In this document: positions 1 through 64,000 of the stretch, piece after piece
How positions within the stretch are numbered: the stretch's first letter is position 1
Layout: every line of letters starts with the position of its first letter
From: a virus
Length of the DNA: 64,000 bases
IMG/VR virus record: IMGVR_UViG_3300045988_173968
Reading direction: 5' to 3' (one strand)
Made by a program: the position numbers and the translations under genes
Notes under the pieces: generated by a model
What the model was told of the DNA's origin: nothing
The model's input: only the letters and a program-made list of their open reading frames with translations
Databases searched by the model: none

Positions 1-89
1 CCTTTGTTATGTAAATTTAATTTTTAGGGACATAGTTGCGCCCCGCAGCGGTTAGCCACGGGGCTTGATTGTACTGTGCTGTTTACGGC

Positions 90-485
90 TTACTGGACAT
101 CGATGGCAGCCTGAACGGAAGCAACCTCAGCCTCGATCTCGGTGAGAGTAGTACCAAGAGTCTCCTCCAGAGCATTCATCTTCAGGATGATGGCACCGAA
201 CTTGTCCTCAGCGTAGGTTTTAGCCTCGGCGGCAGACATACCGGTGGGGATCATCTCGGTGTAGGTCGCGTAGCCATTCTCGTCGTGAGAAGCGCTTACG
301 AACACAACGCCATTCTTATTGGCGCTGGCAGTCTTAGTGCCAACATCAATGCTGAAAACGGGGTTCTTTTCTTTGTCGCGCAGAACCAGAGCATCGGGAC
401 GATACTTCTTAGTCTTACGCAGGGTCTCCAGCTTCAGGCCGGAAGTGAGTACGAGTGCGTCTCCATGGATAGTGATCTTAGTCAT
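90..485 (-). CDS. hypothetical protein (131 aa)
   Basis: ORF 90..515. Start refined to the ATG at 485, which is preceded by GAAAGGAG. TAA stop. Confidence 0.6.
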   Translation of the reverse strand: MTKITIHGDALVLTSGLKLETLRKTKKYRPDALVLRDKEKNPVFSIDVGTKTASANKNGVVFVSASHDENGYATYTEMIPTGMSAAEAKTYAEDKFGAIILKMNALEETLGTTLTEIEAEVASVQAAIDVQ

Positions 486-547
486 AGTTTGACTCCTTTC
501 GCCCATTTTGGGCATTAAAATTATTTATGTATAACCCTGTCTGGGTT

Positions 548-829
548 TTACAACGAAAGTATGTTCGAGAGCTGGTCAAAAAAATCTTCGTATGCAATTT
601 CAGGCTCTATGCAGTCAACATAAAAACGGCGGTTGATTTCCTTCGCTCCAGGGATATCACAACTCCATAAGCCTTCAAGATTGTGATTATCGAACATGAT
701 CGAAACACAATTCGACTTACATACTTCAACAACCTCACCAGCCTCTCCAATGAAATGACTTTCATCTAATCCGCTGTGTGGGTTTTTCTTAACAACAACC
801 ACTCTGTCGCCTACTTTGAATTTTGCCAT
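548..829 (-). CDS. small hypothetical protein (KFKVGDRVVVV, SH3-like beginning)
   Basis: ORF 548..835. The second ATG (829) has better spacing to GGAGGTG. ATGA overlap with the upstream gene. Confidence 0.55.
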   Translation of the reverse strand: MAKFKVGDRVVVVKKNPHSGLDESHFIGEAGEVVEVCKSNCVSIMFDNHNLEGLWSCDIPGAKEINRRFYVDCIEPEIAYEDFFDQLSNILSL

Positions 830-831
830 TA

Positions 832-1059
832 TCATTCACCTCCAAATAATTTTAGTAATTCTTTCTCGAATGTTGGTTGTTCTTCCTCTGGCAAAAGGAT
901 AAGTTCATCCTTTGCAATTTCGTCTGCGGTCGGCATATAACAGTCTGCAGAATATGCAAATGTCCCTTCACACCTATTCTTACACGCCAAGTAATCGCAA
1001 TTGTCAGGGTTGGCTGTTTCATTCTGACGGAATAGACAAAATTCATAAAAACAGTCCAT
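832..1059 (-). CDS. small Cys-rich protein ending FEKELLKLFGG-E
   Basis: ORF with GAGGAG RBS. C-terminal double-glycine tail shared with neighbouring genes. Confidence 0.6.
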   Translation of the reverse strand: MDCFYEFCLFRQNETANPDNCDYLACKNRCEGTFAYSADCYMPTADEIAKDELILLPEEEQPTFEKELLKLFGGE

Positions 1060-1193
1060 TACTCAAGCTCCTCTTTCATTTTTTCATACAATTCGCTAAA
1101 CCGCTTGCTCCACTTCCTTAGCCCGAAGAAAAAGCATACGCCCAGCACAATCCACAGACCGCTGGCGATGTTTATTAATAGATTATCCATCAT
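1059..1193 (-). CDS. 44-aa predicted membrane protein (MMDNLLINIASGLWIVLGVCFFFGL...)
   Basis: Manually translated; too short for the ORF track. Start and stop overlap the flanking genes (ATGATG / TAATG). One hydrophobic helix. Confidence 0.4.
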   Translation of the reverse strand: MMDNLLINIASGLWIVLGVCFFFGLRKWSKRFSELYEKMKEELE

Positions 1194-1537
1194 TCTACCT
1201 CCTGCATCCAAAATTTACGACGGCAATCAGAGCATATCCGGTTTGAACAATTTCCGTATCTATCCCGACAATCAGCAGAAATGAGTTTTGGGCATAGCAT
1301 CAAGCGCCCACATTTGTCAATTTCCGCCTCTGGATACTGTTCAAGAAACACGCTCTGCCTCGTCTTGCGTGGATGTGCAGCAGACCATTCCTCGACTATA
1401 GCAATCTGATCCGTAGCGTCCAGCGTTGATATGGTGGAAACCCCACAACCACCATTAGAAGCTGGGCACCCAGTACATTTATCACCAAAACTCTCGCACA
1501 TCCTGTTGCGTTCCTCAATAAATTTTACAACATCCAT
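1190..1537 (-). CDS. Cys-rich putative metal-binding protein (115 aa)
   Basis: ORF 1190..1567. Start refined to the ATG at 1537 after GGAGGA. Motifs CTGCP, CGxxxLC, CSDC. Confidence 0.6.
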   Translation of the reverse strand: MDVVKFIEERNRMCESFGDKCTGCPASNGGCGVSTISTLDATDQIAIVEEWSAAHPRKTRQSVFLEQYPEAEIDKCGRLMLCPKLISADCRDRYGNCSNRICSDCRRKFWMQEVE

Positions 1538-1675
1538 TGAATTTTCCTCCATTTGCACCCGTCGCACGCGCCATTATGTGCGTGTTTGTACTTCCCGCAG
1601 TATTGTCATAACTCGTTGATAAGCGCCTTGCGGTCTGACGCCAGCTACATTGAACTTTATCTCCCATAGAAAATT

Positions 1676-1981
1676 TCATTCGGTACTCCCTCCCAATAAT
1701 TTAAGAAGTTCGTCCTCAAAGGATTCTATTGGAGCAACTAACCGGATCTCATTTTCAAGAACCCAGCGGCAATTAGGATTATAAGCGTCAAGCTCCCAAG
1801 TGGACTCATAGGCATCCTCGAATGAGATGCAAAATTTTGCATTCAATATTCCATTAACATTTTCCGGTTCATTGAAATTAACATCAATAACAGTTCCAAC
1901 AGCGCCAATTAAATCGTCACACGCATAATCGTCGTATGCAATATTCTCAACAATTTCTACATTATCGCCTACTGAAAACAT
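1676..1981 (-). CDS. small hypothetical protein ending FEDELLKLLGG-STE
   Basis: ORF with AAGGAGG RBS. Carries the double-glycine tail. Confidence 0.65.
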   Translation of the reverse strand: MFSVGDNVEIVENIAYDDYACDDLIGAVGTVIDVNFNEPENVNGILNAKFCISFEDAYESTWELDAYNPNCRWVLENEIRLVAPIESFEDELLKLLGGSTE

Positions 1982-2079
1982 CTTCTTACCTCCTTTTCAA
2001 AAGTGGGGTTCTTCCCAGTCATGCACCCCTCGACTGCTTATTTGAAAGGAAAGGAGAAACACCATGAACAAGATGGTGT

Positions 2080-2129
2080 TGGGGGAAGGCTTGGGATTTG
2101 AACCCAACAATGCCTTTCGGCAACCTTCC
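2080..2129 (-). ncRNA. 50-nt tRNA-like minihelix: 7-bp acceptor stem, UGCC-GAAA-GGCA hairpin, canonical T arm, encoded CCA
   Basis: The reverse complement reads GGAAGGU-UGCCGAAAGGCA-UUG-UUGGG-UUCAAAU-CCCAA-GCCUUCC-C-CCA. There is no D arm or anticodon arm. Confidence 0.35.
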
Positions 2130-2246
2130 GTATAGAGGCGGCTGTTGCACGCTGCGCACACGCATCGAAACCGCTAATCAGGGACTGTGCAAGCACCATC
2201 CCTTGGAAGGCAAACCCTTTGACGCAACATTTAATTCTCACTTACT

Positions 2247-2333
2247 TGGCGGAGAGGATGGGATTCGAACCCATGGCTCTGACGAGTCACCGGTTTTCAA
2301 GACCGGCTCCTTAAACCGCTCGGACACCTCTCC
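2247..2333 (-). tRNA. tRNA-Ser (anticodon UGA), CCA encoded
   Basis: Hand-folded cloverleaf: acceptor GGAGAGG/CCUCUCC, anticodon loop CUUGAAA, long variable arm, T loop UUCGAAU. Confidence 0.9.
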
Positions 2334-2790
2334 AGGTCTAGCTGGTTTTCTTGTTTCTCTCAAACCAGCAAAGCATCTATCTACGCAAGTTCAAACCGTA
2401 GCCATTGGATGAACTTTTTCTCGACCCGCAGGGTTAGATGCTTTACCCCGCTTGAACATTTTCGCAGTCCCTAGCGCCTCACCACAAAGTCTTTACTCTG
2501 TGGAGAGGTCTGAGCGTTAGGCAAGCTGTGTACACTATTGGCCAATTTATGCCATGCAATTAGCACTCGCCCTGCGGAATCGTACCGCACCCTCATAAAC
2601 CGTACAGTATTAAGAATGGCCATTCCTACCCTCGGTGGTTTATGATTCGAACCTCGCTTTGCTGTACTGATGTAGTAATACGACTCGTGCCATCCAGCAG
2701 TTCACACGAGAAGTGTGGGTTGAAGATTTTTAATCGACCTTTTAGCTAGCTCTCACTTCTTGGATTAGCGCGACCCACAAATTGATATTT

Positions 2791-2859
2791 TGGTTTCGGG
2801 TGGACTTGAACCACCGACGCACTGGCTCCCAGCTGCTCTACCTCCTGAGCTACGAAACC
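2791..2859 (-). pseudogene. tRNA-like gene with a 3-nt (GAG) anticodon loop; 69 nt, no encoded CCA
   Basis: Acceptor GGUUUCG/CGAAACC, D arm GCUC/GAGC and T arm GGUGG-UUCAAGU-CCACC are all intact. The anticodon stem GCUGG/CCAGU closes only 3 nt. Confidence 0.5.
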
Positions 2860-2974
2860 ATATTTAATTGGACAGTCTTTCTGAATCTAGTGTGCGCATT
2901 GCGCCTTCATCTCTCTCCGCAACTGTCCGGGATGCGTCAAATCCATCCGCGTGGCTGTCCCGGGAACAGCTAAT

Positions 2975-3050
2975 TGGTACGCCATCAGGGATTCGAACCC
3001 CGAACTAGCCGGATATAAGCCGGATACTCTGACCGTTGAGTTAATGGCGC
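2975..3050 (-). tRNA. tRNA-Ile (anticodon UAU), CCA encoded
   Basis: Hand-folded. Anticodon loop CUUAUAU, T loop UUCGAAU, G1-U72 wobble, and one mismatch at the base of the anticodon stem. Confidence 0.75.
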
Positions 3051-3076
3051 ATTTAAGCAGGCAAGCCTTGGCACCT

Positions 3077-3589
3077 CTAAACGAGGTGCCGCCTGTTGGT
3101 TCGATATGTATTGATTTCTTCTTGAAGCTCGTCCATGATGTCGGTAAGGATCTCCACATAGTTTTCATCTTGGCAGTAGCGATAAGCCACATCTTCAAGT
3201 TTCGAACCTGTGTACTTCCAGGAATCTGGATTGTTGTATTCCAACAGCCCTTCCGCAATGAACCAGATACATTCTTCAACGGAGTCGAACGACCGGAAAC
3301 TGCCATCATATTGACGCCAACCTCCGATGTTATTTTTCTCCTTGAAGTAGGTTGATGTTCCCCATCCGCTCTCCAATCCGAATTTTGCAAGTAAGTACAG
3401 CGGGTTTATTCCGTAATACTTCCCTGTTTCGAGGATTGTCCAAGCATATGGGGACAGCCCTTCTCGAAGATTTGTCAGTACATACTCGAATTCTTCCAAT
3501 GTGTAGTCCGTTTCATCGGTAAAGACTTCGTACCCATACGCCGGAACTACTATCAGAAGCGCTAAGAGGATTGCAATGATTTTACGCAT
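3077..3589 (-). CDS. secreted peptidoglycan hydrolase (N-acetylglucosaminidase-type domain)
   Basis: Signal peptide MRKIIAILLALLIVVPAYG. Motif LAKFGLESGWGTS...NNIGG is typical of the glucosaminidase (FlgJ/LytD-like) domain. AGGAGG RBS. Stop codon is TAG. Confidence 0.75.
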   Translation of the reverse strand: MRKIIAILLALLIVVPAYGYEVFTDETDYTLEEFEYVLTNLREGLSPYAWTILETGKYYGINPLYLLAKFGLESGWGTSTYFKEKNNIGGWRQYDGSFRSFDSVEECIWFIAEGLLEYNNPDSWKYTGSKLEDVAYRYCQDENYVEILTDIMDELQEEINTYRTNRRHLV

Positions 3590-3621
3590 TTAATACCTCC
3601 TGAATTTTTGCCCTTGCGGGC

Positions 3622-3698
3622 TGGTCGGGATGACAGGATTTGAACCTGCGACCTCGTACTCCCAAGGCACGCGCTCTACCAAGCTGAGCCACATCCCG
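3622..3698 (-). tRNA. tRNA-Pro (anticodon UGG), CCA encoded
   Basis: Hand-folded: CGGGAUG acceptor, anticodon loop CUUGGGA, T loop UUCAAAU. Confidence 0.9.
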
Positions 3699-3869
3699 AT
3701 AAAGAAAGAGCCTGCGGTTTTTCTACGCCACAGGCTCTTCCACAGAAAGGGGGCGATGCACATCCCTGCATCTGGGGCTCTTTTTCCGGCTTGCATTTCG
3801 CAAGTCGCCTCTCGCACGAGCAGTGCTAAGGTTATCTCGAAAGGAGGTGCGGGGGAATGACGACCCCCG

Positions 3870-3956
3870 TGGTGCCGCTGGCGGGATTTGAACCCGCACG
3901 ATGTTTCCATCGAGGGATTTTAAGTCCCTTTCGTCTGCCAATTCCGTCACAGCGGC
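3870..3956 (-). tRNA. tRNA-Leu (anticodon UAA), CCA encoded
   Basis: Hand-folded: anticodon arm AGGGA-CUUAAAA-UCCCU, long variable arm CGAUGGAAACAUCG, T loop UUCAAAU. Confidence 0.9.
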
Positions 3957-3959
3957 ATT

Positions 3960-4424
3960 TTAATCATCTCTTCTTGCGCACTTCCCATCAACAAAGTGAT
4001 AATCTCCAGCATATGCACAATCAGCACAATCGTTTGTCTCGTCACCGCCGAGAGGGCAAAGAAGATTCATAAGCTCATCCTCGAAATAGAATTTTTGTTT
4101 TAACTCCGGTCGATATTTCATAATGAAATCATCAACAGGGATTACATACCATCCATCGTAAAGTTCAGTTTTCTGATAATATTCCAAGTAACAAAACGAA
4201 CCCCACTTAAGGCTTCCATTTTGCATCACAAGGATAGCAACTGTATCACTGCTCATTCGACCGAATTGCTTCCCTATTGCCTCAATGTCACTCTTTGGGA
4301 AAACTCTGACTTCATGATCTTCAGACCAGTCATCTGGGCTCAAAACTCCGTCGAAGATTTCTACAAATTCCTCAACCGTAGTCTCTCGATTAAAGTAGAC
4401 GAGGAGCTTCTTTTCAATTTCCAT
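3960..4424 (-). CDS. paralog family protein; FEDELMNLLCPLGG motif followed by a 27-aa Cys-containing extension
   Basis: ORF with TAGGAGG RBS. The N-terminal domain resembles the next two genes. Confidence 0.65.
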   Translation of the reverse strand: MEIEKKLLVYFNRETTVEEFVEIFDGVLSPDDWSEDHEVRVFPKSDIEAIGKQFGRMSSDTVAILVMQNGSLKWGSFCYLEYYQKTELYDGWYVIPVDDFIMKYRPELKQKFYFEDELMNLLCPLGGDETNDCADCAYAGDYHFVDGKCARRDD

Positions 4425-4425
4425 T

Positions 4426-4788
4426 TCATCCTCCTATCAGTGCCATTAGTTCATCCTCAAAGATTATTGGTTCCCGTAGGTCGGGGCGAAAAACATCAAT
4501 GAATTCATCGATAGTATAGACAGGCGCTCTTTCATAGCCGTGCTCCTTATACCAAGACAGAGAGCAATAACCTTCCCATTTGATGGGATCATCATCTGAA
4601 ACAATAAGAGATATAGTATCATCCTCTCTTCCAGAATCAAGAATATTTCGAGCCACTACGGAATGTATATCGACTGCGAAGAACTTTTTCGTGCCATTTC
4701 TATCATAAACTTCTGACATCGCATCGAAGAATTCCGATTCTGTCATCTGTCTATCGAAGTGAACGAGAATTAACCCAGTTTTATCCAT
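4426..4788 (-). CDS. paralog family protein ending FEDELMALIGG
   Basis: ORF with TTAGGAGGG RBS. The protein ends exactly at GG. Confidence 0.65.
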   Translation of the reverse strand: MDKTGLILVHFDRQMTESEFFDAMSEVYDRNGTKKFFAVDIHSVVARNILDSGREDDTISLIVSDDDPIKWEGYCSLSWYKEHGYERAPVYTIDEFIDVFRPDLREPIIFEDELMALIGG

Positions 4789-4789
4789 T

Positions 4790-5110
4790 TTACCCTCCTA
4801 ATAGTTGCATCAGCTCGTCCTCGAATGGCTCAGACTCTTTAATGCCAAGAAGCTCAAGGAACTGATCAAGGTTGATTTCAGTGTAACCTGATATATAATG
4901 GCTTCCCTGTGGAGTATGATAAAATTCATAGTTGGCATATCCAAGACATTTGAAATTACCATTAAACCGAAGCCCTACGCCTCTTTTAAACTTTGCTACA
5001 ACATAATCATTACTACTAAAGAGAGATCTGTCTATTTTTACACCAGCAAACATTATTTCGTCTATAAGGTTCTCGTCGAGAGCCTCGTGCAAGACCAAAA
5101 GATATTTCAT
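4790..5110 (-). CDS. paralog family protein ending FEDELMQLLGG
   Basis: ORF 4790..5140. Start refined to MKYLLVL (ATGA overlap with the upstream gene). Confidence 0.6.
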   Translation of the reverse strand: MKYLLVLHEALDENLIDEIMFAGVKIDRSLFSSNDYVVAKFKRGVGLRFNGNFKCLGYANYEFYHTPQGSHYISGYTEINLDQFLELLGIKESEPFEDELMQLLGG

Positions 5111-5301
5111 CCCAACCCCTCCATGATAATCCGCCTGCAAATCTGATCGACTTCAATTTCGGAATTGCAAGCGTACAGTTTCTCTTTGTCTTTCTTTTTG
5201 AGTTTAATGCGGAAGTCCTTGATCATTTCGAGCTTTTTTTCTATGTACTTCTCCTTATCGGAAGTGATTTTTATGACCTTGAAATGCACCTTTAATTGCA
5301 C
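5107..5301 (-). CDS. small Lys-rich hypothetical protein
   Basis: ORF from the track. Start is uncertain (GTG at 5301 or 5289). Overlaps the 3' end of the next small ORF. Confidence 0.35.
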   Translation of the reverse strand: MQLKVHFKVIKITSDKEKYIEKKLEMIKDFRIKLKKKDKEKLYACNSEIEVDQICRRIIMEGLG

Positions 5302-5383
5302 CTCCTATGCAGGTAATGATGATTGTTGCCATTAAGACAATCAGCGGAGAAGCCGCGATTAGAATTACATCAGTCATCGGCAT
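5255..5383 (-). CDS. small membrane protein (MPMTDVILIAASPLIVLMATIIITCIGG...)
   Basis: Internal ATG of ORF 5255..5479, preceded by GAGGAAATGGGG. One hydrophobic helix. Confidence 0.35.
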   Translation of the reverse strand: MPMTDVILIAASPLIVLMATIIITCIGGAIKGAFQGHKNHFR

Positions 5384-5510
5384 ACCCCATTTCCTCAAGG
5401 TCTTTGCGGGCTTCTTTGGTATCATCGGCGCTGAAAAGGAACACGCCGTCGCCGTACACTTCCACATGCCCTTGAACATATTTCATTGTGATGCTCATCG
5501 CAAAGCCTCC

Positions 5511-5810
5511 TTATTCAAATGTGTAGCCCCATCCCGCAAGATTGAGAAATCCATCGTGAGGATTTTCAAATACATCAAGCTTAACCGGCTGTTGACACAG
5601 GAATGTGCCTGCATGATTAACAAATACTCTCTTTTCGAGTGTGCAGAAGTCGCCCTCATCTCCATGCCGTATATCATACGCATACCAGCCATCTGGAACT
5701 GTGTTTTTATCTACACGGCAGTTTGTGAAGAAGCCTCTTACCTCACGCTCTGTGTCCGGCGCTACTACAAAGGCTTGGTTTTCCTCCAGCGCCTCTTGAA
5801 ATGTGATCAT
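5511..5810 (-). CDS. hypothetical protein (99 aa; DGWYAYDIRHGDEGD motif)
   Basis: ORF with GGGAGGA RBS. Confidence 0.6.
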   Translation of the reverse strand: MITFQEALEENQAFVVAPDTEREVRGFFTNCRVDKNTVPDGWYAYDIRHGDEGDFCTLEKRVFVNHAGTFLCQQPVKLDVFENPHDGFLNLAGWGYTFE

Positions 5811-5813
5811 TTT

Positions 5814-6008
5814 TTAGTCCTCCCAGTTGTCCAAGAATGTTTCCCCGTCAATGAAATACCACTCATCGGCAACAAGAATATCTTCTTCATCGACGCCGTT
5901 TTCTATGAGAGATCGAACTCGAGCTGTCGCTTTTTCGGTGAATTCCACCCGTTCTACCCGGAGGTGGTTATCCTCCGGGTCTGGGTAGATGATGTAGTAG
6001 GTGTACAT
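5814..6008 (-). CDS. hypothetical acidic protein (64 aa)
   Basis: ORF from the track. TAATG overlap with the upstream gene. Confidence 0.5.
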   Translation of the reverse strand: MYTYYIIYPDPEDNHLRVERVEFTEKATARVRSLIENGVDEEDILVADEWYFIDGETFLDNWED

Positions 6009-6235
6009 TACGCTTTCATCACCGCCTTAAACATGTAAGGGGTGCGCTCTCCGAGCAGACCACGATAGTCGCTCTCCTTATAGACACCATTCTCCCATTT
6101 TTCCTCACGCTGCTTGCGCTCGGCTTCGGTGAAAGGGGTCATGTTCAGACCGTAGCAGAACTTGCTGTTGTTGCCGGCAGCTTTTTCTGCCTTTTCCTTA
6201 AGGATAATTTCTGCGTTGCGGGTTCTCTTTTCCAT
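6008..6235 (-). CDS. hypothetical protein (75 aa)
   Basis: ORF 6008..6250. Start refined to MEKRTRN, after GGAGGT. Confidence 0.5.
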   Translation of the reverse strand: MEKRTRNAEIILKEKAEKAAGNNSKFCYGLNMTPFTEAERKQREEKWENGVYKESDYRGLLGERTPYMFKAVMKA

Positions 6236-6558
6236 TATGCGTACCTCCATGTGTTCAAAAAATGTGTGTATTTCTCGATGAGATCATCGGGAATGCTTAC
6301 GAAATCTTCTTCGCCCAGCCCACAGATAAAGACCGAACCGAAGATGATGTCCTTTACTGCTCCGGCTTCATCAGCCATCATCAGGCAGGCTTTGCTGCCA
6401 TCGAATTTTCCCTCCTCATTGCAGATGAGTGCAACGGGGTCGTCAAACGGGAATATTGCCTCTATGGGGCCTTTTACGATTTCCTGCATAGATTTGAGGC
6501 TGCCGTCGACCTCAACGATCTGGGGCTTTCTATGCGGCTCTAACGCAAGAATTTTCAC
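6235..6558 (-). CDS. hypothetical protein (107 aa), resembles the DUF3846-type proteins of phages and conjugative elements
   Basis: GTG start after GAGGAGGAG. Family assignment is from memory of the motif pattern only. Confidence 0.55.
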   Translation of the reverse strand: MKILALEPHRKPQIVEVDGSLKSMQEIVKGPIEAIFPFDDPVALICNEEGKFDGSKACLMMADEAGAVKDIIFGSVFICGLGEEDFVSIPDDLIEKYTHFLNTWRYA

Positions 6559-6562
6559 CCTA

Positions 6563-6811
6563 TCACTCCTCCTCTCGGAGATACAGGACTTCTCCGGTAC
6601 TGTTGTCCGTGAGGGCGTTCAATCCTTTAATCGGGACAATGACTTTACAGCCGGCAAGGTTGATGTATGCGGCGTTTACCTTGCCCTCGTCGGATTTCTT
6701 GATGAGCATGAGCATCGGCTCACTCAGCACAACCACACAGCCGTGGTAACAAGCTGTGATGCCATTGGGAAGAATGTGGATACCGGTCTGTACGAATTCA
6801 TTGATTGTCAT
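6563..6811 (-). CDS. hypothetical protein (82 aa)
   Basis: ORF with GAAAGGAG RBS. Confidence 0.55.
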   Translation of the reverse strand: MTINEFVQTGIHILPNGITACYHGCVVVLSEPMLMLIKKSDEGKVNAAYINLAGCKVIVPIKGLNALTDNSTGEVLYLREEE

Positions 6812-6908
6812 TTTTGCTTACTCCTTTCAGTCTCTGCGCTCAAGGCGCTTTTCGCTTATTATTTTCTCGCTTATTCGGGCTTCGCCCTCATTGCGTTCGA
6901 GATGTATC

Positions 6909-6931
6909 AAAAAAGCACCCTTTGTGGGTGC
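6909..6931 (-). terminator. rho-independent terminator
   Basis: The minus strand reads GCACCC-ACAAA-GGGUGC followed by UUUUUU, directly after gene 6950..7201. Confidence 0.7.
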
Positions 6932-6949
6932 TAATTTTGCATTTGATTT

Positions 6950-7201
6950 TTACGCCTCAACGACAGTCCAGCTTTTGCCGGAAGCCGTATCGACCACTTT
7001 TTTGATTTTTCTTGCGTTAAACACGGATACCGCCCCATCATCAAAAGTGAACGCAACCGCATTTGCGGAGCTGCTGAAGCTGAACCGCTTTACGGTTGAA
7101 AATTCTTTTGTCTTTTTAGTACAGTCGGTCAGGACGATACCTTTTGCCATAGGCGCATCAAGTCCTCCAAGGATTGCGCCGTAATCAGTTTTTAGGAACA
7201 T
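6950..7201 (-). CDS. hypothetical protein (83 aa)
   Basis: ORF with TTAGGAGGAG RBS. Confidence 0.55.
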   Translation of the reverse strand: MFLKTDYGAILGGLDAPMAKGIVLTDCTKKTKEFSTVKRFSFSSSANAVAFTFDDGAVSVFNARKIKKVVDTASGKSWTVVEA

Positions 7202-7225
7202 TTTTGCTCACTCCTCCTAAATGCT

Positions 7226-7345
7226 TCAGCCAAAAGCGGCGAACATTACGAACACAAATCCCCAGAAGAAAGCCCCTCCGAGGATCACTCCAAGGACGAT
7301 TTTTACCCAGTCCATCAGGGTAAAATCCTTTGTTGCTTCAAGCAT
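7226..7345 (-). CDS. 39-aa membrane protein (MLEATKDFTLMDWVKIVLGVILGGAFFWGFVFVMFAAFG)
   Basis: Manually translated. Strong GGAGGT RBS. Confidence 0.4.
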   Translation of the reverse strand: MLEATKDFTLMDWVKIVLGVILGGAFFWGFVFVMFAAFG

Positions 7346-7516
7346 GATTTTTACCTCCATACAGACTATTGCTCCAAACAGGCTTAATAGCATTTTTGCC
7401 ATCTGGAATGCTTGCTTTCAGCCGCTTTTACGCCTAAACAATTGGCATAAAAGCGTTGCCCGATACCCGGCACGAGGAGCCATCAAGCATGGGTATCTTT
7501 TCGCTCATTAAGGGAT

Positions 7517-7550
7517 AAAGCAAAGCCCCGACAGCATAAGCCATCGGGGC
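7517..7550 (-). terminator. rho-independent terminator
   Basis: GCCCCGA...UCGGGGC hairpin followed by UUUGCUUU on the minus strand, after gene 7566..8504. Confidence 0.65.
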
Positions 7551-7565
7551 TTTTCCCATTCGTTT

Positions 7566-8504
7566 TTACGCGGCAGCTTTAGCGGACTTCTTGCCTTTGC
7601 CGCCTTTGCCCTTTTTGGGAGCGGGCGCGGGGGTAGCGGCAGCCTCAGCCTTTGCAACAGCAGCCTTTTCCTCAGCAACCTTAGCAGCAGCCTCAGCCTT
7701 AGCAGCCTTTTCATCGGCATTTTTCTTAGACCATTCATCAGCGGTGAGACCCTTAATCTCATCGAGCTTTTTCTGGGCATCATCGACTTTCTTCTGGAAT
7801 TGGGCGATTTTGGCATCGCAGATATCGGAGAGAGCCTTAAACTCTGCCTTTACAGCTTCAGAGGAATTTTTTGCAGCACGAACCTCATAGGCGGATTTGT
7901 TGGCTTTTTCCGCTTCAATGTTGGCATTATTCTTGCGAATAGTGCCTACGAGCTTATTCAGGGCACGGAGAAACTCACGCTCATTATCAGTCATAACCTC
8001 GGCTTGGTTCATACGGATACCGAGAATGGTTTCAACCTTATTGCGGAAAATGCCCTCGGGTACGGTTGCCCAGACCTTTTGCGCAACAAAATTTTCGTCC
8101 ATATCGGTGTTCACAGCATTCGCCTGAAATCTCTGAACGACGGTCATCAGATCCTCAATGTCGCGGGGGTGGACGATAATGCGTCTCTGATCCTTTTCTG
8201 CTTCACCCCAGTCCAAAATCTGACGCCACAGGTCAAAAACCTTGTTGCGACGCTCTTTCAGAGCCTTTTCATGCTCCATGGGATTGGTCATGAAGTCCTT
8301 AGACTTGCCATAGCGAACATAGTCGCAGAGTGCCTCATACAGGACAGAAATGCTATCCTTGTAGATGGCAAACTGACTTTCAGTCACATTGTTCAGAATA
8401 GCCGCCTCAGACTTGATTGCACCACGGTTTCCATTGTCATAGGCGCTCAGCAGAGCATCGTGCATCCAGTTAATGCAGTGAACTTTCTTTTCAGTGTTAG
8501 CCAT
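7566..8504 (-). CDS. hypothetical protein with a Lys/Ala-rich basic C-terminal tail (312 aa)
   Basis: ORF 7566..8561. Start refined to MANTEKK, after AAAGAGG. The tail AEKAAKAEAAAKVAEEKAAVAKAEAAATPAPAPKKGKGGKGKKSAKAAA is histone-H1-like. Confidence 0.65.
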   Translation of the reverse strand: MANTEKKVHCINWMHDALLSAYDNGNRGAIKSEAAILNNVTESQFAIYKDSISVLYEALCDYVRYGKSKDFMTNPMEHEKALKERRNKVFDLWRQILDWGEAEKDQRRIIVHPRDIEDLMTVVQRFQANAVNTDMDENFVAQKVWATVPEGIFRNKVETILGIRMNQAEVMTDNEREFLRALNKLVGTIRKNNANIEAEKANKSAYEVRAAKNSSEAVKAEFKALSDICDAKIAQFQKKVDDAQKKLDEIKGLTADEWSKKNADEKAAKAEAAAKVAEEKAAVAKAEAAATPAPAPKKGKGGKGKKSAKAAA

Positions 8505-9333
8505 AATAATACCTCTTTCATCAAAATGCGTGCTATTGCACATTTTCTTATGCTCGAACACTCATGAGCATACCAATGCCCCCAATGGCAAGCATCAGGG
8601 GCACGCCGTATGCTCACGAATAAGCCCTCAGAGGTATTCACGATTAGAGCCATCAGGACAATCATTTTCGCTTGCTCACCGTGTTCGCGGCGCTCAAGCC
8701 ATTAGCGCAGGTTCGGATCAACTTAATGCCATATGGTCTGCAAGATTGTTCATCAGGTTCCAACCAATCCTACCCATCAAGCCATTCTCAAGCACGAGAT
8801 TTTTCACTCGCTCGATACTCTCGCATCGCTCAAGTGTTCATTGATAAAGAGGTGGTTTTCTCCATCTCGCCTCAGCATTTCCTCAAGCCGAGTTTAGGTT
8901 ATGCAGGCATAAACCTCTGGGCATTTTCACCATCTGCTCCAGCGACGGCCTCGAGCTTAAACCACTTCCCAGCGGGTTTCATAGGTCACGCGGTTGTGGC
9001 GCTTTTGGCTTGTTTTTTGTTTCCCCCGCCGCCCGCCGCTTGCTTTCGTTTCGCGGCGGGGCGGGGCGGGGGGCTTTCGCTGTGGGGGCTTGCGCCCCGC
9101 ACCTACTATGTATTTGAAACGCACATAACCGACATACTAATTTTGCTATATTTATATAACAGTTTTGTTATATACGCACCGCCCCATATACGCGCGGGCG
9201 GAAAAGTGCCTGCAATCGCTTGCAAGGCGGCAAATTTGCGCCGTGCGCGGTTTTTGTGCGCGGCGCGTAAAATTTTACGATTGAAACAGAAAGCCGCCGT
9301 AAAACGCATTCACGGCGGCGCGGCGAAAGGCAT

Positions 9334-9363
9334 AAAAAAAGCCCCCCGCAAAAAGCGGGGGGC
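9334..9363 (-). terminator. rho-independent terminator
   Basis: GCCCCCCGC-UUUUU-GCGGGGGGC followed by a U7 run on the minus strand, after ORF 9375..10260. Confidence 0.75.
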
Positions 9364-9374
9364 GGGGGGTAAAA

Positions 9375-10260
9375 TTAGAGGGTAAAGGCGGCGCGGGCGG
9401 CGGTGAAAATTCTTTCAATCATCTTTTGTTCCGCGCCTGAAAGCGCTTTCATATTGCGGGCGGCCCCATTGTATGCGGCCCATGCTTTTTCGCGGGGGAT
9501 TTTACCCTTGCAATAGCTTTCAATCCATTCCACGACGGCGGCGCACTCCGCGGCTGTTTCCGTATTATCGCGGGCTTTCAGATTGACAATATAGATATTG
9601 CTATCGTCATCATCGGCGGCGGGTGCATAGTCCATTTTAACGGCCTGAGCGCGGGCGGCGTTGATATTGCGCCATACTGCTTTCATTCCCTCTTTCAGTA
9701 TATCGGCGTCGGGGGCGGCGGTGAGCATTGCGACAATGGCGTCTTGTACCATATCGCAACAGATACCGCCCGCCATATACGCGGCTATGCTTCCGTCATT
9801 CCATGCGGCGGCGGCGGTGCTTTCGCGGTTTGCGCGGGCGGCTTTCGCTATCTTGCTTTCAGCTTTCATGCGTACTTTCGCGCGGCTATCGGCTTTCGCG
9901 GCTTTCACGGCGGGGGCACTGTTTTTGGGGGCGCGGATTGCCTTGCAAGCCTTTTCCGCTTTCGCTTTCGCGTTTACGGCGGCGGTATTCATGCGGCGCA
10001 CTTTATACCGCGCGGCTTTCGTTCCATAATGGGCGGCGGCCGTTTCCATGCGTTTCACATAGGCGGCGGCGCGGCATAATTCATTGTAGTACTCACGCAT
10101 TGTTTCCGCGCCATTGCTTTCGGCTTTCCCGCCGCGATACAAATATCGAACGGCGTACATTGTCGCTTTCAGCCCATAGTAGTAGGGGCGGGCATTGATG
10201 GCGGCGGGGGTAACAGTTTCGCGGGCGGTGCTTTCGGTTTTGTTCATGTTCTCTTTCATG
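9375..10260 (-). CDS. Ala-rich hypothetical protein in the G+C-rich island. The C-terminal half is faintly sigma-factor-like (speculative).
   Basis: ORF 9375..10313. Start refined to MKENMNK, after GAAAGAAAGGA. It has its own terminator. GCG/GCC-rich codon usage is unlike the neighbouring genes. Confidence 0.5.
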
Positions 10261-10698
10261 GTATTCCTTTCTTTCGTGCCTTTCGCCTTTTGGGGCTGTT
10301 TGGCATTGTGCATGGTTATTTGGTATCCGCCCCCATGCGGGCGGTATTTTGGGCGGGGGATTATCCCCCTTGCCTATTGTATCAGTTTTCCGCACCCATT
10401 GCAATACCCTTTTTGCAGATATTCACACGCCCCATTTTCACATTTTGGGGTATGGGGGGGTATTTTTCACCGCATACCCCGCCGCTTTTGCCCAGCCAGA
10501 TGCTAGCTGTTCATTCCCGTTCAGTCAATTCACTAATCCCCTCACCCATAGCGAAAAAGCCCAGTTTCAACGCAAAAACAGCCACTACACCAATTAAACC
10601 TTACAGAGAAAAAATACCACTTTTCAGTGGCAAACTTCAAAAAATCCCGTTTCACCGGTAACAACCGTATATTTATACGGCAAATTCTCCAAACGCCA

Positions 10699-10727
10699 TA
10701 TACAAATACCTTTTTTGATGATATAAT
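10699..10727 (+). promoter_or_regulatory. sigma-70-type promoter upstream of the recombinase gene
   Basis: TATACA, 17-nt spacer, TATAAT with an extended -10 (TGATATAAT). Confidence 0.45.
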
Positions 10728-10761
10728 ATACTCAGAAACTAAGGTTCAAGGAGGTACATAT

Positions 10762-11556
10762 ATGGAGAGAATTGCAAAGGTTGAGTTAGAGGAAATCGAA
10801 GAGAAGGAGCTTGCGGAGAGCAAAGCAGCTGAGCCTATTAAGGACAAGGAAGACATTCGCCGTATATCGGAGTATCTGGTAGAGCAAGGCCGGTACAGAG
10901 ACAACATGCTGTTTATTGTAGGGATCAATGTAGGACTGAGAGTTAGCGACCTGATAGAGCTACGGTTCAGTGACTTTATTGATGCCGATGGCAAGTACAA
11001 GACAGAGTTTGATGTATTTGAGCATAAGACTCGCAAGAGCCGCAAGAACCCAAAGAATAGACGGATAGGTATTAACGAAGCAGTGGTTTGGGCTATTGAT
11101 GAATACCTGAACAATGAAGCCCGCAAGGGCAATAAAATAAAACTAAATGAATATTTATTTCCGGCGACCAGGAGCGACACAGAGACTGGGCATATAAACC
11201 GGAAAACTGTGGACATGATGATTAAGGGAGTTATTAAGGATTTAGGTATTCAGGTTAAGGCAAGCACACACACCTTACGCAAGACATTCGGGTATCAGAT
11301 GATGGAAGCAGCTCCGGTTGGCAAAAAGGAAGCTACTCTGTTACTGCTTCAGGAGATTTACGGGCATTCCGACAGCCGTACAACTAGACGATACATTGGC
11401 ATTACTCAGGATGATATTACGGATGCGTACTTGGGATTAAACCTTGGATTAGGCCCAAGACTGCAAAAGTGGTATGAAGGCCACCCCGCCAATGAACAAG
11501 GTGATCAAGTGAAATTTATTGATTTTTGTTCAGGAAAAAATGTGATTAACGGATAA
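10762..11556 (+). CDS. tyrosine site-specific recombinase (phage integrase family, 264 aa, no arm-binding domain)
   Basis: ATG after AAGGAGG. Catalytic signature GLRVSDL (R), HTLRKTF (HxxR), GHSDSRTTRRY (H...Y). Confidence 0.85.
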   Translation: MERIAKVELEEIEEKELAESKAAEPIKDKEDIRRISEYLVEQGRYRDNMLFIVGINVGLRVSDLIELRFSDFIDADGKYKTEFDVFEHKTRKSRKNPKNRRIGINEAVVWAIDEYLNNEARKGNKIKLNEYLFPATRSDTETGHINRKTVDMMIKGVIKDLGIQVKASTHTLRKTFGYQMMEAAPVGKKEATLLLLQEIYGHSDSRTTRRYIGITQDDITDAYLGLNLGLGPRLQKWYEGHPANEQGDQVKFIDFCSGKNVING

Positions 11557-11828
11557 TAGCCCATATTTTTTGCATTCTAACTGCAAAATTTGCAAACTGG
11601 TTGCAAAAAATTTTTAGAAAACCGCTTGATCAATAGGCTTTACGGTACCTGTCCCTTAAAAGGAAATTATAAAGGCTAACAGTTTAACGAAAAATGGGCA
11701 AGGGTACATACGCAGGAAGAGGACGCTACCATACCACTTGCCCCCAAGCCCCCATTGTATGTGCATGGTGGATACTGTACGCCAATGGAGGACAGTCATT
11801 ATTATCTTTCGAGGACATATGTTTGTCC

Positions 11829-13076
11829 ATGAAATACACTTTTGGAAAGAAGGAATGTTTATTGAAGACAGTAAAAGTCTGCGACTCTATCATGGGCTCA
11901 GGCAAGACGAGTGCAGCGATACGGATGATGAACGAGGAAAGGGATAAGAGATTCATCTTTATTACTCCGTTCCTTGCTGAAGCTGACCGCATCGCAGAGG
12001 AATGCGAAAGCAGAGGTTTTACGGTTCCTGTTAAGGTTAAGGGCAGGAAACAGGAATGTCTGCACCAACTGTTGCGGGAAAAGAGGAATGTGTCCACCAC
12101 TCACGCACTGTTTCTGGACAGTACGGAGGAGACTATCCGGTTAATTGAAGAAGGCGGATACACATTAGTTCTCGACGAGGTACTTGAACTGTTCGAGAGC
12201 AAGGACATCTCGGAGGACGATGTGAACCTGTTGCAGATTGGCGGAGTAATTGAGATTAAGGAGAACGGTTCTGTTGTCTGGCTAAACGAAGAGTATGATG
12301 GTGTGTTTGCGGACTATAAGGAGATGGCACTGACTGGCGAACTTTATTACATCAATGATCGGCTGATGTTTTACTCCTATCCTGCTGATGTACTTAAGGC
12401 GTTTGAGGAAGTGTATGTGCTAACTTACATGTTCGCCGCCCAGACACAAAGATACTACTTTGACATGCGCGGTATTGGTTATGAGTACATCGGAACAAAG
12501 AAGCTGCCGGACGGGGGGTACATTTTCACCGAACGGGCGGAGGTACCTGAGTACGCTAGACACCTTAAGGAAAAGATACATATTGTGGACAGTGAGAAGA
12601 TGAACAGTGTAGGTAATGGGAAGTATGCCTTGTCTATGAGATAGTTCCAAGAGAGAGCCGAGCCGGAAGCCGTCGAGCAGATTAAAAAGAACCTACTAAA
12701 TTATTTTCAAGCAATTAGTGGTTCCAAGGCATCTGACCGCTTGTGGGCAACATACAACGTTTCCAAGGATAAGTTGCAGGGGCGTTATGGTCAAAGCTTT
12801 CTCTCCTTCAACTCTCGTGCGACAAATAGCTACAGAGACAAGACCTGTCTGGCGTATCTAGTAAATGTATTTATGAATCCATTTGAGTACAACTTCTTTA
12901 CGGCGCAGGGCGTCCAGCCAGACCAAGATGGGTATGCACTGTCTGTTATGGCTCAGTGGATCTGGCGGTCGGCTATCCGCGAGGGCAAAGACATTGAGAT
13001 TTACATACCGTCCAAGCGAATGCGAGACCTGTTGATTGCATGGTGCGATAGACTGGAGAAGGGAGAGATGCGGTAA
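11829..13076 (+). CDS. P-loop NTPase (helicase-like) with an in-frame TAG at 12642
   Basis: Walker A GSGKTS and Walker B LVLDEV. ORFs 11694..12644 and 12741..13076 are in the same frame, separated only by TAG. Start chosen at MKYTFGK. Confidence 0.55.
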
Positions 13077-13077
13077 T

Positions 13078-13470
13078 ATGGAGCCTGCTTATAAGATATT
13101 GGCCGTTGAGTTTGATGAAACCATCTTCCGGCGAGACCTGAAGACATGGAAGTACGAAGCCAACTGGGAAGTCGTACAGTACATACGGCAAAAAGCCAAA
13201 GAGGGCTGGGACATCGTTCTGATAACAAACCGTTTCAATAAGTGGACACTGAATGAGGCAATTAAGCTGTGTGAAAATGTTGATATACGGTTTTCTGAGA
13301 TCAACGATAACCCATGGTGGGTGTATGCCATTAAGGGACAGCCAAATAAGATTTACTGGAATGAGCTAATTGACCGCTGGGGTTTCCATGAGGCGAAAGG
13401 TTGCGAGATTCCCGAAGGATTTGACGAGAACTGGGGGTTAGAAGATGAGACGAAAAATATTAGCAGTTGA
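13078..13470 (+). CDS. HAD-like protein, paralog 1 (motif I reads EFDET)
   Basis: Internal ATG of ORF 13036..13470. Similar to the next gene (ILAVxFDxTxF, EGW). Confidence 0.5.
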   Translation: MEPAYKILAVEFDETIFRRDLKTWKYEANWEVVQYIRQKAKEGWDIVLITNRFNKWTLNEAIKLCENVDIRFSEINDNPWWVYAIKGQPNKIYWNELIDRWGFHEAKGCEIPEGFDENWGLEDETKNISS

Positions 13471-13792
13471 TTTTGATGACACTTTGTTTTGGACAGATTA
13501 CTACAGTTATGAATACGAGCCGAACTGGCCGGTGATCAATTATGTCCGTAAGCGCCAGAAAGAAGGGTGGATCATCATCCTGTGGACTTGTCGGTATAGA
13601 GAGGAAGCTGTGGCAGAAGCAGTAGCAAAGTGTGAAGAGTACGGGATTAAACCTGACTATGTAAATGAAAACGCCGCCCAAACGATTGAGCGGTATGGCG
13701 ACCCAAGAAAAATTTTGTGTGACGAGCTGATTGATGATACGGTTCGGCACACGGTAAAGGAGATTTATAAGAATGTAGGGAATCTATTATGA
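13445..13792 (+). CDS. HAD-superfamily phosphatase-like protein, paralog 2 (motif I DFDDT)
   Basis: ORF from the track. DxDxT motif near the N-terminus. Confidence 0.6.
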   Translation: MRRKILAVDFDDTLFWTDYYSYEYEPNWPVINYVRKRQKEGWIIILWTCRYREEAVAEAVAKCEEYGIKPDYVNENAAQTIERYGDPRKILCDELIDDTVRHTVKEIYKNVGNLL

Positions 13793-13984
13793 AAGCAATG
13801 ACGGTACCTCTCGGAAGATTGGGATGGTGAGTAAGTTTGATGACTATTGGGATATAGTCAAAAAGGACTTCGCTGTACGAGGGATAACTCCGTACTATTA
13901 CCGCTACTGGGGCGATGAGAACGAGATGACTGTTGATTTCGGGAGCTGGTCAACATTCATTAAGGTGCGGAAGGAGGAACCGTG

Positions 13985-14554
13985 ATGAACTACTATATTG
14001 CTGACACCCACTTTGGGCACCGCAATATCATCAACTTTGATGGTCGCCCTTTCCACGACATTACTGAAATGAAGCTTGCGTTGATTGCTCGCTGGAATAA
14101 ACGAGTTACCAGCGAGGATACCGTATTTATCCTTGGCGACTTTTGCTGGGGTAAGGCCCCGGAGTGGATAGAACTGCTTTCTGCTTTGAACGGCAATAAG
14201 GTTCTCATTCGTGGCAACCACGACCTGCGAAATATGCCGGCTGAGCTTCGTCATATGTTTGCCGATGTGAAGGACTACAAGGAGGTAAAGGACGGGGATA
14301 GACTGGTCATTATGTGCCACTACCCTATCCCCTGCTATAAAAAGGACTATGACCCGAATGTATACATGCTCCACGGACATGTCCACGAAACGCAGGAGTG
14401 GGCTCACACTCACACCATTGTGAGCTTTATGAAAGAATCCAATCCGGGAAAGTATCAAGGTAATGTGTACAATGTCGGAGCAATGATGGATTACATGGAC
14501 TACACTCCAAGAATTCTGGACGAAATCATTGCCGGAGGAAGCAAATATTATTAA
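13985..14554 (+). CDS. metallophosphoesterase
   Basis: Motifs DTHFGH, GDFCW, GNHD, HGHVH. Confidence 0.8.
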   Translation: MNYYIADTHFGHRNIINFDGRPFHDITEMKLALIARWNKRVTSEDTVFILGDFCWGKAPEWIELLSALNGNKVLIRGNHDLRNMPAELRHMFADVKDYKEVKDGDRLVIMCHYPIPCYKKDYDPNVYMLHGHVHETQEWAHTHTIVSFMKESNPGKYQGNVYNVGAMMDYMDYTPRILDEIIAGGSKYY

Positions 14555-14572
14555 GAAAGGACTACATAAATT

Positions 14573-14833
14573 ATGAAGTACCGAAAGCTCCCTGTTGTAA
14601 TCGAAGCATTTAAGCTCGGATCTCAGCCAACTCCCCCATGGTTCCTTAACGCTGTACGGGATGGTCGCGTACAGATGCACTACGATGAGAAATTGTGGTG
14701 TGAGGTAAATACGCTGGAAGGTATTATGACAGCTTCCCAGTGTGAAGACTACATAGTGCAAGGCATAGACGGCGAACTCTATCCTTGCAAAGCAAACATA
14801 TTTGAGAAAACATATGAGGAGGTCGTTGAATGA
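14573..14833 (+). CDS. hypothetical protein (86 aa)
   Basis: ORF from the track, coupled to the next gene. Confidence 0.55.
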
Positions 14834-15333
14834 GTGTAGTTTGTGCGAGAAAGTATGAAGATAAAATAATTATGGCTGCTGACTCGATTCTTTGCCAAGG
14901 CGATATGAAACGCACAAAAGGGGATGTCGTAAAGCTTCGCTCTATCAATGGAATGGGGATTGGCGGATGTGGGATGGCGCAGGAGATTAGCCTTATGTTT
15001 CGGTTTGCTGATACTCACCTCCCATCTTCCGCTACAGAAGCTGGAATGCAGGATTTTATCGTTGAGTTTTCCAAATAGAAGCATGGTTACGATGGAGATT
15101 ATAGTGTCGAAAATGTATATCTGATTACATACAAGGGCCATTTATTCTGTGTTGAAGATTTTCTCGTTTATGAGGTGAAAGAATACGAAGCTATCGGAGC
15201 CGGAATGTATTACGGTTTGACTGCTTTGTATCTTGGACACACGCCAAGAGAAGCCGTAAAAGTATCGTGTGACCTGTGCTGCTATGTGGCAGAGCCAATT
15301 ATTGAGGTAGAGTTCCCGAGAGAGGAGGAATGA
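14830..15333 (+). CDS. HslV/proteasome-beta-like Ntn-hydrolase homolog with an in-frame TAG at 15076
   Basis: The pattern [17 protein letters not shown]...GIGGCG...AIGAGMYYG...CDLCCYV parallels HslV (IVSVRR..VIAGDG...FAGG...AIGSGG...GDICIY). The ORF continues in frame past the TAG to the TGA at 15333. Confidence 0.55.
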
Positions 15334-15435
15334 CCAAGTGGATAACGATTACATCGTCGATGTGAATACTCGGGACGGCAGCCGATTTATGGCTGAGTAG
15401 AATGAGTACATAGAAGAATGGGAGGGTGAGCAACA

Positions 15436-18243
15436 GTGAGCTTAACTGACCAGATAAATATCTATGCCGTAGATTCTGACGCATTCTACAACGAGGAAGA
15501 ACGGGATATCAGTATTCAGCTCAATAATCTGCGCACCAGAAAGAAGAATTTGAAAGAGGAGTTACGAATTGCTGAGCAGTTTCTGGGTGGTTCCCTTCCG
15601 GAGAAGTCATAGGCTACCCGATATCGTGAGATATACCGGTTGCGTAAGGAAATTGAGATTGACCCGCCTACACAGGATGTGGTTGAGATTCTCAATGAGC
15701 AAATTGCTACCTTGACCCCTATTATCACGGGGCTCAAAAACGAGCTTAAGGATAAACTGGAGAGCCATTCCGGAATTCGCGCCCTTGACCCTCGTGCGCT
15801 CTCCCCTAAAAATGTTATATCGGTGTTTGAATCCGCCATGACAAGAGTGTTTGGCTTCGAGAAGGATCAGTTATACGATGATGTAATTGTTGTTCGGGCG
15901 TATTACTACGAGGTGCTGAAAGACATCATGCGGGATGGATTTCTTCACAATGGTGAGCGGTATGTGGTGTTTACGGCATCCGCAGGACAGATCCGAACCA
16001 AAAGAACCGTCTTTGTTAAGGAATCTCTGCTTGAGAAGCATCGTCTGACACTCATGTGTGGGCTTACGGTTGACCATATCAATGAGCTGGGCGGTGTCAA
16101 TGTCAATAAGTATCTGGCTTATTTGGCTTTGAGTAACTCTGCCACTGATATTTGGGAAGGGTTCGATATTGATAAGTCCATCGTTGTAGAAGACTTTGAG
16201 ACGCTCGTAAATGGCACCGTAGACTACATTGATGGTACTACATATGAAATCACTCGCAAGGAAATGGGCGTTCCCATAACGCACACAGATGGCTGTGGAA
16301 TGATGCTGCCGAGCATCAGTTGGAAGAACATGATGGTGCGGCTCCCATGGGTAAAGGGATTGCTCGCCTCTTTCGACTTCAAGAAGTTCATTCGAGAGGC
16401 TAATGAGAGAGAACCGGAGATAAACCATGGTCTCGTCAGAGATATCTACGGCAAAGAATGGGATATTCTGCGAGACGATATCCGTTGTATTTTCACTAAG
16501 AGTCAGTTCAAAATGTAGAAATATTACGACAATTGGCAGGATTATGTCGATAAATTTAAACATTATGGGTGTCTGGCGTGTAAGTGCAACGAAGAAGAGA
16601 GCTTCATCCCCAACGCCAAACTGAACTACCAGATGTTGCAGACTCTGACCGATATATCAGATGAGGAGTTGCGGGCTCTCGCTGAAAAGTCAGTCAAAAA
16701 GCTGGACAACATTGCAGCGGATAAGGATACCATGCTCCGAGTATTTGGTGTTAAGGACAGCAACCGAGAGAAGAATCACTTTCAGAAATGTGTCGGTATC
16801 TATAATGAACTTCTCTGCCAGGAGTATTCCAAGGAAACCTTAAAACAGATAAAAAAGAGCCTCGTCAATGACTATCGGGCGGGAAAATTTGATGTTGATG
16901 GCAAATATCTGTTTATTATTCCGGATCTGTACGCATTTTGCGAGCATCTGTTCCTTGGCATTGAAGTGCCGCAGGGGCTGCTTAAGGACGGTGAAGTGTC
17001 GGCAAGAGTGTTCGCCAAGCGGGAGAAGCTGGATTGCCTGCGGAGTCCACACCTCTACCGCGAGCATGGTGTTCGCCGTAATGTGGTCAACGAGGATACG
17101 AAGAAGTGGTTCCGTACTGATGCTCTTTATACAAGCTCTTATGATTTAATTAGCAAATTATTGCAATTCGATTGCGACGGAGATAAGAGCTTAGTGGTCG
17201 CTGACGAACTATTTGTCAGCATAGCAGAACGAAACATGCATGGTATTGTCCCCCTCTATTACGAGATGGCGAAGGCGGGACAGATGCATATTGACAATAT
17301 GAAGATCTACGATGGTTTGCAGGCTGCCTACAGCGGTGGCAATATCGGTGAGATCAGCAATACTATTACGAAGATTTGGAACAGTGGCGAAATGACGCAG
17401 GATAAACTTGATGTGATTAAGTGGTTATGCTTCGAGAATAATGCAACAATTGATTACGCAAAAACATTGTAGAAGCCCATCCGCCCACATTATGTTGATA
17501 AAGCCATTAAATCCTGCGCCAACTATAAGCCACCCCAATTCTTTATTTACGCTAAAGATAAAACCCAGGAACAAGTAGAACCACGCAATGACAGCATCGT
17601 CAACAAGTTGTTTGACATTATCCCCGATAAGAGAATGCGTTTTACGGCTGCCAACCTCGGGAAGTTCGATTATAAGGTACTGATGCGAAATCCCATCGTT
17701 TCTATTGACCCTCGTGTCATTGAGAAATTCAAAGATCTTGACGCCAGAAAGAACTTGTCTTTGTCTTACGGTTCCAACGAGGAGAACTATGCATTCTTCC
17801 GTACAACCGTTAGATGTGAGCTGTATGCTATTAACCCGAATGTGAACGCCGTCTGTGATATGCTTGTGGCTCACTTCTTCCGGGACAAGAAAAGTAAGAG
17901 CCTTAATACATTCTGGCTGTGCTATGGTGACATAGTGTTCCAGAATATTCGAAACAACATCGAGAAAGATTACATACAGTGCAGTTGCTGCGGCAAACGG
18001 TTCTGGAGAACCTCTTATAAGAACCAGATTTGCGAGGCATGCATTGAGAAGATGTCTAATCCAAATCTGCCAAAACCAATTAGATACAAGGTAAAGGTCT
18101 GCATTGATTGTGGTAAAGAGTTCAAGACAGTTTCTACCGCAAGACGAGCTTGTCGTTGCACCGAGTGTAGCAAAATACGGAAGAGGAAAAATACAGCTAA
18201 GCGCGTATCACTCTTCCGGAGCAAAGAAAGTAACGCTTTATAA
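15436..18243 (+). CDS. single-subunit two-barrel RNA polymerase (YonO / cellular RdRP-like) with in-frame TAGs at 15610, 16516 and 17470
   Basis: GTG start after GGGAGGGTGA. Motifs YVVFTASAGQIRTKRTVFV, LRSPHLYREHG and the catalytic FDCDGDKSLV (DxDGD). Four track ORFs lie in one frame, separated only by TAG. C-terminal CxxC zinc ribbons. Confidence 0.75.
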
Positions 18244-18714
18244 AAAAAGCGAGAAGTCCATAAAACCGCTTAAAATAAGGCTTTTTTGTCTCCGTTATTA
18301 TTTAAAAATGCCGAAAAGTGCCTATTTCAACGCATTTATCGGCATTTTCATTAAATTACAATACGGGAGGCTAATGGGCGAATTGTATGAATGTGAAGCC
18401 GCTTGTTCCCCACACTCTGGGCGGAGCAGCAACTCCGCCCGGTCAGCCACACCCGCCCACCGTTGGCGGCAATACAAATGAACGGCTCGATAAATACCGT
18501 CCGCTTACCACCACCGGCGGCAATACAAATTGGTGGTTTAAAACAGAACAGGACTTCCTGGCACGCGCTGCAAGGCAGTGAAACACAGGGAGACATTTTG
18601 CTTAAAAGGGAGCGGTGCGCGTACACTGCTCCCCTATTCTTTATCTGCTATGGGATGGCTGACCAATAAACAGCCAAGGCTATATGCCGTAATATTTAAG
18701 GAGATTAAATTAAA

Positions 18715-18918
18715 GTGTTTAAGATCGGAAAAGATGAAGTAAAGGCGGTGCAGAAGCTTGCACCAAAAAACAAACTCAAGGTGTTGTCTCGCCGCAAGAA
18801 TTCCAGAGGGCATACATACCTCGTTCTTGATGATGATTATGATACCCTGCGCGTTCTCTCAAGCCTTCGTGGCAAGTCTATCCGAGACATCCTGGCGGAC
18901 GAGTACCGCTACATTTAA
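18715..18918 (+). CDS. hypothetical basic protein (67 aa)
   Basis: GTG start after TAAGGAG. Confidence 0.5.
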   Translation: MFKIGKDEVKAVQKLAPKNKLKVLSRRKNSRGHTYLVLDDDYDTLRVLSSLRGKSIRDILADEYRYI

Positions 18919-18929
18919 GGAGGTCTGGC

Positions 18930-20213
18930 ATGATAGATTTCAAGAGAAAGGAAAACGAAACAGAAAATCAGTACCTGTGGCGGGTTGGCGTAGCTATTGA
19001 AAATGGTTCTGCTGGACTGACATAGGATGAGGCTGCTCCGCTTATCAATAAGGAATGGCGCGAAGATGAATCTGAATATCGTACATCTTCTGCTTACCGT
19101 AAGCCGGTGCAGTATGCCCTCCGTTTTATGGAGGACGGTGTGTTTGATGGCAAGAAGGATGGATTGTCCGAAGAACTAATCGAACAGAAATACGAGCTGA
19201 CCAAGGAGCGTATGCGTCTGCGTGATGAGCGTCGAGCAATCAACGACCGCCTGCGGTCTGCCGCTCGCTTAGATCACCGTCTGGATTACCTCGGTGAACT
19301 TATTGAGAGCAATGGCCATGCGTCTTTTGGCAATATCCAGTTGCCGGAGCAGAGAACTATCAATCGCCGTAAGGCTGACATTATTGTTTCTTTGGCTGAT
19401 TTGCACATCGGCGCATCATACTATAATTATAATGGTGTGTATGACAGCGAGATGGCAAAGAAACGGCTTGTAGAATACTTGTCGTATGTCAAGGAAATAA
19501 AGGATACACACGACCCAGAGAATTGCCACATCGTAATTCTCGGTGATTGCATTTCCGGCAATATACATAAGAATCTATCCGTTACGAATGGCGAGAGTGT
19601 TGTAGCACAGATTCAGCTCATGTGCGACTATGTGAGCGAGTTCTGCGGCAGAGTTGGCGAGATGTTCGGTCAGACTGGCGGCAATGTAACTATTCATTGT
19701 GTTGCTGGAAACCATACTCGTCTCGATAAGAAGGAAGATGCTCTTCACGACGAGCGCCTGGATGATTTACTTCTTTGGTATCTGAGCAGATTCTTTGCAA
19801 AGGTTCCCAATGTGTCCGTTTCCGAAGAGCGCCTCGATAACGGGATTGACCAATTCATTATTCGTGGTCGTAGCTATGTCGCAGTGCATGGCGATTTCGA
19901 CGGCTTCAACGAAGCTGGCGTATCCAAACTGGCGATGTTCCTTGGGTACAAACCAAATGTTGTACTGTATGGGCACAGGCACTTCCCTGCCATGACAGAA
20001 TGTTCCGATGTGGTAATGGTGCAGAGCGGCAGCTTGGGCGGTAGCGGGGATCAGTTCACACTGGAGCATCGGATGCGTTCAATGCCTGCTCAGTCCGTTC
20101 TCGTTGTTAATAGCGATGGCGTTGTTGCTCATTATCCTGTTAAGCTTGGTATTATTCCCTGTCTCTCCTACGACCTGGAAAAGTATCCTGCGGAGGAGGA
20201 TGATATCCTGTGA
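18930..20213 (+). CDS. metallophosphoesterase (SbcD/Mre11-like motifs) with an N-terminal HTH-like segment and an in-frame TAG at 19023
   Basis: ATG after AAGGAGG. Motifs DLHIG, LGDCISG, GNHTR, HGD, GHRH. The sequence GLT-TAG-DEAAPLINKEW fits an LTQxE HTH pattern. Confidence 0.65.
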
Positions 20214-20533
20214 ACAAACATAAATTCATACGCTATGTATCCGACGAAACAAGGATTCGCGTGAACGAGTGCGATTATATGGTCAACGCTATTCTCCGGT
20301 GTATTAAGGATGTGTTAGCAACCGGCGAAGATCTCTACTTAAATGACTTTGGCAAATTCATTGTCGAGCGTCGAGACCCAAGGAAGTGCATTCTGCCAGA
20401 TGGCGCTGAGTGTATGGCACCTGGCAAGATCATTATTAAGTTTCGACCTTCGGTTTCTTTGAAGGAAGAAATGGAATATGTCCCTAATCCTGAAAATCTT
20501 CGCAAGAACGGTGGCGGAGACGCAGCTAAATAA
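20210..20533 (+). CDS. HU/IHF-family DNA-binding protein
   Basis: GTG start after GGAGGAGGA. DFGKFIVERRDPRKCILPDG...IIIKFRPSVSLK matches the HU arm region. Confidence 0.7.
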   Translation: MNKHKFIRYVSDETRIRVNECDYMVNAILRCIKDVLATGEDLYLNDFGKFIVERRDPRKCILPDGAECMAPGKIIIKFRPSVSLKEEMEYVPNPENLRKNGGGDAAK

Positions 20534-20620
20534 ATGTCTGGTGAACTTGTATTAAAGGTGTACCCTACCTTAGTGGGAGCTAAAAAAGCGGTGTTGCTCA
20601 GCCGAAATTGGGCAGAGTGA

Positions 20621-20648
20621 GGGAGCGTCCGAAATGGCGCTCCCTTTT
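20621..20648 (+). terminator. rho-independent terminator
   Basis: GGGAGCG...CGCUCCC followed by UUUU. Confidence 0.7.
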
Positions 20649-20676
20649 CATATGAGCGATTAAGAGGAGTGATTAA

Positions 20677-21804
20677 ATGACCGCACCTACAAAGAGGAGC
20701 CTTAAGCCAGCGATTGGTGCGGCTAAGGAACCTGCTTTTGAAAAGCGAAATGAAAAGTACGAATGTGTTTGCTGCCACGAAGAAAAGAAGCCTACTGATT
20801 TCTACAAATCCCCTACTGCGGCGTTTTGGGACTACCCCGGCAGCATTACACTTGTGTGCAAGCAATGCGTCCGTAAGCAGTTTGATCGTGATGTGGATCA
20901 ATACGGTCTTGACAATGCAATTATGTTTACCTGCTATCGTCTTGACCAGCCATATATCAAGTCAACTGCAGAGGATGTTAAGGTCAACACAAACCCGTTT
21001 GATATTGGTGTTTACCTTGGCTCTGTTTCTCGTGCTGCCTATACCGGCAAATCTTTCGCGTGGTCTCTCCTTTCCGGAGAAATTAACCGTGACGATGACA
21101 ATAGTGTCAAGGAAGAGAGAGAAGATAAATGGTCTAAGCGAGACCGCCAGAATATGAACTATGTCATATCGATTATTGGGTATGACCCGTTTGATGACGC
21201 TGGCCTTAGTAATATGGACAGAAAGTATTGCTACAATGTCCTTTCATCTTACCTTAATACACCTTATATTACGGACGATTCTCACAAGATGCAGTCCGTT
21301 ATCCAGCTTACCAATACATTGTTGCAGGTTCGCAAGATTGACGAAGCAATCAACAGAGAGCAGCTGAAGGCAAACACTAATACCGATACTCTCACCAATA
21401 TGGTCATGGCGAGAAAGAACCTGCAGACCATTGTAAATGCCATTGTAAAAGACAACAATATTGCCTCGCAGTATTCCAAGGAAAAGACCGGCGGGGAAAA
21501 TACCTTGACCGGCAAGATGCGGGAGCTAACCAATAATGGCTATGAAGCAATGAAGGTTAATCTATTTGATATTAAAACCTCTGAGGCTATGAAGCAAATC
21601 GCTGATCTTAGTAACTCGAGCATCATGGAACAGCTCTCTCTAGATGCCAACGACTATACCGAAATGCTGAAAGAGCAACGCACCATGCTGACTGACCTGC
21701 GAGAAAAGGCGGATGCGCTTGAGGAGGAAAATAGACAGCTCAAGAATAATCTTGAAAATCTGATTTCGGAATCATCAGCTAAGAGAAAGCGTGGTGGTTC
21801 ATAA
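20677..21804 (+). CDS. hypothetical protein with a zinc ribbon and C-terminal coiled coil; candidate small terminase by position only
   Basis: ORF with AGAGGAG RBS. CVCC...CKQC motif. Stop overlaps the terL start (TAATG). Confidence 0.5.
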   Translation: MTAPTKRSLKPAIGAAKEPAFEKRNEKYECVCCHEEKKPTDFYKSPTAAFWDYPGSITLVCKQCVRKQFDRDVDQYGLDNAIMFTCYRLDQPYIKSTAEDVKVNTNPFDIGVYLGSVSRAAYTGKSFAWSLLSGEINRDDDNSVKEEREDKWSKRDRQNMNYVISIIGYDPFDDAGLSNMDRKYCYNVLSSYLNTPYITDDSHKMQSVIQLTNTLLQVRKIDEAINREQLKANTNTDTLTNMVMARKNLQTIVNAIVKDNNIASQYSKEKTGGENTLTGKMRELTNNGYEAMKVNLFDIKTSEAMKQIADLSNSSIMEQLSLDANDYTEMLKEQRTMLTDLREKADALEEENRQLKNNLENLISESSAKRKRGGS

Positions 21805-23630
21805 TGGAAATTTATGTGCCAACTACACCATCCGAATGGTCTCAGCGCAAGGTCGAGGAATATGAAAAGGCGGCAAAAGTAATCAATTAGGGGCGAGAAA
21901 ACCCTGTTCGCTTTGCGGAGGAAGTGTTCGGCATTGCCATGATCGACTATCAGAAGTGGTCTTTCATGGAGAGCTGGTGGCGGCCATATGTTCTTTGGCT
22001 CTGTAGCCGTTCAGCCGGTAAGACAACCGAGGCTGCAATCTTCTTGCAAACGAAGTGCTTCCTTATACCGAACTATACGGTCTGGATCTTTACAAACAGC
22101 GCCGGTCAGTCTATTGAGTGCTTCAAGAAAATCGAGGATATCGCCTTGCAGAAGATTCCTTCATTTAGAACCTGTACGGACATCTTCGCTTCCGAAATCG
22201 AGAGAAACTCCAATTCCCCTACTGGGTTTATTCATGACCCTGCGGGTCATCACTTCTCTCTGTTTAATAATTCTGGTGTGACTACCCTGTCTTCAAACCT
22301 TAACGCCATTCGTGGTAAGCGTGGTTCTATATTCTACGACGAGACTGGTTGGATGGGCAAAGAAGAATTTGCAACCACTGAACCATTCGCTTCACAGGAC
22401 GCGAGTTGGGGTATCGGCGTCTCTAAAGGCCCTAAGTATTACGAGCCGCAGGCGATGCCTTTGCAGAGACTGTACGCTAGTTCCGCAAGTGATGTGACAT
22501 ATCCGTTTTACGAGAAGTATCGTGATTTCTCTAAGAAAATGATTCTTGGGCATCCTGACTACTTCGTTTGCGATATCAACGCTAACACTATTTTAGATTT
22601 CTCTACTCTTAATGGCGAACAGATCCCTTCTCACTTACAGCGAGAAGAAATCATCCGAAAGATGGACGAAGACCCGGATATGGCAGAGCGCGAATACTTC
22701 AACAAATTCTCAAAAGGCGGCGCTCAAAACAGTGTTGTCCGTATGGAGACAATGATCCGGAACTCTTTTGTTTATCCTCCGGTTATGTGCAACGATACTG
22801 GTAAGCGTAAATTCATCTTTACATATGACCCTGCTCGCAACTTCGATGGAAGTGTCCTTTCTATTTTTGAGCTTATTGAGGACGAAAAAGTTGGATTGAA
22901 GTTGCGGTATGTGCGGTGTATTTCCTTTGTCGATACAGAAACGCGCAAGAAAACTCCATTGCCGATGAACGAGCAGGTCAAAATAATCAAAAAACTGCTC
23001 GTTGATTACAACGGGCCGAACGCTGCTGACTGGGAAAATATCGAGGTTTATATCGATGCCGGTGCCGGTGGTGGCGGTATCTCTGCCGTGGCTGATAACC
23101 TTATGGAGGATTGGGAAGACAGTTCCGGGCAGGTGCATCGTGGCATGGTTGATCCGGAACATAAACAGTATGAGACTTCCAGGGCAAATTATCCTAATGC
23201 TCTTCCCTGCATTCATCTGATTGAACCTGCTTCTCATAAGCGGCTTATCTTTGATGCGCTGGAGAATATGACAAAGTTTGACCTGATTGAGTTTCCTGAT
23301 TATGACGGCAAGGATGTTATAACCATAGTAAATGCCGATGGCAGCTATCAGGATTATGAGCTTTCCTTCCCAGAGCGGCTTGCCCTGGTGCAGTGCAATC
23401 TTGCCAAAACTGAAATCACCTATATGCGAAAGTATATTTCCGCCAATGGGCAGACATCATACGATCTCGCTAAGGATAAGAAAAACACAATGCATGATGA
23501 TCGTTGTTACACCGTAGCCATGGCTGCATGGGTTCTTTCTCAAAAGAGAAGAACCGATTTAATCAATTCCAATGTCCAAACAGATGACGATTTTTCTGAA
23601 TTCTGTTTCCGGGCGCCAAAAGTAAAATAA
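21804..23630 (+). CDS. terL: terminase large subunit with an in-frame TAG at 21888
   Basis: Walker A CSRSAGKT and Walker B IFYDETGW. Nuclease motif MHDDRCYTVAMAAW. The N-terminal 28 codons join ORF 21924..23630 in frame through the TAG. Confidence 0.85.
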
Positions 23631-23646
23631 GGGAGGTGCGCAGTGC

Positions 23647-25152
23647 TTGCAAAAATATGCAAATCGTAAAGACATGATGAACCGTCGTAAGGGCGAATCA
23701 CACCCTGAGCCAGTTGTAGATCCACCTATGATGTTTGCAAATCTCAATCATGTTATTTATCGTGATTTGAATGGCACGACTCGTGCCCCGACTTTCGCAA
23801 AATACTCGAGAGAAGAAATTATCACTTATCTCTCAAATCCGTACAGATATAAAACACAGCTTCGCAATGCTGTTATCTATATGTATGGAGCCAGTTCCAA
23901 CTTCCGCCGCCTAATCCAATATTTCGTCGGGCTGAACGATTTCTCATATATCGTTACGCCATACCGAATGGATTATGACAGCGCTGAAACCAAAGGCACT
24001 ACATATAAGAAGAACTACATCAAAACTCTTGATTTTCTGTCCACTATGAACATTAAGACGCAGGGGGCCAAGATTTTGACTGTGTGCCTGCGGGAAGATG
24101 TGTTCTATGGCACTTGCCATGTCACAAAAGACGATATCACTATTCAGCAGTTGCCTTCCGAGTATTGCGATATCACATCCGTTGAGGGAAATGTCTTCAA
24201 TGTATCGTTCAATTTTAGCTATTTTGATTCGAGAAAGGATCTTTTGCCGTTTTATCCGCCGGAGTTTGAGCGTAGATACAACGACTACACCGATAGCTCG
24301 AAGAAAGACATCGGCAAATGGCAGGAGCTTGACTCTCCAACATCCTTTGCTATCAAAGTTAATAGTGATGTTCCAGACTATCCTATTCCGCCGTTTGCTG
24401 GCATTCTTCCCAATCTCTATGATATCTCGGACTATCAAAGCCTGAAAATGACAAAAACCGAGCTGGAGAACTACGCAATTCTGGCGATGTATCTTGAAAA
24501 AGATCCCGATGGCAGATGGCAGATGGACTTCGGCAAGGCGGAAAAGTATTGGCGTAACCTCGATGGTGTTCTGCCAGATGAGGTTGGTTCTATTCTGTCG
24601 CCTATGAAGCTTGAGAAAATCAGCTTTGACAGGGCTGGAGGCACTTCCACTTCCGATACTGTTTCCGACGCGGAAGAGCACATGTTTAGTTCTGCTGGTG
24701 TATCTTCTCAAATTTTCTCTAGCAAGAATGCCACATCGAGCAATGCAATGCTCCTTTCTATCAAGGCAGACCAAAACATTACTTTTGGCATTGTTCGTAT
24801 GATTGAAGACGCCATCAACCGAATACTGCACGAACAATCTGCATCTAAGAACTTCTCTATTCGTTTCTTGGATACTTCTTGCTATAACCGCAAGGAAGCC
24901 GCAGAGGTCTACCTTAATGGTTGTCGATCTGGTGCGCCTTTTGTATCCGCCTACTGTGCAGTTGCGGCTGGCCTTAATCCGGAGGAGATGGATGGTCTTT
25001 GTTGGATTGAGCAGAAGGGTTTTGATTTCGTGTCGAAGTTTAACCCACTGCGGATGTCGTCTACTCAGTCCGGCAATGGGGGAAATGGTCGTCCTGAGTC
25101 TAATCCCGATACGCTCACGGATGAGGGCGAGCGCTCCAGAGAGAAGAATTGA
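23647..25152 (+). CDS. portal protein (by position and size)
   Basis: 501 aa. TTG start after GGGAGGTG. Lies immediately after terL. Confidence 0.6.
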   Translation: MQKYANRKDMMNRRKGESHPEPVVDPPMMFANLNHVIYRDLNGTTRAPTFAKYSREEIITYLSNPYRYKTQLRNAVIYMYGASSNFRRLIQYFVGLNDFSYIVTPYRMDYDSAETKGTTYKKNYIKTLDFLSTMNIKTQGAKILTVCLREDVFYGTCHVTKDDITIQQLPSEYCDITSVEGNVFNVSFNFSYFDSRKDLLPFYPPEFERRYNDYTDSSKKDIGKWQELDSPTSFAIKVNSDVPDYPIPPFAGILPNLYDISDYQSLKMTKTELENYAILAMYLEKDPDGRWQMDFGKAEKYWRNLDGVLPDEVGSILSPMKLEKISFDRAGGTSTSDTVSDAEEHMFSSAGVSSQIFSSKNATSSNAMLLSIKADQNITFGIVRMIEDAINRILHEQSASKNFSIRFLDTSCYNRKEAAEVYLNGCRSGAPFVSAYCAVAAGLNPEEMDGLCWIEQKGFDFVSKFNPLRMSSTQSGNGGNGRPESNPDTLTDEGERSREKN

Positions 25153-25162
25153 GGTGGCGCGT

Positions 25163-25351
25163 ATGGAATTTATTTATGTTCTTAATCCCAAAGCCGCAGA
25201 AGAACTGATGGCTCAGGGGTTTGGATATACTACTTCGACCATGAACGGAAACTTGGTTTGGATTTTTGATTACAACGATGAGCTGCAGCGGTTTACGCTG
25301 TCCCGCTATTCCGATGATCAATATTTCATTTCCGACACGATGTTCATTTGA
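25163..25351 (+). CDS. hypothetical protein (62 aa)
   Basis: ATG within ORF 24803..25351, after TGAGGTGG. Confidence 0.4.
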   Translation: MEFIYVLNPKAAEELMAQGFGYTTSTMNGNLVWIFDYNDELQRFTLSRYSDDQYFISDTMFI

Positions 25352-25398
25352 GGTGGTACTATGAAGATTTTTCAAAATGGAGGAGGTGAAAACGAAAA

Positions 25399-26970
25399 GT
25401 GGAACAAATAAATTTAAGTTTTTCCTCCAAATTGACTGAGTTTTCAAAACTTAATGAGCAATTTATCAAAGCATCCTGTTATGTAATGGCTCTTGGGAAA
25501 AACCGCAACGGCTCACACTTCTCAAAAGAAGCAGTGGTTGATGCCTTAGATTCGCTCTATTTTATTCCTGTCGTTGCTCACCTGCTTTATGATGAGGACA
25601 ACAACAAGTGGTATGTGGGTGGACATGATAGAGAGCTTGTGGTTACAGAAAATGGGCTTATGCTGAAAGATGTGACCGTTCCGTTCGGTTGCGTTATCCC
25701 CGAGAATACTGAGTTTGTAGAGGTTGAGGAAGACAACGGGACGCAAGCTACATATCTTAAGTGTTCTATTGTGATTTGGGCTGGAAGATACCCGAATCTC
25801 ATGGAAAGTATCTATAGCAGCGATCTCTACTGGGGTCAATCCATGGAGATCAAGGCTAAATCAATCCGTCCTTTGCCGAGTGATAAGAAGTATAGAGACA
25901 TCACTGAATTCACATTCTCATGTTTAACACTACTTGGCAAGGACGATAACCCCGAATACCATACAGAACCATGCTTCCCATCTGCTTGTGTGGTGCCTGT
26001 AGAGTATTCTTTGGGAGAAAACTTTAAATCTGAATTTGAACTTATGAAGAACCAGCTCAAAGAGCTGGCCTTTTCTTTTAGTCCGGATTCAAGAACTGGA
26101 GGGAAAGACTTGGAAGACAAGAAAGCTTTAATTGCAGAGTTTGGCCTGAACGAGGATCAGCTTGATTTTGAAATTAGCGATGAAATGAGTCTCGACGAGC
26201 TGCGGGAGAAGCTTACTGCATTTGCGGAAGCACACAGCTCCCAGTCCGGCAGTAATGACATCGAGTTTGGCGCTACTTTTAATGAACGCCGTGACGCTCT
26301 GTCTGCAGCTGTAACCGATGACTATGTTCGCAATGAGTCTGGCGATGTAACTGAGTACATCAGCCGCTGGCTCTTTGATTTCGATGACAAGTACATCTTC
26401 GTGAATGGCTACCACTATGTTGTCGCTGACAACACAGAGACCCGCTTCTATGCAAGAGTGCCCTATTCCTTTGATGAGGAGAACAAGGTCGCTTCTTTAA
26501 CCGGTGAGTATGAGCATATGTTTATGACTTTGCTGACTAACGAAGAGAAACAGGCCGTGGACAATGCGCGCGCCGAACAGGAGAACTATGTTGCTACCCA
26601 TTCCTACAGCAACGAGGAGTACGAGGCCCTGAAGGCATATAAAGACGAGAAGGAAACCGAGGCTCGTAATGCTGAATTTGATGCGGTGATTGCCGAGTAT
26701 GCAGAGATTGCCGAGATGCCTGAGTTTAAGGCTATTGCTGAATCTGTATATTCCTACGAGAATTCTGATGCTCTCCGCATGGCTTGTGATGCTGCCTATG
26801 GCAAATTCAAGCGTGAGCAAGCTGCTGTTGTTGCCCAGAACTTTTCTGCTGTCGGTGGCGAGAAAAAGGCTACTGGCAAGCTGAAAATGCCCACGGATTC
26901 TGCGTCTATTGACGGCAAAGGTGACAGCCGCCCCTACGGCGATCTGTTCGAAAAATACGGTAAGAAATAA
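25399..26970 (+). CDS. putative scaffolding / prohead-maturation protein
   Basis: 523 aa with an acidic coiled-coil C-terminal half. Lies between the portal and capsid genes. Confidence 0.45.
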   Translation: MEQINLSFSSKLTEFSKLNEQFIKASCYVMALGKNRNGSHFSKEAVVDALDSLYFIPVVAHLLYDEDNNKWYVGGHDRELVVTENGLMLKDVTVPFGCVIPENTEFVEVEEDNGTQATYLKCSIVIWAGRYPNLMESIYSSDLYWGQSMEIKAKSIRPLPSDKKYRDITEFTFSCLTLLGKDDNPEYHTEPCFPSACVVPVEYSLGENFKSEFELMKNQLKELAFSFSPDSRTGGKDLEDKKALIAEFGLNEDQLDFEISDEMSLDELREKLTAFAEAHSSQSGSNDIEFGATFNERRDALSAAVTDDYVRNESGDVTEYISRWLFDFDDKYIFVNGYHYVVADNTETRFYARVPYSFDEENKVASLTGEYEHMFMTLLTNEEKQAVDNARAEQENYVATHSYSNEEYEALKAYKDEKETEARNAEFDAVIAEYAEIAEMPEFKAIAESVYSYENSDALRMACDAAYGKFKREQAAVVAQNFSAVGGEKKATGKLKMPTDSASIDGKGDSRPYGDLFEKYGKK

Positions 26971-26991
26971 AAATACTGGAGGAATTTAATT

Positions 26992-27495
26992 ATGGCTAAT
27001 TATGGCGTTGTTCGCCTGGACAATATGTCCGGCACCACTGATGGTACCCTGCTGCGCTCTGTTCGTTTCTATGATGGCGACAAAGAGGCTGCTATTGAAA
27101 ATGGTCGCGTTGTTCTGATTGGCGACCTGCTGGATGGTCAGCGTGAGGTTCGTAAGGCTACTGCTCCTGCGGCTACTTCTCCCCTGACTCATATTGGTCT
27201 GGTTGCTACTCCCGAACTGATGTATGACGAGCGCAAGCGCAACCTTACCGAGTTCATCAACGAGGCTGGTGAAAATGTTCGTGTTTACATTCTCCATGTA
27301 GGCGGTATCTTCTCTGTTACCGCTGAGGATCTGGATGCGGCCGCTGCTATTGCTAAGGGCAACCTGGTTGAACTGCAGGCTGGCACTAAGCTGAAGGTTG
27401 TTGCTACTGCCACTGACAAGTCTACTCAGGTTGGCAAGATTATTGACATCGAGACCGTAGGTTCCCTGACCTACTATGTCATCGAGGTCGGCTAA
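26992..27495 (+). CDS. head-associated structural protein (decoration or auxiliary candidate)
   Basis: Strong RBS and biased codon usage. Lies directly upstream of the capsid gene. Confidence 0.5.
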   Translation: MANYGVVRLDNMSGTTDGTLLRSVRFYDGDKEAAIENGRVVLIGDLLDGQREVRKATAPAATSPLTHIGLVATPELMYDERKRNLTEFINEAGENVRVYILHVGGIFSVTAEDLDAAAAIAKGNLVELQAGTKLKVVATATDKSTQVGKIIDIETVGSLTYYVIEVG

Positions 27496-27530
27496 GAGTA
27501 ACGGAAGTATCTAATTAGGAGGAAAATGAT

Positions 27531-28529
27531 ATGAATGAGAAAAATTCTATTGTAAAGCTCGCAACCGACATGCTGCATGGCAAGGTTGAGACCTATGATT
27601 CCAAGAGCTCTGAAGATGTACTGCGTGAAGCTCTGATTGCCGCCAACGGCGGTTCTTCCAAACTGAATGTTAAGGCCCTGCGCCGCAACAAGGTTGAGAT
27701 CTTCGAGATTATCGAGGAGCTGGTTCCTCTGATGGTTAATGAGGGTCTGAAGGGCGATGAGTTCTTCATGAATTATGTTGAGGAGCGCAATCTTGCCGAG
27801 GGCGACAAAAATGAGTTTGTTGCTCCCGATAACAGCACTTTCATCGTTTCCGAGATTGCTAACGGCATCGCTACTCCTCGTCGTCAGAGAATTGGTGAGA
27901 AGACCGTTGTGAGCGTTAAGACTACCGTTCATGCTATTCGCATGTATGAGGAGTTCTCTCGTTTCATGGCTGGTCGTATCGACTGGAACGAACTGGTTGC
28001 TAAGGTAGCCGAGGCTTTTAAGGCTGCTATTTACAACGACATCTACACTGCCTTCAAGGGCATTAGTGCCACTACTGTTGGTCTGAGCAATGCCTATGTT
28101 GGCACCGGCACCGCTGACGCCGAGAAGATCCTGGCTATCGTTGAGCACACCGAGGCTGCTAACGGCGAGTCTGCTGTTATCGTTGGTACCAAGGCTGCCC
28201 TGCGTAAGTGCCCCGGCGCTGAGCTTGGCGACAATGCTAAGACTGACCTGTACAACGCTGGTTACTTCGGCAAGTTCTATGGCACTCCCATGGTGGCCGT
28301 AAAGAATCGCCACAAGGTTGGCACTGATGAGTTTATCTTTGATGATAACACCATCTATGTATTTGCCGGCGGCGACAAGTTCGTTAAGTTCGTCCGTGAG
28401 GGTGAGTCTTATATCGTTGAGACCCAGACCGGTAATGCTGACATGTCTGTGGAGTATCTGTACACTGACAAGTACGGTGTTGCCATTCTGGTTAACGGCA
28501 AGCTGGGCAAGTACACCATCACCGGCTAA
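27531..28529 (+). CDS. major capsid protein
   Basis: 332 aa with a strong RBS and highly biased codons. Followed by a double TAA and a strong terminator. Position is consistent with the capsid gene. Confidence 0.7.
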   Translation: MNEKNSIVKLATDMLHGKVETYDSKSSEDVLREALIAANGGSSKLNVKALRRNKVEIFEIIEELVPLMVNEGLKGDEFFMNYVEERNLAEGDKNEFVAPDNSTFIVSEIANGIATPRRQRIGEKTVVSVKTTVHAIRMYEEFSRFMAGRIDWNELVAKVAEAFKAAIYNDIYTAFKGISATTVGLSNAYVGTGTADAEKILAIVEHTEAANGESAVIVGTKAALRKCPGAELGDNAKTDLYNAGYFGKFYGTPMVAVKNRHKVGTDEFIFDDNTIYVFAGGDKFVKFVREGESYIVETQTGNADMSVEYLYTDKYGVAILVNGKLGKYTITG

Positions 28530-28550
28530 TAAAGGGCTGGTGAGTATTGG

Positions 28551-28745
28551 GTGGAGCGAAAAAGAAAAGGATTCGACAGAGAATATGCGACCTCGTTTAG
28601 ACGCGAGGTCGCTTTTCTTGCTGAGTGCGGTATTCGCTACACCTTTGTAAAAAGAGTTCAGGAGGTATCCGTGTATAAATACGAGAAGACTCCTGAACTC
28701 TTCGCAAAGTTAGCAGAATTCTATGCTCAGAAAATTAGTGATTAA
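28551..28745 (+). CDS. small hypothetical protein (64 aa)
   Basis: GTG start with a weak RBS. Contains the terminator hairpin within its 5' part. Confidence 0.4.
   Translation: MERKRKGFDREYATSFRREVAFLAECGIRYTFVKRVQEVSVYKYEKTPELFAKLAEFYAQKISD
28587..28619 (+). terminator. rho-independent terminator or attenuator after the capsid gene
   Basis: GCGACCUCG-loop-CGAGGUCGC followed by UUUUCUU. Confidence 0.65.
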
Positions 28746-28762
28746 AATGGAGGATTAAATAT

Positions 28763-29347
28763 ATGGCACAGCAAACGAAGGGCACTAAAAAGCCCCAGAC
28801 TTCTGCTACTAAACCTGCAGAGGCTAAAGAAACGAAACCTGTGGTCGAGCAGGCTCCTGTCGTCGAGAAGAAGCCGATTTATCGCACTTTGAGAAAGGTT
28901 TCTCCCGATGAGCTCGTAGATGTACAGTCCTGTACCTATGGCAATATGCTTTATATTTCAAAGCGTACTGGTAATAGAGTCGAGTGGGAGGATTTCGGGG
29001 ATATCCAGACAATGACTGTTGGCGAACTTCAGATCATGAAGGGTTCACAGCCGCTGTTCTTTGAGCGCAAGTTGATTATGATTGTCGGTGAAAATGCCAA
29101 GGATGTTATCGACTATCTGCAGCTTAATAAATACTATGCAGATTTTGGTTCTATCGATGAGATTGATGCGATTTTTGAAGCTTCTCCGGAAGAGATCAAG
29201 CGTATCGTTGCAAATCTGCCTGATAAGGCAATTGAGACAATTGCTCGTCGGGCATATGCGCTTATTGAAGATGGTACTATCGACAGCCAGCGTGTTATCA
29301 ACGCTTTGCAGGATTCTCTCGGTTACGAGCTGGTGGACAATGACTAA
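28763..29347 (+). CDS. hypothetical head-module protein (194 aa)
   Basis: ORF with GGAGGA RBS. Confidence 0.55.
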   Translation: MAQQTKGTKKPQTSATKPAEAKETKPVVEQAPVVEKKPIYRTLRKVSPDELVDVQSCTYGNMLYISKRTGNRVEWEDFGDIQTMTVGELQIMKGSQPLFFERKLIMIVGENAKDVIDYLQLNKYYADFGSIDEIDAIFEASPEEIKRIVANLPDKAIETIARRAYALIEDGTIDSQRVINALQDSLGYELVDND

Positions 29348-29365
29348 TTAAAGGAGGTGGTTGCG

Positions 29366-29806
29366 ATGGTTTCATACGATGTATTCAAGCGATACTTCAA
29401 ATCTAAGATTAGCCAGTATTCTTTCAGTGATTACGGTTATGACGAAGAGATGGATGAAATCGACCGCTTTCTGCACCTTGCTATTGCCGAATTCAAGAAT
29501 ATCTGCGTAGTCGATTTATCGGATCGAGATGATGATGCTCGTGTGTTCAATTCTGACGATGTGAACGATGACGAGATTATTGATATTTTGACTGACGGGA
29601 TGGTCTGTGTCTGGCTTCGCAAAATTAAGAACGAGCCACAAAACCTGCAGAACTACCTTGACACGAAGGATTTTCAATTGGCGGCGTCTCCTGCAAATGT
29701 GCTGAAGGAAGTGCGTACCACCTATGAGGTTGAATATAACATCTTTGTTGGAAAGATGCTTGAATATTCCTACAATCACGGGGATATTTCGAGTCTTCAT
29801 ATGTGA
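29366..29806 (+). CDS. head-tail connector candidate
   Basis: ATG 9 nt after AAAGGAGG. Assignment is by position. Confidence 0.5.
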   Translation: MVSYDVFKRYFKSKISQYSFSDYGYDEEMDEIDRFLHLAIAEFKNICVVDLSDRDDDARVFNSDDVNDDEIIDILTDGMVCVWLRKIKNEPQNLQNYLDTKDFQLAASPANVLKEVRTTYEVEYNIFVGKMLEYSYNHGDISSLHM

Positions 29807-29817
29807 GAGGTGCTTTT

Positions 29818-30480
29818 ATGTCTGAGATGCAGAGAAGTGACTGGCTCACAAGTATGAAATCCACCCATCGTAGATTTGGCCCATCTTCACTATCGTGTAA
29901 GGATGTTGTGGTCAATGGCGAAGATCGGAAGATTATGATAATCAATTCTGATGACTTCGACCTTAAGTATGCTCATTGTATTTTTGATGACTTCCTTATT
30001 GTAGGCTCGTACATTGAATGGAATGACGAGACCTGGATTGTCACTAAGGAGGGCGGGCAAAAAGATGTCTATCCTTCCTATGAGCTTCAAAAGTGCAACT
30101 ATGAGCTTAAGTGGGTTAAGGATGGCGAAACCATCACCAAAAAAGCGTATGCTTCCGACATGACCTATTCGCAGGTTGGTGTGCAGCATACTGACTATAT
30201 GGTTTACGGTGATTCTCGGTACCGCGTCATCATTCCAAAAGATGATGACACTACTAAGATCCGTCGTGGTGATAGATTCTACATCGACGATGGTGACAGC
30301 GAGGACGACCACCCTATTTATGAAGCAACAAAGATCGATAGAATTACCCGTATGTACAATGGCAACGGTGTTTACACTTTGATGCTTGTTGAGTGCAATG
30401 AACACCCAACCGATAATTCTGATTCTATGGTTGCCGATAACAATAATAAAACTGAGCTTGAGGAAGGAGAGTGGGTCTAA
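29818..30480 (+). CDS. head-tail joining module protein
   Basis: ATG after GAGAGGTG, within ORF 29803..30480. Confidence 0.5.
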   Translation: MSEMQRSDWLTSMKSTHRRFGPSSLSCKDVVVNGEDRKIMIINSDDFDLKYAHCIFDDFLIVGSYIEWNDETWIVTKEGGQKDVYPSYELQKCNYELKWVKDGETITKKAYASDMTYSQVGVQHTDYMVYGDSRYRVIIPKDDDTTKIRRGDRFYIDDGDSEDDHPIYEATKIDRITRMYNGNGVYTLMLVECNEHPTDNSDSMVADNNNKTELEEGEWV

Positions 30481-30956
30481 TGGGTTATATGTCAATGTTT
30501 AAGGATTATAGAAATACTCTCATGAAGGCTCTGTGCTCTTCTAAGGATATCGTTAATCTTTTAAAGAACACAAACGAGGACTCCCCTACCCTTCCCGACA
30601 AGTCTCTTTTATATGACCATATTTACCCTTATCCATTCATTCCACAAGCAGACGAGGCGGCCAAGACCTATGTTGGTGTCCGCTTGACCGTACCACAGGT
30701 TGGGAGCAAAACATTCAAAACCATACGCCTTACCGCTTTCATCTTCACGCATTACAGTTTGATGAGAGCTCCTGGCGGTCTTCGCGTTGATCTTTTGGCT
30801 GATGCGATTGATTCCGTATTAAACGGATCTCTCGAGTATGGCCTTGGTCATGTCGAGTTAAAAGATGTCGATGATGTTCACCCCGCTAAGGATTATTACG
30901 GCGTCGTGCTCACTTATGATATTACAGACTGGAATCGGGTGAGCAAACTACAATGA
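30480..30956 (+). CDS. head-tail joining module protein
   Basis: TAATG overlap with the upstream gene. Confidence 0.5.
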   Translation: MGYMSMFKDYRNTLMKALCSSKDIVNLLKNTNEDSPTLPDKSLLYDHIYPYPFIPQADEAAKTYVGVRLTVPQVGSKTFKTIRLTAFIFTHYSLMRAPGGLRVDLLADAIDSVLNGSLEYGLGHVELKDVDDVHPAKDYYGVVLTYDITDWNRVSKLQ

Positions 30957-31663
30957 GGTTAGGTTTGATATCGAAAAGGGATCACAAAATCAATAACTAT
31001 ATCACGGTTCATGTCCCAACCCTCGGCGAGATCTTCGACTTTGGGCAAAGCGAGTATATGAGTATCGTTAGCTCTCTGGTTGCAACTCCGTATGAGGCAA
31101 TGGTTATGCTGGATGATATGGGTGTTGATTTTACAACTGTTGATGAGTGGTTCGTGTTTGAATTGATGTTTTCATACTTCGCTAAGAAGTACAAACGCAT
31201 AAGGATTATCTTTGGCAATCTGGATTTATCCCTTTTTGAAAGGGCAATAAACAAAGAGACCGGAGAAGATATTCTTTATGACTTCGAACATGGCTACATC
31301 ATCGATAGGCTTGCCCAGGAACAAATCAGCTCCGTATTGCGGGAAATTCTGCAATTTGAAAAGCATGATAAAATTCCTGGCAACGCTATAACCAAGAAGT
31401 ATCTAATTGATCGTGAGCGGAGGCGTCTTCGCAGGGCGGCAGATCAAGAGAAAGAGCAACTCGAGGACTTGATTCTTGCGCTCGTAAACACACCAGAGTA
31501 CAAATACAATTTTGAACAATCGATGGAGTTGACTCTGTATCAGTTCAACGCCTGCGTAAAACAGATTCAGAAGAAAATTTCTTTTGACCATCGGATGAGC
31601 GGTATTTATGCCGGTACGGTAGATGCTTCAAAAATTAGCAAAGAAGACCTGACTTGGATTTGA
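30953..31663 (+). CDS. hypothetical structural-module protein (236 aa)
   Basis: ATGA overlap with the upstream gene. Confidence 0.5.
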   Translation: MRLGLISKRDHKINNYITVHVPTLGEIFDFGQSEYMSIVSSLVATPYEAMVMLDDMGVDFTTVDEWFVFELMFSYFAKKYKRIRIIFGNLDLSLFERAINKETGEDILYDFEHGYIIDRLAQEQISSVLREILQFEKHDKIPGNAITKKYLIDRERRRLRRAADQEKEQLEDLILALVNTPEYKYNFEQSMELTLYQFNACVKQIQKKISFDHRMSGIYAGTVDASKISKEDLTWI

Positions 31664-31698
31664 GTCGGGTCATTTATTTTAGAAAGGAAGATATAACT

Positions 31699-32496
31699 AT
31701 GGTTAATGTTAATGAACTTACCCTGACTTCCCTCGAAAGAATCATTGGCTATAACCTGGGCGGTGAGTATCTCTGGACTCTGGACGAGCTGCAGAATGCT
31801 ACCATCAGCAACACCCAGGAGAAGGTCGATATCACTGGTAAGCAGGGCCGCAAGCTGAATTCTCTTAAGAGAAATAAGGCTGTAAAGGTTACTGGTACCA
31901 ATGGTATGCTGAGCCTTGGTCTGATTGCTACTGATACTGGTACTGAAGTTTCCCGTGATGAGAATGTTCAGTATAAGTGGTATGAGATTGTCGATATCGA
32001 AGAAAATGCTGCTTCTACTACTTACACCGCCGTTGGCACTGTTGGCGCTGAAATTGATGCCCTGTACATCGTGAATGTTGATGGTACTCGTGGGGTTAAG
32101 CTGGAGCAGGACGCTACCGCAACTGAAGGTACCTTCACTTATACTCCTGGCACGAAGAAGCTGGCTTTCCTTGCTGACGCTTACAACGGTCAAAAAGCTG
32201 TTGTGTATTACACTCGTAAGGTGAACGCTGCCGTTATTTCCAATGATTCCGGCAAGTATTCTCAGAAATGCACTCTGTATATCGATGCTCTCGCTGAGGA
32301 TAAGTGCAATAAGTGCTATCTGGTTCAGTTCGTGATTCCTGTTGCTGACTTCTCTGGCAACTTTGATATTGCCATGGGCGATAATCAGGCTACTCATTCC
32401 TTTGAGGCGGATTCTCTGTCCTCTGGTTGCAGCGGCGGTGGTATCCGGCTGTGGGATATGCTCGTTATCGAAGACGGTACCGCTGATGTCACCTGA
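31699..32496 (+). CDS. major tail (tube) protein candidate
   Basis: ATG within ORF 31654..32496. Biased codon usage. It is the last gene of the head-tail joining operon. Confidence 0.5.
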   Translation: MVNVNELTLTSLERIIGYNLGGEYLWTLDELQNATISNTQEKVDITGKQGRKLNSLKRNKAVKVTGTNGMLSLGLIATDTGTEVSRDENVQYKWYEIVDIEENAASTTYTAVGTVGAEIDALYIVNVDGTRGVKLEQDATATEGTFTYTPGTKKLAFLADAYNGQKAVVYYTRKVNAAVISNDSGKYSQKCTLYIDALAEDKCNKCYLVQFVIPVADFSGNFDIAMGDNQATHSFEADSLSSGCSGGGIRLWDMLVIEDGTADVT

Positions 32497-32515
32497 TTGA
32501 ATTGAGGTGACAACT

Positions 32516-32884
32516 ATGGCGAAGTGTAAAGTCTGTGGTAAGGAATTTACGCCTTGCCGCACCAACACGCCTCTGAATTGGAGGCGTGTTGCCTGTTGCG
32601 CTGAGCATGGGGCTATTTGGTTTGAAAAAATCGAAGCGGCTCGTATTGCTCAGCCAAATGTCGAGCCCGAGCATAACGAGGAGCTGCAAGCTTTGCTTTC
32701 CGTTGAAGAGCCAATAGAGCCTGTAGAGGCTGAGCCAGTGGAGGAAATCGTTGAGATTTCCGAACCGGAACAGCCAGATACGGTATTGCAAGCTTTTGAA
32801 GGATCTGAAGCCATTGAGGAACAGGAACCTACGCAGGAAGATGAGGAATCTCCCGAGTATTACAAAGGGAGAAAACACAGATAA
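32516..32884 (+). CDS. zinc-ribbon protein with an acidic Glu/Pro-rich tail
   Basis: MAKCKVCGKEF...CCAEHG. ATG after GAGGTGA. Confidence 0.5.
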   Translation: MAKCKVCGKEFTPCRTNTPLNWRRVACCAEHGAIWFEKIEAARIAQPNVEPEHNEELQALLSVEEPIEPVEAEPVEEIVEISEPEQPDTVLQAFEGSEAIEEQEPTQEDEESPEYYKGRKHR

Positions 32885-32893
32885 AAGCATTTT

Positions 32894-32922
32894 GGGGACT
32901 GCATTTTGCAGTCCCCCTTTCT
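32894..32922 (+). terminator. rho-independent terminator
   Basis: GGGGACUGC-AUUUU-GCAGUCCCC followed by CUUUCU. Confidence 0.75.
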
Positions 32923-32937
32923 GTGCGGTGAAATGAA

Positions 32938-33429
32938 ATGATTAAATTTATAGCTCTTGATCAGGCGACCAAATACACCGGATATTCGGTTTGGGTTCTG
33001 AGCAAAAAAGGCGAGCTTAAGCTCTTGGAGCATGGTGTGTTTAAGGCCAATGTTAAAAATGATGTTATTTCCAGAATGTGCGAAATGTACAACGATATCA
33101 AGGGCTTAATTTTTACACACAAACCTAACTATGTGTTTTTTGAGGCGACACAGTTTCAGTCTAACCAGCGTGTGTACAGCACATTGTCCCAGCTGCAAGG
33201 TATCGTAATGGCAATTCTGTTTGAAAAAGACATTGGATTCAGCATTATAGAACCGTCTTCGTGGAAGTCGTACTGTGGTATTACTGGGAGAAAGCGCGAG
33301 GAGCAGAAGGCAAAGTCCATAGCCATTGCTTCCAAACAATTTGGCTTATCTGACCTTACGGACGATGTGGCTGACGCTATTCTTATTGGATACTACGGTG
33401 CCCATATTTTAAACAATGAAAAGGGGTGA
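32938..33429 (+). CDS. RuvC-like Holliday junction resolvase
   Basis: IALDQATKYTGYSVW (first Asp), FFEATQF (Glu), DDVADAILIGYYG (C-terminal Asp pair). Confidence 0.75.
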   Translation: MIKFIALDQATKYTGYSVWVLSKKGELKLLEHGVFKANVKNDVISRMCEMYNDIKGLIFTHKPNYVFFEATQFQSNQRVYSTLSQLQGIVMAILFEKDIGFSIIEPSSWKSYCGITGRKREEQKAKSIAIASKQFGLSDLTDDVADAILIGYYGAHILNNEKG

Positions 33430-33772
33430 AGATGTGGCGGAAAACAAAAATCTTAACATCATCTATCGTGACTCCACTCCGTTTATTTCTTTCCCCTGCG
33501 ACTTCGATGTATCTATTCTGAGTTCTGGGGTTGAAGATATCGAGATCGTATTCTCGCAAGATGGAGCCGAAAAATTTACAAAAAGAGGAGACCAAGTTGA
33601 AGTATGTGTTGAATTAAATTCAATCATTACTTCGTTAAGCCGGAATGACACAAGCAAGCTAAAGAGCCGTTTGGAGACTACAATGCAGATTTTCATTCAC
33701 ATGGAAGATGGCGCTGTTATTCCGAGCAATATTATGGTTGCAAACACCGGTTATATCTTAGAACGGAGGTGA
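33416..33772 (+). CDS. hypothetical protein
   Basis: ORF from the track. An alternative GTG start at 33434 is possible. Confidence 0.45.
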   Translation: MKRGEDVAENKNLNIIYRDSTPFISFPCDFDVSILSSGVEDIEIVFSQDGAEKFTKRGDQVEVCVELNSIITSLSRNDTSKLKSRLETTMQIFIHMEDGAVIPSNIMVANTGYILERR

Positions 33773-33780
33773 CGGGTGCC

Positions 33781-34062
33781 GTGAGCGATTTTTCTACCAA
33801 GAATAACTTTAGTGCTACTTTTGGCACTTTTTACAACCTCGGCGGAGATTACAAGATTATCCGCAAGAACAGTCTTTCAGAGTTTCCGGCTGTAGGAAAC
33901 GAAAAGTATCTATATGTAGCCAACGATACAAATCTTATGTATTTCTGGGACGACGAGAATAAATCGTTTGTTTCAGCAAAATCTGAAAGCTCCGTTATAT
34001 TCCCCGATGTTCTAAAAATAAACGGTGGTAATGCAGGAAGCATATATGAAGAAAATGAATAA
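33781..34062 (+). CDS. hypothetical protein (93 aa)
   Basis: GTG start 11 nt after GGAGGTGA, within ORF 33769..34062. Confidence 0.45.
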   Translation: MSDFSTKNNFSATFGTFYNLGGDYKIIRKNSLSEFPAVGNEKYLYVANDTNLMYFWDDENKSFVSAKSESSVIFPDVLKINGGNAGSIYEENE

Positions 34063-34077
34063 TAAGGAGTGGGTTTC

Positions 34078-35343
34078 ATGAACAAGGAAATTCTGACCAA
34101 AGTGATCCTTCGGAACGACAGTACCGCGAATTGGGACACTAAAAACCCCGTCCTTGATAAGGGCGAGATTGGTTTCGAGTTCACCGCTGACGGTGCCGTT
34201 CTTACCAAGGTTGGCGATGGTGCGACGGCTTGGAAACAGCTTGGCTACAGCGGCGTTGACGAGGACAAAATCAATACACTGATTGGGCAGGCTCGTGACA
34301 GCTATTATACTGTTGTTCGTAACGATGGCGAAACCGATAATGAAGCTATTACACGCGCTCTCGGCGAGTCTGTTGCCGCAAAGGGCGATGTATGCGCGAT
34401 CAAAACTGCGCTTGGTACTACCCCTGAGAGTTACTCTTATATGGGCTATGTATTTGACGGCGAGAACTGGGGTGCCATGGATGGCAACATCAACTCTGAA
34501 AATGTAATTATCGGCAAGGATCTGGTTTTCGCCGGCAGTTATACTTCTGTTGGCAATGTATCCAAGGGCACTACTATTCAGAAAGGCAAAACTCTGGATC
34601 AGCTTCTGACCGCAATGTTTACTCAGGAGCTCAATCCCCCCAAGCCTACTCCAACCTGCTTTGTCACTCTGACCGGCGCTGGTGCTAAGGAGGTTGGCGA
34701 AACCTTTACTCCTGCTTATACTACCGCTTTTGACCCGAAGACATATGCTTACGCCCCCACCGCTACTGGCGTCACTGCTACTGGCTGGGAAGTAAGTGAT
34801 AGCGCCGGTGCCAAGAAGACTACGGCTACCGGTTCCTTTGATGGTTTCACTGTCGAAGATAATACGAACTATAAGTTAACTGCTAAGGCTACATATGGTG
34901 ATGGTAATGTTCCTAAAACAAACCTCGGCAATGACTACCCGGCATCACAAATTAAAGCTGGCACTACTGCGGCTGCTTCTTCCGCTGCCGTTACTGGCTA
35001 TCGTAAGTGGTTTACTTATGTTGGTACTGATCTGACCGCTCTGACCAGCAATGTGATCCGTACTAAGGGTACAAGCAAGGGCGCTGCTGGCTCAAACTTC
35101 AATGTTAACCTGGCTATCCCTGCCGGCACTAAGCGTGTCTATGTTGCTATTCCCGCATCCAAGAACAAGGCTCTGTCTTCTGTAATAGATGTGGACGGTA
35201 TGGGTCTGGATGTAAAGGGCAATTTTACAAAGCAGACTGTATCTGTTGAAGGTGCTAATGGCTATACTGCCGTTGACTATGATGTATTCATTGTGGAAAA
35301 CCTGGCTGGTTTGGCTGCTACTACCTATCAGATCAAGTTTTGA
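34078..35343 (+). CDS. tail-fibre-like protein with an Mtd/HylP-type N-terminal motif
   Basis: RNDSTANWDTKNPVLDKGEIGFE...KVGDGATAWKQL. ATG after TAAGGAG. Confidence 0.6.
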   Translation: MNKEILTKVILRNDSTANWDTKNPVLDKGEIGFEFTADGAVLTKVGDGATAWKQLGYSGVDEDKINTLIGQARDSYYTVVRNDGETDNEAITRALGESVAAKGDVCAIKTALGTTPESYSYMGYVFDGENWGAMDGNINSENVIIGKDLVFAGSYTSVGNVSKGTTIQKGKTLDQLLTAMFTQELNPPKPTPTCFVTLTGAGAKEVGETFTPAYTTAFDPKTYAYAPTATGVTATGWEVSDSAGAKKTTATGSFDGFTVEDNTNYKLTAKATYGDGNVPKTNLGNDYPASQIKAGTTAAASSAAVTGYRKWFTYVGTDLTALTSNVIRTKGTSKGAAGSNFNVNLAIPAGTKRVYVAIPASKNKALSSVIDVDGMGLDVKGNFTKQTVSVEGANGYTAVDYDVFIVENLAGLAATTYQIKF

Positions 35344-35362
35344 GTAAAGGGGGATAAATAAT

Positions 35363-37780
35363 ATGGCTATTAAGAATTGGAACAATGGCAAGCCCAGCTT
35401 CAGTTATGAAGGTCATGCTAATCTGGGTGTAAACCTTAACCGCCAGAAGAATGCCCCGCTTGATATCTCTTGCGAGTATTCCTCTGTCAAGGATATGCTT
35501 TACTATGTAACAGAGGGTCGCTTCCCCGCTAATGGCACTGGTGTATCTGCCGCTGTTAAGGATATGAAGAAGTATCCCTACCTCGGTCAGGTTATTGCTC
35601 TGGTTAATCCAGAAACCGAGGAGGTTGCTCTGTATTATGTAAAGACTGCTGAGTATGATGCTACTCTCGCTACTGACGATGCCATGTTTGAGCATTATTT
35701 CGAGGCGGTCGGTCGTGCTACCCTTGGCGACAATGTTACTATTGTTCGTAACGAGGAAACTGGTGTTCTCTCTATTAAGGGCTACGCCGCCGCAGAGACT
35801 GGTGCTCAGCTCGTAAAGACTGCAAATGGCCTTGAATGGGTTAAGCCGGACAATACAACCGTCGAAGGTTTGAATACCGCTGTTGCCGCTATTGAAAGTA
35901 CCATCGGCGAGGACGACACTCAGGGTCTGCGTCTGCGCATTAAGACTAATGAGGATGACATTGGTACACTTGGTGGTAAAGTCGCAACTCTTATTGGCGA
36001 AGATGCCGGCAAGTCAGCTCGTGCCATTAGCGCCGAAGAGGTCGCCAAAATTGTCGCCGGTGCCGATAAGGACTATGACACTCTGAAGGAAATTGCGGAC
36101 TATATTAACTCCGATAAGACCGGTGCTGCTCAGATGCAGACAGACATTTCTACGATTAAGTCTGACCTGAACACTGCAGAAACTGGTCTGAAAGCTCGCA
36201 TGACTGCAGCTGAGGGTGAGATTGATGCTCTGCAGGAGTCAGTTGCTGGTATCCACAGTCACGACAATAAGACTGTTCTCGATGGAATTACTGCCGAGAA
36301 GGTTGCCGCGTGGGATGCTGCAGAGACTAATGCGAAGACCTTCACTACTACCAAGATTGGGCTGACGAAGGAGGATGGCGGCGATTCCGCTACTGAAGCT
36401 CCTACCGTCAAGGCATATGTCGATGGTAAGGTTACTGCCCTGAATACTGCTATTGGTACTCAGAAAGACCGTATTGACAATCTTGGTGCTCTTGCCTCCA
36501 AGAGCGAAGTTGGCGAGACTGATCTTGCCGCCGCTCTGGCTACCAAGATCAATGGCAAAGCAGACTCCGCTACTACTCTGGCTGGTTACGGCATCGGGAA
36601 TGCCTACACTAAAACTGAGGTTGATGATGCGATCACTGCGGCGAAGGAAGCTGCCGCTACCGATGCTACCACTAAGGCTAACACCGCTGAGCAGAACGCA
36701 AAGGATTATGCTGATGGTCTCGCTGGCAATTACGATGCCAAGGGCGCTGCTGATGCAGTTCAGAAGAATGTTGATAAGGTTAACGAAGCCGTTACTACTG
36801 TTCAGGGTCAGGTAAATACCCTAAATGGCGATGCGACCACGGTTGGCTCCGTAGCGAAAAAGATTGCTGACGCGCTTGATGGCCTTGCTCTTGGCGATAC
36901 CTATGCGCCTAAGACCCATAATCATACCATTGCTCAGGTCACTGGTCTGCAAGATGCTCTGGACGAAAAGGCTGTTGCGACTCAGGTTGCTACCGACATT
37001 ACCGCCGCTAAGACTGCTGTTCTTGGTGAGGCTGACTATGCTCATACCGTAAAGGATGCCTATGAGCTCGCCAACGGTAAGGTTACTATGGCTGATGTCG
37101 AGGGGAAGGGTTATGCCGTTAAGACCGAGGTTGAGGCCAGCATCAAGGCTGTTGATGACAAGATTGGTGCCGCCAATACCGCCGCCACTAAGCTGACTGA
37201 GCGTGTTACTGCAAATGAGACTGCCATTACTAAGCTGAACGGCACTGGCGAGGGTTCCGTCGCTAAGACTGTTGCAGACAAAATCGCAGAAGTTGTTGCA
37301 GGTGCTGACAAAGACTTTGACACCCTGAAGGAGATTGCTGATTGGATTATGAGCGACACCACTGGTGCTGCTAAGATGCAATCCGACATCAGTTCTCTGA
37401 AGACACTTGTTGGCGATACAGCTGTCGCCACTCAGATTGATAATGCGCTGAAGGTCGATGGCGTTGACAAGTATGCTCTGGCTTCTGAGCTGAAGGCTGT
37501 CGCAGATAAGGCTCACGAGCATGCCAATAAGGCCGTTCTCGATGGCATTACCGCCGAAAAGGTAACTGCTTGGGACGCTGCCGAGACTAACGCCAAGGCT
37601 TACACCGACGAGAAGGTTGGTGCTATTCCCGCTGCTACCGCCGCGGCTCTCGGCCTCGTTAAGGTCGATGATGTTACTATCAAGGTAGCCGCTGACGGCA
37701 CCATTGGTGTTAAGGCAATCAGCACCGACCTGCTGACTCAGGGCACTGATACTCTGGTGTTTAATTGCGGACACGCTTGA
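35363..37780 (+). CDS. long coiled-coil fibre protein (805 aa) with an internal duplication
   Basis: Ala/Thr-rich heptad-like sequence. The segments GADKDYDTLKEIADYI... and HSHDNKTVLDGITAEKVAAWDAAETNAK each occur twice. Confidence 0.65.
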   Translation: MAIKNWNNGKPSFSYEGHANLGVNLNRQKNAPLDISCEYSSVKDMLYYVTEGRFPANGTGVSAAVKDMKKYPYLGQVIALVNPETEEVALYYVKTAEYDATLATDDAMFEHYFEAVGRATLGDNVTIVRNEETGVLSIKGYAAAETGAQLVKTANGLEWVKPDNTTVEGLNTAVAAIESTIGEDDTQGLRLRIKTNEDDIGTLGGKVATLIGEDAGKSARAISAEEVAKIVAGADKDYDTLKEIADYINSDKTGAAQMQTDISTIKSDLNTAETGLKARMTAAEGEIDALQESVAGIHSHDNKTVLDGITAEKVAAWDAAETNAKTFTTTKIGLTKEDGGDSATEAPTVKAYVDGKVTALNTAIGTQKDRIDNLGALASKSEVGETDLAAALATKINGKADSATTLAGYGIGNAYTKTEVDDAITAAKEAAATDATTKANTAEQNAKDYADGLAGNYDAKGAADAVQKNVDKVNEAVTTVQGQVNTLNGDATTVGSVAKKIADALDGLALGDTYAPKTHNHTIAQVTGLQDALDEKAVATQVATDITAAKTAVLGEADYAHTVKDAYELANGKVTMADVEGKGYAVKTEVEASIKAVDDKIGAANTAATKLTERVTANETAITKLNGTGEGSVAKTVADKIAEVVAGADKDFDTLKEIADWIMSDTTGAAKMQSDISSLKTLVGDTAVATQIDNALKVDGVDKYALASELKAVADKAHEHANKAVLDGITAEKVTAWDAAETNAKAYTDEKVGAIPAATAAALGLVKVDDVTIKVAADGTIGVKAISTDLLTQGTDTLVFNCGHA

Positions 37781-37791
37781 TATGACATTCT

Positions 37792-37823
37792 GGGATCGCC
37801 CATGTGGCGATCCCTCCTTATAT
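37792..37823 (+). terminator. hairpin terminator (weak U tract)
   Basis: GGGAUCGCC-CAUGU-GGCGAUCCC. Confidence 0.5.
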
Positions 37824-37843
37824 AAAAGAAAGGATTGATTATT

Positions 37844-38944
37844 ATGGCTGAAAAGACTTTGCAGACACGGATACAGCTTAAGTATGATACTTGGGCGAAC
37901 TGGAATACCGAAGCTGGCAAGGCTGTTGTACTTAAAAAGGGCGAAATAGCTTTTGTTGAGGTTCCTTCTGCCACAGGTGATATTACTCAAACTCCTGCAT
38001 TGCTTGCAAAGGTTGGCGATGGGGTTAAAACATTTAGTGCTCTCCCCTGGCTGAAAGCTACTGCTGCAGATGTTTTCCCATGGGCCAAGGCAGAAACAAA
38101 GCCTACCTATGAAGCGTCCGAGATTTCTGGGCTTGACGCTTTTATCAAAGGACTCGCCGACAAGGATACAGACACGCAATACCAGCTTGTTGAAGTAAAA
38201 ACGAACAATGTTGTCACTGGTTATAAACTGCAGAGCAAATCCAAGGGTGGCACCTTTGCTGACATTTCCGGTTCTCCTGTCATTGATGTTATGACGGAAG
38301 CGGAAGTAAACGCTCTGATTGACACTAAGCTGAACGGCAAGAACTTCGGTGATATTATCACTCATAACGCCTCTGAATTTGCCGCTACTTCTCACACGCA
38401 TAAAATGGCAGATGTATCTGGCTTGCAGACTTACATTGATGAGAAAACTGCTGGTCTGACCGGGGCCATGCACTTCGTCGGTACAGCTACTGCCAATCCT
38501 ACAAGTGAGTCCGGGCCTGCCGTGACCGGCGTTACCAACTTTGCCAAAGGTGATGTTGTTGTCTGGAATAAGCAGGAGTATCTTTGTACGACTGCTGGTA
38601 CCAACAAAACTGCTGTGTGGCAGCTTTTCGGTGATGAGGGTTCTTACGCTGTAAAAGGCAGTATTAAGAATGCAGATATTGCTTCCGATGCCGCTATTGA
38701 TCAGAGCAAGATTAGTGGTTTATCTACTACTCTTGGCAACAAGGTCGATAAGGTGGCCGGCAAGGGATTGAGCGCCACAGATGTCACAAAGACTATGACT
38801 GATAAGTGGGATGCTGCATATAAGCACTCTCAGACTGCTCATAACTATGCGGCTGCTTCCCATAAGCACAACCAGGCCGATATTGTTCAGGCTACTGGCG
38901 ATATCCTGATTCTTGATTGTGGCAGCGCTACTAAGAATATTTAA
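37844..38944 (+). CDS. tail-fibre-like protein with the Mtd/HylP-type N-terminal motif
   Basis: KYDTWANWNTEAGKAVVLKKGEIAFVE...KVGDGVKTFSALPW. Confidence 0.6.
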   Translation: MAEKTLQTRIQLKYDTWANWNTEAGKAVVLKKGEIAFVEVPSATGDITQTPALLAKVGDGVKTFSALPWLKATAADVFPWAKAETKPTYEASEISGLDAFIKGLADKDTDTQYQLVEVKTNNVVTGYKLQSKSKGGTFADISGSPVIDVMTEAEVNALIDTKLNGKNFGDIITHNASEFAATSHTHKMADVSGLQTYIDEKTAGLTGAMHFVGTATANPTSESGPAVTGVTNFAKGDVVVWNKQEYLCTTAGTNKTAVWQLFGDEGSYAVKGSIKNADIASDAAIDQSKISGLSTTLGNKVDKVAGKGLSATDVTKTMTDKWDAAYKHSQTAHNYAAASHKHNQADIVQATGDILILDCGSATKNI

Positions 38945-38957
38945 AAATTTGCTCTTT

Positions 38958-38988
38958 GGGTCGTTGGTTAATTCCAACGGCCCTTTTT
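38958..38988 (+). terminator. rho-independent terminator
   Basis: GGGUCGUUGG-loop-CCAACGGCCC followed by UUUUU. Confidence 0.7.
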
Positions 38989-39012
38989 GAGCATTGTTGA
39001 GGAGGTTTCTTA

Positions 39013-39702
39013 ATGGCTCAAAAAATTATAAATGCAAGAGCTAAAAACAAGCGCGATACAAGCGCCAATTGGACTGCCGCAGATCCCGTGTTGCTCGATG
39101 GAGAAATCATTATTGTTGATACAGCGGAAGGCGAAGTTCGCACGAAGATCGGTGATGGTACAAAGAAGTATTCCCAGCTTCCGTTCGAGGATGAAAAATT
39201 GAGAAGTCTCCTGAACAATAAGCTGGATAAAAACGGGAAAGTTGATTGGAGCAACATAGAGAATGCTCCAACAATTCCATCTAATCTTGACAATGTTGTT
39301 ACATACGATGAAGGTGGTATTGTAGATGCGGCAGATCCAATCGACGCCGACACTCTCGGTGGGTATAGCGCTGCGTATTTTGCGACGAAATCATCTGTTG
39401 ATGCTACAAATTCGAGCCTTTCTTCTTTGCAGACATCTGTATCCAATGCTGAATCCAGTATCACCAGCTTGCAAGAGTCCGTAGCTTCTGCACAGTCAGA
39501 CATTGGCACATTGCAAACATCTGCAGAGAATCTGTCCTCTTCCAAAGTTGACAAGGCTGGTGGCACTATGAATGGCAAGCTTATAGCTCAAAATAATGCT
39601 GATTATGCCGTTAAGCAGATGCGCAATATTTTCATTTCTACTGCTGCACCTACTGCATCTGATGGTGCCAATGGCGATATTTGGCTTAAGTATGAAGCGT
39701 GA
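39013..39702 (+). CDS. tail-fibre-like protein with the Mtd/HylP-type N-terminal motif
   Basis: KRDTSANWTAADPVLLDGEIIIVD...KIGDGTKKYSQLPF. Confidence 0.6.
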   Translation: MAQKIINARAKNKRDTSANWTAADPVLLDGEIIIVDTAEGEVRTKIGDGTKKYSQLPFEDEKLRSLLNNKLDKNGKVDWSNIENAPTIPSNLDNVVTYDEGGIVDAADPIDADTLGGYSAAYFATKSSVDATNSSLSSLQTSVSNAESSITSLQESVASAQSDIGTLQTSAENLSSSKVDKAGGTMNGKLIAQNNADYAVKQMRNIFISTAAPTASDGANGDIWLKYEA

Positions 39703-39718
39703 AGGGAGTGGTGTTTAA

Positions 39719-41257
39719 ATGGCGACGGCTGATGCGGTTAAAGCTGTTCCTTCTGGTAAGCACATCTTGACCAATCTGCTTCCCCATAGCAGTTTTGATA
39801 ATGCCGGATGGACTTCTGGGGCAAATTGTACTGTATCTTATGATAGCACAATCAAGAAGTACGGAAATTATTCCTTAAAAGTCACAAGCACTGCTTCAAG
39901 CACTACGGAAAATTTATTCTACTCCTCTTCCCTACCATACCAGACGAAAGGCCACATTTACTACTGTAGATGCGAAATGTATCAAACTGTTGCTGGGGCG
40001 TCTTCTGGTATGCAAGCATATTGGCCAGAGGCTGAACCTTTCATGGGAACAAGTACATACGATTCCGCTAAGATAAACACATGGCAAATACAAAGCTTTA
40101 GAATTGTTCGTAGTTCATGGGCATCTGGAAATCAAAAATTTAGATTTGATGTTGAAGCCATGAAGTCTCCAAGTTTTATTTACATTGACGGTGCAATGCT
40201 CATTGATCTTACTGCAACATACGGCTCCGGTAATGAGCCTACTCAGGCGTGGTGCGATGCAAACATTCCATATTTTAGCGGAACACTCGTAATCGGAAAG
40301 CTAAGCCCCGGAGATATTATTAACTTTGATTATTCAGGGGCAGGAAATTTCATTGAACTTCCTGCTGGCAAATATAAACTCGAAGCATGGGGGGCTCAGG
40401 GAGGTAATTATTCATCCTATAAGGGTGGATATGGCGGTTATTCTGTCGGCGTTCTAAGTCTTGCTAAGAAAACACCACTTTATGTTTATTCTGGCGAGCA
40501 GGGTAGTTCCTCTGCTATAACTGGGGGATTTAATGGTGGCGGTAGCGGAAGAACATCTGGTCGCGGTGGCGGCGGTGCCTCCGATATTAGAATCGCACAA
40601 GATTCACTGTACGCTCGTGTAATCGTAGCGGGCGGCGGTGGCGGTTCCGGTGTTACATCCAGCGGTAGCGGCAAAGGTGTTGGCGGCGGTACAACCGGTC
40701 TTGGAGGCTACACGAACGAAACTACGCTTGCTGGAGGCAATCGTAGCGGCGGTGGCGGCACTCAGACAGAAGGCGGCATATCGTGGAATAACCAAAGCTC
40801 TACGAAGGGCACCTTCGGAAATGGCGGTAACGGAACCGGATATAGCTGCGGAGGCGGCGGTGGCGGTTGGTACGGCGGTGGCGGCGCATACGACAACGAC
40901 AGTGACTCTGATGGTCGTAACGGCGGCGGTGGTTCTGGTTACATCTATACAGCATCCACTGCATCAAATTACCCTTCTGGGTGTCTCTTGAACAGCTCTC
41001 ATTATCTTTCTGACGCACAAACTGCGACGGGAGCAACATCGTTTCCGTCCCCTACTGGCGCTAATGAAACAGGCCATACAGGGAATGGATATGCTCGCAT
41101 AACAGTAATCGAAGTTTCTCCGACCTTTTCTGCTCCAGTTAAAATTAGCGGCAACTGGAAAGTAGCTTCTGATGGTCTCGTTAAAATAAATGGTGCTTGG
41201 AAATCCGTTGAACAAGGCTTTGTAAAAATAAACGGTACCTGGAAAGAGATTTCATAA
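39719..41257 (+). CDS. glycine-rich-domain fibre or receptor-binding candidate (512 aa)
   Basis: GGYGGYSVG...GGFNGGGSGRTSGRGGGGASDIR...VAGGGGGSG pattern, as in the glycine-rich domains of phage fibre proteins. Confidence 0.55.
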   Translation: MATADAVKAVPSGKHILTNLLPHSSFDNAGWTSGANCTVSYDSTIKKYGNYSLKVTSTASSTTENLFYSSSLPYQTKGHIYYCRCEMYQTVAGASSGMQAYWPEAEPFMGTSTYDSAKINTWQIQSFRIVRSSWASGNQKFRFDVEAMKSPSFIYIDGAMLIDLTATYGSGNEPTQAWCDANIPYFSGTLVIGKLSPGDIINFDYSGAGNFIELPAGKYKLEAWGAQGGNYSSYKGGYGGYSVGVLSLAKKTPLYVYSGEQGSSSAITGGFNGGGSGRTSGRGGGGASDIRIAQDSLYARVIVAGGGGGSGVTSSGSGKGVGGGTTGLGGYTNETTLAGGNRSGGGGTQTEGGISWNNQSSTKGTFGNGGNGTGYSCGGGGGGWYGGGGAYDNDSDSDGRNGGGGSGYIYTASTASNYPSGCLLNSSHYLSDAQTATGATSFPSPTGANETGHTGNGYARITVIEVSPTFSAPVKISGNWKVASDGLVKINGAWKSVEQGFVKINGTWKEIS

Positions 41258-41274
41258 TGAAAGGAGTTGTTTCA

Positions 41275-41805
41275 ATGGCAAAGAAAGCTAATTTAAAAGA
41301 TCCACTTGGAAATATTTTATACCCTTATACTTTGGTTGACAGTGTTCGTGATGAAGCTGGGAGGGTGCTTAGTTCTCTTGTATTAAGAAAAGACAATACG
41401 ACAGAATTTACTCCATCTGCGGATTATCATCCGTCAACAAAGAAATATGTGGATGAAACCGCTGCAGCTAAGCAGCCAAAAATCACATCTTCCGGCATCC
41501 TTATGGGCAATGGTTCTGGTGGAGTGTCCGCTGCTACAGCAAACACTGATTATCTTCCCGTGTCAAACGCTAACCTTAAAGGAACGCCTACCGCACCAAC
41601 TGCAGCAAAGGGAACCAATACCACACAAGTTGCTACAACTGCTTTTGTCCAAAACGCTTTATCTGGCATAAGTGCCAAGGGATTTGAGTTTGGCACCACT
41701 GCTCCGACAAACACCAACCTGTTATGGATTGATACGACCAACGGAAGCATCCTCAAGTATTACAATGGGTCTGCATGGACAGCCGTAAATGCTGTATTTA
41801 AGTAA
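41275..41805 (+). CDS. fibre-associated protein ending LWIDTTNGSILKYYNGSAWTAV
   Basis: ATG after AAAGGAG, within ORF 41257..41805. Confidence 0.55.
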   Translation: MAKKANLKDPLGNILYPYTLVDSVRDEAGRVLSSLVLRKDNTTEFTPSADYHPSTKKYVDETAAAKQPKITSSGILMGNGSGGVSAATANTDYLPVSNANLKGTPTAPTAAKGTNTTQVATTAFVQNALSGISAKGFEFGTTAPTNTNLLWIDTTNGSILKYYNGSAWTAVNAVFK

Positions 41806-41817
41806 GGTGGTGATGAT

Positions 41818-42312
41818 ATGTCTTTATTAAGCAAGCTCATCATCAACATCCTGACTAAGGCGCAGTTGAATGGGGCGTCTGGTGTTACAACTTCTAAAAA
41901 GGATTTGTATTATGGAAGTAATGATCAGATCTACCTTGTTCCGCATGAGCAGGAAGCTCCAAATATTGATGTCGGCACAGTGACATCGGGTACTTCTCCC
42001 GCTGTCACTGTTTCCATATCTGGGGATAAGGCACTTCTCAACTTTGTGCTACAAAAAGGCGACAACGGTAAAGATGGAACGAATGGCACTAATGGTACAA
42101 GTGCCTATGAGGCCGCTAAAACCGGCGGCTATACTGGCTCTGAAACAGACTTTAATTCATCATTGGCCACTGTCCCCTCCTACTCTCCTTTTGTGTACTC
42201 GAGCTCGGCTCCCTCTGATACTAAGAAGCTTTGGATTGATACAGCAAACAGTAATATTATGAAGTTCTATAATGGTACTGCTTGGACTCCCATAGGCTCT
42301 GTATTTTCTTAA
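41818..42312 (+). CDS. fibre-associated protein with a short collagen-like GxxGxx stretch, ending LWIDTANSNIMKFYNGTAWTPI
   Basis: ORF with AAGGTGG RBS. Confidence 0.55.
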   Translation: MSLLSKLIINILTKAQLNGASGVTTSKKDLYYGSNDQIYLVPHEQEAPNIDVGTVTSGTSPAVTVSISGDKALLNFVLQKGDNGKDGTNGTNGTSAYEAAKTGGYTGSETDFNSSLATVPSYSPFVYSSSAPSDTKKLWIDTANSNIMKFYNGTAWTPIGSVFS

Positions 42313-42329
42313 GACGGGAGGAAGACGCT

Positions 42330-42620
42330 ATGGAAACGATAGACTTAATTATAAAAATTGCAGCTTTGATTACTGCGGTTGCGACTTGCTTTGCGTTGGT
42401 TAAGCAGATACATAGGGCAGTAAAGTGGGTCGAACATTTGGCTCAACAGTGTGACGAGAATGTTTTAAGCATTTTACGGCTCACTATTGTGTCTACTGAG
42501 ATGCCAATGTCTGAACGCATTGCCGCCGGAGATAAGTACATTAAGCTTGGCGGTAATGGCGCTGTTAAACATTTGTATCAGAGTTTGGTTGATGAGAACG
42601 CTAAAGACGAGAAAATTTAA
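42330..42620 (+). CDS. small membrane-anchored protein (96 aa)
   Basis: ATG after GGGAGGA. N-terminal hydrophobic helix IIKIAALITAVATCFALV. Confidence 0.5.
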   Translation: METIDLIIKIAALITAVATCFALVKQIHRAVKWVEHLAQQCDENVLSILRLTIVSTEMPMSERIAAGDKYIKLGGNGAVKHLYQSLVDENAKDEKI

Positions 42621-42634
42621 GAAGGAGGGATTAT

Positions 42635-43141
42635 ATGGTTGATTTAAGCTTTTATAGCCTGCTTGTGGCTGTAAAATCGTTTGAACCTGTTACAGAAAAT
42701 TTGGTTGCTGATTACTACGCACAAAGCAATCATCTTAGTATTGACGATTTATTTATGGTGCTCGCCGATGGAAGCGATCGTTATAAAGATAAAACACTTG
42801 ATGAGATCTTAGAGTATTGTTCCTCTGCAGCGAGCTCAATCTGTGCTGGCTATGGTGTTGCTGAGAGGTTTTCCCCTATTTTTAAAGCATATTTGATTCC
42901 ATACGATTGTAGCACTTCTACCGACGAAGATAGAAGTAAACTAATCTCTCTTTATGAGTCTGCTGCGTGCATCGATGTTTCAAATAATGATCCTGCGTGG
43001 TATCTTAGGGAAAATATTAGATATCGCCTGATGAGTATTTATGTTGTTTCTTCGAACGATATTGACAAGATAAAAGAATTGCTCCCAAAGGTGAAGGCTG
43101 GTAAAGAACAGTATAGCAAATGGCTTGTAAAAGAGAGGTGA
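42635..43141 (+). CDS. hypothetical protein (168 aa)
   Basis: ORF with AAGGAGGG RBS. Confidence 0.5.
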   Translation: MVDLSFYSLLVAVKSFEPVTENLVADYYAQSNHLSIDDLFMVLADGSDRYKDKTLDEILEYCSSAASSICAGYGVAERFSPIFKAYLIPYDCSTSTDEDRSKLISLYESAACIDVSNNDPAWYLRENIRYRLMSIYVVSSNDIDKIKELLPKVKAGKEQYSKWLVKER

Positions 43142-43147
43142 GGTTAA

Positions 43148-43762
43148 GTGTCTTTAGAATCGAAAAACACAATCCTCGCTTCTGATTTCGTGTCCCTCAA
43201 AGCTCGTGTTAAAGCTGAAATGAATCGAAGACAATATGTGGGTTCGTTGGTTTCTTATGCCGGAACTGCCTATGATTATTCAGTAATACCAATAAGTGGT
43301 GGCGTTATTTCAACTGAACATATCAATAAGCTTGTAACTCCAGTGAATGCAATCGCAGCGAGTGGATATACAGCCAAAAATTCAGGAGATATAGTTCAGG
43401 AGCTTTCGGCTTTTAGCACTAAACTTAAGGCTCATGAAAGTCAGGCGCTGTATGGAGCAACAGACTGCGCGAGTAGCTGTTCTGGGTTGTGTAGTTCTGC
43501 TTGCAGTGGCACTTGCTCCGGTTGTAGCGGTTGTTCTGGTTGCGGAGGATGTGACACAACTTGCAGCGGCTCTTGCAGCGGCGGTTGTGAAGGTTGCGGA
43601 TCTGGTTGTAACGCAGGTTGTGCGCCGTCTTGTGCGGGTGGCTGCTGGAATGATGGATGTACCAGCAGTTGTACTGCAACATGCCGAACTTGCGCGGGAG
43701 TATGCGGTAACGGTTGTGGATATAATTGTGGTTCGAATTGCAGCGGGGGCAACACAAAATGA
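43148..43762 (+). CDS. CXXX-repeat protein A: 106-aa N-terminal domain plus a 25-Cys repeat region
   Basis: GTG start after GAGAGGTGAGG. The C-terminal 98 aa reads CASSCSGLCSSACSGTCSGCSGC...CGSNCSGG. The N-terminal domain is paralogous to gene 46049..46699. Confidence 0.75.
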   Translation: MSLESKNTILASDFVSLKARVKAEMNRRQYVGSLVSYAGTAYDYSVIPISGGVISTEHINKLVTPVNAIAASGYTAKNSGDIVQELSAFSTKLKAHESQALYGATDCASSCSGLCSSACSGTCSGCSGCSGCGGCDTTCSGSCSGGCEGCGSGCNAGCAPSCAGGCWNDGCTSSCTATCRTCAGVCGNGCGYNCGSNCSGGNTK

Positions 43763-43892
43763 TTCATAAATCAGAATTTAGTCCTTTGGGATAGCTTGAT
43801 TTTAAAAAGAACTGAGAACCACTTCGCATAGGAACGAAAGTTATGGAATTGTTGTTGTCGCAGTGGTTGTAGTTTTAATTGGGGAGTTGTAT

Positions 43893-44405
43893 ATGTTTGG
43901 AATTTCGATGGCAAATGTATCTGTGAAAATCGCCGAGTTAAAAGATATTGTGATTGACGAGATTCAGGAGTGTATTGATGAAGGTAATATAAAGCCAGAA
44001 TATGCCCCGTATTATATCTTGGTTTATTATTCGACTCAGAGCAAAATTTCAGAATCTCGTAGCAATCTTTTGACTTATTGTTCTAACATAGTCAATGTTA
44101 TTGAAGCGGCGACAGGCATAACATATGACGATAATTTTAAAAATGTTGTTATTGATTTCTTTATTGCTTTTAGATCCATAGAAAATATAGATATTGATAA
44201 ACGGATCGAAGAGCTTGAGGGAATCATTAGCAAATACAAAAACCTCACTGTTGGTAGTATTGAATGGTTTTTGATTGAATTTATGAAAAGAGAACTCCTT
44301 GGCCGTTATGCTGGTGATGCTAAGTATTTTGAAAAGATGAAACTGTTAGTCGCCGAGTCATCACCCACAGACAATATATATAAAGAGTTCTCAAGCCAAG
44401 TATGA
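43893..44405 (+). CDS. hypothetical protein (170 aa), AT-rich gene
   Basis: ATG after GGGGAG, within ORF 43863..44405. Confidence 0.5.
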   Translation: MFGISMANVSVKIAELKDIVIDEIQECIDEGNIKPEYAPYYILVYYSTQSKISESRSNLLTYCSNIVNVIEAATGITYDDNFKNVVIDFFIAFRSIENIDIDKRIEELEGIISKYKNLTVGSIEWFLIEFMKRELLGRYAGDAKYFEKMKLLVAESSPTDNIYKEFSSQV

Positions 44406-44424
44406 TATGTATTGGAGGATTAAC

Positions 44425-44709
44425 ATGAAAGAGATTAAGGTACAATTAACAAGCAAAGAAAGCACATATATTGAGAGACTTTGGTATGAATACAATGCTT
44501 CTCTGAACATTCTGAGATTTTTGATGTCTCAGGATACCGTACTGGAACAGCATCTGCAAAAGTATTTGGATAGTTCGGAAGCAAAATACGCGGAGCTCGA
44601 GATGGCCAAGGATAGTGTCAGTAAGGCACATAAGCCCGAGGAGATTACTGGAGAATATGATTATCGATTCGACTTTGACGAAGAATGCTTAATTTACAAG
44701 GAGAAATAA
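44425..44709 (+). CDS. small accessory protein translationally coupled to the radical-SAM gene
   Basis: ATG after TGGAGGA. Its stop lies 1 nt before the start of the radical-SAM gene. Confidence 0.55.
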   Translation: MKEIKVQLTSKESTYIERLWYEYNASLNILRFLMSQDTVLEQHLQKYLDSSEAKYAELEMAKDSVSKAHKPEEITGEYDYRFDFDEECLIYKEK

Positions 44710-44710
44710 G

Positions 44711-46027
44711 ATGAAGAAGAGAGTCGATATTGGTTATCACGATTATGTATATAAATTATTTTTTGAGCCAGGCTTAGATCTTGCGCCTAACGAGAGCCTG
44801 ACAAGAAATATTACCTTTCAGGTAACTGATGACTGCTGTATGAATTGCTCCTACTGTTACCAAGGTCATAAAGGTCATCGCATCATGTCTAAGGAGGTCG
44901 CCCGCAAGGGAGTTGACCTCCTTTTTGATATGTATGAGAAAAATGATAGCCCATTTATCAACAAAAAGACCAAGGCCATCATCCTCGACTTCATTGGCGG
45001 TGAACCGTTAATGGCGGTTGATGTTATCGATTACATCTGTACCTATTTTGTGCAGAAATGTCTTGAGCTTGATCACCCGTGGCTATATACATGGCGTGCC
45101 TCGATGACATCAAACGGCGCTTTGTATTTTGAGCCAGCTGTTCAGAATTTTCTGAAAAAGTTCCGTGGCAATGTGAGCTTCTCAATCACTCTTGATGGCC
45201 CTAAAGAAATTCACGATGCTTGTCGAGTTTACCACGATGGTCGTGGTAACTTTGATGATGCCTATGCTGCGATGAAGCATTTTAATTCGCACTACTACGA
45301 AGAGCTTGGCACTAAGGTTACTATTGCGCCGGAAAATCTGCATAATCTTAATAAAATCGTAGATTTCTTTCTTGCGGAAGGCATGAATCTTATTCACGCA
45401 AATTGCGTGTATGAAGCAAAGTGGACTTATGAACAAGCAAGCGTATTTTACGATGAGTTAAAAAAGATGGCCGACAAGTTGCTTGAACGCAATGATGAAA
45501 CTACTGTGAGCCTGTTTGATGAAGCGTTCTTCAGACCATTACCGCCAGAAGAAAATTCAAATTGGTGTGGAGGGGATATGAAAATGTTGGCATTTGACCC
45601 GGCTGGCATTGCATATCCGTGTTTGCGATATATGTCATCATCTCTTGGAACTGATAGAGCCCCAATTATAGTTGGCTCAGTAGATGGGCTCTTTGTTACG
45701 GAAGAGCAAAAGAACATCAAAGAATACATGGATAAAATAACACGCCGTTCTCAGTCTACGGATGAATGCTTTAATTGCCCGATAGCGGGCGGCTGTGCTT
45801 GGTGCTCCGCTTGGAATTACCAAGAAACTGGTTCCGTTAACAAGCGCAGTACAAATATTTGTGCAATGCACAAAGCCAGGTCTTTAGCTAATGTGTATTA
45901 CTGGAACAAGTGGTATAAGCAGAACGGTATCGACAAGGTATTCAAGATGTATCTGCCCAAAGAAGAAGCCTTAAAGATCATCAACGAGCAGGAATACGAT
46001 ATGCTTGCTGAACTCAGCAAAGAGTAA
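44711..46027 (+). CDS. radical SAM / SPASM-domain peptide-maturase-like enzyme (anSME-related)
   Basis: CMNCSYCY (CxxxCxxC) near the N-terminus, GGEPL, and C-terminal auxiliary-cluster cysteines (WCGG..., YPCLRY, CFNCPIAGGCAWCSAWNY...CAMHK). Confidence 0.85.
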   Translation: MKKRVDIGYHDYVYKLFFEPGLDLAPNESLTRNITFQVTDDCCMNCSYCYQGHKGHRIMSKEVARKGVDLLFDMYEKNDSPFINKKTKAIILDFIGGEPLMAVDVIDYICTYFVQKCLELDHPWLYTWRASMTSNGALYFEPAVQNFLKKFRGNVSFSITLDGPKEIHDACRVYHDGRGNFDDAYAAMKHFNSHYYEELGTKVTIAPENLHNLNKIVDFFLAEGMNLIHANCVYEAKWTYEQASVFYDELKKMADKLLERNDETTVSLFDEAFFRPLPPEENSNWCGGDMKMLAFDPAGIAYPCLRYMSSSLGTDRAPIIVGSVDGLFVTEEQKNIKEYMDKITRRSQSTDECFNCPIAGGCAWCSAWNYQETGSVNKRSTNICAMHKARSLANVYYWNKWYKQNGIDKVFKMYLPKEEALKIINEQEYDMLAELSKE

Positions 46028-46048
46028 AAATGAAAGGAGGTCATATCT

Positions 46049-46699
46049 ATGGCTCTTGAATCAAAGAATCAGACGCTTGCCTCCGATTTTATATCTCTTA
46101 AAGCAAGAGTAAAAGCTGAAATGCAACGCCGTAAATATAACGGTGATCTTACAAAATACGCTGGAGCCGAATGGGATTATGTTGTTCAGCCGACTGCCGG
46201 TGGGAAACTTCTGCCGGAACACTATAATAAAATCATTGAACCGCTGAATGCTATTGCACCGACTGGGTTTAATGCCCCCATAAGGCAAGGCGATCATGCA
46301 ATTGCTATTAAGGTTGCAGTGGACAAACTGGAAGAATACGAGAAGAAGTCTCCATCGAGCGGAGCAAATGACTGTGCTGTGAGTTGCTCTGGGAGATGCA
46401 CCACGAGCTGCGGGAGTAATTGTTACAAAGTCTGCCATGGCGGTTGTAGTTATGGGTGCGGTGTTGGCTGTAGCGGCGATTGTGATGGTGGATGTGAAGG
46501 TGATTGCAATACGACTTGTTCTGGAACATGCAAAACTGGTTGTGGTGGAGGATGTAAAGGAACATGCAAAGGTGGTTGCAGCAATGGCTGCAGTCAGTAT
46601 TGCAACTTGTCTTGCGGCTACGGTTGCGGCATGGGCTGCGGTAATGGTTGTGGCGGGAGTTCAGGCGGCGGAACCACTAATCCTGGCACCGGAGCCTAA
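46049..46699 (+). CDS. CXXX-repeat protein B: 108-aa N-terminal domain plus 24 perfectly phased Cys-X3 repeats
   Basis: ATG after GAAAGGAGG. Repeat region CAVSCSGRCTTSCGSNCYKVCHGGC...CGMGCGNGCGG. Confidence 0.8.
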   Translation: MALESKNQTLASDFISLKARVKAEMQRRKYNGDLTKYAGAEWDYVVQPTAGGKLLPEHYNKIIEPLNAIAPTGFNAPIRQGDHAIAIKVAVDKLEEYEKKSPSSGANDCAVSCSGRCTTSCGSNCYKVCHGGCSYGCGVGCSGDCDGGCEGDCNTTCSGTCKTGCGGGCKGTCKGGCSNGCSQYCNLSCGYGCGMGCGNGCGGSSGGGTTNPGTGA

Positions 46700-46726
46700 A
46701 CAATGATTAACTTGGAGGATTAAAAT

Positions 46727-47203
46727 ATGGAAACTGTAAAATGTTCTTTCTTTTACGAAGGCGAAGAGTACGAGTTTGAGATGCGCAACCGCATCTCTTT
46801 CACCGAGATGGCTGTTCTTTGCCACAATGTTGTTGGGGAGATGTTCTCTAATGGAGAATACTTCCCTGAGTTCCGTGATTTCGCTATGTGGAAGGAGATC
46901 ATTCGCGCATATACCAATGTGTCTCTGTGGGATGATTCCGAGGACATTAACGAAATGAACAAGAATTACGAGCTCATCTTCGGATCTACCATCTGCGACG
47001 AAATTCGCAGCATCGCTGGCGAACAGATTGATCGCCAGATCGAGGAGTATATAGACAAGCTGGAACAGCGTGAGCTAAATAAGACCAGGCTGGATATGCT
47101 TATCGATGAGATAATTGGAGATCCATCCGTAACAGCGGCTTTGAAACAGGTTGCGGATACTTTGTCCGTAGCTCAGCAAGCTGATGAAGAGAAAACTGAA
47201 TAA
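46727..47203 (+). CDS. acidic protein; tail assembly chaperone candidate by position
   Basis: ORF with TGGAGGA RBS. 158 aa, acidic, upstream of the tape measure gene. Confidence 0.45.
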   Translation: METVKCSFFYEGEEYEFEMRNRISFTEMAVLCHNVVGEMFSNGEYFPEFRDFAMWKEIIRAYTNVSLWDDSEDINEMNKNYELIFGSTICDEIRSIAGEQIDRQIEEYIDKLEQRELNKTRLDMLIDEIIGDPSVTAALKQVADTLSVAQQADEEKTE

Positions 47204-47215
47204 GACACGATTAAG

Positions 47216-47245
47216 CGGGGCCCTTATTGGGCCCCGTAGTTTTAA
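47216..47245 (+). terminator. hairpin terminator
   Basis: CGGGGCCC-UUAUU-GGGCCCCG followed by UAGUUUU. Confidence 0.6.
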
Positions 47246-47265
47246 CGCTGAAAGGAGGCGACTTT

Positions 47266-47919
47266 TTGGCTACTATATATTTTAACAATGACGCCGAATT
47301 TGTGAATTACTTCAACTCCCAAGAAGGGAAAAAGGTCGCCAAGCAACTCGTAAGACGAGCAAAAGCATCCAAGAGCGGCGTTGTTGGCAAGAGTTCTGGC
47401 ATTGAATTTTCGGCAGCCGATGGGGATAGTAGAACGCAAGAGGAAATTATGTTTGATGAAGCAAATCGGTTGCGCGATTTGATTATGAAATGGATTCGGC
47501 TTTTCCTTAACTTAAAGTCTCATAAGGATGGCGTTTATTGGGGCATCTATAGAACAAATGAATACTGGCGAACTGGAAAATTAAAGCGTTCTGTTAAAGA
47601 GGTTGAGCCCAATTTTGTTCGAATAACCCAAGGACAACATGAACAGCTTTCAATCGATATTGATTTTGATCAAGAAAGCATTATGCACGAGTCGATTTTG
47701 AACGAGTGGTATCCTGGGGAATATGAAGATCGATATCAAGGCGATGTTTATAAACTGATTCGTTACGGTTGGAGAGTTCGAAAAGATGTTTGGTTCAAGA
47801 ATATACCTGATTTTGGTTATTTTGATGGCTTTGACTTTGTTGATATGGCTGTAAAAGAGTTTAATTCCAACAATCCGTACAAAATAAAGGTTGCATTGTC
47901 TGATGCATTCTATAAGTAA
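47266..47919 (+). CDS. hypothetical protein (217 aa)
   Basis: TTG start 7 nt after AGGAGG, within ORF 47227..47919. Confidence 0.5.
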   Translation: MATIYFNNDAEFVNYFNSQEGKKVAKQLVRRAKASKSGVVGKSSGIEFSAADGDSRTQEEIMFDEANRLRDLIMKWIRLFLNLKSHKDGVYWGIYRTNEYWRTGKLKRSVKEVEPNFVRITQGQHEQLSIDIDFDQESIMHESILNEWYPGEYEDRYQGDVYKLIRYGWRVRKDVWFKNIPDFGYFDGFDFVDMAVKEFNSNNPYKIKVALSDAFYK

Positions 47920-47933
47920 AAAGAGGTGGTTAT

Positions 47934-50900
47934 GTGGCTGATAATTATAAGATAAGACTTATTGGTGAGTTGGACGCTGAAACAACCACCTCGAATATAA
48001 AAAAACAACTCGAAGGAATAAAGATTAAGGCAAACATTCTTGAAGGCGGTTTTACCGCGGAGAGTATAGAGAAGCTTTCCGAGCAAATCTCCAATGCAGT
48101 AGATGCTTATCAGAAGAAAAGCGAAAAATCTCCTATACGGGTTCCAATTAAAATCTCCAAGGTTGATGGAAGTGAAGCTATTGCTGTATTCAAGAATCAG
48201 CTTAGCAAGGAGATCAATGCTCTGAACATTGCCTCTCCTGGTACGCACGATGTGCATTTGGAAATCAAGGATTCCGAGTAGGGCAAAGAAAAGGCTGCAG
48301 CTCTTAAACAAGAAGCAAATGAGCAAGCGGCTAAGGCTGCCGAAAAAGAATTAAAGGCTCATCAGGCTACAAATACTGCTTTGCAAAATGAGATTGATAA
48401 GCTCAAGGAGAAGTTCCAAGAGCAGCAAAAAGCTAACGCAGAAGCACTGGCTGAAGAGCGTCAGGCGAGAAAAAAGGCTGAAGCCGAAGCGGCTGTGACA
48501 AACGAGAAGAAAAAGCAGCAGGAAGCTGAAGTTGCCGCTCAAGCCGCCCAAAAAAGAACTAACAAACTGATTCAGGATTCTATAAGTTTACTTAATAAAC
48601 AGACTGTTTATTTCAAGAAAAACCCCGTTGTATATAACGGAAACATACTTGACGCTAACCGTTGGAAATACCAGTTAAACAATATCATCAATGGCAAGGT
48701 TACAAATCCTGATGAAGCGGCAGATATCGTTTCAAAATATCGTCAGTGGTTTGACGGTATGAAAACATCCGCTATTGAAGCTGGCATAACTGGCGCAACG
48801 GCCATCGATAAGATAAAGCAGGCTATTACTAAGTTTGGCAGTTGGAACATCATGACTTTTGCCATCACCAAACTTAAGCGCGGCCTTGTTGATATCGTTA
48901 AAAATGTCAAAGAGCTTGATGCTGCGATGACGGAGCTGCAAAAAGTTACGGATGAAACATCCAACCGATACGAGCGCTTTGTTAAGGACGCTGCTGCTTC
49001 CGCCAAGCAACTTGGTACTACCCTTGTCGGTATCGTAAACGCTACGAGCACATTTGCTCGACTTGGCTACAATATAGATGATGCTTCTGAATATGCAAAA
49101 ATCGCAACCGTCTATAAGAATGTTGGCGACTCTATTGAAAGTATCGATGATGCTGCAAGCAGTCTTGTCTCTACGATGAAAGCATTTAAGCTTGAGAGTA
49201 TTAGTGACGCTTGGGGTATTATTGATCTGTTTAACGAGGTTGGCAACTCCTTTGCGACTACATCCGGAGACATCGGCGAAGCGATGAAGCGCTCTGCCTC
49301 TGCTTTGTATGAAGCGGGCAATACGATTGAGCAGTCTGTTGGTTTGTATACTGCAGCGCAAACGATTGTACAGGATGCTGATGTAGTTGGTACGGCATTA
49401 AAGACTCTTTCTATGCGCTTGCGTGGCACAAAAACTGATCTTGAAGCCGCTGGACTTGATGTCGATGGGCTTGCATCTTCTACATCTGCGTTAAGAGGTG
49501 AGATCCTTGCCCTTACCAATGTGGATATTATGAAGAGCGCTACCGAGTTCAAGTCTACATATGAAATGTTGCAGGATTTGAGCAAGGTATGGGATAAGCT
49601 CGAAGAAACCTCTCGTGCCAGAGTTCTTGAACTCGTTGCCGGTAAGCGAATGGCTTCCACAGTTGCGGCCATTATCAATAATTTCGACATTGCTGAAGAA
49701 GTTACTGGATTGAACTATTCCGGCAGTGCCTTAAAAGAAAATGAGAAATACCTCGAAAGTATCAATGGACGCATTGATGTACTTAAAGCTTCTTATGAGG
49801 AACTTTCTCAAACCGTGCTCGATAGTGGTCTTGTTAAAGCATTTGTAGATATCGGGAATGCAGCTATCAATGCATTTAACTGGCTTTATAGCGCAGAAAT
49901 TAGTTCTGACTCTCCGATTGGCAAATTAGGCAACATTTCAAAAAGTGTATATGAAATCAAAGATGCTATAACTTCCTTAATCCCATCCTTAGATCATGTT
50001 TCGAAGATAAAGCTGTGGGGCATCTTGCCAACAATCATTCCTGCTATTACTGCCATTTCCAATGTACTAAGCAAAGGAAATGATAACGGGTATGTACAGG
50101 TAAAAAGAGAAGGAACATCATTAAGGCTTGCTGGCACTGATCGCTGGGCGAACGAAAAGGAAGCACTATCAGAAAAAGACTACCTTGACTTCTTAGGGTT
50201 TGGAGATTATACAAAGGCTGAAAAGTATCTCAAGAAAAATAAAGATAAATTTGACGGGTTATTTAAAGAGATTCTCACATGGAAATACGATTCGACTGAT
50301 CTTGATCCAGACACGCTACTTCCAAAGAAAAAATTCAAACCCCTCTTTGAAACTGACCCTCAAAAATATCAGGAGAAGATAAAGCAATTTGGCGCTTATG
50401 CTGATGCGGCTGATCAAATTGCCCATAGCACTGAGCAAGCAGCGGAAGCTACTGATATGATGGGCGAAGCCGTTGTTCGAGACACCTTTAAATATAAAGC
50501 TTTTACTGTTGCTGCTAAAGCGGCCAATGTAGCTTTATCAACGCTTAAGAGTCTCGCTATCTCATTTGCTATTCAGCTCGCTATAAACGCGGTAGTTGCT
50601 CTTGTCGATGAACTTAAAAATGGCATGAGCAACGCTGTTGAACGAGTGAGCGATGCCAAATCTGCTCTTGAAAGTGTTGACGAAAAAATCTCCGATACAA
50701 CAAAAGAACTTGAAGAGGCTCAGAGCAGGATTAAAGATATTCAAAATCTTGGAAAACTGTCAATTACGGATGCATCTGATCTCCGTAATCTTCAGTTATC
50801 CAATGCTCAACTTCTTGTACAGCTTTCGTTGCTCGAAAAGGAAAAAGAGCTTAAAGAAGCTGAACTTAATGCTGGCAAGAATGCCGTTTGGAATCGTTTT

Positions 50901-53150
50901 CAAAATTCACGGTGGGATGGATATTACACAAGACCCCAGGAAAAGTTAACTCAAGAAGAATATGTTAACTACATGCGTGATCAGCTTCCTAAAAAATACG
51001 AGCGTATTGCGGCACTCAATCAACTGGCTTCCCAAAGAGATTTGACCGCCGCCGAGAAGGGCGAGCTAAAATTATTGCAGTCCGGGATTGAAAAGGCACA
51101 AACCAATCTTCTTGAAATTGCTGAAAACCTGAAGGATATTGACAGTGAGCAGTCTAACGCTGTCATTGCAATGATTGCATGGCTGACTTCCAACAGTAAA
51201 ACACAGCTCGAATTGTTTAATACCTACGCTGGTTCTATATCTGAGGGAGTACAGAAATCGTTGCTTGATATGGCATCGGCTGGAACCTTAACGGAAGAAA
51301 GTCTTAAAAGGGTTGTCCCCGAGCAAACGCTCGAAGCCATGGTTGCCCTTTGCGGCTCTATTGAGAATGTTATCTATCAATATGAGAACATGGCAAATAG
51401 CGGAGCGGATGTTACTGGCTCTCTGTATGCACAGGCTCGTGAGCTTGAATCTATCAACGAAGATATGGATTCCTTGCAAAGCTCATATAAAACGCTCGTC
51501 GCGGCCATAAGCGAATATAATGCAAATGGCTACATGACTGTTGATACATTGCAGTCTTTCCTGTCCTTGTCTGACGACTATATTGAGGCTCTCACGCTTG
51601 AGAATGGACAGCTTGTTCTGAACACTGATAGTATCATCGCCTTGGCAAATGCTCGACTCGACGAAATGCTTGCGAAGAAGTGGAATCAGACTGTCGAAGT
51701 TATTGATACTCTCATTAAAGAGAAGAGTAGTACCGAAGAGACTACGGAGTCTATTCAAGATAAGACATACGCCATTGAAGATATGACGGATGCCGCTCTT
51801 GAGAATTACATTGTGGAACAGCTTGGGCTTAAGAGTAACCAAGAAATCAACAGTGAACTTCGTGCGGCTATCGACTCATTTAATATCTATAAGGCGATGA
51901 TTGATTCTACTCGAAAAGGTCTTGGACGGTACACCAATACCACTTTCGGAGCCGCAGACGCAACAAAATCTCTAACCGATGCAATTAAGGATCAATATGA
52001 TAAGCTACTTGATAAGGAGAAAGCCCGTATCAATGCTGCCAAAGAAGTTCTCGAGGATAGAAAGAAAGATCTTCAAGATGAACTTGATGCCCTTGAGGAG
52101 CAGTACGAAGCCGAGGATAAACTCCTCGAATTGCAAAAGGCAAAAGACCGTTATGAAGCGGCTAAGGCGAACAAGAATACTCGGCTTTATACGGCTGATA
52201 AGGGATGGCAGTGGGTATCCGATCCACAAGAACTTGAGGACGCAAAGAGTAGCCTTGATGAACTCCACAAAGAGATGGAGCGAGATGAGGCTAAGAAGGC
52301 TATTCAAGACCAAATCGACGCTATCGATAACCTAATTGATAAGTGTGACGATGCGCTGGATATTCTCGGGCAAGACTGGGATGATTACATTGAGCATTTG
52401 AATCTTGTCGCTGAGATGCAAGGTCTTACTATGGATCAGTTGGGCGATCAGGTCGAAGGATTTGTTGACCGCGCAATAGACCTCATCAGGCAGTATTCCA
52501 ATGCCTTGAAAGAAGCAGCGGCAGCTGAAAGTATGCTCGGTAATGGCAATGGTAAAAAGAATGCCGGAGATAACGACAAGCCAGTAGAAAAGGATTTCTG
52601 GAAAGATACAAAGGCTGGCACAATAATCTCTGATGTAATTGCGAAAAGCAAGCAGCAGGAGAATTGGTATCGTAATAATCTGCCGAATTCCATTACTAAC
52701 CCATTCCCGAACGGAGTAAGTGGTGTATCGGGCACAAAGATTGCAGGTAAGATAGTAGATGATATTGCTAAGGGAAAGCGCGCTCCGCTCGCTACCGGCG
52801 TTAAGTATGTTTCCTCATCCGGTATTTACAATGTCGATGATGGAAACGGCCCAGAAATCATCGCTCGTCGCGGCAGATATACTCGACTTGAAGTTGGCGA
52901 TGGTGTTGTACCAGCAGATTTAACTGCTCGGTTATTTGCTCTTGCCAAATCTCCAGAGGAATACATTATGCCTAAAGTAAGCGGACTGTTTGCTATTTTG
53001 GCTGCCAATTTGATTGGCCGTCCCGGTCAGGTACAGCAATCTGCTCAACAGCCTATCTATATCGCTAAGGTAGAAGTTACTGGTGTTGAGGATGTTGATG
53101 GGTTCCTTGACGAATTAACTAAAATCGTAAATCGTAAGAGAAAGGTGTGA
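47934..53150 (+). CDS. tape measure protein (about 1738 codons) with an in-frame TAG at 48279
   Basis: GTG start after AAGAGGTGG. ORFs 47934..48281 and 48381..53150 are in the same frame, separated only by TAG. Very long coiled-coil protein. Confidence 0.8.
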
Positions 53151-53156
53151 TAATTT

Positions 53157-54509
53157 ATGGCTTTGATTTATAAACCGCTGCGGCAATTTATGAGGCCGTG
53201 TGATACAGTAATTGACCCAAAGAGCAAGGAAGAAAATGTCTTTAGCCTTACTGTCGATGGCCAAATTTGCACCGCATACCGTTTTGTAGTTTATGATCTG
53301 CGCGGTAACATCAATAATTCTCTTACGACCGGTTTGGTTGAGCTTGATACGCCGTTGTACGATGGAGACACCTTGGAGCACGAGGTGTCTCCGAATTCTT
53401 TTACCGCTGGTGAAACATATCGGTGGCAGGTGTGCCTTCTTGCTTCAAAAATGGTCGTAGAGAGTGTAGATGCAACTGAAAAGACCTACAAGGTTGCAAA
53501 CCACAACCTTGTGACAGGCGATTCCATTTTCGTCTTTTCCTCTGGCTCGCTGCCTACTGAACTGACTGCGTGGAAGCTGTATTATATACGCCGCATCGAC
53601 AAAGATAATATAGCACTGTTCGAGTATATTGACGGTGCAAAGAACGATGCCGGTAGAGTGGAAGTAACTGCTCCTGCCGATGGAGCAACATTGTCTATTT
53701 ATAATGGGGTTCAATCGGAACACATTGTATTTGATGTATATGACTCCCCTACCCTGTCGTTGACATCGGAAGAAATAACGGGGCATGAATACACATGGAA
53801 ACCAGAGTATTCCCATCCACAAGGGGTTATGGTTAATCATTGGGAAGCATTCATTGCAGACCCAAATTCTGCAGAATCTGATATTGTCAGCAGCGGTGAT
53901 GTGTATTCTTCAAAGATCGAGTGGAAATACGATGGTCTGATGAGTGGAACTACATACTGGGTATGGTTTAAAATAGTCACGAATATTGGGCAGACCTATT
54001 ACTCTCCCAGAGTGCCTTTCCGGGTTGTATATTCTGATGTATCTGTAGGTATGGTACCTTCTGCTACCAATAGCGAAGACGAATCGCATGTTCTTGTCCG
54101 CTGGTCTTCACTGATAGAGAATATTGGGAAAATTACAGGTGATTACTCGTTCATTGACTATTTGGATAAACCAAACAAGGGGCTTTATCTGCATGCAGGA
54201 GCTGAGCTCTCATACGAGGAGCTCAAGGTCAACGCAGAAGAAAGTTCAGTCCCAATGTTTATGTGGACTCCTCGAAGCTCTGACTTTGACGGCGTAATCA
54301 TGAAGGCAGAGAACTCATTAACTACCGAAACCCTTGAGATAGGATATGATTCCACACTGCAGTGTTTCTGGTTCTCTATTAACGGTAATGAACCCCGGTA
54401 CAATGCGGTACATGCCATTTATCCAAACACTTCGTATGCGATTGGCATGGCCGGAGAACAGCTTGTCGTCAATGTTGTTGGCAATGTGGAGGTGAATTGG
54501 AATGAATAA
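53157..54509 (+). CDS. tail-tip structural protein (distal tail region)
   Basis: 450 aa, immediately after the tape measure gene. Confidence 0.55.
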   Translation: MALIYKPLRQFMRPCDTVIDPKSKEENVFSLTVDGQICTAYRFVVYDLRGNINNSLTTGLVELDTPLYDGDTLEHEVSPNSFTAGETYRWQVCLLASKMVVESVDATEKTYKVANHNLVTGDSIFVFSSGSLPTELTAWKLYYIRRIDKDNIALFEYIDGAKNDAGRVEVTAPADGATLSIYNGVQSEHIVFDVYDSPTLSLTSEEITGHEYTWKPEYSHPQGVMVNHWEAFIADPNSAESDIVSSGDVYSSKIEWKYDGLMSGTTYWVWFKIVTNIGQTYYSPRVPFRVVYSDVSVGMVPSATNSEDESHVLVRWSSLIENIGKITGDYSFIDYLDKPNKGLYLHAGAELSYEELKVNAEESSVPMFMWTPRSSDFDGVIMKAENSLTTETLEIGYDSTLQCFWFSINGNEPRYNAVHAIYPNTSYAIGMAGEQLVVNVVGNVEVNWNE

Positions 54510-55365
54510 TTACTTCAATACTGCCGCATCCGGCCTTGCGGTTGCTTCTTCTCATAATCCAACAGTACCAAAGATCTCGGTTTACGATAAAGTAACATTC
54601 TATGCTCAAGAAGGATGTGTACTCGATAAGATTTATGGCGTTAATCGCATTTTGACCAGAGAAGAAATCGACGAGAATAGCACGCCTCAATTTTCTCCGA
54701 AGTGGGAGCCAGATGTGTACCTCATCTGCGAGTTTAACGGTGGTATTTCTGGTGGCAATGTTGAGAATATTACCTCTAAGGTTAAGAAATGGCTGTTATA
54801 CAGAGGATTGCAAGGTGCTTCGAGCATGAAGCTCGTGAGTGTCTTAGAAGCGAATGAAACATTCTTCAAAGACTTCACTGCTTCCAAAACGCATAATTAC
54901 CAGTATAGGTTGTTTGCACAAACGGAAAATGAAATGTCTGTTCCAATGGATACCAATGTGGTTTACTGCAATTACTTTGGTTGGTTCCTTATCGATGAGG
55001 AAAACCAGGTGGCGTATAGCTTTGGTAACAATCTTGAAGACACAACCATTTCTCAGGTCGAAGATGTTACTGAGTATTCAACCAACAAACGGTTTAGTGT
55101 TCACAGCCGTGGCAATATGGATTACCTCTCCGGCTCAGTAACTGCTGTTGTAACAGATAATTGTTCTGCGCAGATCCAAACTGTTGAACATCTTGAAGAA
55201 CTTCGCAACTTCATTCTTAGTGATCGTCCAAAGATTGTGAAGGATAACAAGGGGCGGGCATTCTATGCGTTCGTCGATGGTTACAGTGAAAGCGATGTGT
55301 TTAATGGAGCTGATGGTGATTTCAAATATATCACCTTCAACTTTAAGGAAATGGAAGAATTGTGA
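54502..55365 (+). CDS. tail-tip structural protein
   Basis: Overlapping start. 287 aa. Confidence 0.55.
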   Translation: MNNYFNTAASGLAVASSHNPTVPKISVYDKVTFYAQEGCVLDKIYGVNRILTREEIDENSTPQFSPKWEPDVYLICEFNGGISGGNVENITSKVKKWLLYRGLQGASSMKLVSVLEANETFFKDFTASKTHNYQYRLFAQTENEMSVPMDTNVVYCNYFGWFLIDEENQVAYSFGNNLEDTTISQVEDVTEYSTNKRFSVHSRGNMDYLSGSVTAVVTDNCSAQIQTVEHLEELRNFILSDRPKIVKDNKGRAFYAFVDGYSESDVFNGADGDFKYITFNFKEMEEL

Positions 55366-55376
55366 GGTGATTAACT

Positions 55377-55676
55377 ATGCCTAAAATAGATATGCCAATT
55401 GGTGTTGGCAACAAAGACTATAGCGATGAAGCCAAGAAATTGACTGAGCTTATGTTCGATGCTGGAAGGACATCTACAGGGCAGGTTGAATATACGAGTG
55501 CCACAAGCGGAATATCCTATAGAACTGCAGATTATCCTGACAATTCCTCCATATACAACAAAGGAGATGTTGGGCTGATTTCCCTGCTTCATACATTGTA
55601 TGGTGGAGAAGATGGTTGGATCATGATGGCTAAAGATATCAATGAAAAATCTGCAGTTGAAATTGTAAAATGGTAA
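55377..55676 (+). CDS. small tail-module protein sharing a Y-T-x-DYP...N-K/R-G-x-x-G-L/M-ISLL motif with gene 58019..58816
   Basis: ORF with GAGGTGA RBS. Confidence 0.5.
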   Translation: MPKIDMPIGVGNKDYSDEAKKLTELMFDAGRTSTGQVEYTSATSGISYRTADYPDNSSIYNKGDVGLISLLHTLYGGEDGWIMMAKDINEKSAVEIVKW

Positions 55677-55689
55677 GGAGATGTGAAAT

Positions 55690-56121
55690 ATGAGCACATT
55701 AAGCCAATACACTGGTTTCCTTTTGAGCCTCGGCAATAAGGAAATCAATCTAAATTCCGACTCATTCAAGATAATGCTTGTCGGGTCGTCTTATACTCCC
55801 GATAAATCGCACCGCTATTTGTCTGCTGTTTCTGGCGAAATTTCCGGAACAGGTTATACAAGTGGAGGTAAAGTATTGACTAACATCAGTTTTAAGGTGA
55901 ACGCGGATGGTAGTACATACACATGGAAGGCGGATTCAGTCACATATGAGAATCTGACTGCCGATAATATTCGCTATGCTGTTGTTTATGATAATACGCC
56001 TTCCTCTGCTGGTCAGAAACCGCTCATAGCCTATTTTGATTTTGGCAAAAACCTAAATGTCTCTGGTGCAGATGTCACTATTGCTTGGAACGATAAGGGC
56101 ATTATAACTATAACTGTGTAA
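55690..56121 (+). CDS. tail-module protein (143 aa)
   Basis: ORF with TAAGGAG RBS. Confidence 0.5.
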   Translation: MSTLSQYTGFLLSLGNKEINLNSDSFKIMLVGSSYTPDKSHRYLSAVSGEISGTGYTSGGKVLTNISFKVNADGSTYTWKADSVTYENLTADNIRYAVVYDNTPSSAGQKPLIAYFDFGKNLNVSGADVTIAWNDKGIITITV

Positions 56122-56141
56122 CGATACGGGGGTGAGTAAAG

Positions 56142-57719
56142 ATGAATTATCTTGGCTATACCCCTCTATCTGTTCCAACTTCTCCGGCGCTGAATTCTGA
56201 GTTCAGTGACATAAGGTCTGTTGAATACTCTTTGGCAGCTCATGATGCTATTGCGCAGATCAGCATTAGCATTAGTGGCTCTGATCTTGATGCACAAACT
56301 GTCCAAGTTAAAAAGAAGGGAATAGCGTATCATCCCGATAGCATCCTGTTCCCCATCGAGTATCCCGGGCTCGCGCATGCCATTCTATTTGAATCCTCGT
56401 TCATTCAATATCAAGAAAGCATTTTTGAGCCATATAATGAACGCATATCGTATAATCCTTCTCAGATTGAGTATGTTGCTTTAGACAGTGACTCCAATGC
56501 AAAAGTCAAATTCTACGCAGACAGGATAAGATACTTTGCTGGTACAAATAAAGGTGTTTATATCCTCGTTGATCGAGAACCTACCTTTGAAGAGTATATG
56601 GCTTCTATTAACGCCAAAGTAAGAATGCCTTGCTACAAAATCGAGCTTTTAAGGTGGGACGAATCTGTAATTACAAGCATCGAGCAGTATGTGGTGAATA
56701 ACAGCGGCTCAGTAGATATCACGAATGAAGAAGGTGTGCGAAGAACCTGCAGCTTTAAGTTGCACAATGTAGGTAACTTTGCCTTGGATGTAGCAAAAGC
56801 GCTGACGATTTGCAGTAAGTTCAGAGTGTCTCTTGGTGAATATATTGATGGTCTGCCGATTTACTTTACCAATGGTGTGTTTTTGTTTAATGACCCGTCC
56901 ATTGTTGGCGGATTGTCCCAGCGTGAGATCAGTGTTTCTGGCACCGATAAGTGGGCTATGTTGAATGGTCAATGTGGCGGTATTATTGAAGGAACCTATA
57001 TTGTCAAGGCTGGTTCTACGGTTGGTGATGCCATACGAAGAACGCTTAATCTTGATATTGTTAATGACCCCATTGAGCCTAATATTGATCCTCAACTTGA
57101 AAACGAAGTCGTGACATATGACATCTCGAAATCCGCTGGCAGTACGGTAGCCGATATCTTCCTTGATATCGCGCTCAATGTGAACGCCACCTGCTATTAT
57201 GATGCGAATGGACGATTTACGCTTCGCAAGATAGAAGACAGCCGGTTCCTTTGCGTAGCGCATTCTTTTGACGCTTCCGATTTCAATTATCAATCTTCAA
57301 CTAAGAAGCTTGCCTATAGCGGCATCTACAATTCTGTTCTGGTAATTGGTGAAAATATTAAGGACACCAAGACAGAAATCCGTTTTGAGTTGAAAAATGA
57401 AGATCCGTCTGATCCGCATTCCATTCAGAATTCTGGTGTTAAAAAGGTTTACAAGGTTAATGACTATTTGAACGGTATTGATACCGAGCAGAAAGCCATT
57501 GAGCGAGCGTATTACGAACTGGATCTCATTAGGAAGAACTATTCGTCCATAAACATAAACTGCGCTACACTACTTCATTTGAATGAGAACGATGTAATTG
57601 TTCTCGAAGACCCGACTGTTGGTGAGAATGCCACGGCGAGATATATCATTAACTCCATATCTCGTCCTATTGGGACAGACATTGGCTCAACGATGAGCGT
57701 ATCGAGGATCTATATGTGA
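56142..57719 (+). CDS. tail-tip or baseplate protein (525 aa; Tal-like by size and position)
   Basis: ORF with GGGGTGAG RBS. Confidence 0.5.
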   Translation: MNYLGYTPLSVPTSPALNSEFSDIRSVEYSLAAHDAIAQISISISGSDLDAQTVQVKKKGIAYHPDSILFPIEYPGLAHAILFESSFIQYQESIFEPYNERISYNPSQIEYVALDSDSNAKVKFYADRIRYFAGTNKGVYILVDREPTFEEYMASINAKVRMPCYKIELLRWDESVITSIEQYVVNNSGSVDITNEEGVRRTCSFKLHNVGNFALDVAKALTICSKFRVSLGEYIDGLPIYFTNGVFLFNDPSIVGGLSQREISVSGTDKWAMLNGQCGGIIEGTYIVKAGSTVGDAIRRTLNLDIVNDPIEPNIDPQLENEVVTYDISKSAGSTVADIFLDIALNVNATCYYDANGRFTLRKIEDSRFLCVAHSFDASDFNYQSSTKKLAYSGIYNSVLVIGENIKDTKTEIRFELKNEDPSDPHSIQNSGVKKVYKVNDYLNGIDTEQKAIERAYYELDLIRKNYSSININCATLLHLNENDVIVLEDPTVGENATARYIINSISRPIGTDIGSTMSVSRIYM

Positions 57720-57729
57720 GGTGATAGAC

Positions 57730-58014
57730 ATGACAAAGGATAATTTGGAACGCCTTACTTCCCTTCTCGATGCTAATGCCGAAAGAACCGTTAAAGATCT
57801 TCTTGAGTCTCTCGGTGTAATTGTTCGGAAACGTGGAGTAGTGGCTGAGATCGATTCGGGCAAAAACATGGCAAGCGTTTATTTCGATGGAACTTCGGAG
57901 AAGAGCTGTATGTATGCAAATCGTACTGGGGAAAGTCTGAGCGTCGGTGATATTGTGTATATCTTTTGCCAATATAATAAGGACGCTCAAGGTTAGATAA
58001 TTGTAAAGGGGTGA
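57730..58014 (+). CDS. small tail-module protein. The standard-code end is the TAG at 57996; if TAG is sense, it ends at the TGA at 58014.
   Basis: ATG after GAGGTGA. A TGA lies 5 codons after the TAG. Confidence 0.45.
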
Positions 58015-58018
58015 TAAT

Positions 58019-58816
58019 ATGGCTTCAAGCATTGTTTCAAAATTAAATTTGCCCAATGCTCCTGGTGGGCAAAATAAGAACAACCTCGTTTCAGAATATG
58101 ACGAGTATGTTAAGCTTTATAAAAACTGGAACCGTACTACTACAGGGCAGTGGACTATTGGGCCTCTTGCCTCCAGTGGTAACACATATACCACCAAGGA
58201 TTATCCGGAGGATGCCGATGTTTATAATCGCGGGCAGGAAGGAATGATTTCTCTCCTGTACAAATATGTGTTGAAGAATTATCTCATAGACGCTGATGCT
58301 CTCAAAGAGCTTTCCAGCGCCACAAATTCCGCCGTAGAAACAGCGGAAGATGCGGCATCCTCTGTTCGAGATGTTCTTTCTTCCATTGGGGCGATGGGTA
58401 TTGTCTATGATGTTTTGGTGGAAAATGCGAGTGGTACATACACTGTTACAAGTGGCTTGCCTGCCACTCTGCCCGCACGCATCTTTGACATACGATTTAT
58501 TGCTCCCGCAAATAGCATTGCAGGGAATTCGCTTAAACTCGTGACCGAAGGAAGTGTTATCTCTATTAAGATGATTAACGGGAAGGCTGTCCCAGCAAAC
58601 ATTTGGGCGAAAGGTTCAGTTGTGCAGTTGTCTATCAACAACACTGGCACTACACCTACTGCCACTCTTTCTGGCGGTGGTGGTTCTTCTGGGCACTTGG
58701 TGTCGGCTACTGCCCCTGATGATACTTCTGTGCTGTGGATTGATAGTGCAAATGGCTATTTTGCAAAGATTTGGGACGGTTCTAAATGGGTTGGCATAAG
58801 TGCCGCATGGGGTTAA
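58019..58816 (+). CDS. tail fibre or receptor-binding candidate ending LWIDSANGYFAKIWDGSKWVGI
   Basis: ORF with AAAGGGGTGA RBS. Shares the C-terminal motif of genes 41275..41805 and 41818..42312. Confidence 0.55.
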   Translation: MASSIVSKLNLPNAPGGQNKNNLVSEYDEYVKLYKNWNRTTTGQWTIGPLASSGNTYTTKDYPEDADVYNRGQEGMISLLYKYVLKNYLIDADALKELSSATNSAVETAEDAASSVRDVLSSIGAMGIVYDVLVENASGTYTVTSGLPATLPARIFDIRFIAPANSIAGNSLKLVTEGSVISIKMINGKAVPANIWAKGSVVQLSINNTGTTPTATLSGGGGSSGHLVSATAPDDTSVLWIDSANGYFAKIWDGSKWVGISAAWG

Positions 58817-58826
58817 GGAGGTCTAT

Positions 58827-59318
58827 ATGGATATCGCAAAGAAAGCATGGACAACTGACGGCTATCTCGGCCACCAGGAACAAATGCGGAACATCCCATA
58901 CGGTAAATATACGATAGGTGAAAAGGGCTGCGGATTTATCGCAGCCTTTAATGCATTAAAGGCGAGTGGGAATCCGCAAGATATTGATTCTGTATACAAT
59001 TGGTTTAACAAAACTCTATTTGCGGGAGCGCGGTGGGGTACAAACATATTCCAAATGGTCGCATTTTTAATTAAGCACAAAGCGTTTAAGGGGTTTAAGC
59101 TTACAAAGAAAGGCTATTCAGATTTAAATGTTGGCATTCTTCTTTATAATGTCGGCGGTTAGTACCATTGGGTGGCTTACTACAAGTACCCTAACTCTGT
59201 TGACAAATTCCGTTTCTTAAATGCAGGGTTCTGCTATAGCAATCGCAGATATAGTATTGATAAATTCGTTTCGGAAGAATGCAAAGGATGGCTTCGTTAT
59301 GTAATAAAGGTTGCGTGA
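58827..59318 (+). CDS. papain-fold cysteine peptidase (C39-like) with an in-frame TAG at 59160
   Basis: ATG after TAAGGAGG. GEKGCGFIAAFNALKASG (Cys) and GG-TAG-YHWVAYYK (His). The frame continues to the TGA at 59318. Confidence 0.55.
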
Positions 59319-59324
59319 TTTTAA

Positions 59325-59576
59325 ATGAAATTCTCAAAGAAAATTGTTATTTTCTGCATTTCAACTGTGATCATCTATACAATTGCTGTCCTTGTGCTGA
59401 TGTTTTCAACTGGCTGTAGCGAACCGACCACTTTAACGGAAAATGTATTTACCTATTTCGGGATTGAGGCGTTTGCTTTGGCACTGATTAAGGTGGCCGA
59501 TACGGTAAAGGAAGCAACTGATAAATTTGAGCATTCAAAGAAAAAACACAAGAGAGAAGAAAAAGGAGATGATTAA
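59325..59576 (+). CDS. holin candidate or membrane lipoprotein
   Basis: Two hydrophobic segments, a possible lipobox FSTGC, and a highly charged C-terminus KKKHKREEKGDD. Confidence 0.5.
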   Translation: MKFSKKIVIFCISTVIIYTIAVLVLMFSTGCSEPTTLTENVFTYFGIEAFALALIKVADTVKEATDKFEHSKKKHKREEKGDD

Positions 59577-60800
59577 GTGTCGAATTTTGTTTTGCCACAG
59601 AACTCACAGCTTCTGTTCTACCCTATGAAGCAGTGTACAATTTCTGCTGGCTTTAAGGCGAAGAAGTATAAAGATCATTACGGTTATAATCACTATGGAG
59701 TTGATTTTGACTCCCTTGGTGATACAGACTTTGATGTGCTTGCTGGTGCCACAGGGGAAGTCCTTGGTGTTGAAATGAATAATGGTTCCGCTGGTGGCAT
59801 TGTTGTTATCAAGTATGTCAATATCTATGTGCCGTCGAAGAAGAAGACGATGGATCTGATTGCAAGATATGCCCACATGATTACCCTCTATGTGAAGAAG
59901 GGCGACCGTGTGGCTGCTTACACTCCTATCGGAAAGGTAAGCGGCAATCATAAGTGGTACAATCACATTCACATGGAAGTTGATACCGATACAAAGTATC
60001 CATTCTATACTGTAGGGTTTAAGGAGTCTGCGAGCCGGTTGCTCATTGCGTCCGGTGCTACGGACAAGACCCTTCTTGATCCGTTAGATGTGCTTGTAGT
60101 TGGTAACGAACAGACGGCAATTCTCCATCCCCTCGCTACCCTTGTCGGGCCAAATGATGTCCCCAAATATTTTGAAAAAGAGTTTAAGAAAGAGCTGCCC
60201 TGCGGCAGCTCTTCTTCGTATCAGACTCTTATCCAACCTATTAACAACATGAAAATCACATCTGGCTATATGAACACAAAGTACCGTTATGTATTCCGTT
60301 GCACCCATTATGGGCACGATGCGATTTCTATTAAGGGCGACAGAACGATTTATGCGTCTGGTGACGGTAAGGTTATTCGCTGTGGCATGGATTCTATCTG
60401 CGGCAACATCGTTGCCATTAAGTACGAAAAGTGCCTGAATGAGAATACTGGCAAACCGCAGGATGTAATCATTCGCTATTTCCATTTGGCGTCGATTGCG
60501 GTTAAAGAGGGACAGGCTGTTACCAAAGATACAAAGATTGGCGTAATGGGCAAGACTGGCGTTTTGAGCACCGGAGTTCATCTGCATTATGAGATTGATA
60601 CCGATGCCAGAGAACAGTATGCGTGCTATACGCCCACTATCGGTCGCAATGGTACCATTCTTAAAACCGGTACTGCTTCTACCGTTAACCCTGCCGTGTT
60701 CATTCATACTAAGGTTTCCCCGCCTGACTATCAAAGTGTACAGATTGTCACCGATGGCTTTGCGACATCGGAAGACAAAGATATGAAAGTGATTAAATAA
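59577..60800 (+). CDS. endolysin with two M23 (LytM-type) metallopeptidase domains
   Basis: HYGVDF...HIHMEV and HYGHDA...GVHLHYEI (HxxxD and HxH motifs, each present twice). Confidence 0.8.
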   Translation: MSNFVLPQNSQLLFYPMKQCTISAGFKAKKYKDHYGYNHYGVDFDSLGDTDFDVLAGATGEVLGVEMNNGSAGGIVVIKYVNIYVPSKKKTMDLIARYAHMITLYVKKGDRVAAYTPIGKVSGNHKWYNHIHMEVDTDTKYPFYTVGFKESASRLLIASGATDKTLLDPLDVLVVGNEQTAILHPLATLVGPNDVPKYFEKEFKKELPCGSSSSYQTLIQPINNMKITSGYMNTKYRYVFRCTHYGHDAISIKGDRTIYASGDGKVIRCGMDSICGNIVAIKYEKCLNENTGKPQDVIIRYFHLASIAVKEGQAVTKDTKIGVMGKTGVLSTGVHLHYEIDTDAREQYACYTPTIGRNGTILKTGTASTVNPAVFIHTKVSPPDYQSVQIVTDGFATSEDKDMKVIK

Positions 60801-60814
60801 TTGGAGGTATTATT

Positions 60815-61225
60815 ATGGAGACTACTTGGATTACTCTTTTAAAAGAAATCATGCAGACTGTTGTTGTCCCGCTCATGGGCATCCTAACCGTATTCCTTAT
60901 CAAGGTTATACGAGAAAAGATGGACGCTGCCGCTAAGAACACGAAGAACGAAACTCTCGCAAAGTACATCCTCATGCTTAAGGAGACCGTCGTAGATTGC
61001 GTAGAAGCCACTAACCAAACTTTCGTTGATGCGATTAAGGCTAGCGGCGAATTCACTCCAGAGGCGCAAAAAGCCGCCTTTGAGAAGACTTTGCACGCTG
61101 TGACTGATATCCTCTCTGAGGATGCAAAGGAGTATCTGTCTGAAGCCTTTGGCGACCTGGAGGGATATATTACTGCTCTTATCGAGGCTACTGTTAAGCG
61201 TGTAAAGAACGGTTCTGTTGCGTGA
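60815..61225 (+). CDS. holin-like protein (LL-H-type architecture)
   Basis: N-terminal TM helix VVVPLMGILTVFLI followed by an amphipathic domain. Adjacent to the endolysin gene. Confidence 0.55.
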   Translation: METTWITLLKEIMQTVVVPLMGILTVFLIKVIREKMDAAAKNTKNETLAKYILMLKETVVDCVEATNQTFVDAIKASGEFTPEAQKAAFEKTLHAVTDILSEDAKEYLSEAFGDLEGYITALIEATVKRVKNGSVA

Positions 61226-61234
61226 TATAGTAAT

Positions 61235-61263
61235 TTGACTTATCTTTGTGGATGCGGTATAAT
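61235..61263 (+). promoter_or_regulatory. sigma-70-type promoter of the toxSAS-PanA operon
   Basis: TTGACT, 17-nt spacer, TATAAT. Confidence 0.6.
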
Positions 61264-61280
61264 CGGCAAGAGGTGCATAT

Positions 61281-61913
61281 ATGGAAAATTGTCTTGGAGC
61301 GCTTAAAGTCCTTATTGACCATATTGATGATTCATATGTTTCGGTGACTGATGAATGGAAGCGCCAAACTGGAGGTGCTCCAGTAAATCTCAAAAGAACT
61401 ATGGTCTCTTGCATTAGTGTTGATAGTCCAATTTATAATTCTGTTATTGAATATGCTGGAATGCTGAATGATCAATGCAAGGACATTGCGTTGCAGTTGG
61501 CGCTTGTTTGTTCGTGTGAAGTTACCACAAGAGTCAAAACCCAGAATTCAATAGAGTTTAAAATCCAAAACTACAAAACAGAAGCCCACGAATTTGGGAA
61601 AGTGCAAATAAACAGATGCATCAATGATTTGTTTGGAGTAAGAATCTTCTTAAAGCCACCGATGGATTTTGATGACATTTTTAGCTTCATAAGAGAGACC
61701 TATGGCGATAAATACCGTATTCTTGACTCGTCGAAACAAGACTACAGGGCGATTCATCTTTACTTTAAAAAAGACAATTATTCTTTTCCTTGGGAGTTAC
61801 AGATTTGGAACGAGTGTGACTCGGAAAGCAACTTAATATCTCACAAGAAATATAAACAAGAATATACTGCATGGGAGAAGAAGAATAAGAAAGGAGGAAC
61901 ATTGGATGATTAG
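61281..61913 (+). CDS. RelA/SpoT-homolog small alarmone synthetase-type toxin (toxSAS)
   Basis: Synthetase-fold motifs RVKTQNSIEFK, NDLFGVRIFL, DYRAIHLYF, PWELQIWN, HKKYK. Stop codon is TAG. Overlaps the next gene by 8 nt. Confidence 0.7.
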   Translation: MENCLGALKVLIDHIDDSYVSVTDEWKRQTGGAPVNLKRTMVSCISVDSPIYNSVIEYAGMLNDQCKDIALQLALVCSCEVTTRVKTQNSIEFKIQNYKTEAHEFGKVQINRCINDLFGVRIFLKPPMDFDDIFSFIRETYGDKYRILDSSKQDYRAIHLYFKKDNYSFPWELQIWNECDSESNLISHKKYKQEYTAWEKKNKKGGTLDD

Positions 61914-62667
61914 GCATTACATTATAATGAGCAGTTCTTATACTGAAGGAACTCGCATCGCGCTGGATATTGTAGAGGAAAGTAAGCTTAATAAAGAATC
62001 AATCGCTGGTATCTTAAAAGAGATTAAAGAAACCTGCGGGAAAGATGTCCCTCTTTCTACACACCTTATTTGCACTAGCTCTAAAGACTGGAGTTCTGTT
62101 CAGCGATATGACCCTTTCTTTGAGGATGTTAAACGTATTCCAACTGTGTCTGCTTTTGCTGAGACAATCAAAAAAAGTCGTACTCTGACAGGACTTGATG
62201 TTGCAGTATACATTCTCTCAAGGATTAAATGCACTCACTTGTCCTTGGAAAAGCTGGTCTATTTTTCATACGCTGATTATCTATGTGAAACTGGGAAACG
62301 GTTGTTTGAAGATCAAATTTACGCTTTTGAGCATGGCCCAATAGTAGATAGCGTATATGAAGCCTATAAACGAAGCGGAAGCAAGCGCATAGATCCTCCA
62401 ACGATTGAAACAGACAGACCAGTTACCAGCACAGCCGAAGAGATGCCATCGAAAAGCAGAATACTTTTCGCAGTTGATGGATTAGAGAAACTGCGGTCGA
62501 TTGAGCAAACCATTAACAGATATGGCAACTATGCTCCTTGGCAGCTCGTTTCTATAACTCACAGAGAGGGTTCCCCATGGTCGTATGTAGATAGCTCAAA
62601 AGAGTATCAGCCTATTCCGGATAGGCTGATACTTAAGCATCACCATGTTGAAACCGAAGATATTTAA
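61906..62667 (+). CDS. panA: Panacea (DUF4065)-domain antitoxin
   Basis: ATG 9 nt after GGAGG. LEKLVYFSYADYLCETGKRLFEDQIYAFEHGPIVDSVYEAYK and ITHREGSPW match the Panacea/SocA-like domain pattern. Confidence 0.7.
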   Translation: MIRHYIIMSSSYTEGTRIALDIVEESKLNKESIAGILKEIKETCGKDVPLSTHLICTSSKDWSSVQRYDPFFEDVKRIPTVSAFAETIKKSRTLTGLDVAVYILSRIKCTHLSLEKLVYFSYADYLCETGKRLFEDQIYAFEHGPIVDSVYEAYKRSGSKRIDPPTIETDRPVTSTAEEMPSKSRILFAVDGLEKLRSIEQTINRYGNYAPWQLVSITHREGSPWSYVDSSKEYQPIPDRLILKHHHVETEDI

Positions 62668-62670
62668 AAT

Positions 62671-62713
62671 TAGGGAACTTGCTTATCCTATATGCTATAA
62701 ACAAGTTCCCTAT
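62671..62713 (+). terminator. hairpin after panA
   Basis: AGGGAACUUG...CAAGUUCCCU. Weak U tract. Confidence 0.4.
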
Positions 62714-62808
62714 TAAGTGCCCTGCCACTTCAAGCGCAGATCATCTATGAAAACAGCTGTCACAGGGTAAAATGTGACAGCTGTTGTTCAAAAAGTTTAC
62801 CTTATCTA

Positions 62809-62837
62809 TTGCATTAGAGTTTAATATCTGCTACAAT
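62809..62837 (+). promoter_or_regulatory. sigma-70-type promoter of a short terminated transcript
   Basis: TTGCAT, 17-nt spacer, TACAAT. Confidence 0.5.
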
Positions 62838-62908
62838 TAAAGCGTGGAAACCGAGACGGTTGCCACAGATACAATGTTCCTTGTTAGAGAGTTAATCTCT
62901 CAACTTAA

Positions 62909-62943
62909 GTGAACCGTCTCTGCAACAGACGGTTCACTTTGTT
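62909..62943 (+). terminator. rho-independent terminator
   Basis: GUGAACCGUCU-loop-AGACGGUUCAC followed by UUUGUU. Confidence 0.75.
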
Positions 62944-62979
62944 CATGAAAAATTTCCAAATATTTTTATCAAATTTTTA

Positions 62980-63008
62980 TTGACATTATTATTGACTGAG
63001 CATACAAT
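62980..63008 (+). promoter_or_regulatory. sigma-70-type promoter of the ToxIN-like operon
   Basis: TTGACA, 17-nt spacer, TACAAT. Confidence 0.65.
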
Positions 63009-63011
63009 AAT

Positions 63012-63110
63012 AATAGAGGTTGCGAAGCCTACCAAAATCGCTTTAATAGAGGTTGCGAAGCCTACCAAAATCGCTTTAATAGAGGTTGCGAAGCCTACCA
63101 AAATCGCTTT
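63012..63110 (+). ncRNA. toxI: ToxI-like antitoxin RNA: three tandem 33-nt repeats (AATAGAGGTTGCGAAGCCTACCAAAATCGCTTT)
   Basis: Three exact tandem copies between the promoter and an internal terminator, directly upstream of the ToxN/AbiQ-like gene. Each repeat contains AAAAU. Confidence 0.75.
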
Positions 63111-63112
63111 AA

Positions 63113-63145
63113 TGGTCACTTCTAGATGATGTGACCATTATTTTT
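63113..63145 (+). terminator. intra-operon terminator between the repeats and the toxin gene
   Basis: UGGUCAC-loop-GUGACCA followed by UUAUUUUU. Confidence 0.7.
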
Positions 63146-63156
63146 AGGAGATTGCA

Positions 63157-63666
63157 ATGCAAAATTGGGTAGTTGTTGACGAAAAATATCTTAATTATCT
63201 TCGAGATATTGAGCCAAAGATTCCGTACTCTGACTATGGTGAAAACAAATTTAAGCCATTTTTTGGGGAGTTGTTTGAGATTGGGGATTTGGTTTACATA
63301 ACTCAAGTCTCACACCCCAAAGAACGGCACCATACTATGAATAATGCCGTTGACTTTATAAAACTATATGACGAAACCAGTCTTCTTGCAGTCGTAAACC
63401 TTAATTATATGTTCCCCGTTCCGAAACATACTTTAAACAAACTTGAATATGACAGTATTTCCAATCTGCGTCATTTTCAATCCTTGGACGAAAAGAATAA
63501 ATATATAGCTCTTCTAAAAAGAGAACTACGAGAAATTAACAAAATAGATATAGAGAATAAATCGAAAAAAGTTTATGGAATAAAGAAATCTTTCCCCGAT
63601 AGTATTTTGGCAAAAAGGTGTTTGGATTTTGAAGCACTTGAAAAAGCTGCCATGAACTACGAATGA
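63157..63666 (+). CDS. toxN: ToxN/AbiQ-family type III toxin endoribonuclease
   Basis: The N-terminus VVVDEKYLNYLRDIEPKIPYSDY...KPFFG...YITQVSHPKERH resembles the ToxN/AbiQ N-terminus. 169 aa. AGGAG RBS. Confidence 0.7.
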   Translation: MQNWVVVDEKYLNYLRDIEPKIPYSDYGENKFKPFFGELFEIGDLVYITQVSHPKERHHTMNNAVDFIKLYDETSLLAVVNLNYMFPVPKHTLNKLEYDSISNLRHFQSLDEKNKYIALLKRELREINKIDIENKSKKVYGIKKSFPDSILAKRCLDFEALEKAAMNYE

Positions 63667-63671
63667 TCTTA

Positions 63672-63698
63672 CCCCGCCTCATCGGCGGGGTAATTTTT
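63672..63698 (+). terminator. rho-independent terminator
   Basis: CCCCGCC-UCAUC-GGCGGGG followed by UAAUUUUU. Confidence 0.75.
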
Positions 63699-63830
63699 AC
63701 TCAGTATGTAAGCCCTTATATAATCTCGCAATAATCTTGTGAGGCTATATAAGGGTTTAAATCTTTTATATTGGGGCTCAGTTATGGATATCTAAAAAGT
63801 TGTCAAACTGGTGTCAAAAGGCGTTTTCAA

Positions 63831-63947
63831 TCAGCTGAAAATGGCTTGATCAAGCGGGTTTTCATATCTTTTTACGAAGATCATGGTATACTCATAATAG
63901 TCGGTAAGCAGGGTCAGGTTGCGTTCACGGGTGATATAATCGCTCAT
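63831..63947 (-). pseudogene. 38-codon 5' fragment of a nicotinate phosphoribosyltransferase-like gene
   Basis: AAGGAGGA RBS. MSDYITRERNLTLLTDYYEYTM matches the NAPRT N-terminal signature (NLxLLTDxYExTM). It is followed by unrelated sequence and a TGA. Confidence 0.45.
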
Positions 63948-64000
63948 AAGTAATCCTCCTTTTGGAATAGATTTTTGTTTCCGATGCATCTCTTTGTAGA

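Follow-up and report, generated by a model that had tools for sequence, protein, structure and literature searches.

A C-terminal FExELxxLL motif on small proteins of an uncultured phage: a candidate docking helix followed by an embedded ribosome-binding site

The C-terminal ClpX-binding peptide of SspB is a tethered adaptor peptide. Double-glycine leaders of C39/PCAT systems carry the core consensus ELxxIxGG in an acidic amphipathic helix; they are N-terminal, have their cargo after the GG and need GG, GA or GS. In phage T4, gp43, gp55 and gp33 bind the sliding clamp gp45 through interchangeable acidic/hydrophobic C-terminal tails on flexible linkers (PMC2988020), and Gp53 of the Firmicutes phage SPO1 is a ClpCP/ClpC adaptor-like protein (doi 10.1101/569657). 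Ubiquitin-like modifiers of the bacterial E1/JAB systems (Bil, Bub and CBASS Cap2/Cap3) carry GG at the C-terminus, alone or followed by a few residues (PMC10097602, PMC10557695).

Here we examined a 64 kb stretch of phage DNA, referred to as the window, in which several small proteins end in a similar tail. The T4 motifs that bind one hub are a precedent for it, but here the sequence is FExELxxLL, the carriers are accessory proteins of 75–154 aa belonging to at least 11 families per genome, and docking is a probable function rather than a described one. The arrangement of domain, flexible linker and short docking peptide is also that of SspB and of Gp53, the latter being a precedent from a Gram-positive phage; however, their sequences are dissimilar to the phage tail, for which a protease partner would be hypothetical.

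The tail motif and its carriers

Five matches to FE[DK]EL were found in the six-frame translation of the window, all at the C-terminal ends of minus-strand ORFs between 832 and 5110 (Table 1), exactly where the first-pass annotation had placed the five tails. Composition alone gave an expected count of 0.056 and first-order Markov simulations a mean of 0.04 (P ~4e-9 for the five observed). A sixth, degenerate tail was detected in the ORF at 548-835, which has neither a Gly-Gly nor a translationally coupled downstream gene. What the tails conserve is F-[ES]-x-[EQD]-L-x-x-[LV]-[LIF], in short form with L-L as the last two residues, behind a Pro/Glu-rich linker. At least 11 families of small proteins carry it, on heads of two or three types, and all come from a single clade of uncultured phages of ~105 kb, so the motif has little phylogenetic depth. 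With a looser form of the motif, 30 of the 31 C-terminal matches among 607 ORFs belonged to tail families, and only 2 of 1402 interior sequence windows matched. The small tail proteins are presumably early, judging by their position only.

Table 1. Tail-bearing genes, their tails and neighbouring ORFs, in window coordinates
Feature	Position	Strand	Description
SH3-like small protein	548..835	-	Probable start 829; degenerate tail YEDFFDQLSNILSL at 551-592
Gene A	832..1059	-	75 aa; Cys-rich head, linker LLPEEEQPT, tail FEKELLKLFGG-E; C-terminal end ..PTFEKELLKLFGGE
Tail of A, FEKELLKLFGG	838..870	-	GGAGGT codons 838-843, putative Shine-Dalgarno 8 nt upstream of next gene's ATG (827-829)
54-aa remnant ORF	1515..1679	-	Opens with MKFSMGDKVQC, 11 aa from the N-terminus of the SH3+tail gene A'
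Gene B	1676..1981	-	101 aa; SH3-like beta-barrel head, linker RLVAPIES, tail FEDELLKLLGG-STE; end ..ESFEDELLKLLGGSTE
Tail of B	1688..1720	-	GGAGGG 1688-1693, putative Shine-Dalgarno 8 nt upstream of ATG 1677-1679
Gene C	3960..4424	-	154 aa; alpha/beta head paralogous to D; ..FYFEDELMNLL, then CPLGGDETNDCADCAYAGDYHFVDGKCARRDD
Cys-rich module of C, CPLGGDETNDCADC...C	3963-4058	-	Fused after the core tail
Core tail of C, FEDELMNLL	4059-4085	-	Internal position in gene C
Gene D	4426..4788	-	120 aa; alpha/beta head, linker 101-110, predicted tail helix 111-118; end ..IIFEDELMALIGG
Tail of D, FEDELMALIGG	4429-4461	-	GGAGGA 4429-4434, putative Shine-Dalgarno for C (ATG 4422-4424)
Gene E	4790..5110	-	106 aa; head hypervariable, last ~30 aa invariant; end ..EPFEDELMQLLGG
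Tail of E, FEDELMQLLGG	4793-4825	-	GGAGGG 4793-4798, putative Shine-Dalgarno for D (ATG 4786-4788)

The heads are alpha/beta in C, D, E and families G–K, SH3-like in B, A', family F and the 548-835 family, and Cys-rich in A. It had been claimed that the N-terminal domains are of unrelated types and that the tails are not a matter of simple paralogy. This stood for the alpha/beta, SH3-like and Cys-rich heads as types, but not within the first of them, as C and D are paralogs over their full length (blastp 5e-16) and E is related to both across its C-terminal ~50 aa. Since C, D and E are paralogs, the five tails are not five independent events. The AF2 model of D showed a domain at residues 1–100 (pLDDT 80–92), a linker with a pLDDT of 68 and a helix at 111–118 with a pLDDT of ~55, and comparison of this alpha/beta model with the PDB gave no match. 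In the model of B, an SH3-like barrel is followed by a linker and by a helix at residues 88–96 (pLDDT ~57–62). The linkers vary among families and pLDDT falls at both linker and helix; the tail is predicted to be a loosely attached helix.

Orthologs retained the tail in every full-length D, in 45 of 45 E orthologs and in 35 of 36 B homologs; one D ortholog ends in GGRNGN through a lost stop codon. The tail was much more conserved than the heads, with head and tail entropies of 1.08 and 0.15 bits in E, 0.73 and 0.33 bits in D, and 0.61 and 0.03 bits in C. On the other hand, its synonymous sites are saturated between families, and its Leu codons are CTG, CTT, CTA, TTA or TTG depending on the family. 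As these codons differ among families, neutral recent duplication of one 3′ gene segment, the case that had been set out as refuting a shared motif, is ruled out. The tail is, as first proposed, a real and selected short motif common to proteins with different N-terminal domains. One short hydrophobic/acidic motif that ends proteins whose domains are unrelated, varies less than their bodies and is set behind a flexible, divergent linker is the pattern of a docking peptide of the T4 gp45-binding type.

The tail has also been exchanged as a module. Gene A is a chimera in which a new head was joined to the 3′ end of the SH3-type gene A', which makes up its last ~25 aa; A' (SH3 head plus tail) is intact in the relatives L003 and L014. 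Beyond its first 11 aa, the 54-aa remnant ORF showed no coding-type substitution pattern. Chimeras with the body of B and the tail of A were detected, in which the intervening ~0.85 kb is deleted at AAATTATT(G/T)GGAGG, and P0024 is a D/C chimera. Tails have probably spread by two routes, namely paralogy inside each head family and recombination or head replacement that kept the 3′ end and the coupling junction.

Gly-Gly and the downstream ribosome-binding site

From its codons and position, the Gly-Gly that follows the tail helix reads as the GGAGG ribosome-binding site of the next gene translated into protein, and not as a processing signal. In A, B, D and E it is encoded by GGAGGN, 4–9 nt upstream of the following ATG, and at ~30 related loci each tail ending in GG has GGAGGN or GGGGGT at the Shine-Dalgarno position. 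The 0, 1 or 3 residues after GG (0–4 overall), previously listed as a feature of the motif, are read from the spacer that separates the ribosome site from the start codon, such as STE in B, whose stop overlaps the next start as ATGA.

Where the ribosome site lies elsewhere, the GGAGG-like core was absent from the end of the ORF. Family J ends in ALLGI, then taa and GGAGGGAATGGTATG, and family K in TLLDN, then taa and GGAGGATGTGAAATG, both with the ribosome site after the stop codon and without GG; the uncoupled 548-835 family ends in ILSL. Family I, with the site in its last codons, reads GGGGTG/GGGGGTG as G-V. In one D variant GGAGAA gives a GE end, and the divergent member P0117 ends in FESELEAILNAGRD. 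FxxELxxLL was nevertheless retained without GG in P0117, in families J and K and in the 548-835 family. The double glycine is not supported as the functional core of the motif, since it tracks the next gene's ribosome site in the last codons and disappears when that site is placed after the stop or the gene is uncoupled. Likewise, the "CP insertion" of gene C, formerly counted as part of its tail, marks where a separate Cys-rich module begins, and the Gly-Gly of C belongs to that module. Orthologs of the C type have CPLGGDETNDC but no FEDEL, and in L018 this module stands behind an unrelated head. Downstream of gene C there is a tRNA-Leu and no coupled gene.

These junctions are like known cases of embedded Shine-Dalgarno sites and translational coupling, with GGAGG 4–9 nt before the ATG, a stop codon that overlaps or abuts the start, and last codons dictated by the site; at 11 other junctions in the window, too, the upstream gene ends on an embedded Shine-Dalgarno site. 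However, the tail genes always use GGA-GGN (Gly-Gly), whereas other genes mostly use GAG-GAx (Glu-Glu). The Gly-Gly frame of GGAGG was found in 4 of 4 tail genes and in 1 of the 10 other genes that embed GGAGG (Fisher p=0.005), though the common ancestry of the tails makes these events non-independent. With this bias, Gly-Gly could also be favoured at the protein level, and the correlation between GG and ribosome site is equally expected if a required GG had been co-opted as a ribosome site.

Possible roles of the tail

The register of E(-8), L(-7), a hydrophobic residue at -4 and GG is present as described in A, B, D and E, where it equals the leader core, and also in F, G and H. A tail that mimics a double-glycine leader might dock in a C39 peptidase domain, either from a host PCAT exporter or from a phage Cys peptidase, where it could act as decoy or inhibitor or be processed as a tag, but we find this highly improbable. 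The position is inverted for a leader: the tail is C-terminal and cargo-free, with 0–4 residues past GG or, in C, a separate Cys module. GG, which leaders need, is dispensable here and missing in I, J, K, the 548-835 family, P0117 and the D variant ending in GE, and a decoy gives no evident reason for 6–11 different heads. No C39 peptidase was confirmed: the "C39-like peptidase" at 58827, ORF 58827-59162, gave no match to Pfam, PHROG, NCBIfam or PDB even at E<=10; it has only a GCGFIAAFNAL-type motif, reminiscent of papain-like Cys peptidases. The tails matched none of the NCBIfam leader models, and no PCAT was found in the window.

One argument for a ubiquitin-like role is that all 10 relatives have a ThiF/E1 + JAB cassette in the tail-gene operon, flanked on both sides by tail-bearing genes. 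It starts ~0.1 kb beyond window position 1 and encodes a putative ubiquitin-like protein of 75 aa, a protein of 450 aa, a JAB protein of 308 aa in which the JAMM motif HxHx7Sx2D is intact (HSHVNMGTSPSGED) and a ThiF-family protein of 225 aa (PF00899, 3.8e-24), the JAB and ThiF genes lying ~3–4 kb beyond the window. The NLxRQ motif reads NLANQ in the ThiF protein, so that Asn occupies the conserved Arg position, which we take to be the E1 Arg finger. Several tails end in GG or GG plus 1–4 residues, as ubiquitin-like precursors do; JAB might trim these residues and ThiF/E1 adenylate the Gly, with the tails being conjugated or acting as decoys for a host Bil/Bub/CBASS-type E1. We regard this as quite unlikely: the heads are not beta-grasp (D is alpha/beta in its AF2 model and B an SH3-like barrel), the tail is predicted to be helical and not extended, and GG overlaps the Shine-Dalgarno site and is missing in J, K, I, the 548-835 family, P0117, the GE variant and C. 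Moreover, the cassette lies outside the window and has its own adjacent 75-aa candidate substrate, and the Asn in NLANQ also counts against this reading. With ThiF/E1 and JAB genes so close to the window edge in all relatives, the idea raised in the first-pass annotation is weakened but not dead.

An exposed hydrophobic C-terminal peptide, tethered by a linker on many accessory proteins, would also suit a common degron or protease-adaptor tether that delivers these proteins, or the targets they bind, to a host AAA+ protease (ClpCP, ClpXP, Lon or FtsH), so timing their turnover. SPO1 Gp53, as a ClpCP adaptor-like protein of Firmicutes phages (doi 10.1101/569657), and the weak resemblance of B's SH3-like model to the Lon specificity factor 5ycq (E 0.017) are consistent with it. 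However, a classical C-terminal degron is recognised by its last residues and free carboxylate, while here the motif is internal in C and the termini vary (GG, GGE, GGSTE, GGASV, GGDKNG, GI, GV, DN and SL), with no defined end of the ssrA/ClpX type; a degron is thus unlikely, and the adaptor-tether version is a special case of docking rather than a true rival. The helix might instead drive homo- or hetero-oligomerisation among tail proteins, many of which are paralogs co-expressed from one operon, or fold back on its own head. The helix is amphipathic, but with nine residues it is too short to form a stable coiled coil; it recurs on head folds that are unrelated, and AF2 packs it confidently on neither head (D or B), all of which makes this quite improbable. 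Perhaps the tail has no protein function of its own and persists as a cassette of 3′ end and coupling junction, kept at each head replacement and serving as a recombination site, as natural deletions and chimeras with crossovers inside tail-coding DNA and the retention of the A' 3′ end under the replaced head of A would suggest. This is very unlikely, as the amino acids are kept despite saturation of synonymous sites between families, no other part of the C, D and E orthologs is as conserved as the tail, and the motif persists with the ribosome site outside the ORF (J and K) and when internal (C).

It is more likely, with a probability of roughly 55%, that two overlapping signals had been taken for one, a docking helix at the protein level and a Shine-Dalgarno site at the RNA level. 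Neither a clamp nor another hub turned up in the DNA examined, and no partner was identified, so we infer docking from architecture and conservation. Against this reading count the match of the tail to the ELxxLxGG register of double-glycine leaders, the ThiF/E1 + JAB cassette that relatives have in the operon, and the confinement of the motif to one clade. The Gly-Gly would be the GGAGG of the tightly coupled downstream gene in the GGA-GGN frame, with at most the first Gly serving also as a helix cap, and the 0–4 residues past it would be the translated spacer that reaches the overlapping stop and start codons. The acidic amphipathic helix of nine residues, tethered by a short linker rich in Pro and Glu to heads of two or three folds, would most likely be a common docking handle whose F, L and LL plug into a hydrophobic groove of one shared partner, a phage or host hub, and the heads would supply different activities or targets.

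Occurrence and conservation of the shared tail

Six-frame translation of the window revealed FE[DK]EL only in five small ORFs between 832 and 5110 (A to E; see the table), all sharing a common tail, a predicted FxxELxxLL helix at or near the C-terminus that is followed by Gly-Gly in A, B, D and E. As 0.056 occurrences are expected by composition and a mean of 0.04 was obtained in Markov simulations, the five occurrences (P ~4e-9) confirmed the shared ending claimed in the first-pass annotation. C and D are paralogs along their full length (blastp 5e-16) and E is akin to both across its last ~50 aa, while A and B have the tail alone in common with C, D and E. Neither the A to E proteins nor the isolated tails belonged to any family in Pfam, PHROGs, NCBIfam or PADLOC.

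Selection acts on the unit F-[ES]-x-[EQD]-L-x-x-[LV]-[LIF], with a Pro/Glu-rich linker before it. The tail is kept in orthologs, in which the last ~30 residues are much less variable than the head, i.e. the N-terminal part (entropy of 0.15 vs 1.08 bits in E, 0.33 vs 0.73 in D and 0.03 vs 0.61 in C), and FEDEL[LFH]K[LI][LF] was found in 36/36 B homologs, with GG kept in 35/36. Since the tail Leu codons differ among families (CTG, CTT, CTA, TTA and TTG), and those of Phe, Glu and Asp vary too, conservation acts at the amino-acid level; RNA-level conservation of the whole tail was ruled out by synonymous saturation. A loose form of the motif was met at the C-termini of these families only, save one match in a 1589-aa ORF (48381-53150), and in 2 of 1402 interior 24-aa windows.

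The tail is a real short linear motif, specific to one clade of uncultured phages. In IMG/VR, a degenerate nucleotide pattern encoding the tail matched only this clade, apart from five chance matches, and an HMM of C/D/E recovered just 14 clusters among 1.84 billion representatives, all in the same clade. A complete relative, for example, is ENA ERZ15609991 NODE_181 (107.6 kb), and contigs of 227-530 kb carry the prophage. Among cultured phages, neither megablast with window 1-6000 nor tblastn with the terminase detected a close relative, and scanning GTDB genomes with D gave a single, spurious match and did not pinpoint the host; the HDV-like ribozyme match may point to a host of Clostridia or Faecalibacterium type.

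Features of the window and of related loci (window coordinates, unless a locus of a related uncultured phage is named)
Feature	Position	Strand	Observation
ORF A	832-1059	-	tail FEKELLKLFGG-E
ORF B	1676-1981	-	tail FEDELLKLLGG-STE
ORF C	3960-4424	-	tail FEDELMNLL-CPLGG + 27 aa
ORF D	4426-4788	-	tail FEDELMALIGG
ORF E	4790-5110	-	tail FEDELMQLLGG
Cys-rich module	3963-4058; L018 7956-8225	- (window)	CPLGGDETNDCADCxYxxDYHFxDGKC, four Cys; mobile, behind different heads
SH3-like small protein	548-835	-	degenerate tail
Five tRNA genes	2247-3956	-	Ser-TGA, Ile-TAT, Pro-TGG, Leu-TAA; fifth at 2791-2859 (Rfam only)
RAGATH-36-like RNA	2451-2592	-	between tRNA genes; 55.5 bits, E 3.6e-9, under gathering score 70
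Glucosaminidase gene	3077-3589		signal peptide; within tRNA cluster
LPD28 and DUF3846 domain proteins	5511-5810; 6235-6558	-	upstream of tail genes
HDV-like ribozyme match	7410-7497	-	F. prausnitzii family; 38.9 bits, gathering score 44, E 2e-4
Three successive ORFs	15640-18243	+	292, 246 and 211 aa; match consecutive parts of phrog_8308 (847 positions)
ORF beside M23 peptidase gene	58827-59162	+	111 aa; ends ..NVGG, encoded GGCGGT, not a Shine-Dalgarno site
toxSAS-type toxin-antitoxin pair	61281-62667	+	RelA/SpoT-like small alarmone synthetase, then SocA/Panacea-domain protein
ToxN toxin gene	63011-63666	+	PF13958, 3e-43; a 33-nt repeat lies before it in 3.1 perfect copies (63011-63113)
E1/JAB cassette	beyond position 1; L019 14660-18931, likewise L020, L023-L027		operon goes on just beyond position 1 in all relatives examined
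Cassette gene 1	beyond position 1		75-aa protein, ends ..CIAKTSNA
Cassette gene 2	beyond position 1		450-aa protein
Cassette gene 3			308-aa JAB protein; intact JAMM motif HxHx7Sx2D; weak PADLOC JAB matches
Cassette gene 4			225-aa ThiF/E1-family protein; PF00899, 3.8e-24; NLANQ instead of NLxRQ; best PDB matches Uba1, MccB, ThiF, MoeB, Cap2
Non-coding stretch	L019 18932-19540		~600 nt, before retron-type reverse transcriptase
Retron-type reverse transcriptase	L019 from 19540; L020 19204-20352		after ThiF; NCBIfam retron St85 family 4e-54, PADLOC RT_II-A; further tail families follow

Exchange of heads and tails

The relatives have at least 11 families of proteins with the tail (A, A' and B to K, where A' is an SH3+tail gene that is intact in some of them and F to K are further families), with three types of heads: alpha/beta, SH3-like and Cys-rich. 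The tails are exchanged by recombination: the A-type ending ..KLFGGE is present on four B homologs, and the related protein P0024 is a D/C chimera. At locus L029, the gene directly after B is the counterpart of the one downstream of A in the window, with a crossover within AAATTATT(G/T)GGAGG and ~0.85 kb deleted. In L003 and L014, the intact A' protein comes directly after B; in the window, ORF 1515-1679 retains only the first 11 codons of A', the rest being without a coding-type substitution pattern, and the last ~25 codons of A' now form the 3' end of A, after its new Cys-rich head. Transplantation of the motif, which had been proposed instead of paralogy, holds for A and between head classes, but much of the repetition is ordinary paralogy, as with C and D. 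The mobile Cys-rich module is probably a small zinc-binding domain.

Other accessory features were observed in the window. LPD28 and DUF3846 domains typically occur in accessory regions of the polyvalent or anti-restriction type, in phages and in conjugative elements. The ORFs matching phrog_8308 appear to be a split or interrupted gene, with no intron there in Rfam at the gathering threshold, and the ToxN gene with its repeats resembles a phage-borne type III toxin-antitoxin system of the ToxIN kind. The promoter and terminator scan gave nothing informative on expression timing.

The terminal Gly-Gly and the Shine-Dalgarno site

The Gly-Gly codons are GGAGGT in A, GGAGGG in B and E, and GGAGGA in D. 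The next minus-strand gene has its ATG 4-9 nt downstream of them, adjoining or overlapping the stop codon of the tail gene (TAAAATG, TGAAATG, ATGA). The Gly-Gly codons thus form the Shine-Dalgarno site for that gene, and what comes after GG (0, 1 or 3 residues) is translated spacer. Across ~30 loci of related uncultured phages, every GG-ending tail had GGAGGN in the Shine-Dalgarno position (GGGGGT in family G). Families J and K end with ..ALLGI and ..TLLDN, respectively, and have GGAGG between the stop codon and the next ATG; the SH3-like family of 548-835, without a coupled downstream gene, ends with ..NILSL. In family I, GGGGGTG is read as Gly-Val, a D variant with GGAGAA has a terminal Gly-Glu, and the C-terminal end of a divergent C/D/E superfamily member is FESELEAILNAGRD. 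As the CPLGG of C is part of the separate Cys-rich module (CPLGGDETNDCxxC..C), which C-type orthologs without FEDEL have too and which in L018 follows an unrelated head, the core motif can lie away from the terminus.

Embedded GGAGG in other window genes was read as Glu-Glu in 7/10 cases and as Gly-Gly in 1/10 (the small alarmone synthetase gene, ending KGGTLDD), vs Gly-Gly in 4/4 tail genes (Fisher p=0.005, for events that are not independent, the tails being of common ancestry). Gly could plausibly be mildly favoured in the protein itself, as a helix cap, because LLG is also found in families I and J. The double glycine, for which the first-pass annotation considered a role in processing or docking, is largely a translated ribosome-binding site and is missing in families J, K and 548-835. 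A literature search gave nothing specific on a Shine-Dalgarno-driven C-terminal GG bias or on this tail motif. C-terminal GG, EE or RR 'motifs' in tight Firmicutes-type operons should be regarded with caution, since they may be translated Shine-Dalgarno sequences.

Possible functions of the tail

The AlphaFold2 model of D (59-sequence alignment, overall pLDDT 81.8) has residues 1-100 as a confident alpha/beta domain, from which a linker (pLDDT 68) leads to a helix at 111-118 (pLDDT ~55); in that of B, a linker joins an SH3-like barrel to a helix at 88-96 (pLDDT ~57-62). No significant Foldseek match to the D head was found in PDB or BFVD, and B gave generic SH3-like matches only. For this selected and modular motif we infer a docking function with a single partner: the tail would be a linker-tethered amphipathic helix that docks to one common partner, with GG serving as the Shine-Dalgarno site for the next gene. 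The nearest precedent is in T4, where gp43, gp55 and gp33 bind gp45 by interchangeable acidic/hydrophobic C-terminal tails (PMC2988020). A PIP-box-like register, ExxLxxLL, was noted in the tail, and no clamp gene was seen in the DNA examined; the beta-clamp QLxLF motif was a misfit in register. A MinD-type membrane-targeting helix (..LFGG) was ruled out by the acidic polar face, and a Pup-like GGE was rejected as this ending occurs in A only, through the spacer, Pup being also judged unlikely for the presumed Firmicutes-type host.

Less probably, instead of docking, the tail might be a degron, an oligomerisation helix, a neutral cassette, a C39 decoy or a substrate of the E1/JAB enzymes. With regard to C39, the peptidase proposed at 58827 was not confirmed, as the ORF has a GCGFIAAFNAL motif only and matched no profile, PDB entry or other database record. 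As for the E1/JAB cassette, its 75-aa protein, a putative ubiquitin-like protein, is suspected from sequence to be beta-grasp-like, and together the genes would make up a ubiquitin-like or peptide-adenylation system carried by a phage; the adjacent non-coding stretch could encode the msr/msd RNA of the retron. The place of the four cassette genes in the same operon in all relatives examined leaves a small probability that the tail is the recruitment handle of this machine: variable heads would catch different host (defence) proteins, for delivery to the (de)conjugation enzymes through the constant tail, or, in a variant, the GG tails would themselves be E1 substrates or decoys. The termini are variable and GG is dispensable, however, and the tail is predicted to be helical, with neither the D nor the B head modelled as a beta-grasp fold, so we regard this link as quite improbable. 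If true, it would mean a viral substrate-adaptor family in bacteria. The phage cassette is worth studying for its own sake.

If the docking reading is true, these ~105 kb uncultured phages, abundant in gut metagenomes, equip a dozen small, fast-evolving proteins with one and the same 9-residue handle, which would be a natural case of head/tail module shuffling in accessory genes, and the tail peptide would be a ready bait for a central hub of phage-host interaction.

Follow-up and report, generated by a model that had tools for sequence, protein, structure and literature searches.

The DNA analysed here raises the question of whether the TAG codons that interrupt otherwise intact phage genes are stops or are translated and, if they are translated, as which amino acid and by which decoder. 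The analysed stretch, 64 kb in length and referred to below as the window, is part of a circular, SPbeta-like temperate phage genome of approximately 106 kb that encodes a YonO-type RNA polymerase and has a GC content of 45%. The phage infects a gut bacterium of the Oscillospiraceae that is Angelakisella-like (UMGS979). The circular map was read in near-identical relatives, one of them 106,237 bp long, in which the genome closes on itself. A phage attachment junction, which has no strand, lies at 63949..63950; rightward of it the window carries on with sequence from the far left of the circular map, and phage contigs L234–L236 cross the junction in the same arrangement. Bacterial contigs hold the segment 58444–63949 as a 5.5-kb prophage remnant and diverge exactly at this junction; the sequence collection lists ToxN, a protein of the remnant, in 721 blocks. 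The phage resembles SPbeta (Spbetavirus) in its large temperate genome, in a late block that depends on the polymerase and in the polymerase itself, whose identity to SPbeta yonO is 47.6% across 93% of the length. Introns or inteins in the replication genes of its relatives are a further likeness to SPbeta-like phages. This lineage very probably translates UAG as Trp, an assignment that we infer from conservation and codon exchange, with a decoder that is no recognizable phage gene.

A preliminary description had placed nine in-frame TAGs on the plus strand, and all nine were recovered, each flanked by an open reading frame on both sides. The P-loop NTPase/helicase-like gene (11694–13076) carries TAG at 12642..12644 (residue 317), and phrog_2467 spans residues 58–450 of its product. 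In the HslV-like peptidase gene (14830–15333), the TAG at 15076..15078 is residue 83, and phrog_1040 covers residues 1–166. The RNA polymerase gene (15436–18243) has three TAGs, at 15610, 16516 and 17470 (residues 59, 361 and 679). By homology and profiles (phrog_8308, E = 1e-259, residues 4–872; Pfam RdRP, PF05183), its product is classed as a YonO-type two-barrel single-subunit enzyme; it aligns in one piece over 93% with SPbeta YonO and with the homologue from Clostridium phage D-1873, at 47–49% identity. The tblastn alignment with SPbeta YonO is likewise one piece that crosses all three TAGs, and a polymerase TAG context reads ...SQFKM-X-KYYDNWQDYVDK, where X is the TAG residue. Further TAGs lie at 19023..19025 (residue 32) in the metallophosphoesterase/exonuclease gene (18930–20213; Pfam Metallophos_2, phrog_284), at 21888..21890 (residue 29) in the large terminase gene (21804–23630; phrog_2, terminase large subunit, residues 7–584) and at 48279..48281 (residue 115) in the tape measure gene (47934–53150), which becomes an ORF of 1738 residues on read-through. 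The last is at 59160..59162 in the gene of a papain-like Cys peptidase (58827–59318), where it is residue 112 from the ATG at 58827 or residue 121 from the GTG at 58800, the start of the read-through ORF 58800–59318. With read-through this protein has 163 residues, within the range of its homologues (144 family members were found, and the 70 of 150–200 residues that were aligned mostly have 160–167). The catalytic His that had been described as adjoining this TAG is a conserved His close by, but it lies two residues downstream.

All seven read-through ORFs terminate in TAA or TGA and, as had been noted, are free of both codons in frame before that point; they also have no frameshift. Single PHROG profiles span the TAGs of the NTPase, the HslV-like protein and the RNA polymerase; since profile and pairwise alignments cross the TAGs, the flanking segments are not separate proteins. 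Identical TAGs are present in independent IMG/VR and ENA assemblies, so they are not assembly errors. Because the genes are single by homology, TAG is their only interrupter, it hardly ever serves as a terminator and it recurs across assemblies, the sequences uphold the earlier reading of TAG as a sense codon in these phage genes.

The recoding is sparse. The window holds 9–11 TAGs compared with 186 TGG codons, that is, about 5% of Trp codons, and there are approximately 15 TAG sites per 106 kb. The preliminary description had also pointed out that recoding is not confined to late genes, and this extends outside the window, where near-identical relatives have in-frame TAGs in leftward-transcribed replication genes, including the primase-helicase and DNA polymerase III. 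Together with the RNA polymerase, terminase, tape measure and lysis-region peptidase, the TAG-bearing genes represent every temporal class. The minus-strand block of the window is indeed free of in-frame TAG, as had been remarked, but this carries no weight: the block has only about 26–30 Trp codons, so approximately 1.5 TAGs are expected there at a 5% share (probability of none, ~0.2) and their absence is uninformative.

As a terminator, TAG has been almost eliminated from the phage. At most three of approximately 72 genes end in TAG, compared with some 17% (16.9%, 221/1305; P ~ 1e-3) in 77 other SPbeta-like loci encoding YonO, none of which (0/77) has an in-frame TAG in the polymerase. The two TAG-ended plus-strand genes had been described as followed by a TGA after 5 and 10 codons, and both distances are correct. 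In the gene 57721–58014, the relative L448, whose protein is only 68% identical, has the same TAG (57994..57996), the same five codons after it and the same TGA. The ribosome-binding site of the following gene falls within this stretch too, which leaves the TAG ambiguous between a sense codon (W, then IIVKG and TGA) and a terminator. The TAG at 61911..61913 ends a RelA/SpoT-like toxSAS gene (61281–61913; Pfam RelA_SpoT), whose cassette (61226–62664) is missing from close relatives; it is therefore a recent insertion, probably from a standard-code background. The sole TAG-terminated gene on the minus strand encodes a glucosaminidase (3077–3589, TAG at 3077..3079), and its next in-frame stop is a TAA eight codons past the TAG.

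We then compared the residues that homologues place at the TAG positions. Over ten TAG columns, the log-odds are +22.4 bits for Trp, −2.2 for Tyr and −10 or lower for every other residue. Trp occupies the column in 32 of 34 homologues of the phosphoesterase, all four of the terminase, three of four of DNA polymerase III and the one of the primase (the TAGs of these last two genes are those of L119), and the NTPase column has 17 Trp, 20 Ser and one Gln. In the polymerase, residue 361 is an invariant Trp in four cultured-phage YonO proteins and Tyr (48), Trp (17) or His (11) among IMG/VR relatives, and residue 679 is Tyr (72) or Phe (4) in distant relatives and TGG in close ones. Three columns give no support for Trp: residue 59 of the polymerase, which is variable and mostly Ala; residue 179 of a nuclease, with Ile, Leu or Val; and that of the Cys peptidase (Gly 42, Ser 8 and others, no Trp; Ser in the uninterrupted orthologue of L448), a site that is uninformative since the column is variable. 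The HslV-like gene contributed no standard-code homologue column, and its TAG is kept in L005–L007; the tape measure TAG is kept in L085 and L086, and its column lies within a low-complexity region. Codon exchange agrees with the columns. Between close relatives (93–99% identical), all four real TAG differences are exchanges with TGG, at 12279, 12642, 17470 and 45092, and they occur in both directions: at 12642 the window has TAG and L005–L007 have TGG, and at 12279 the window has TGG and close relatives have TAG. Apparent exchanges with other codons, one seemingly to a Gln codon, proved to be alignment artefacts. TAG thus behaves as a rare synonym of TGG in this lineage.

The preliminary description had assigned these codons to Gln, the meaning that TAG has under genetic code 15 in crAss-like, Lak and other recoded gut phages. 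Within the literature that we examined, no other TAG reassignment is reported for phages, and a suppressor tRNA is also missing from about half of the code-15 phages. The alignments nevertheless make Gln the least credible of the readings considered here: it accounts for two of several hundred residues across the ten columns, falls outside the eight best-scoring residues and more than 20 bits behind Trp, and no TAG is exchanged with CAG or CAA between close relatives. The context ...GSAGLT-X-DEAAPLINK of the phosphoesterase, which had been read as an LTQxE motif, is the very column in which nearly all homologues have Trp. Tyr is also improbable, if slightly less so than Gln. Its case comes from polymerase residues 361 and 679, where distant relatives mostly have Tyr, and from the fact that TAT and TAC are one step from TAG. 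It would predict TAG and TAT/TAC as the commonest neutral exchange, whereas every real exchange, including that at residue 679, is with TGG, and the phosphoesterase, terminase, DNA polymerase III and NTPase columns have Trp and no Tyr; the negative log-odds for Tyr point the same way.

Next, we looked for the decoder of the predicted Trp codons in the phage. A tRNA cluster at 2247..3956 on the minus strand, found with ARAGORN and Rfam, comprises Ser-UGA, Ile-UAU, Pro-UGG, Leu-UAA and a tRNA-like gene. The window has no CUA-anticodon tRNA, in agreement with the preliminary description, and ARAGORN and the Rfam tRNA model found none along the complete 106,237-bp genome of the near-identical relative; as that genome closes on itself, the scan missed no part of it. 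The tRNA-Trp(CCA) gene present in many YonO loci is also missing from the TAG-recoded lineage. Six-frame motif scans of the complete phage genome gave no release factor (GGQ), no class I aminoacyl-tRNA synthetase (HIGH/KMSKS), a class that would include TrpRS, and no cytidine/adenosine-type deaminase. The decoder is thus not a recognizable phage gene. As a separate observation, the tRNA-like gene (2791–2859), the fifth tRNA by Rfam beside the four found by ARAGORN, has an anticodon loop of 3 nt and is kept in five relatives with a loop of 3–4 nt.

On the host side, two pattern scans for canonical CUA tRNAs covered 185,579 species genomes, with one possibly incomplete genome per species, and the matches listed (11 of 11 in the first scan and about 85 of 115 in the second) include none from Oscillospiraceae. 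In 31 kb of host DNA, TAG is present at none of 79 Trp codons and ends none of 24 genes; the latter count is suggestive with regard to loss or neutralization of RF1. Bacterial TrpRS as a rule recognizes the anticodon CCA, and a tRNA with CUA would therefore not be expected to receive Trp efficiently. Since the replication genes must be read through as soon as infection begins, the decoder would most likely be an amber suppressor that accepts Trp and that either is present in the host beforehand or is made from host components. The host cell might itself supply a tRNA-Trp variant with a CUA anticodon, to which we give somewhat less than an even chance. A distinctly less probable route is an unrecognized phage factor that would convert host tRNA-Trp, or the mRNA from UAG to UIG; near-cognate reading or another cause would make up the remainder.

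Two explanations would retain the standard code. In one, A-to-I editing of the mRNA turns UAG into UIG, which tRNA-Trp(CCA) reads as UGG; this would account for Trp specifically and for the missing CUA tRNA. A known parallel is the amber/W site of hepatitis delta virus, a single site on a structured RNA at which host ADAR1 converts a UAG stop into a Trp codon so that a longer protein is made, and a sub-threshold HDV-like ribozyme match is present at 7410–7497, though it is linked to no TAG. The phage differs from this case in having approximately 15 sites, and the six-frame scan of its genome gave no deaminase motif. The 16 TAG sites compared, by sequence only, share no context except a purine at +4, and genome-wide avoidance of TAG as a terminator is more readily explained by a general decoder than by editing at particular sites. 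We therefore regard editing as unlikely. Slightly less likely still is that the TAGs are true stops, either in split or decaying genes of a defective prophage or as sites of rare near-cognate read-through that throttle expression. The sparseness of the TAGs, the phage remnant in bacterial chromosomes and the failure to find a dedicated decoder would all fit this explanation. Decay, however, predicts TGA, which is equally reachable from TGG, as well as TAA and frameshifts, and the TAG genes have none of these; instead, TAGs are retained or swapped with TGG among diverged and widespread genomes. The polymerase and primase-helicase would each need three read-throughs, which is unsustainable at low efficiency, and the depletion of TAG as a terminator also speaks against true stops. 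A decaying prophage with pseudogenes does not fit the sequences, as TAG is the sole stop, it is conserved or swapped with TGG and nothing else breaks the ORFs.

Finally, we compared the proposed reading of UAG as Trp with known recoding. Phages of the crAss-like, Lak and Phassvirus groups use code 15 (TAG to Gln), Jade and Agate phages use code 4 (TGA to Trp), and about half of the code-15 phages carry a Sup-CTA tRNA while half are without it (10.1101/2021.08.26.457843; PMC9523058; PMC10607447; PMC11210395). Borges et al. report that phages differing from the host code show TAG to Gln and TGA to Trp only (10.1101/2021.08.26.457843). In the literature searched, phage reassignments are limited to TAG to Gln, TGA to Trp and TGA to Gly, and TAG to Trp in a phage would be new there. 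As in the recoded gut phages, a host stop codon would be used as sense inside essential genes and seldom ends a gene, and the phage shares the lack of its own suppressor tRNA with about half of the code-15 members. It differs from code-15 phages in that its TAG columns point to Trp and not Gln, recoding affects so small a share of codons and there is no late or lysis bias, replication genes being included; it is also an SPbeta-like temperate phage of Oscillospiraceae. The very low TAG density means that detectors based on coding density would miss this recoding. The reading of UAG as Trp is mentioned in the literature for holoparasitic plants. NCBI translation table 32, the Balanophoraceae plastid code, assigns TAG to Trp in an extremely AT-rich plastid. 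The resemblance is one of analogy, with no evolutionary relationship: in both systems, TAG would be read as Trp alongside TGG, and in the phage it lies at conserved Trp positions and exchanges with TGG as a synonym between relatives. In contrast to the AT-extreme plastid, the phage has a GC content of 45%, and its sampled host genes are free of in-frame TAG.

All nine in-frame TAG positions listed in the preliminary description are TAG in a frame shared with the flanking ORFs, and when stops were limited to TAA and TGA the fragments joined into single plus-strand ORFs with no in-frame TAA or TGA. The TAG is read through in the P-loop NTPase (11694–13076), the HslV-like protein (14830–15333), the metallophosphoesterase/exonuclease (18930–20213), terL (21804–23630), the tape measure (47934–53150) and the Cys peptidase (58800–59318), and the RNA polymerase (15436–18243) is a single ORF across three TAGs. 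A single PHROG profile in each case extends across the TAG in the NTPase (residues 58–450), the TAG in the HslV-like protein (residues 1–166) and the TAGs of the polymerase (residues 4–872, E = 1e-259). With tblastn, the polymerase also matches SPbeta YonO and 24 further phage homologues in one unbroken alignment over 93% of its length, and peptidase homologues of 160–167 amino acids have the read-through length of the TAG-bearing gene. The proposal that TAG is a sense codon is thus supported, the fragments joining into real single genes. Regarding gene ends, the remaining plus-strand genes terminate in TAA or TGA as described earlier, except 57721–57996 and 61281–61913, in which the terminal TAG is followed by TGA 5 and 10 codons on, respectively.

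The meaning of TAG was read from the residue aligned with it in homologues free of in-frame stops. Trp occupies the column of phosphoesterase residue 32 in 32 of 34 homologues (Ser in one) and that of terL residue 29 in 4/4, and the NTPase column (residue 317) holds 17 Trp, 20 Ser and one Gln. At polymerase residue 361, Trp is invariant in four cultured-phage YonO enzymes, and the 77 IMG/VR relatives include 48 Tyr, 17 Trp and 11 His; residue 679 of the same enzyme aligns with Tyr (72) and Phe (4). Outside the window, DNA polymerase III residue 73 aligns with Trp (three) and Leu (one), and primase residue 242 with a single Trp. The uninformative columns are polymerase residue 59 (variable, mostly Ala), nuclease residue 179 outside the window (Ile/Leu/Val) and the peptidase column (42 Gly, 8 Ser and others). 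Over these ten columns, which leave out the HslV-like and tape-measure sites, log-odds computed with a cap and pseudocounts give +22.4 bits for Trp, −2.2 for Tyr and −10 or lower for the other listed residues. Gln falls outside the eight best residues, which contradicts the earlier reading of TAG as Gln in a code-15-like scheme; the context LT-TAG-DEAA, taken then to fit an LTQxE helix-turn-helix, is the Trp-dominated phosphoesterase column.

Codon exchanges among near-identical IMG/VR genomes (93–99% nucleotide identity to the window) point the same way. The real differences involving TAG are all between TAG and TGG (n = 4 sites): the window has TAG and the relatives TGG at 12642 and 17470, and the window has TGG at 12279 and 45092, where the relatives and one relative, respectively, have TAG. 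Exchanges of TAG with CAG/CAA or TAT/TAC, the neutral partners expected for Gln or Tyr, are absent among the close relatives. Apparent exchanges at 13177 (CAG/TAG), 50292 (TCG/TAG) and 50334 (TTC/TAG) are nucleotide-alignment artefacts in indel-rich stretches, and TAT/TAG at 10699 lies upstream of the true start; all four were rejected. From the aligned columns and these exchanges, TAG very probably stands for Trp in this phage. Neither the HslV-like protein nor the peptidase had a tblastn match among cultured phages, and a concatenate of both with the product of gene 57721 (X at the TAGs) gave none in a large protein database, which is probably a query artefact.

TAG is used sparsely as a sense codon, with 9–11 TAG against 186 TGG in the plus-strand genes of the window (∼5% of Trp codons). 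The polymerase TAG occurs in three of 80 YonO loci, all near-identical, so recoding is a feature of this lineage alone. At the 57994 site, TAG is also present in a more distant relative, which shares 68% identity in one protein and whose peptidase gene is uninterrupted. As a terminator, TAG ends no more than three of the window's genes (3077–3589, 57721–57996 and 61281–61913), one of them on a cassette absent from relatives; this is a depletion (P ∼ 1e-3) compared with related phages, where 16.9% of terminators are TAG. The minus-strand block does have no in-frame TAG, as noted previously, although this absence is not significant (P ∼ 0.2). Leftward genes outside the window carry in-frame TAGs, namely those of a PD-(D/E)XK nuclease, of an apparently intein-bearing primase-helicase with three TAGs, of the N-terminal part of DNA polymerase III alpha and probably of NrdG, so the recoding spans early, middle and late functions. 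The earlier suggestion that recoding extends beyond late genes therefore holds, through the RNA polymerase together with the primase-helicase and DNA polymerase III alpha.

The RNA polymerase is of the YonO type (47–49% identical to the SPbeta and Clostridium phage D-1873 enzymes; Pfam RdRP), which makes the window a piece of an SPbeta-like phage. When one of the near-identical relatives, IMGVR_UViG_3300045988_150250 (106,237 bp), is followed leftward from the window, the sequence comes back to the window's right end; thus, the genome is closed at ∼106 kb, of which the window is ∼60%. DNA searches with the terL–portal region found no match among cultured phages, and terL had none among species genomes. 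The right end of the phage (58444–63949, 5.5 kb), with the Cys peptidase, an M23 peptidase and toxin–antitoxin modules, recurs in at least eight bacterial contigs of the host lineage, the longest 311 kb, from several independent metagenome assemblies, and looks like a prophage remnant fixed in host chromosomes. It is flanked by AraC/ADH/lipase genes on one side and CNNM-pnp-rpsO-folD-lgt on the other. Similarity between phage and chromosome stops exactly at 63949/63950, just past which the circular genome carries a tyrosine integrase gene. The PNPase beside the remnant matches that of an Angelakisella sp. MAG at 98% identity and that of UMGS979, an uncultured Ruminococcaceae genome, at 100%, which places the host in a UMGS979/Angelakisella-like lineage.

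The window encodes tRNAs Ser-UGA, Ile-UAU, Pro-UGG and Leu-UAA plus one tRNA-like gene, and relatives add Met-CAU, Thr-CGU and Thr-UGU. The reported lack of a CUA-anticodon tRNA in the window extends to the whole 106-kb genome, as judged with ARAGORN, the Rfam tRNA model and a custom hairpin scan, and a six-frame motif scan found no release factor (GGQ), class I synthetase signature or CDA-type deaminase. Among the phage's own products are an RNA ligase and PNK/HAD-like proteins, functions typical of tRNA repair. The tRNA-like gene (2791–2859, minus strand; Rfam tRNA model 50.8 bits, missed by ARAGORN) has normal acceptor, D and T arms and an anticodon arm with a 5-bp stem and a 3-nt loop (GAG); it is kept in five relatives, with a loop of 4 nt (AGGC) in two of them. 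Since its loop varies in this way and the gene is not Trp-like, it was rejected as a hidden CUA tRNA; it is unable to decode a codon and may act as a decoy or in processing or priming. A conserved structured RNA lies just downstream of tRNA-Ser (2060–2250, minus strand; weak Rfam sX4 match), in which a T-arm-like hairpin stacks on a GGAA/TTCC helix, with CCCCCA and then a terminator hairpin after it. One internal hairpin has a CUA triloop in four relatives and reads GCG in the window, and no cloverleaf can be formed; this candidate was rejected as well. Other TCTA-loop hairpins lie within ORFs or the operator-like region 11570–11624. A match to the HDV-like ribozyme of F. prausnitzii follows a terminator at 7410–7497 (minus strand), and the link between theta ribozymes and suppressors (PMC10879173) was rejected for it, since the match is below threshold (38.9 bits, cut-off 44) and adjoins no tRNA. 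A RAGATH-36 match, also sub-threshold (55.5 bits, cut-off 70), lies within the tRNA cluster at 2451–2592 (minus strand).

Since replication genes need read-through, the decoder would be present at the onset of infection, and most likely it would be a Trp-accepting CUA tRNA supplied by the host. It is a more far-reaching and rather improbable idea that the host, an Angelakisella-like member of the Oscillospiraceae (UMGS979), itself has a Trp-inserting amber suppressor or weakened RF1 termination, the phage mirroring a TAG that is free or means Trp; this would be a previously unrecognized bacterial genetic-code variant. Read-through is required before any phage gene product exists, and the TAG-containing peptidase gene persists in the chromosomal remnant, both hints in its favour. 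Likewise, among 24 homology-supported genes in 31 kb of UMGS979, 14 end in TAA, 10 in TGA and none in TAG; the nominal P = 0.024 against a 14% background is not trusted as significant, because that background comes from crude ORF calls with antisense ORFs included. However, TAG is found at 0/79 Trp codons in the same 31 kb, and when 185,579 species genomes were scanned with two patterns for canonical CUA tRNAs, no Oscillospiraceae were among the matches listed. A Trp-like CUA pattern matched 41 viral and 11 genome loci, which were rejected as decoders since the sequence of the arm is not specific to Trp and no locus has a relationship to phage or host; some start with TGGGG, like E. coli tRNA-Gln. 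The canonical pattern matched 115 species-genome loci, a large share of those listed being from cyanobacteria, Nostoc among them, and others from Pirellulaceae and Obscuribacterales, so natural CUA tRNAs are not rare outside the host's family.

Other routes to Trp might operate in place of a host-supplied tRNA. A-to-I editing might turn UAG into UIG, as at the amber/W site of HDV, where editing converts UAG to a Trp codon; however, the 16 TAG sites have no context in common except a purine at +4, which argues against structure-guided editing. Trp might also come from C35-to-U editing of tRNA-Trp, or from near-cognate reading by tRNA-Trp once RF1 is inhibited. Bacterial TrpRS normally relies on a CCA anticodon, and reading of UAG as Trp with no phage suppressor tRNA is thus a puzzle that lends itself to direct tests in a defined phage–host pair.

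Phages with a code unlike that of their host have been described only with TAG→Gln and TGA→Trp (Borges et al., 10.1101/2021.08.26.457843), and the literature searched adds TGA→Gly. In Phassvirus and crAss-like phages TAG means Gln, and about half have Sup-CTA tRNAs. The present system works like that of recoded phages in general, yet the Gln that defines code 15 is absent; it is set apart by TAG→Trp, by sparse and genome-wide use and by having no recognizable decoder. For TAG/UAG→Trp, the literature search yielded only work on organelles of holoparasitic plants, a case that corresponds to NCBI table 32, besides a Drosophila paper on an unrelated matter. A TAG→Trp phage would thus add a natural code to those found in that search, and recoding can evidently be sparse and genome-wide, as opposed to dense and concentrated in late genes. 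Gene callers choosing among tables 4, 11 and 15 would split ∼10% of the phage genes or assign the wrong amino acid, with the polymerase, terminase and tape measure at risk of mis-annotation. A natural Trp-inserting amber decoder could also serve genetic-code expansion in synthetic biology.

Several features of these genomes lie apart from the recoding. Three close relatives have an insertion of 283 nt within the RNA polymerase gene (after window position 17172) and ∼350 nt extra after terL (after 23503), both missing from the window; these may be introns, because their lengths are not multiples of three. Split yonO genes also occur in SPbeta relatives. Outside the window (11355–14276 and 16072–18531 in the phage contig L119, 14455–15648 in L091 and 11657–12871 in L092), the genes for the primase-helicase and DNA polymerase III alpha contain apparent inteins, and that region also codes for a reverse transcriptase, a TnpB-like protein, an E1/JAB-like pair, NrdD/NrdG, ThyX, SHMT and the RNA ligase. 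At the prophage end, 61281–63666 holds two defence-type toxin–antitoxin modules. A RelA/SpoT-like toxSAS with a Panacea-domain antitoxin (61281–62667) is absent from close relatives, and a ToxN toxin (63157–63666), a protein found in 721 blocks of the collection, is preceded by 3.1 perfect 33-nt repeats (63011–63113), typical of a ToxI RNA antitoxin.

Follow-up and report, generated by a model that had tools for sequence, protein, structure and literature searches.

Gene content of the cassette

The window, a gut-phage DNA stretch of 64,000 nucleotides, contains a six-gene cassette at 42635-46699 that encodes a radical-SAM/SPASM enzyme, two cysteine-rich proteins (CysA and CysB), a 94-residue accessory protein (p94) and two paralogues of ~170 residues (p170a and p170b; Table 1). 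An earlier note on this DNA had recognised the enzyme, CysA, CysB and the 94-aa ORF, and all four ORFs are present where it had placed them. It overlooked p170a and p170b, and the cassette is extended here because these two genes belong to it as well.

Table 1 Cassette genes and adjacent fibre-type genes
Feature	Position	Strand	Description
Small fibre-type proteins (two)	41257-41805 and 41818-42312	+	Tail-fibre PHROG matches, shared C-terminal motif
p170a	42635..43141	+	168-aa accessory protein, p170b paralogue, lineage-specific 'slot' protein
CysA	43148..43762	+	204 aa, GTG start, putative substrate
p170b	43893..44405	+	170-aa accessory protein
p94	44425..44709	+	94-aa accessory, remote TIGR04116 homologue (CXXX repeat peptide modification system protein)
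Radical-SAM/SPASM maturase, TIGR04115 family	44711..46027	+	438 aa
CysB	46049..46699	+	216-aa CysA paralogue, putative second substrate

The genes are tightly packed with strong ribosome-binding sites (GAGGTG 5' of CysA), and p94 stops 1 nt ahead of the ATG of the enzyme. Promoter and terminator counts within the cassette show no excess over shuffle expectation. Hence, the cassette reads as part of a late operon. Searches against Pfam, NCBIfam and PHROG found no protease or exporter family in the cassette or neighbouring genes. The GC content is 0.34-0.38 for p170a, p170b and p94 (0.339 for p170b), 0.42 for the enzyme and 0.48-0.49 for CysA and CysB, compared to an average of 0.44 ± 0.04 for other late genes. 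The view that the cassette is more AT-rich than its flanks therefore holds for the p170 and p94 genes only, and fails for the enzyme, CysA and CysB; since low GC is confined to the small accessory genes, composition lends little weight to the idea that the cassette arrived as one AT-rich block.

The paralogy of p170a and p170b was established by comparing the p180 family with the g42635 family (hhalign probability 91.6%, E 8e-7, 151 aligned columns; reversed control 0.2%), while Pfam, NCBIfam and PHROG searches with p170a were empty. The p170b ORF is open from a GTG at 43863, with homologues and independent gene calls pointing to ATG 43893 as the probable start. At five loci (L017-L021), a p170a homologue fills the slot flanked by the Cys-rich gene and p94. 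Slot proteins of ~170-200 aa fall into at least three families with undetectable mutual relatedness.

The maturase, its accessory protein and the repeat proteins

The enzyme matches TIGR04115 with 386.6 bits (cutoff 350) over the full model (1-359/359), placing it, as the earlier note had argued, in the CXXX-repeat class of rSAM/SPASM maturases; it also matches phrog_1802 (1e-53). In L001, a phage relative at greater distance, the enzyme reaches 300.6 against TIGR04115 and stays under the cutoff. The runner-up models describe thioether-forming enzymes, namely PapB (NF047865, 162.9 bits, cutoff 340) and the SCIFF maturase (TIGR03974, 91 bits, cutoff 425). The model for sulfatase maturases (anSME), the identity set beforehand against the peptide maturase assignment, gives only 46.3 bits versus a TIGR03942 cutoff of 349, which answers that check. 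The best solved structure is that of CteB (5WGG, E 5e-20), with both rSAM core and SPASM domain aligned and the alignment beginning at CteB residue 92. The CxxxCxxC cluster and Cys-rich SPASM-type C-terminus first read from the sequence correspond to C42-x3-C46-x2-C49 and to seven C-terminal cysteines (C286, C304, C353, C356, C362, C365 and C384), all invariant across six phage enzymes. A literature search found no published chemistry for the TIGR04115 family, in agreement with the class having been described as without known chemistry.

The curated TIGR04116 model does not match p94, and yields a weak match in just 2/39 family members. Profile-profile comparison of a 39-member p94 profile with 74 Bacteroidales TIGR04116 sequences (hhalign) gave a probability of 89.6% and E 1.9e-6 over 80 columns, full-length and colinear; no control exceeded 1.6%. 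The proposed search of this ORF against CXXX accessory families thus returned a homologue that, judged from aligned profiles, is genuine though remote, at superfamily level and outside the curated cutoff. The AlphaFold2 model of p94 (pLDDT 95) consists of one beta strand, a helical hairpin and a beta hairpin; it is unmatched in the PDB at E ≤ 1e-3, where generic helical hairpins head the list, and shows no RRE-like fold.

A direct count confirms the 25 and 24 cysteines reported for CysA and CysB, the latter in perfect CXXX phase. All those of CysA lie within residues 107-198, a 92-residue CXXX-repeat domain, with 17 of the 24 Cys-to-Cys spacings equal to 4, six equal to 3 and one equal to 5. 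In CysB (residues 109-201) the spacing is 4 in 23/23 cases. When each Cys region was shuffled 200,000 times, spacing-4 pairs numbered 11 at most, compared to 17 (CysA) and 23 (CysB) observed, and these are the sole Cys-periodic ORFs in the whole window. Curated repeat models stay below cutoff (TIGR04114, 14.3 versus 20; TIGR04117, 17.1 versus 50). Across 129 phage proteins 83% of the Cys spacings equal 4, and across 64 cellular targets 91% do, with X-position preferences (X1 S/T/G, X2 G, X3 G/S/T/N) and the opening motif C-x-[GS]-S-C-[SY]-G-L-C common to both. Within the protein, constraint is strongest in the first four repeats (dN/dS 0.03-0.22); in the distal repeats dN/dS never exceeds 1, giving no positive evidence of receptor-driven diversification.

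The repeats follow a charged, non-hydrophobic N-terminal domain (N-domain) of ~105 aa with no Tat signal. It is 48% identical between CysA and CysB, upholding their proposed paralogy, and that of CysA (~106 aa) lacks any Cys. The structure model is of low confidence (pLDDT 55-62). The N-domain family comprises 527 clusters at 90% identity and 364 at 50%, with CXXX repeats present in 102/107 full-length members; no cultured phage carries the domain. The CysB gene is confined to the closest relatives of the window (L013, L022 and L028-L032).

Seeding through the N-domain alone yielded 60 viral loci, with an rSAM gene ≤4 kb away in 60/60 and p94 in 53/60. It is very probable that the enzyme acts on CysA and CysB. 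The Cys-rich domains could instead be metal or iron-sulfur modules (metallothionein- or ferredoxin-like), either unmodified or altered without cross-linking by oxidation, methylation or conversion. Cys contents of ~25% would suit such a role, as would the absence of known TIGR04115 chemistry and of any fold predicted by AlphaFold without ligands (pLDDT ~30 for the unmodified Cys-rich half). Furthermore, the cellular homologues go through the Tat pathway, whose usual cargo is folded protein already loaded with cofactor; however, Tat export fits a pre-cross-linked, non-unfoldable cargo just as well. That a SPASM-type peptide maturase accompanies the Cys-rich proteins in 60/60 loci implies enzymatic modification rather than simple metal binding, and the closest characterised relatives of the enzyme all form thioethers, making the metal-binding explanation improbable.

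Tail-fibre context and domain fusions

Downstream of the cassette lies a tape measure gene (phrog_4211, 1.9e-77), while the fibre-type proteins upstream carry Mtd_N domains, an ALK/LTK glycine-rich domain and tail-fibre PHROG matches. The location inside a phage tail module, as noted earlier, is thus confirmed. Both small fibre-type proteins share the terminal motif AP..T.LLWIDT.N..L.KY.NG.AW; in other phages it reappears as the C-terminus of the pre-cassette fibre gene. A fibre C-terminal motif is located upstream in 43/60 loci. Carriers include 38-kb podovirus-like phages, >100-kb phages and Bacillota prophages, with the cassette mostly 3' of a fibre gene. The window represents a phage type of >200-kb contigs with the tape measure downstream; in 38-kb phages with a P22 portal the cassette directly follows an 843-aa collagen-repeat fibre, and in a prophage of cultured Faecalibacterium prausnitzii it comes after baseplate and fibre genes. 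The hosts are likely Bacillota, not Bacteroidota. The pairing of this enzyme with a protein bearing Cys at every fourth residue is an uncharacterised one, found in many phages of anaerobic gut bacteria.

Several homologues are fused to other domains. P0345 combines an N-terminal domain of the type seen in the window fibre protein g39719 (34% identity, E 2e-17) with the N-domain and CXXX repeats, and in g39719 the same N-terminal domain precedes a polyglycine-II glycine-rich domain (ALK/LTK-GRD-like). P0339 contains a CBM_4_9-like insert, P0300 fuses the N-domain to a fibre-module protein, and P0313 is a substrate-p94 fusion (p94 HMM E 1e-19). These fibre-type and carbohydrate-binding-like fusion partners point to products that serve as virion components for host recognition.

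Two further roles were weighed against this. The modified proteins might be RiPP-like products freed at lysis (a bacteriocin, signal, or anti-competitor/anti-defence agent), with the N-domain as a long leader. The enzyme does come from RiPP-type maturase families, the cassette acts as a mobile module across phage types, and long leaders occur in other rSAM systems. We nevertheless consider such products unlikely: no leader peptidase, transporter or immunity gene is found in or beside the cassette at the loci inspected, and in the 38-kb genomes, which are small and apparently lytic, the cassette sits within late structural operons. Cellular CXXX substrates have only a Tat signal and no N-domain equivalent; recognition by the enzyme thus does not require the N-domain, which excludes it as a recognition leader. 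Protein size (up to 464 aa with 91 Cys in the largest phage proteins) and the fusions to fibre-type and CBM-like domains also argue against a released peptide. The earlier proposal of a virion or host-interaction component rather than a secreted RiPP thus gains strong circumstantial support from the 60/60 linkage, the fibre adjacency in unrelated phages, the fibre-domain fusions and the lack of a protease or exporter; incorporation into the virion is what we infer from these.

Alternatively, the Cys-rich proteins could function in morphogenesis, as chaperones or scaffolds for tail-fibre assembly that do not stay in the finished particle. Small genes directly 3' of fibre genes often encode fibre chaperones, and slot-protein type co-varies with fibre C-terminal type. 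Against this, an enzyme-installed covalent modification would be costly for a transient role, the fusions put the CXXX module in one polypeptide with fibre and CBM-like domains, and the cellular homologues function as exported proteins rather than as chaperones. The chaperone role is the least probable of the alternatives, and we lean towards a fibre or virion component. Fibre-gene adjacency might also stem from chaperoning or from a hotspot for moron-like insertion.

Proposed maturation and comparison with known systems

We propose, with about equal weight for and against, that the cassette is a phage-adapted CXXX-repeat rSAM maturation system building fibre-associated modified proteins. CysA and CysB would be produced in the host cytoplasm, where the TIGR04115-family enzyme, aided by p94, would modify the repeat region, with recognition probably via the conserved opening repeats D-C-A-S-S-C-S-G-L-C. 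The modification would most likely consist of many Cys-derived thioether cross-links, a chemistry that we give an even chance by analogy with related enzymes; the thioether idea extrapolates from relatives of 25-35% identity. Cross-linking could convert an intrinsically unstructured Gly/Ser/Cys stretch to a rigid module resisting reduction and proteolysis, which the N-terminal domain would then carry into or onto the tail-fibre (host-recognition) apparatus. We infer an accessory role for p94 from its remote homology, and the lineage-specific ~170-aa proteins may act as partner-specific assembly factors. Thioethers would take over the role of disulfides. The latter have no way to form in the cytoplasm and would be short-lived in the reducing gut, the presumed habitat of the strictly anaerobic Bacillota hosts. 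A bolder and more tentative version is that the CXXX module forms a thioether-laddered, redox-proof rod or knot on tail fibres of strict-anaerobe phages, architecturally interchangeable with polyglycine-II adhesin domains and serving host recognition or fibre stabilisation. If true, maturation by a dedicated radical-SAM enzyme would be seen here for the first time in a virion structural protein, and the chemistry used throughout the TIGR04115 CXXX family, exported Bacteroidales proteins included, would come to light.

The nearest known system is the cellular Bacteroidales CXXX system (TIGR04115/04114/04116/04119), which shares the maturase family (above cutoff) with an identical repeat period, X-position grammar and opening motif. 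It also has a ~90-aa accessory to which phage p94 appears remotely homologous, having diverged too far for the curated model. In contrast, 59/64 cellular targets carry an RRxF-type Tat signal where the phage targets have the ~105-aa N-domain. The cellular system has a second, SPASM-only maturase (TIGR04119) that the phage version lacks (0 matches in the window and 110 phage loci; tblastn with the L002 protein, E ≤ 0.01), while the phage cassette has the extra lineage-specific ~170-200-aa protein. The phage cassette occupies tail-fibre modules, whereas cellular locus L002, the only one of the cellular loci (281 others) that this comparison covers, adjoins tatA/tatC. In both settings the CXXX module would be made inside the cytoplasm and end outside.

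PapB, the second-best family match at 163 bits and far under its cutoff of 340, is an rSAM/SPASM enzyme working repeatedly on a tandem Cys-X3 motif, as proposed here; in the ranthipeptide freyrasin it installs six Cys-Asp S-C-beta thioethers at CXXXD motifs and needs the Asp acceptor (PMC12373016). The phage repeats have no conserved Asp acceptor, and substrates of 200-460 aa contrast with the short peptide of PapB. CteB, the SCIFF maturase (PDB 5WGG, 5WHY), is thioether-forming and the closest solved structure, but its peptide-recognition domain (residues 1-91) has no counterpart in the phage enzyme. An RRE (PqqD-like) domain, fused or discrete, is seen neither in the enzyme (CteB alignment) nor in the p94 model. 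The RiPP-type arrangement of a short precursor with cleavable leader plus protease or exporter is not matched by substrates of 204 and 216 aa.

Among virion proteins, glycine-rich polyglycine-II modules occur in phage fibre proteins and in adhesins of the T4-type gp38 kind. By analogy, these are likewise small, distal in the fibre gene set, low-complexity Gly/Ser-rich and periodic, and in P0345 the CXXX module sits where g39719 has its glycine-rich domain. The two share no sequence homology, the CXXX module needs a dedicated enzyme and its adhesin role is putative. The HK97 capsid forms an isopeptide chainmail autocatalytically between subunits, and offers a precedent for covalent cross-links toughening a virion component. 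Unlike HK97, where the reaction is autocatalytic and confined to the capsid, a separate radical enzyme is proposed here to act on a fibre-associated protein before assembly.

Organisation of the cassette

The two Cys-rich putative substrates (CysA and CysB), the radical-SAM/SPASM maturase and the 94-residue accessory protein (p94) described in an earlier note on this DNA were all confirmed, coordinates included. Two genes for paralogous proteins of ~170 aa had been overlooked, so the inventory stands for the four named ORFs but was incomplete. The homology of the additional pair, p170a and p170b, was detected with hhalign (probability 91.6%, E 8e-7; reversed control 0.2%). With these two genes the cassette spans 42635-46699 and encodes the enzyme, a single p94 and two each of the substrates and the ~170-aa proteins, with a GGAGG-type ribosome-binding site ahead of every gene.

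Cassette genes in the window and their main features
Gene	Coordinates	Features
p170a	42635-43141	p170b paralogue, immediately 5' of CysA
CysA	43148-43762	GTG start, 204 aa, 25 Cys, all within residues 107-198
p170b	43893-44405	~170-aa gene between CysA and p94
p94	44425-44709	stop 1 nt ahead of enzyme start codon
rSAM enzyme	44711-46027	CxxxCxxC = C42/C46/C49
CysB	46049-46699	216 aa, 24 Cys, spacing exactly 4 in 23/23

The Cys-X3 repeats are as first noticed, with CysB in perfect phase and 17 of the 24 CysA spacings equal to four by direct count; across 200,000 shuffles of each Cys region, the maximum was 11 spacing-4 pairs. The proposed paralogy is borne out by the N-terminal domains (N-domains), which are 48% identical and contain no Cys in either protein. 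No internal promoter or terminator signal for substrate-to-enzyme stoichiometry rose above shuffle expectation in the cassette. The cassette had also been described as AT-rich and possibly acquired as a unit. This composition applies to the p170 genes and p94 (GC 0.34-0.38) but not to the enzyme, which is ordinary (0.42), or to CysA and CysB, which are richer in GC owing to their Cys, Gly and Ser codons. AT-richness is a weak sign of recent horizontal transfer or of acquisition as a unit, and the latter is better indicated by mobility of the cassette among phage types.

A gene placed after the last fibre-type gene and before p170a (42330-42620, phrog_32121) encodes a small protein whose N-terminus is predicted to form a membrane helix (METIDLIIKIAALITAVATCFALV...); this protein is conserved in loci L013, L022 and L027-L032 of other genomes.

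Family assignment and allelic variation

The suggestion that the enzyme belongs to the CXXX-target subfamily was upheld by profile-HMM search, with TIGR04115 ('radical SAM peptide maturase, CXXX-repeat target family') scoring 386.6 bits against a cutoff of 350. The model for PapB, which acts on CXXXD motifs (PMC12373016), scored 163 bits and, like the other peptide maturase models, was far under its cutoff. A sulfatase maturase is not indicated, the corresponding model reaching only 46 bits (cutoff 349). Besides the three cluster cysteines, seven more are invariant across phage homologues. The nearest solved structure is that of the thioether-forming CteB; the alignment begins at CteB residue 92, hence the phage enzyme lacks the CteB N-terminal peptide-recognition domain. 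We found no published chemistry for the TIGR04115 CXXX family, and the literature on phage rSAM/RiPP and on tail-fibre thioethers equally gave nothing relevant. Haft & Basu 2011 and Hudson 2019 are reportedly the founding papers.

While p94 was matched by no curated family model, a profile of 39 members aligned over its full length with a TIGR04116 profile of 74 Bacteroidales proteins (probability 89.6%, E 1.9e-6; reversed and decoy controls ≤1.6%), so that the proposed role as a CXXX-system accessory is supported by profile-profile alignment but not by curated models. In the predicted fold (pLDDT 95), a single beta strand is combined with a long helical hairpin and a beta hairpin. Solved structures, PqqD-like folds among them, contain nothing that matches it, and a canonical PqqD-type RRE could thus be ruled out. 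The sole matches in a viral structure library are uncharacterised proteins of uncultured phages.

Several close and distant relatives carry an intein in the enzyme gene (L013:6915-8003, L020:6924-8003, L021, L022:8145-8579, L027, L029 and L033), its insertion site being precisely the third CxxxCxxC cysteine (C/LTGD...VHN/C, slashes marking the junctions; window ~44855). The L020 intein is a full Hint plus LAGLIDADG form with an intact product of 796 aa, and that of L022 a mini-intein of ~145 aa. No intein interrupts the window allele, and independent samples show the two alleles circulating together. A group I intron was rejected as the interruption, given that Rfam found nothing and translation revealed the intein.

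The intein-bearing alleles also have conserved in-frame TAG codons, one aligned to a Trp codon of the window (TGG, 45092) and the other opposite Trp in L020. In-frame TAGs followed by long open frames occur at L013:7773 and 8238 and at window positions 12642-12644, 16516-16518, 17470-17472 and 48279-48281. An ORF at 47934, equipped with a ribosome-binding site, continues through TAG into the tape measure, whose nominal TTG start (48381) has none, and two TAGs link three ORFs within 15640-18243. This codon pattern suggests TAG read-through or recoding. No suppressor tRNA was found in the window; a tRNA cluster (2247-3956, minus strand) encodes Ser-TGA, Ile-TAT, Pro-TGG and Leu-TAA, and a fifth tRNA-like element (2791-2859; Rfam 50.8 bits) has a 3-nt anticodon loop and no ARAGORN call. 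The region 15640-16515 (possibly through 18243) matches Pfam RdRP PF05183 over model positions 51-172 of 582 only, and may represent a phage RNA polymerase of the YonO/crAss type, interrupted by in-frame TAGs.

Distribution and linkage to tail-fibre modules

The cassette is a real, widespread phage variant of a maturation system defined so far only bioinformatically, and is tightly wired into tail-fibre modules of gut Bacillota phages. An enzyme-seeded search retrieved 22 IMG/VR loci, all ordered Cys-rich protein, ~170 aa, ~94 aa, rSAM. An independent N-domain-seeded search yielded 79 loci, the 60 with enough flank being used for counts. The synteny survey proposed in the earlier note placed the enzyme within 4 kb of the N-domain gene in 60/60 of these, with p94 present in 53 and a recognisable fibre C-terminal motif just upstream in 43. 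Clustering divides the N-domain family into 527 groups at 90% identity and 364 at 50%. CXXX repeats follow in 102 of 107 full-length representatives; of the five exceptions, two or more appear to be frameshifted.

The window's phage is found on 200-280-kb contigs, with the tape measure just downstream of the cassette, while in ~38-kb P22-portal phages the cassette lies between an 843-aa collagen-repeat fibre and the lysis genes. Further copies lie in prophage-like regions of Oscillospiraceae, Faecalibacterium, Erysipelotrichaceae and other Bacillota, and in these genomes the Cys-rich proteins extend to 370-464 aa and 63-91 Cys. One such copy is on a complete F. prausnitzii chromosome, with baseplate hub and wedge genes upstream. 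These prophage copies came to light via the enzyme-profile seed only, and GTDB representative genomes contain no prophage with the exact KARVKAEM-type N-domain. The N-domain is in no cultured phage of the collection searched. Deposited phages have no nucleotide similarity to the window and, at the protein level, one unannotated human-faecal contig alone shares the cassette.

Several variants were observed among these loci. The L225 protein has 91 Cys in 464 aa, Oscillospiraceae versions (L128:5567-6493) display an 11-residue super-repeat C-[ST]-G-C-G-S-G-C-P-x-x, and a second Cys-rich ORF without N-domain (L120:3017-3505) has 41 Cys in 162 aa. The F. prausnitzii prophage has a reverse transcriptase (phrog_1423; L138:12712-13989) ~3 kb 3' of its cassette, and two fibre-module proteins of the window (34069-35343 and 39013-39702) have Mtd_N (major tropism determinant N-terminal) domains; diversity-generating retroelements may lie near the cassette.

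Proposed role and comparison with the cellular system

Fusions appear to tie the CXXX module to fibre architecture. In the N-domain family protein P0345, a fibre N-terminal domain shared with window gene g39719 (34% identity, E 2e-17) leads directly into the N-domain and CXXX repeats; in g39719 (39719-41257) it precedes an ALK/LTK-type polyglycine-II domain (155 bits). The first ~70 N-domain residues of P0300 are fused to a protein of the fibre module whose gene neighbours the cassette in other phages. P0339 has a CBM_4_9-like insert, under the curated threshold, and P0313 is a substrate-p94 fusion, which could be a merged gene call.

Family-model searches found no protease, exporter or immunity gene in the cassette. 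Given that protease and exporter are missing, that fusions exist and that the proteins are large, a released RiPP-like product is a poor fit. The AlphaFold2 model of CysA (pLDDT 43) is too low in confidence for a fold search, and the unmodified Cys-rich half has no predicted fold. Together with the fusions, the lack of export or release genes and an N-domain that seems dispensable, this favours CysA and CysB as a putative covalently modified, extracytoplasmic structural or recognition module on the fibre apparatus. A non-virion fibre chaperone is possible, but sits poorly with the fusions and with export of the cellular homologues. By homology, thioether cross-linking is our best guess for the chemistry of the proposed fibre-attached module; thioethers would stand in for disulfides, being bonds that can form in the cytoplasm and persist in the reducing habitat of anaerobes.

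To our knowledge, no virion component for host recognition has been described with cross-links installed by an enzyme. If true, this reading would be categorically new for phage biology and would join RiPP-type radical enzymology to phage structural biology. Phages of Oscillospiraceae and Faecalibacterium, key gut anaerobes that are hard to study, commonly carry the module, which may affect their host range or the stability of their particles in the gut; the prophage copy in cultured F. prausnitzii (strain 2, NZ_CP186691.1, around 2.32-2.34 Mb) opens the question to experiment. Gut Bacteroidales widely encode the TIGR04115 CXXX family, whose chemistry could be worked out on the phage proteins as compact, soluble and signal-free substrates. 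Protein engineers may likewise be interested in thioether-stabilised repeats as scaffolds in which disulfides are replaced by redox-insensitive links.

In the cellular system, a Segatella/Prevotella-type locus (L002) encodes, in order, a Tat-signal CXXX protein, TIGR04115 (630 bits), the SPASM-only TIGR04119, TIGR04116, tatA and tatC. The accessory gene occurs in 281 further loci of Bacteroidales and other genomes. TIGR04119 is absent from the window and 110 phage loci, whereas the lineage-specific protein of ~170-200 aa is an addition of the phage cassettes. The latter has at least three families with no detectable similarity to one another, and which of them is present tracks the type of upstream fibre C-terminus. 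A single family was accordingly dropped, as were window gene g46727 and a 202-aa protein of the distant phage relative L001 as p170 relatives (no detectable relation by hhalign).

A Tat-like signal is present in 59 of 64 cellular targets, its place in the phage proteins being taken by the ~105-aa N-domain. Tat export of the cellular homologues would agree with metal or Fe-S binding by the Cys-rich domains, a role they may have, although such binding leaves the strict enzyme linkage unexplained. The opening repeats (DCASSCSGLCSSAC...) are the most constrained region (dN/dS 0.03-0.22). Distal non-Cys codons range from 0.2 to 0.98, always below 1, so that no positive selection was demonstrated there. 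Since cellular substrates have the same opening repeats and no counterpart of the N-domain, the latter is probably dispensable for enzyme recognition. Cys spacings equal four in 83% of cases in phage proteins and 91% in cellular targets. In both, X1 is S/T/G, X2 mostly G and X3 G/S/T/N, and both share the opening motif C-x-[GS]-S-C-[SY]-G-L-C.
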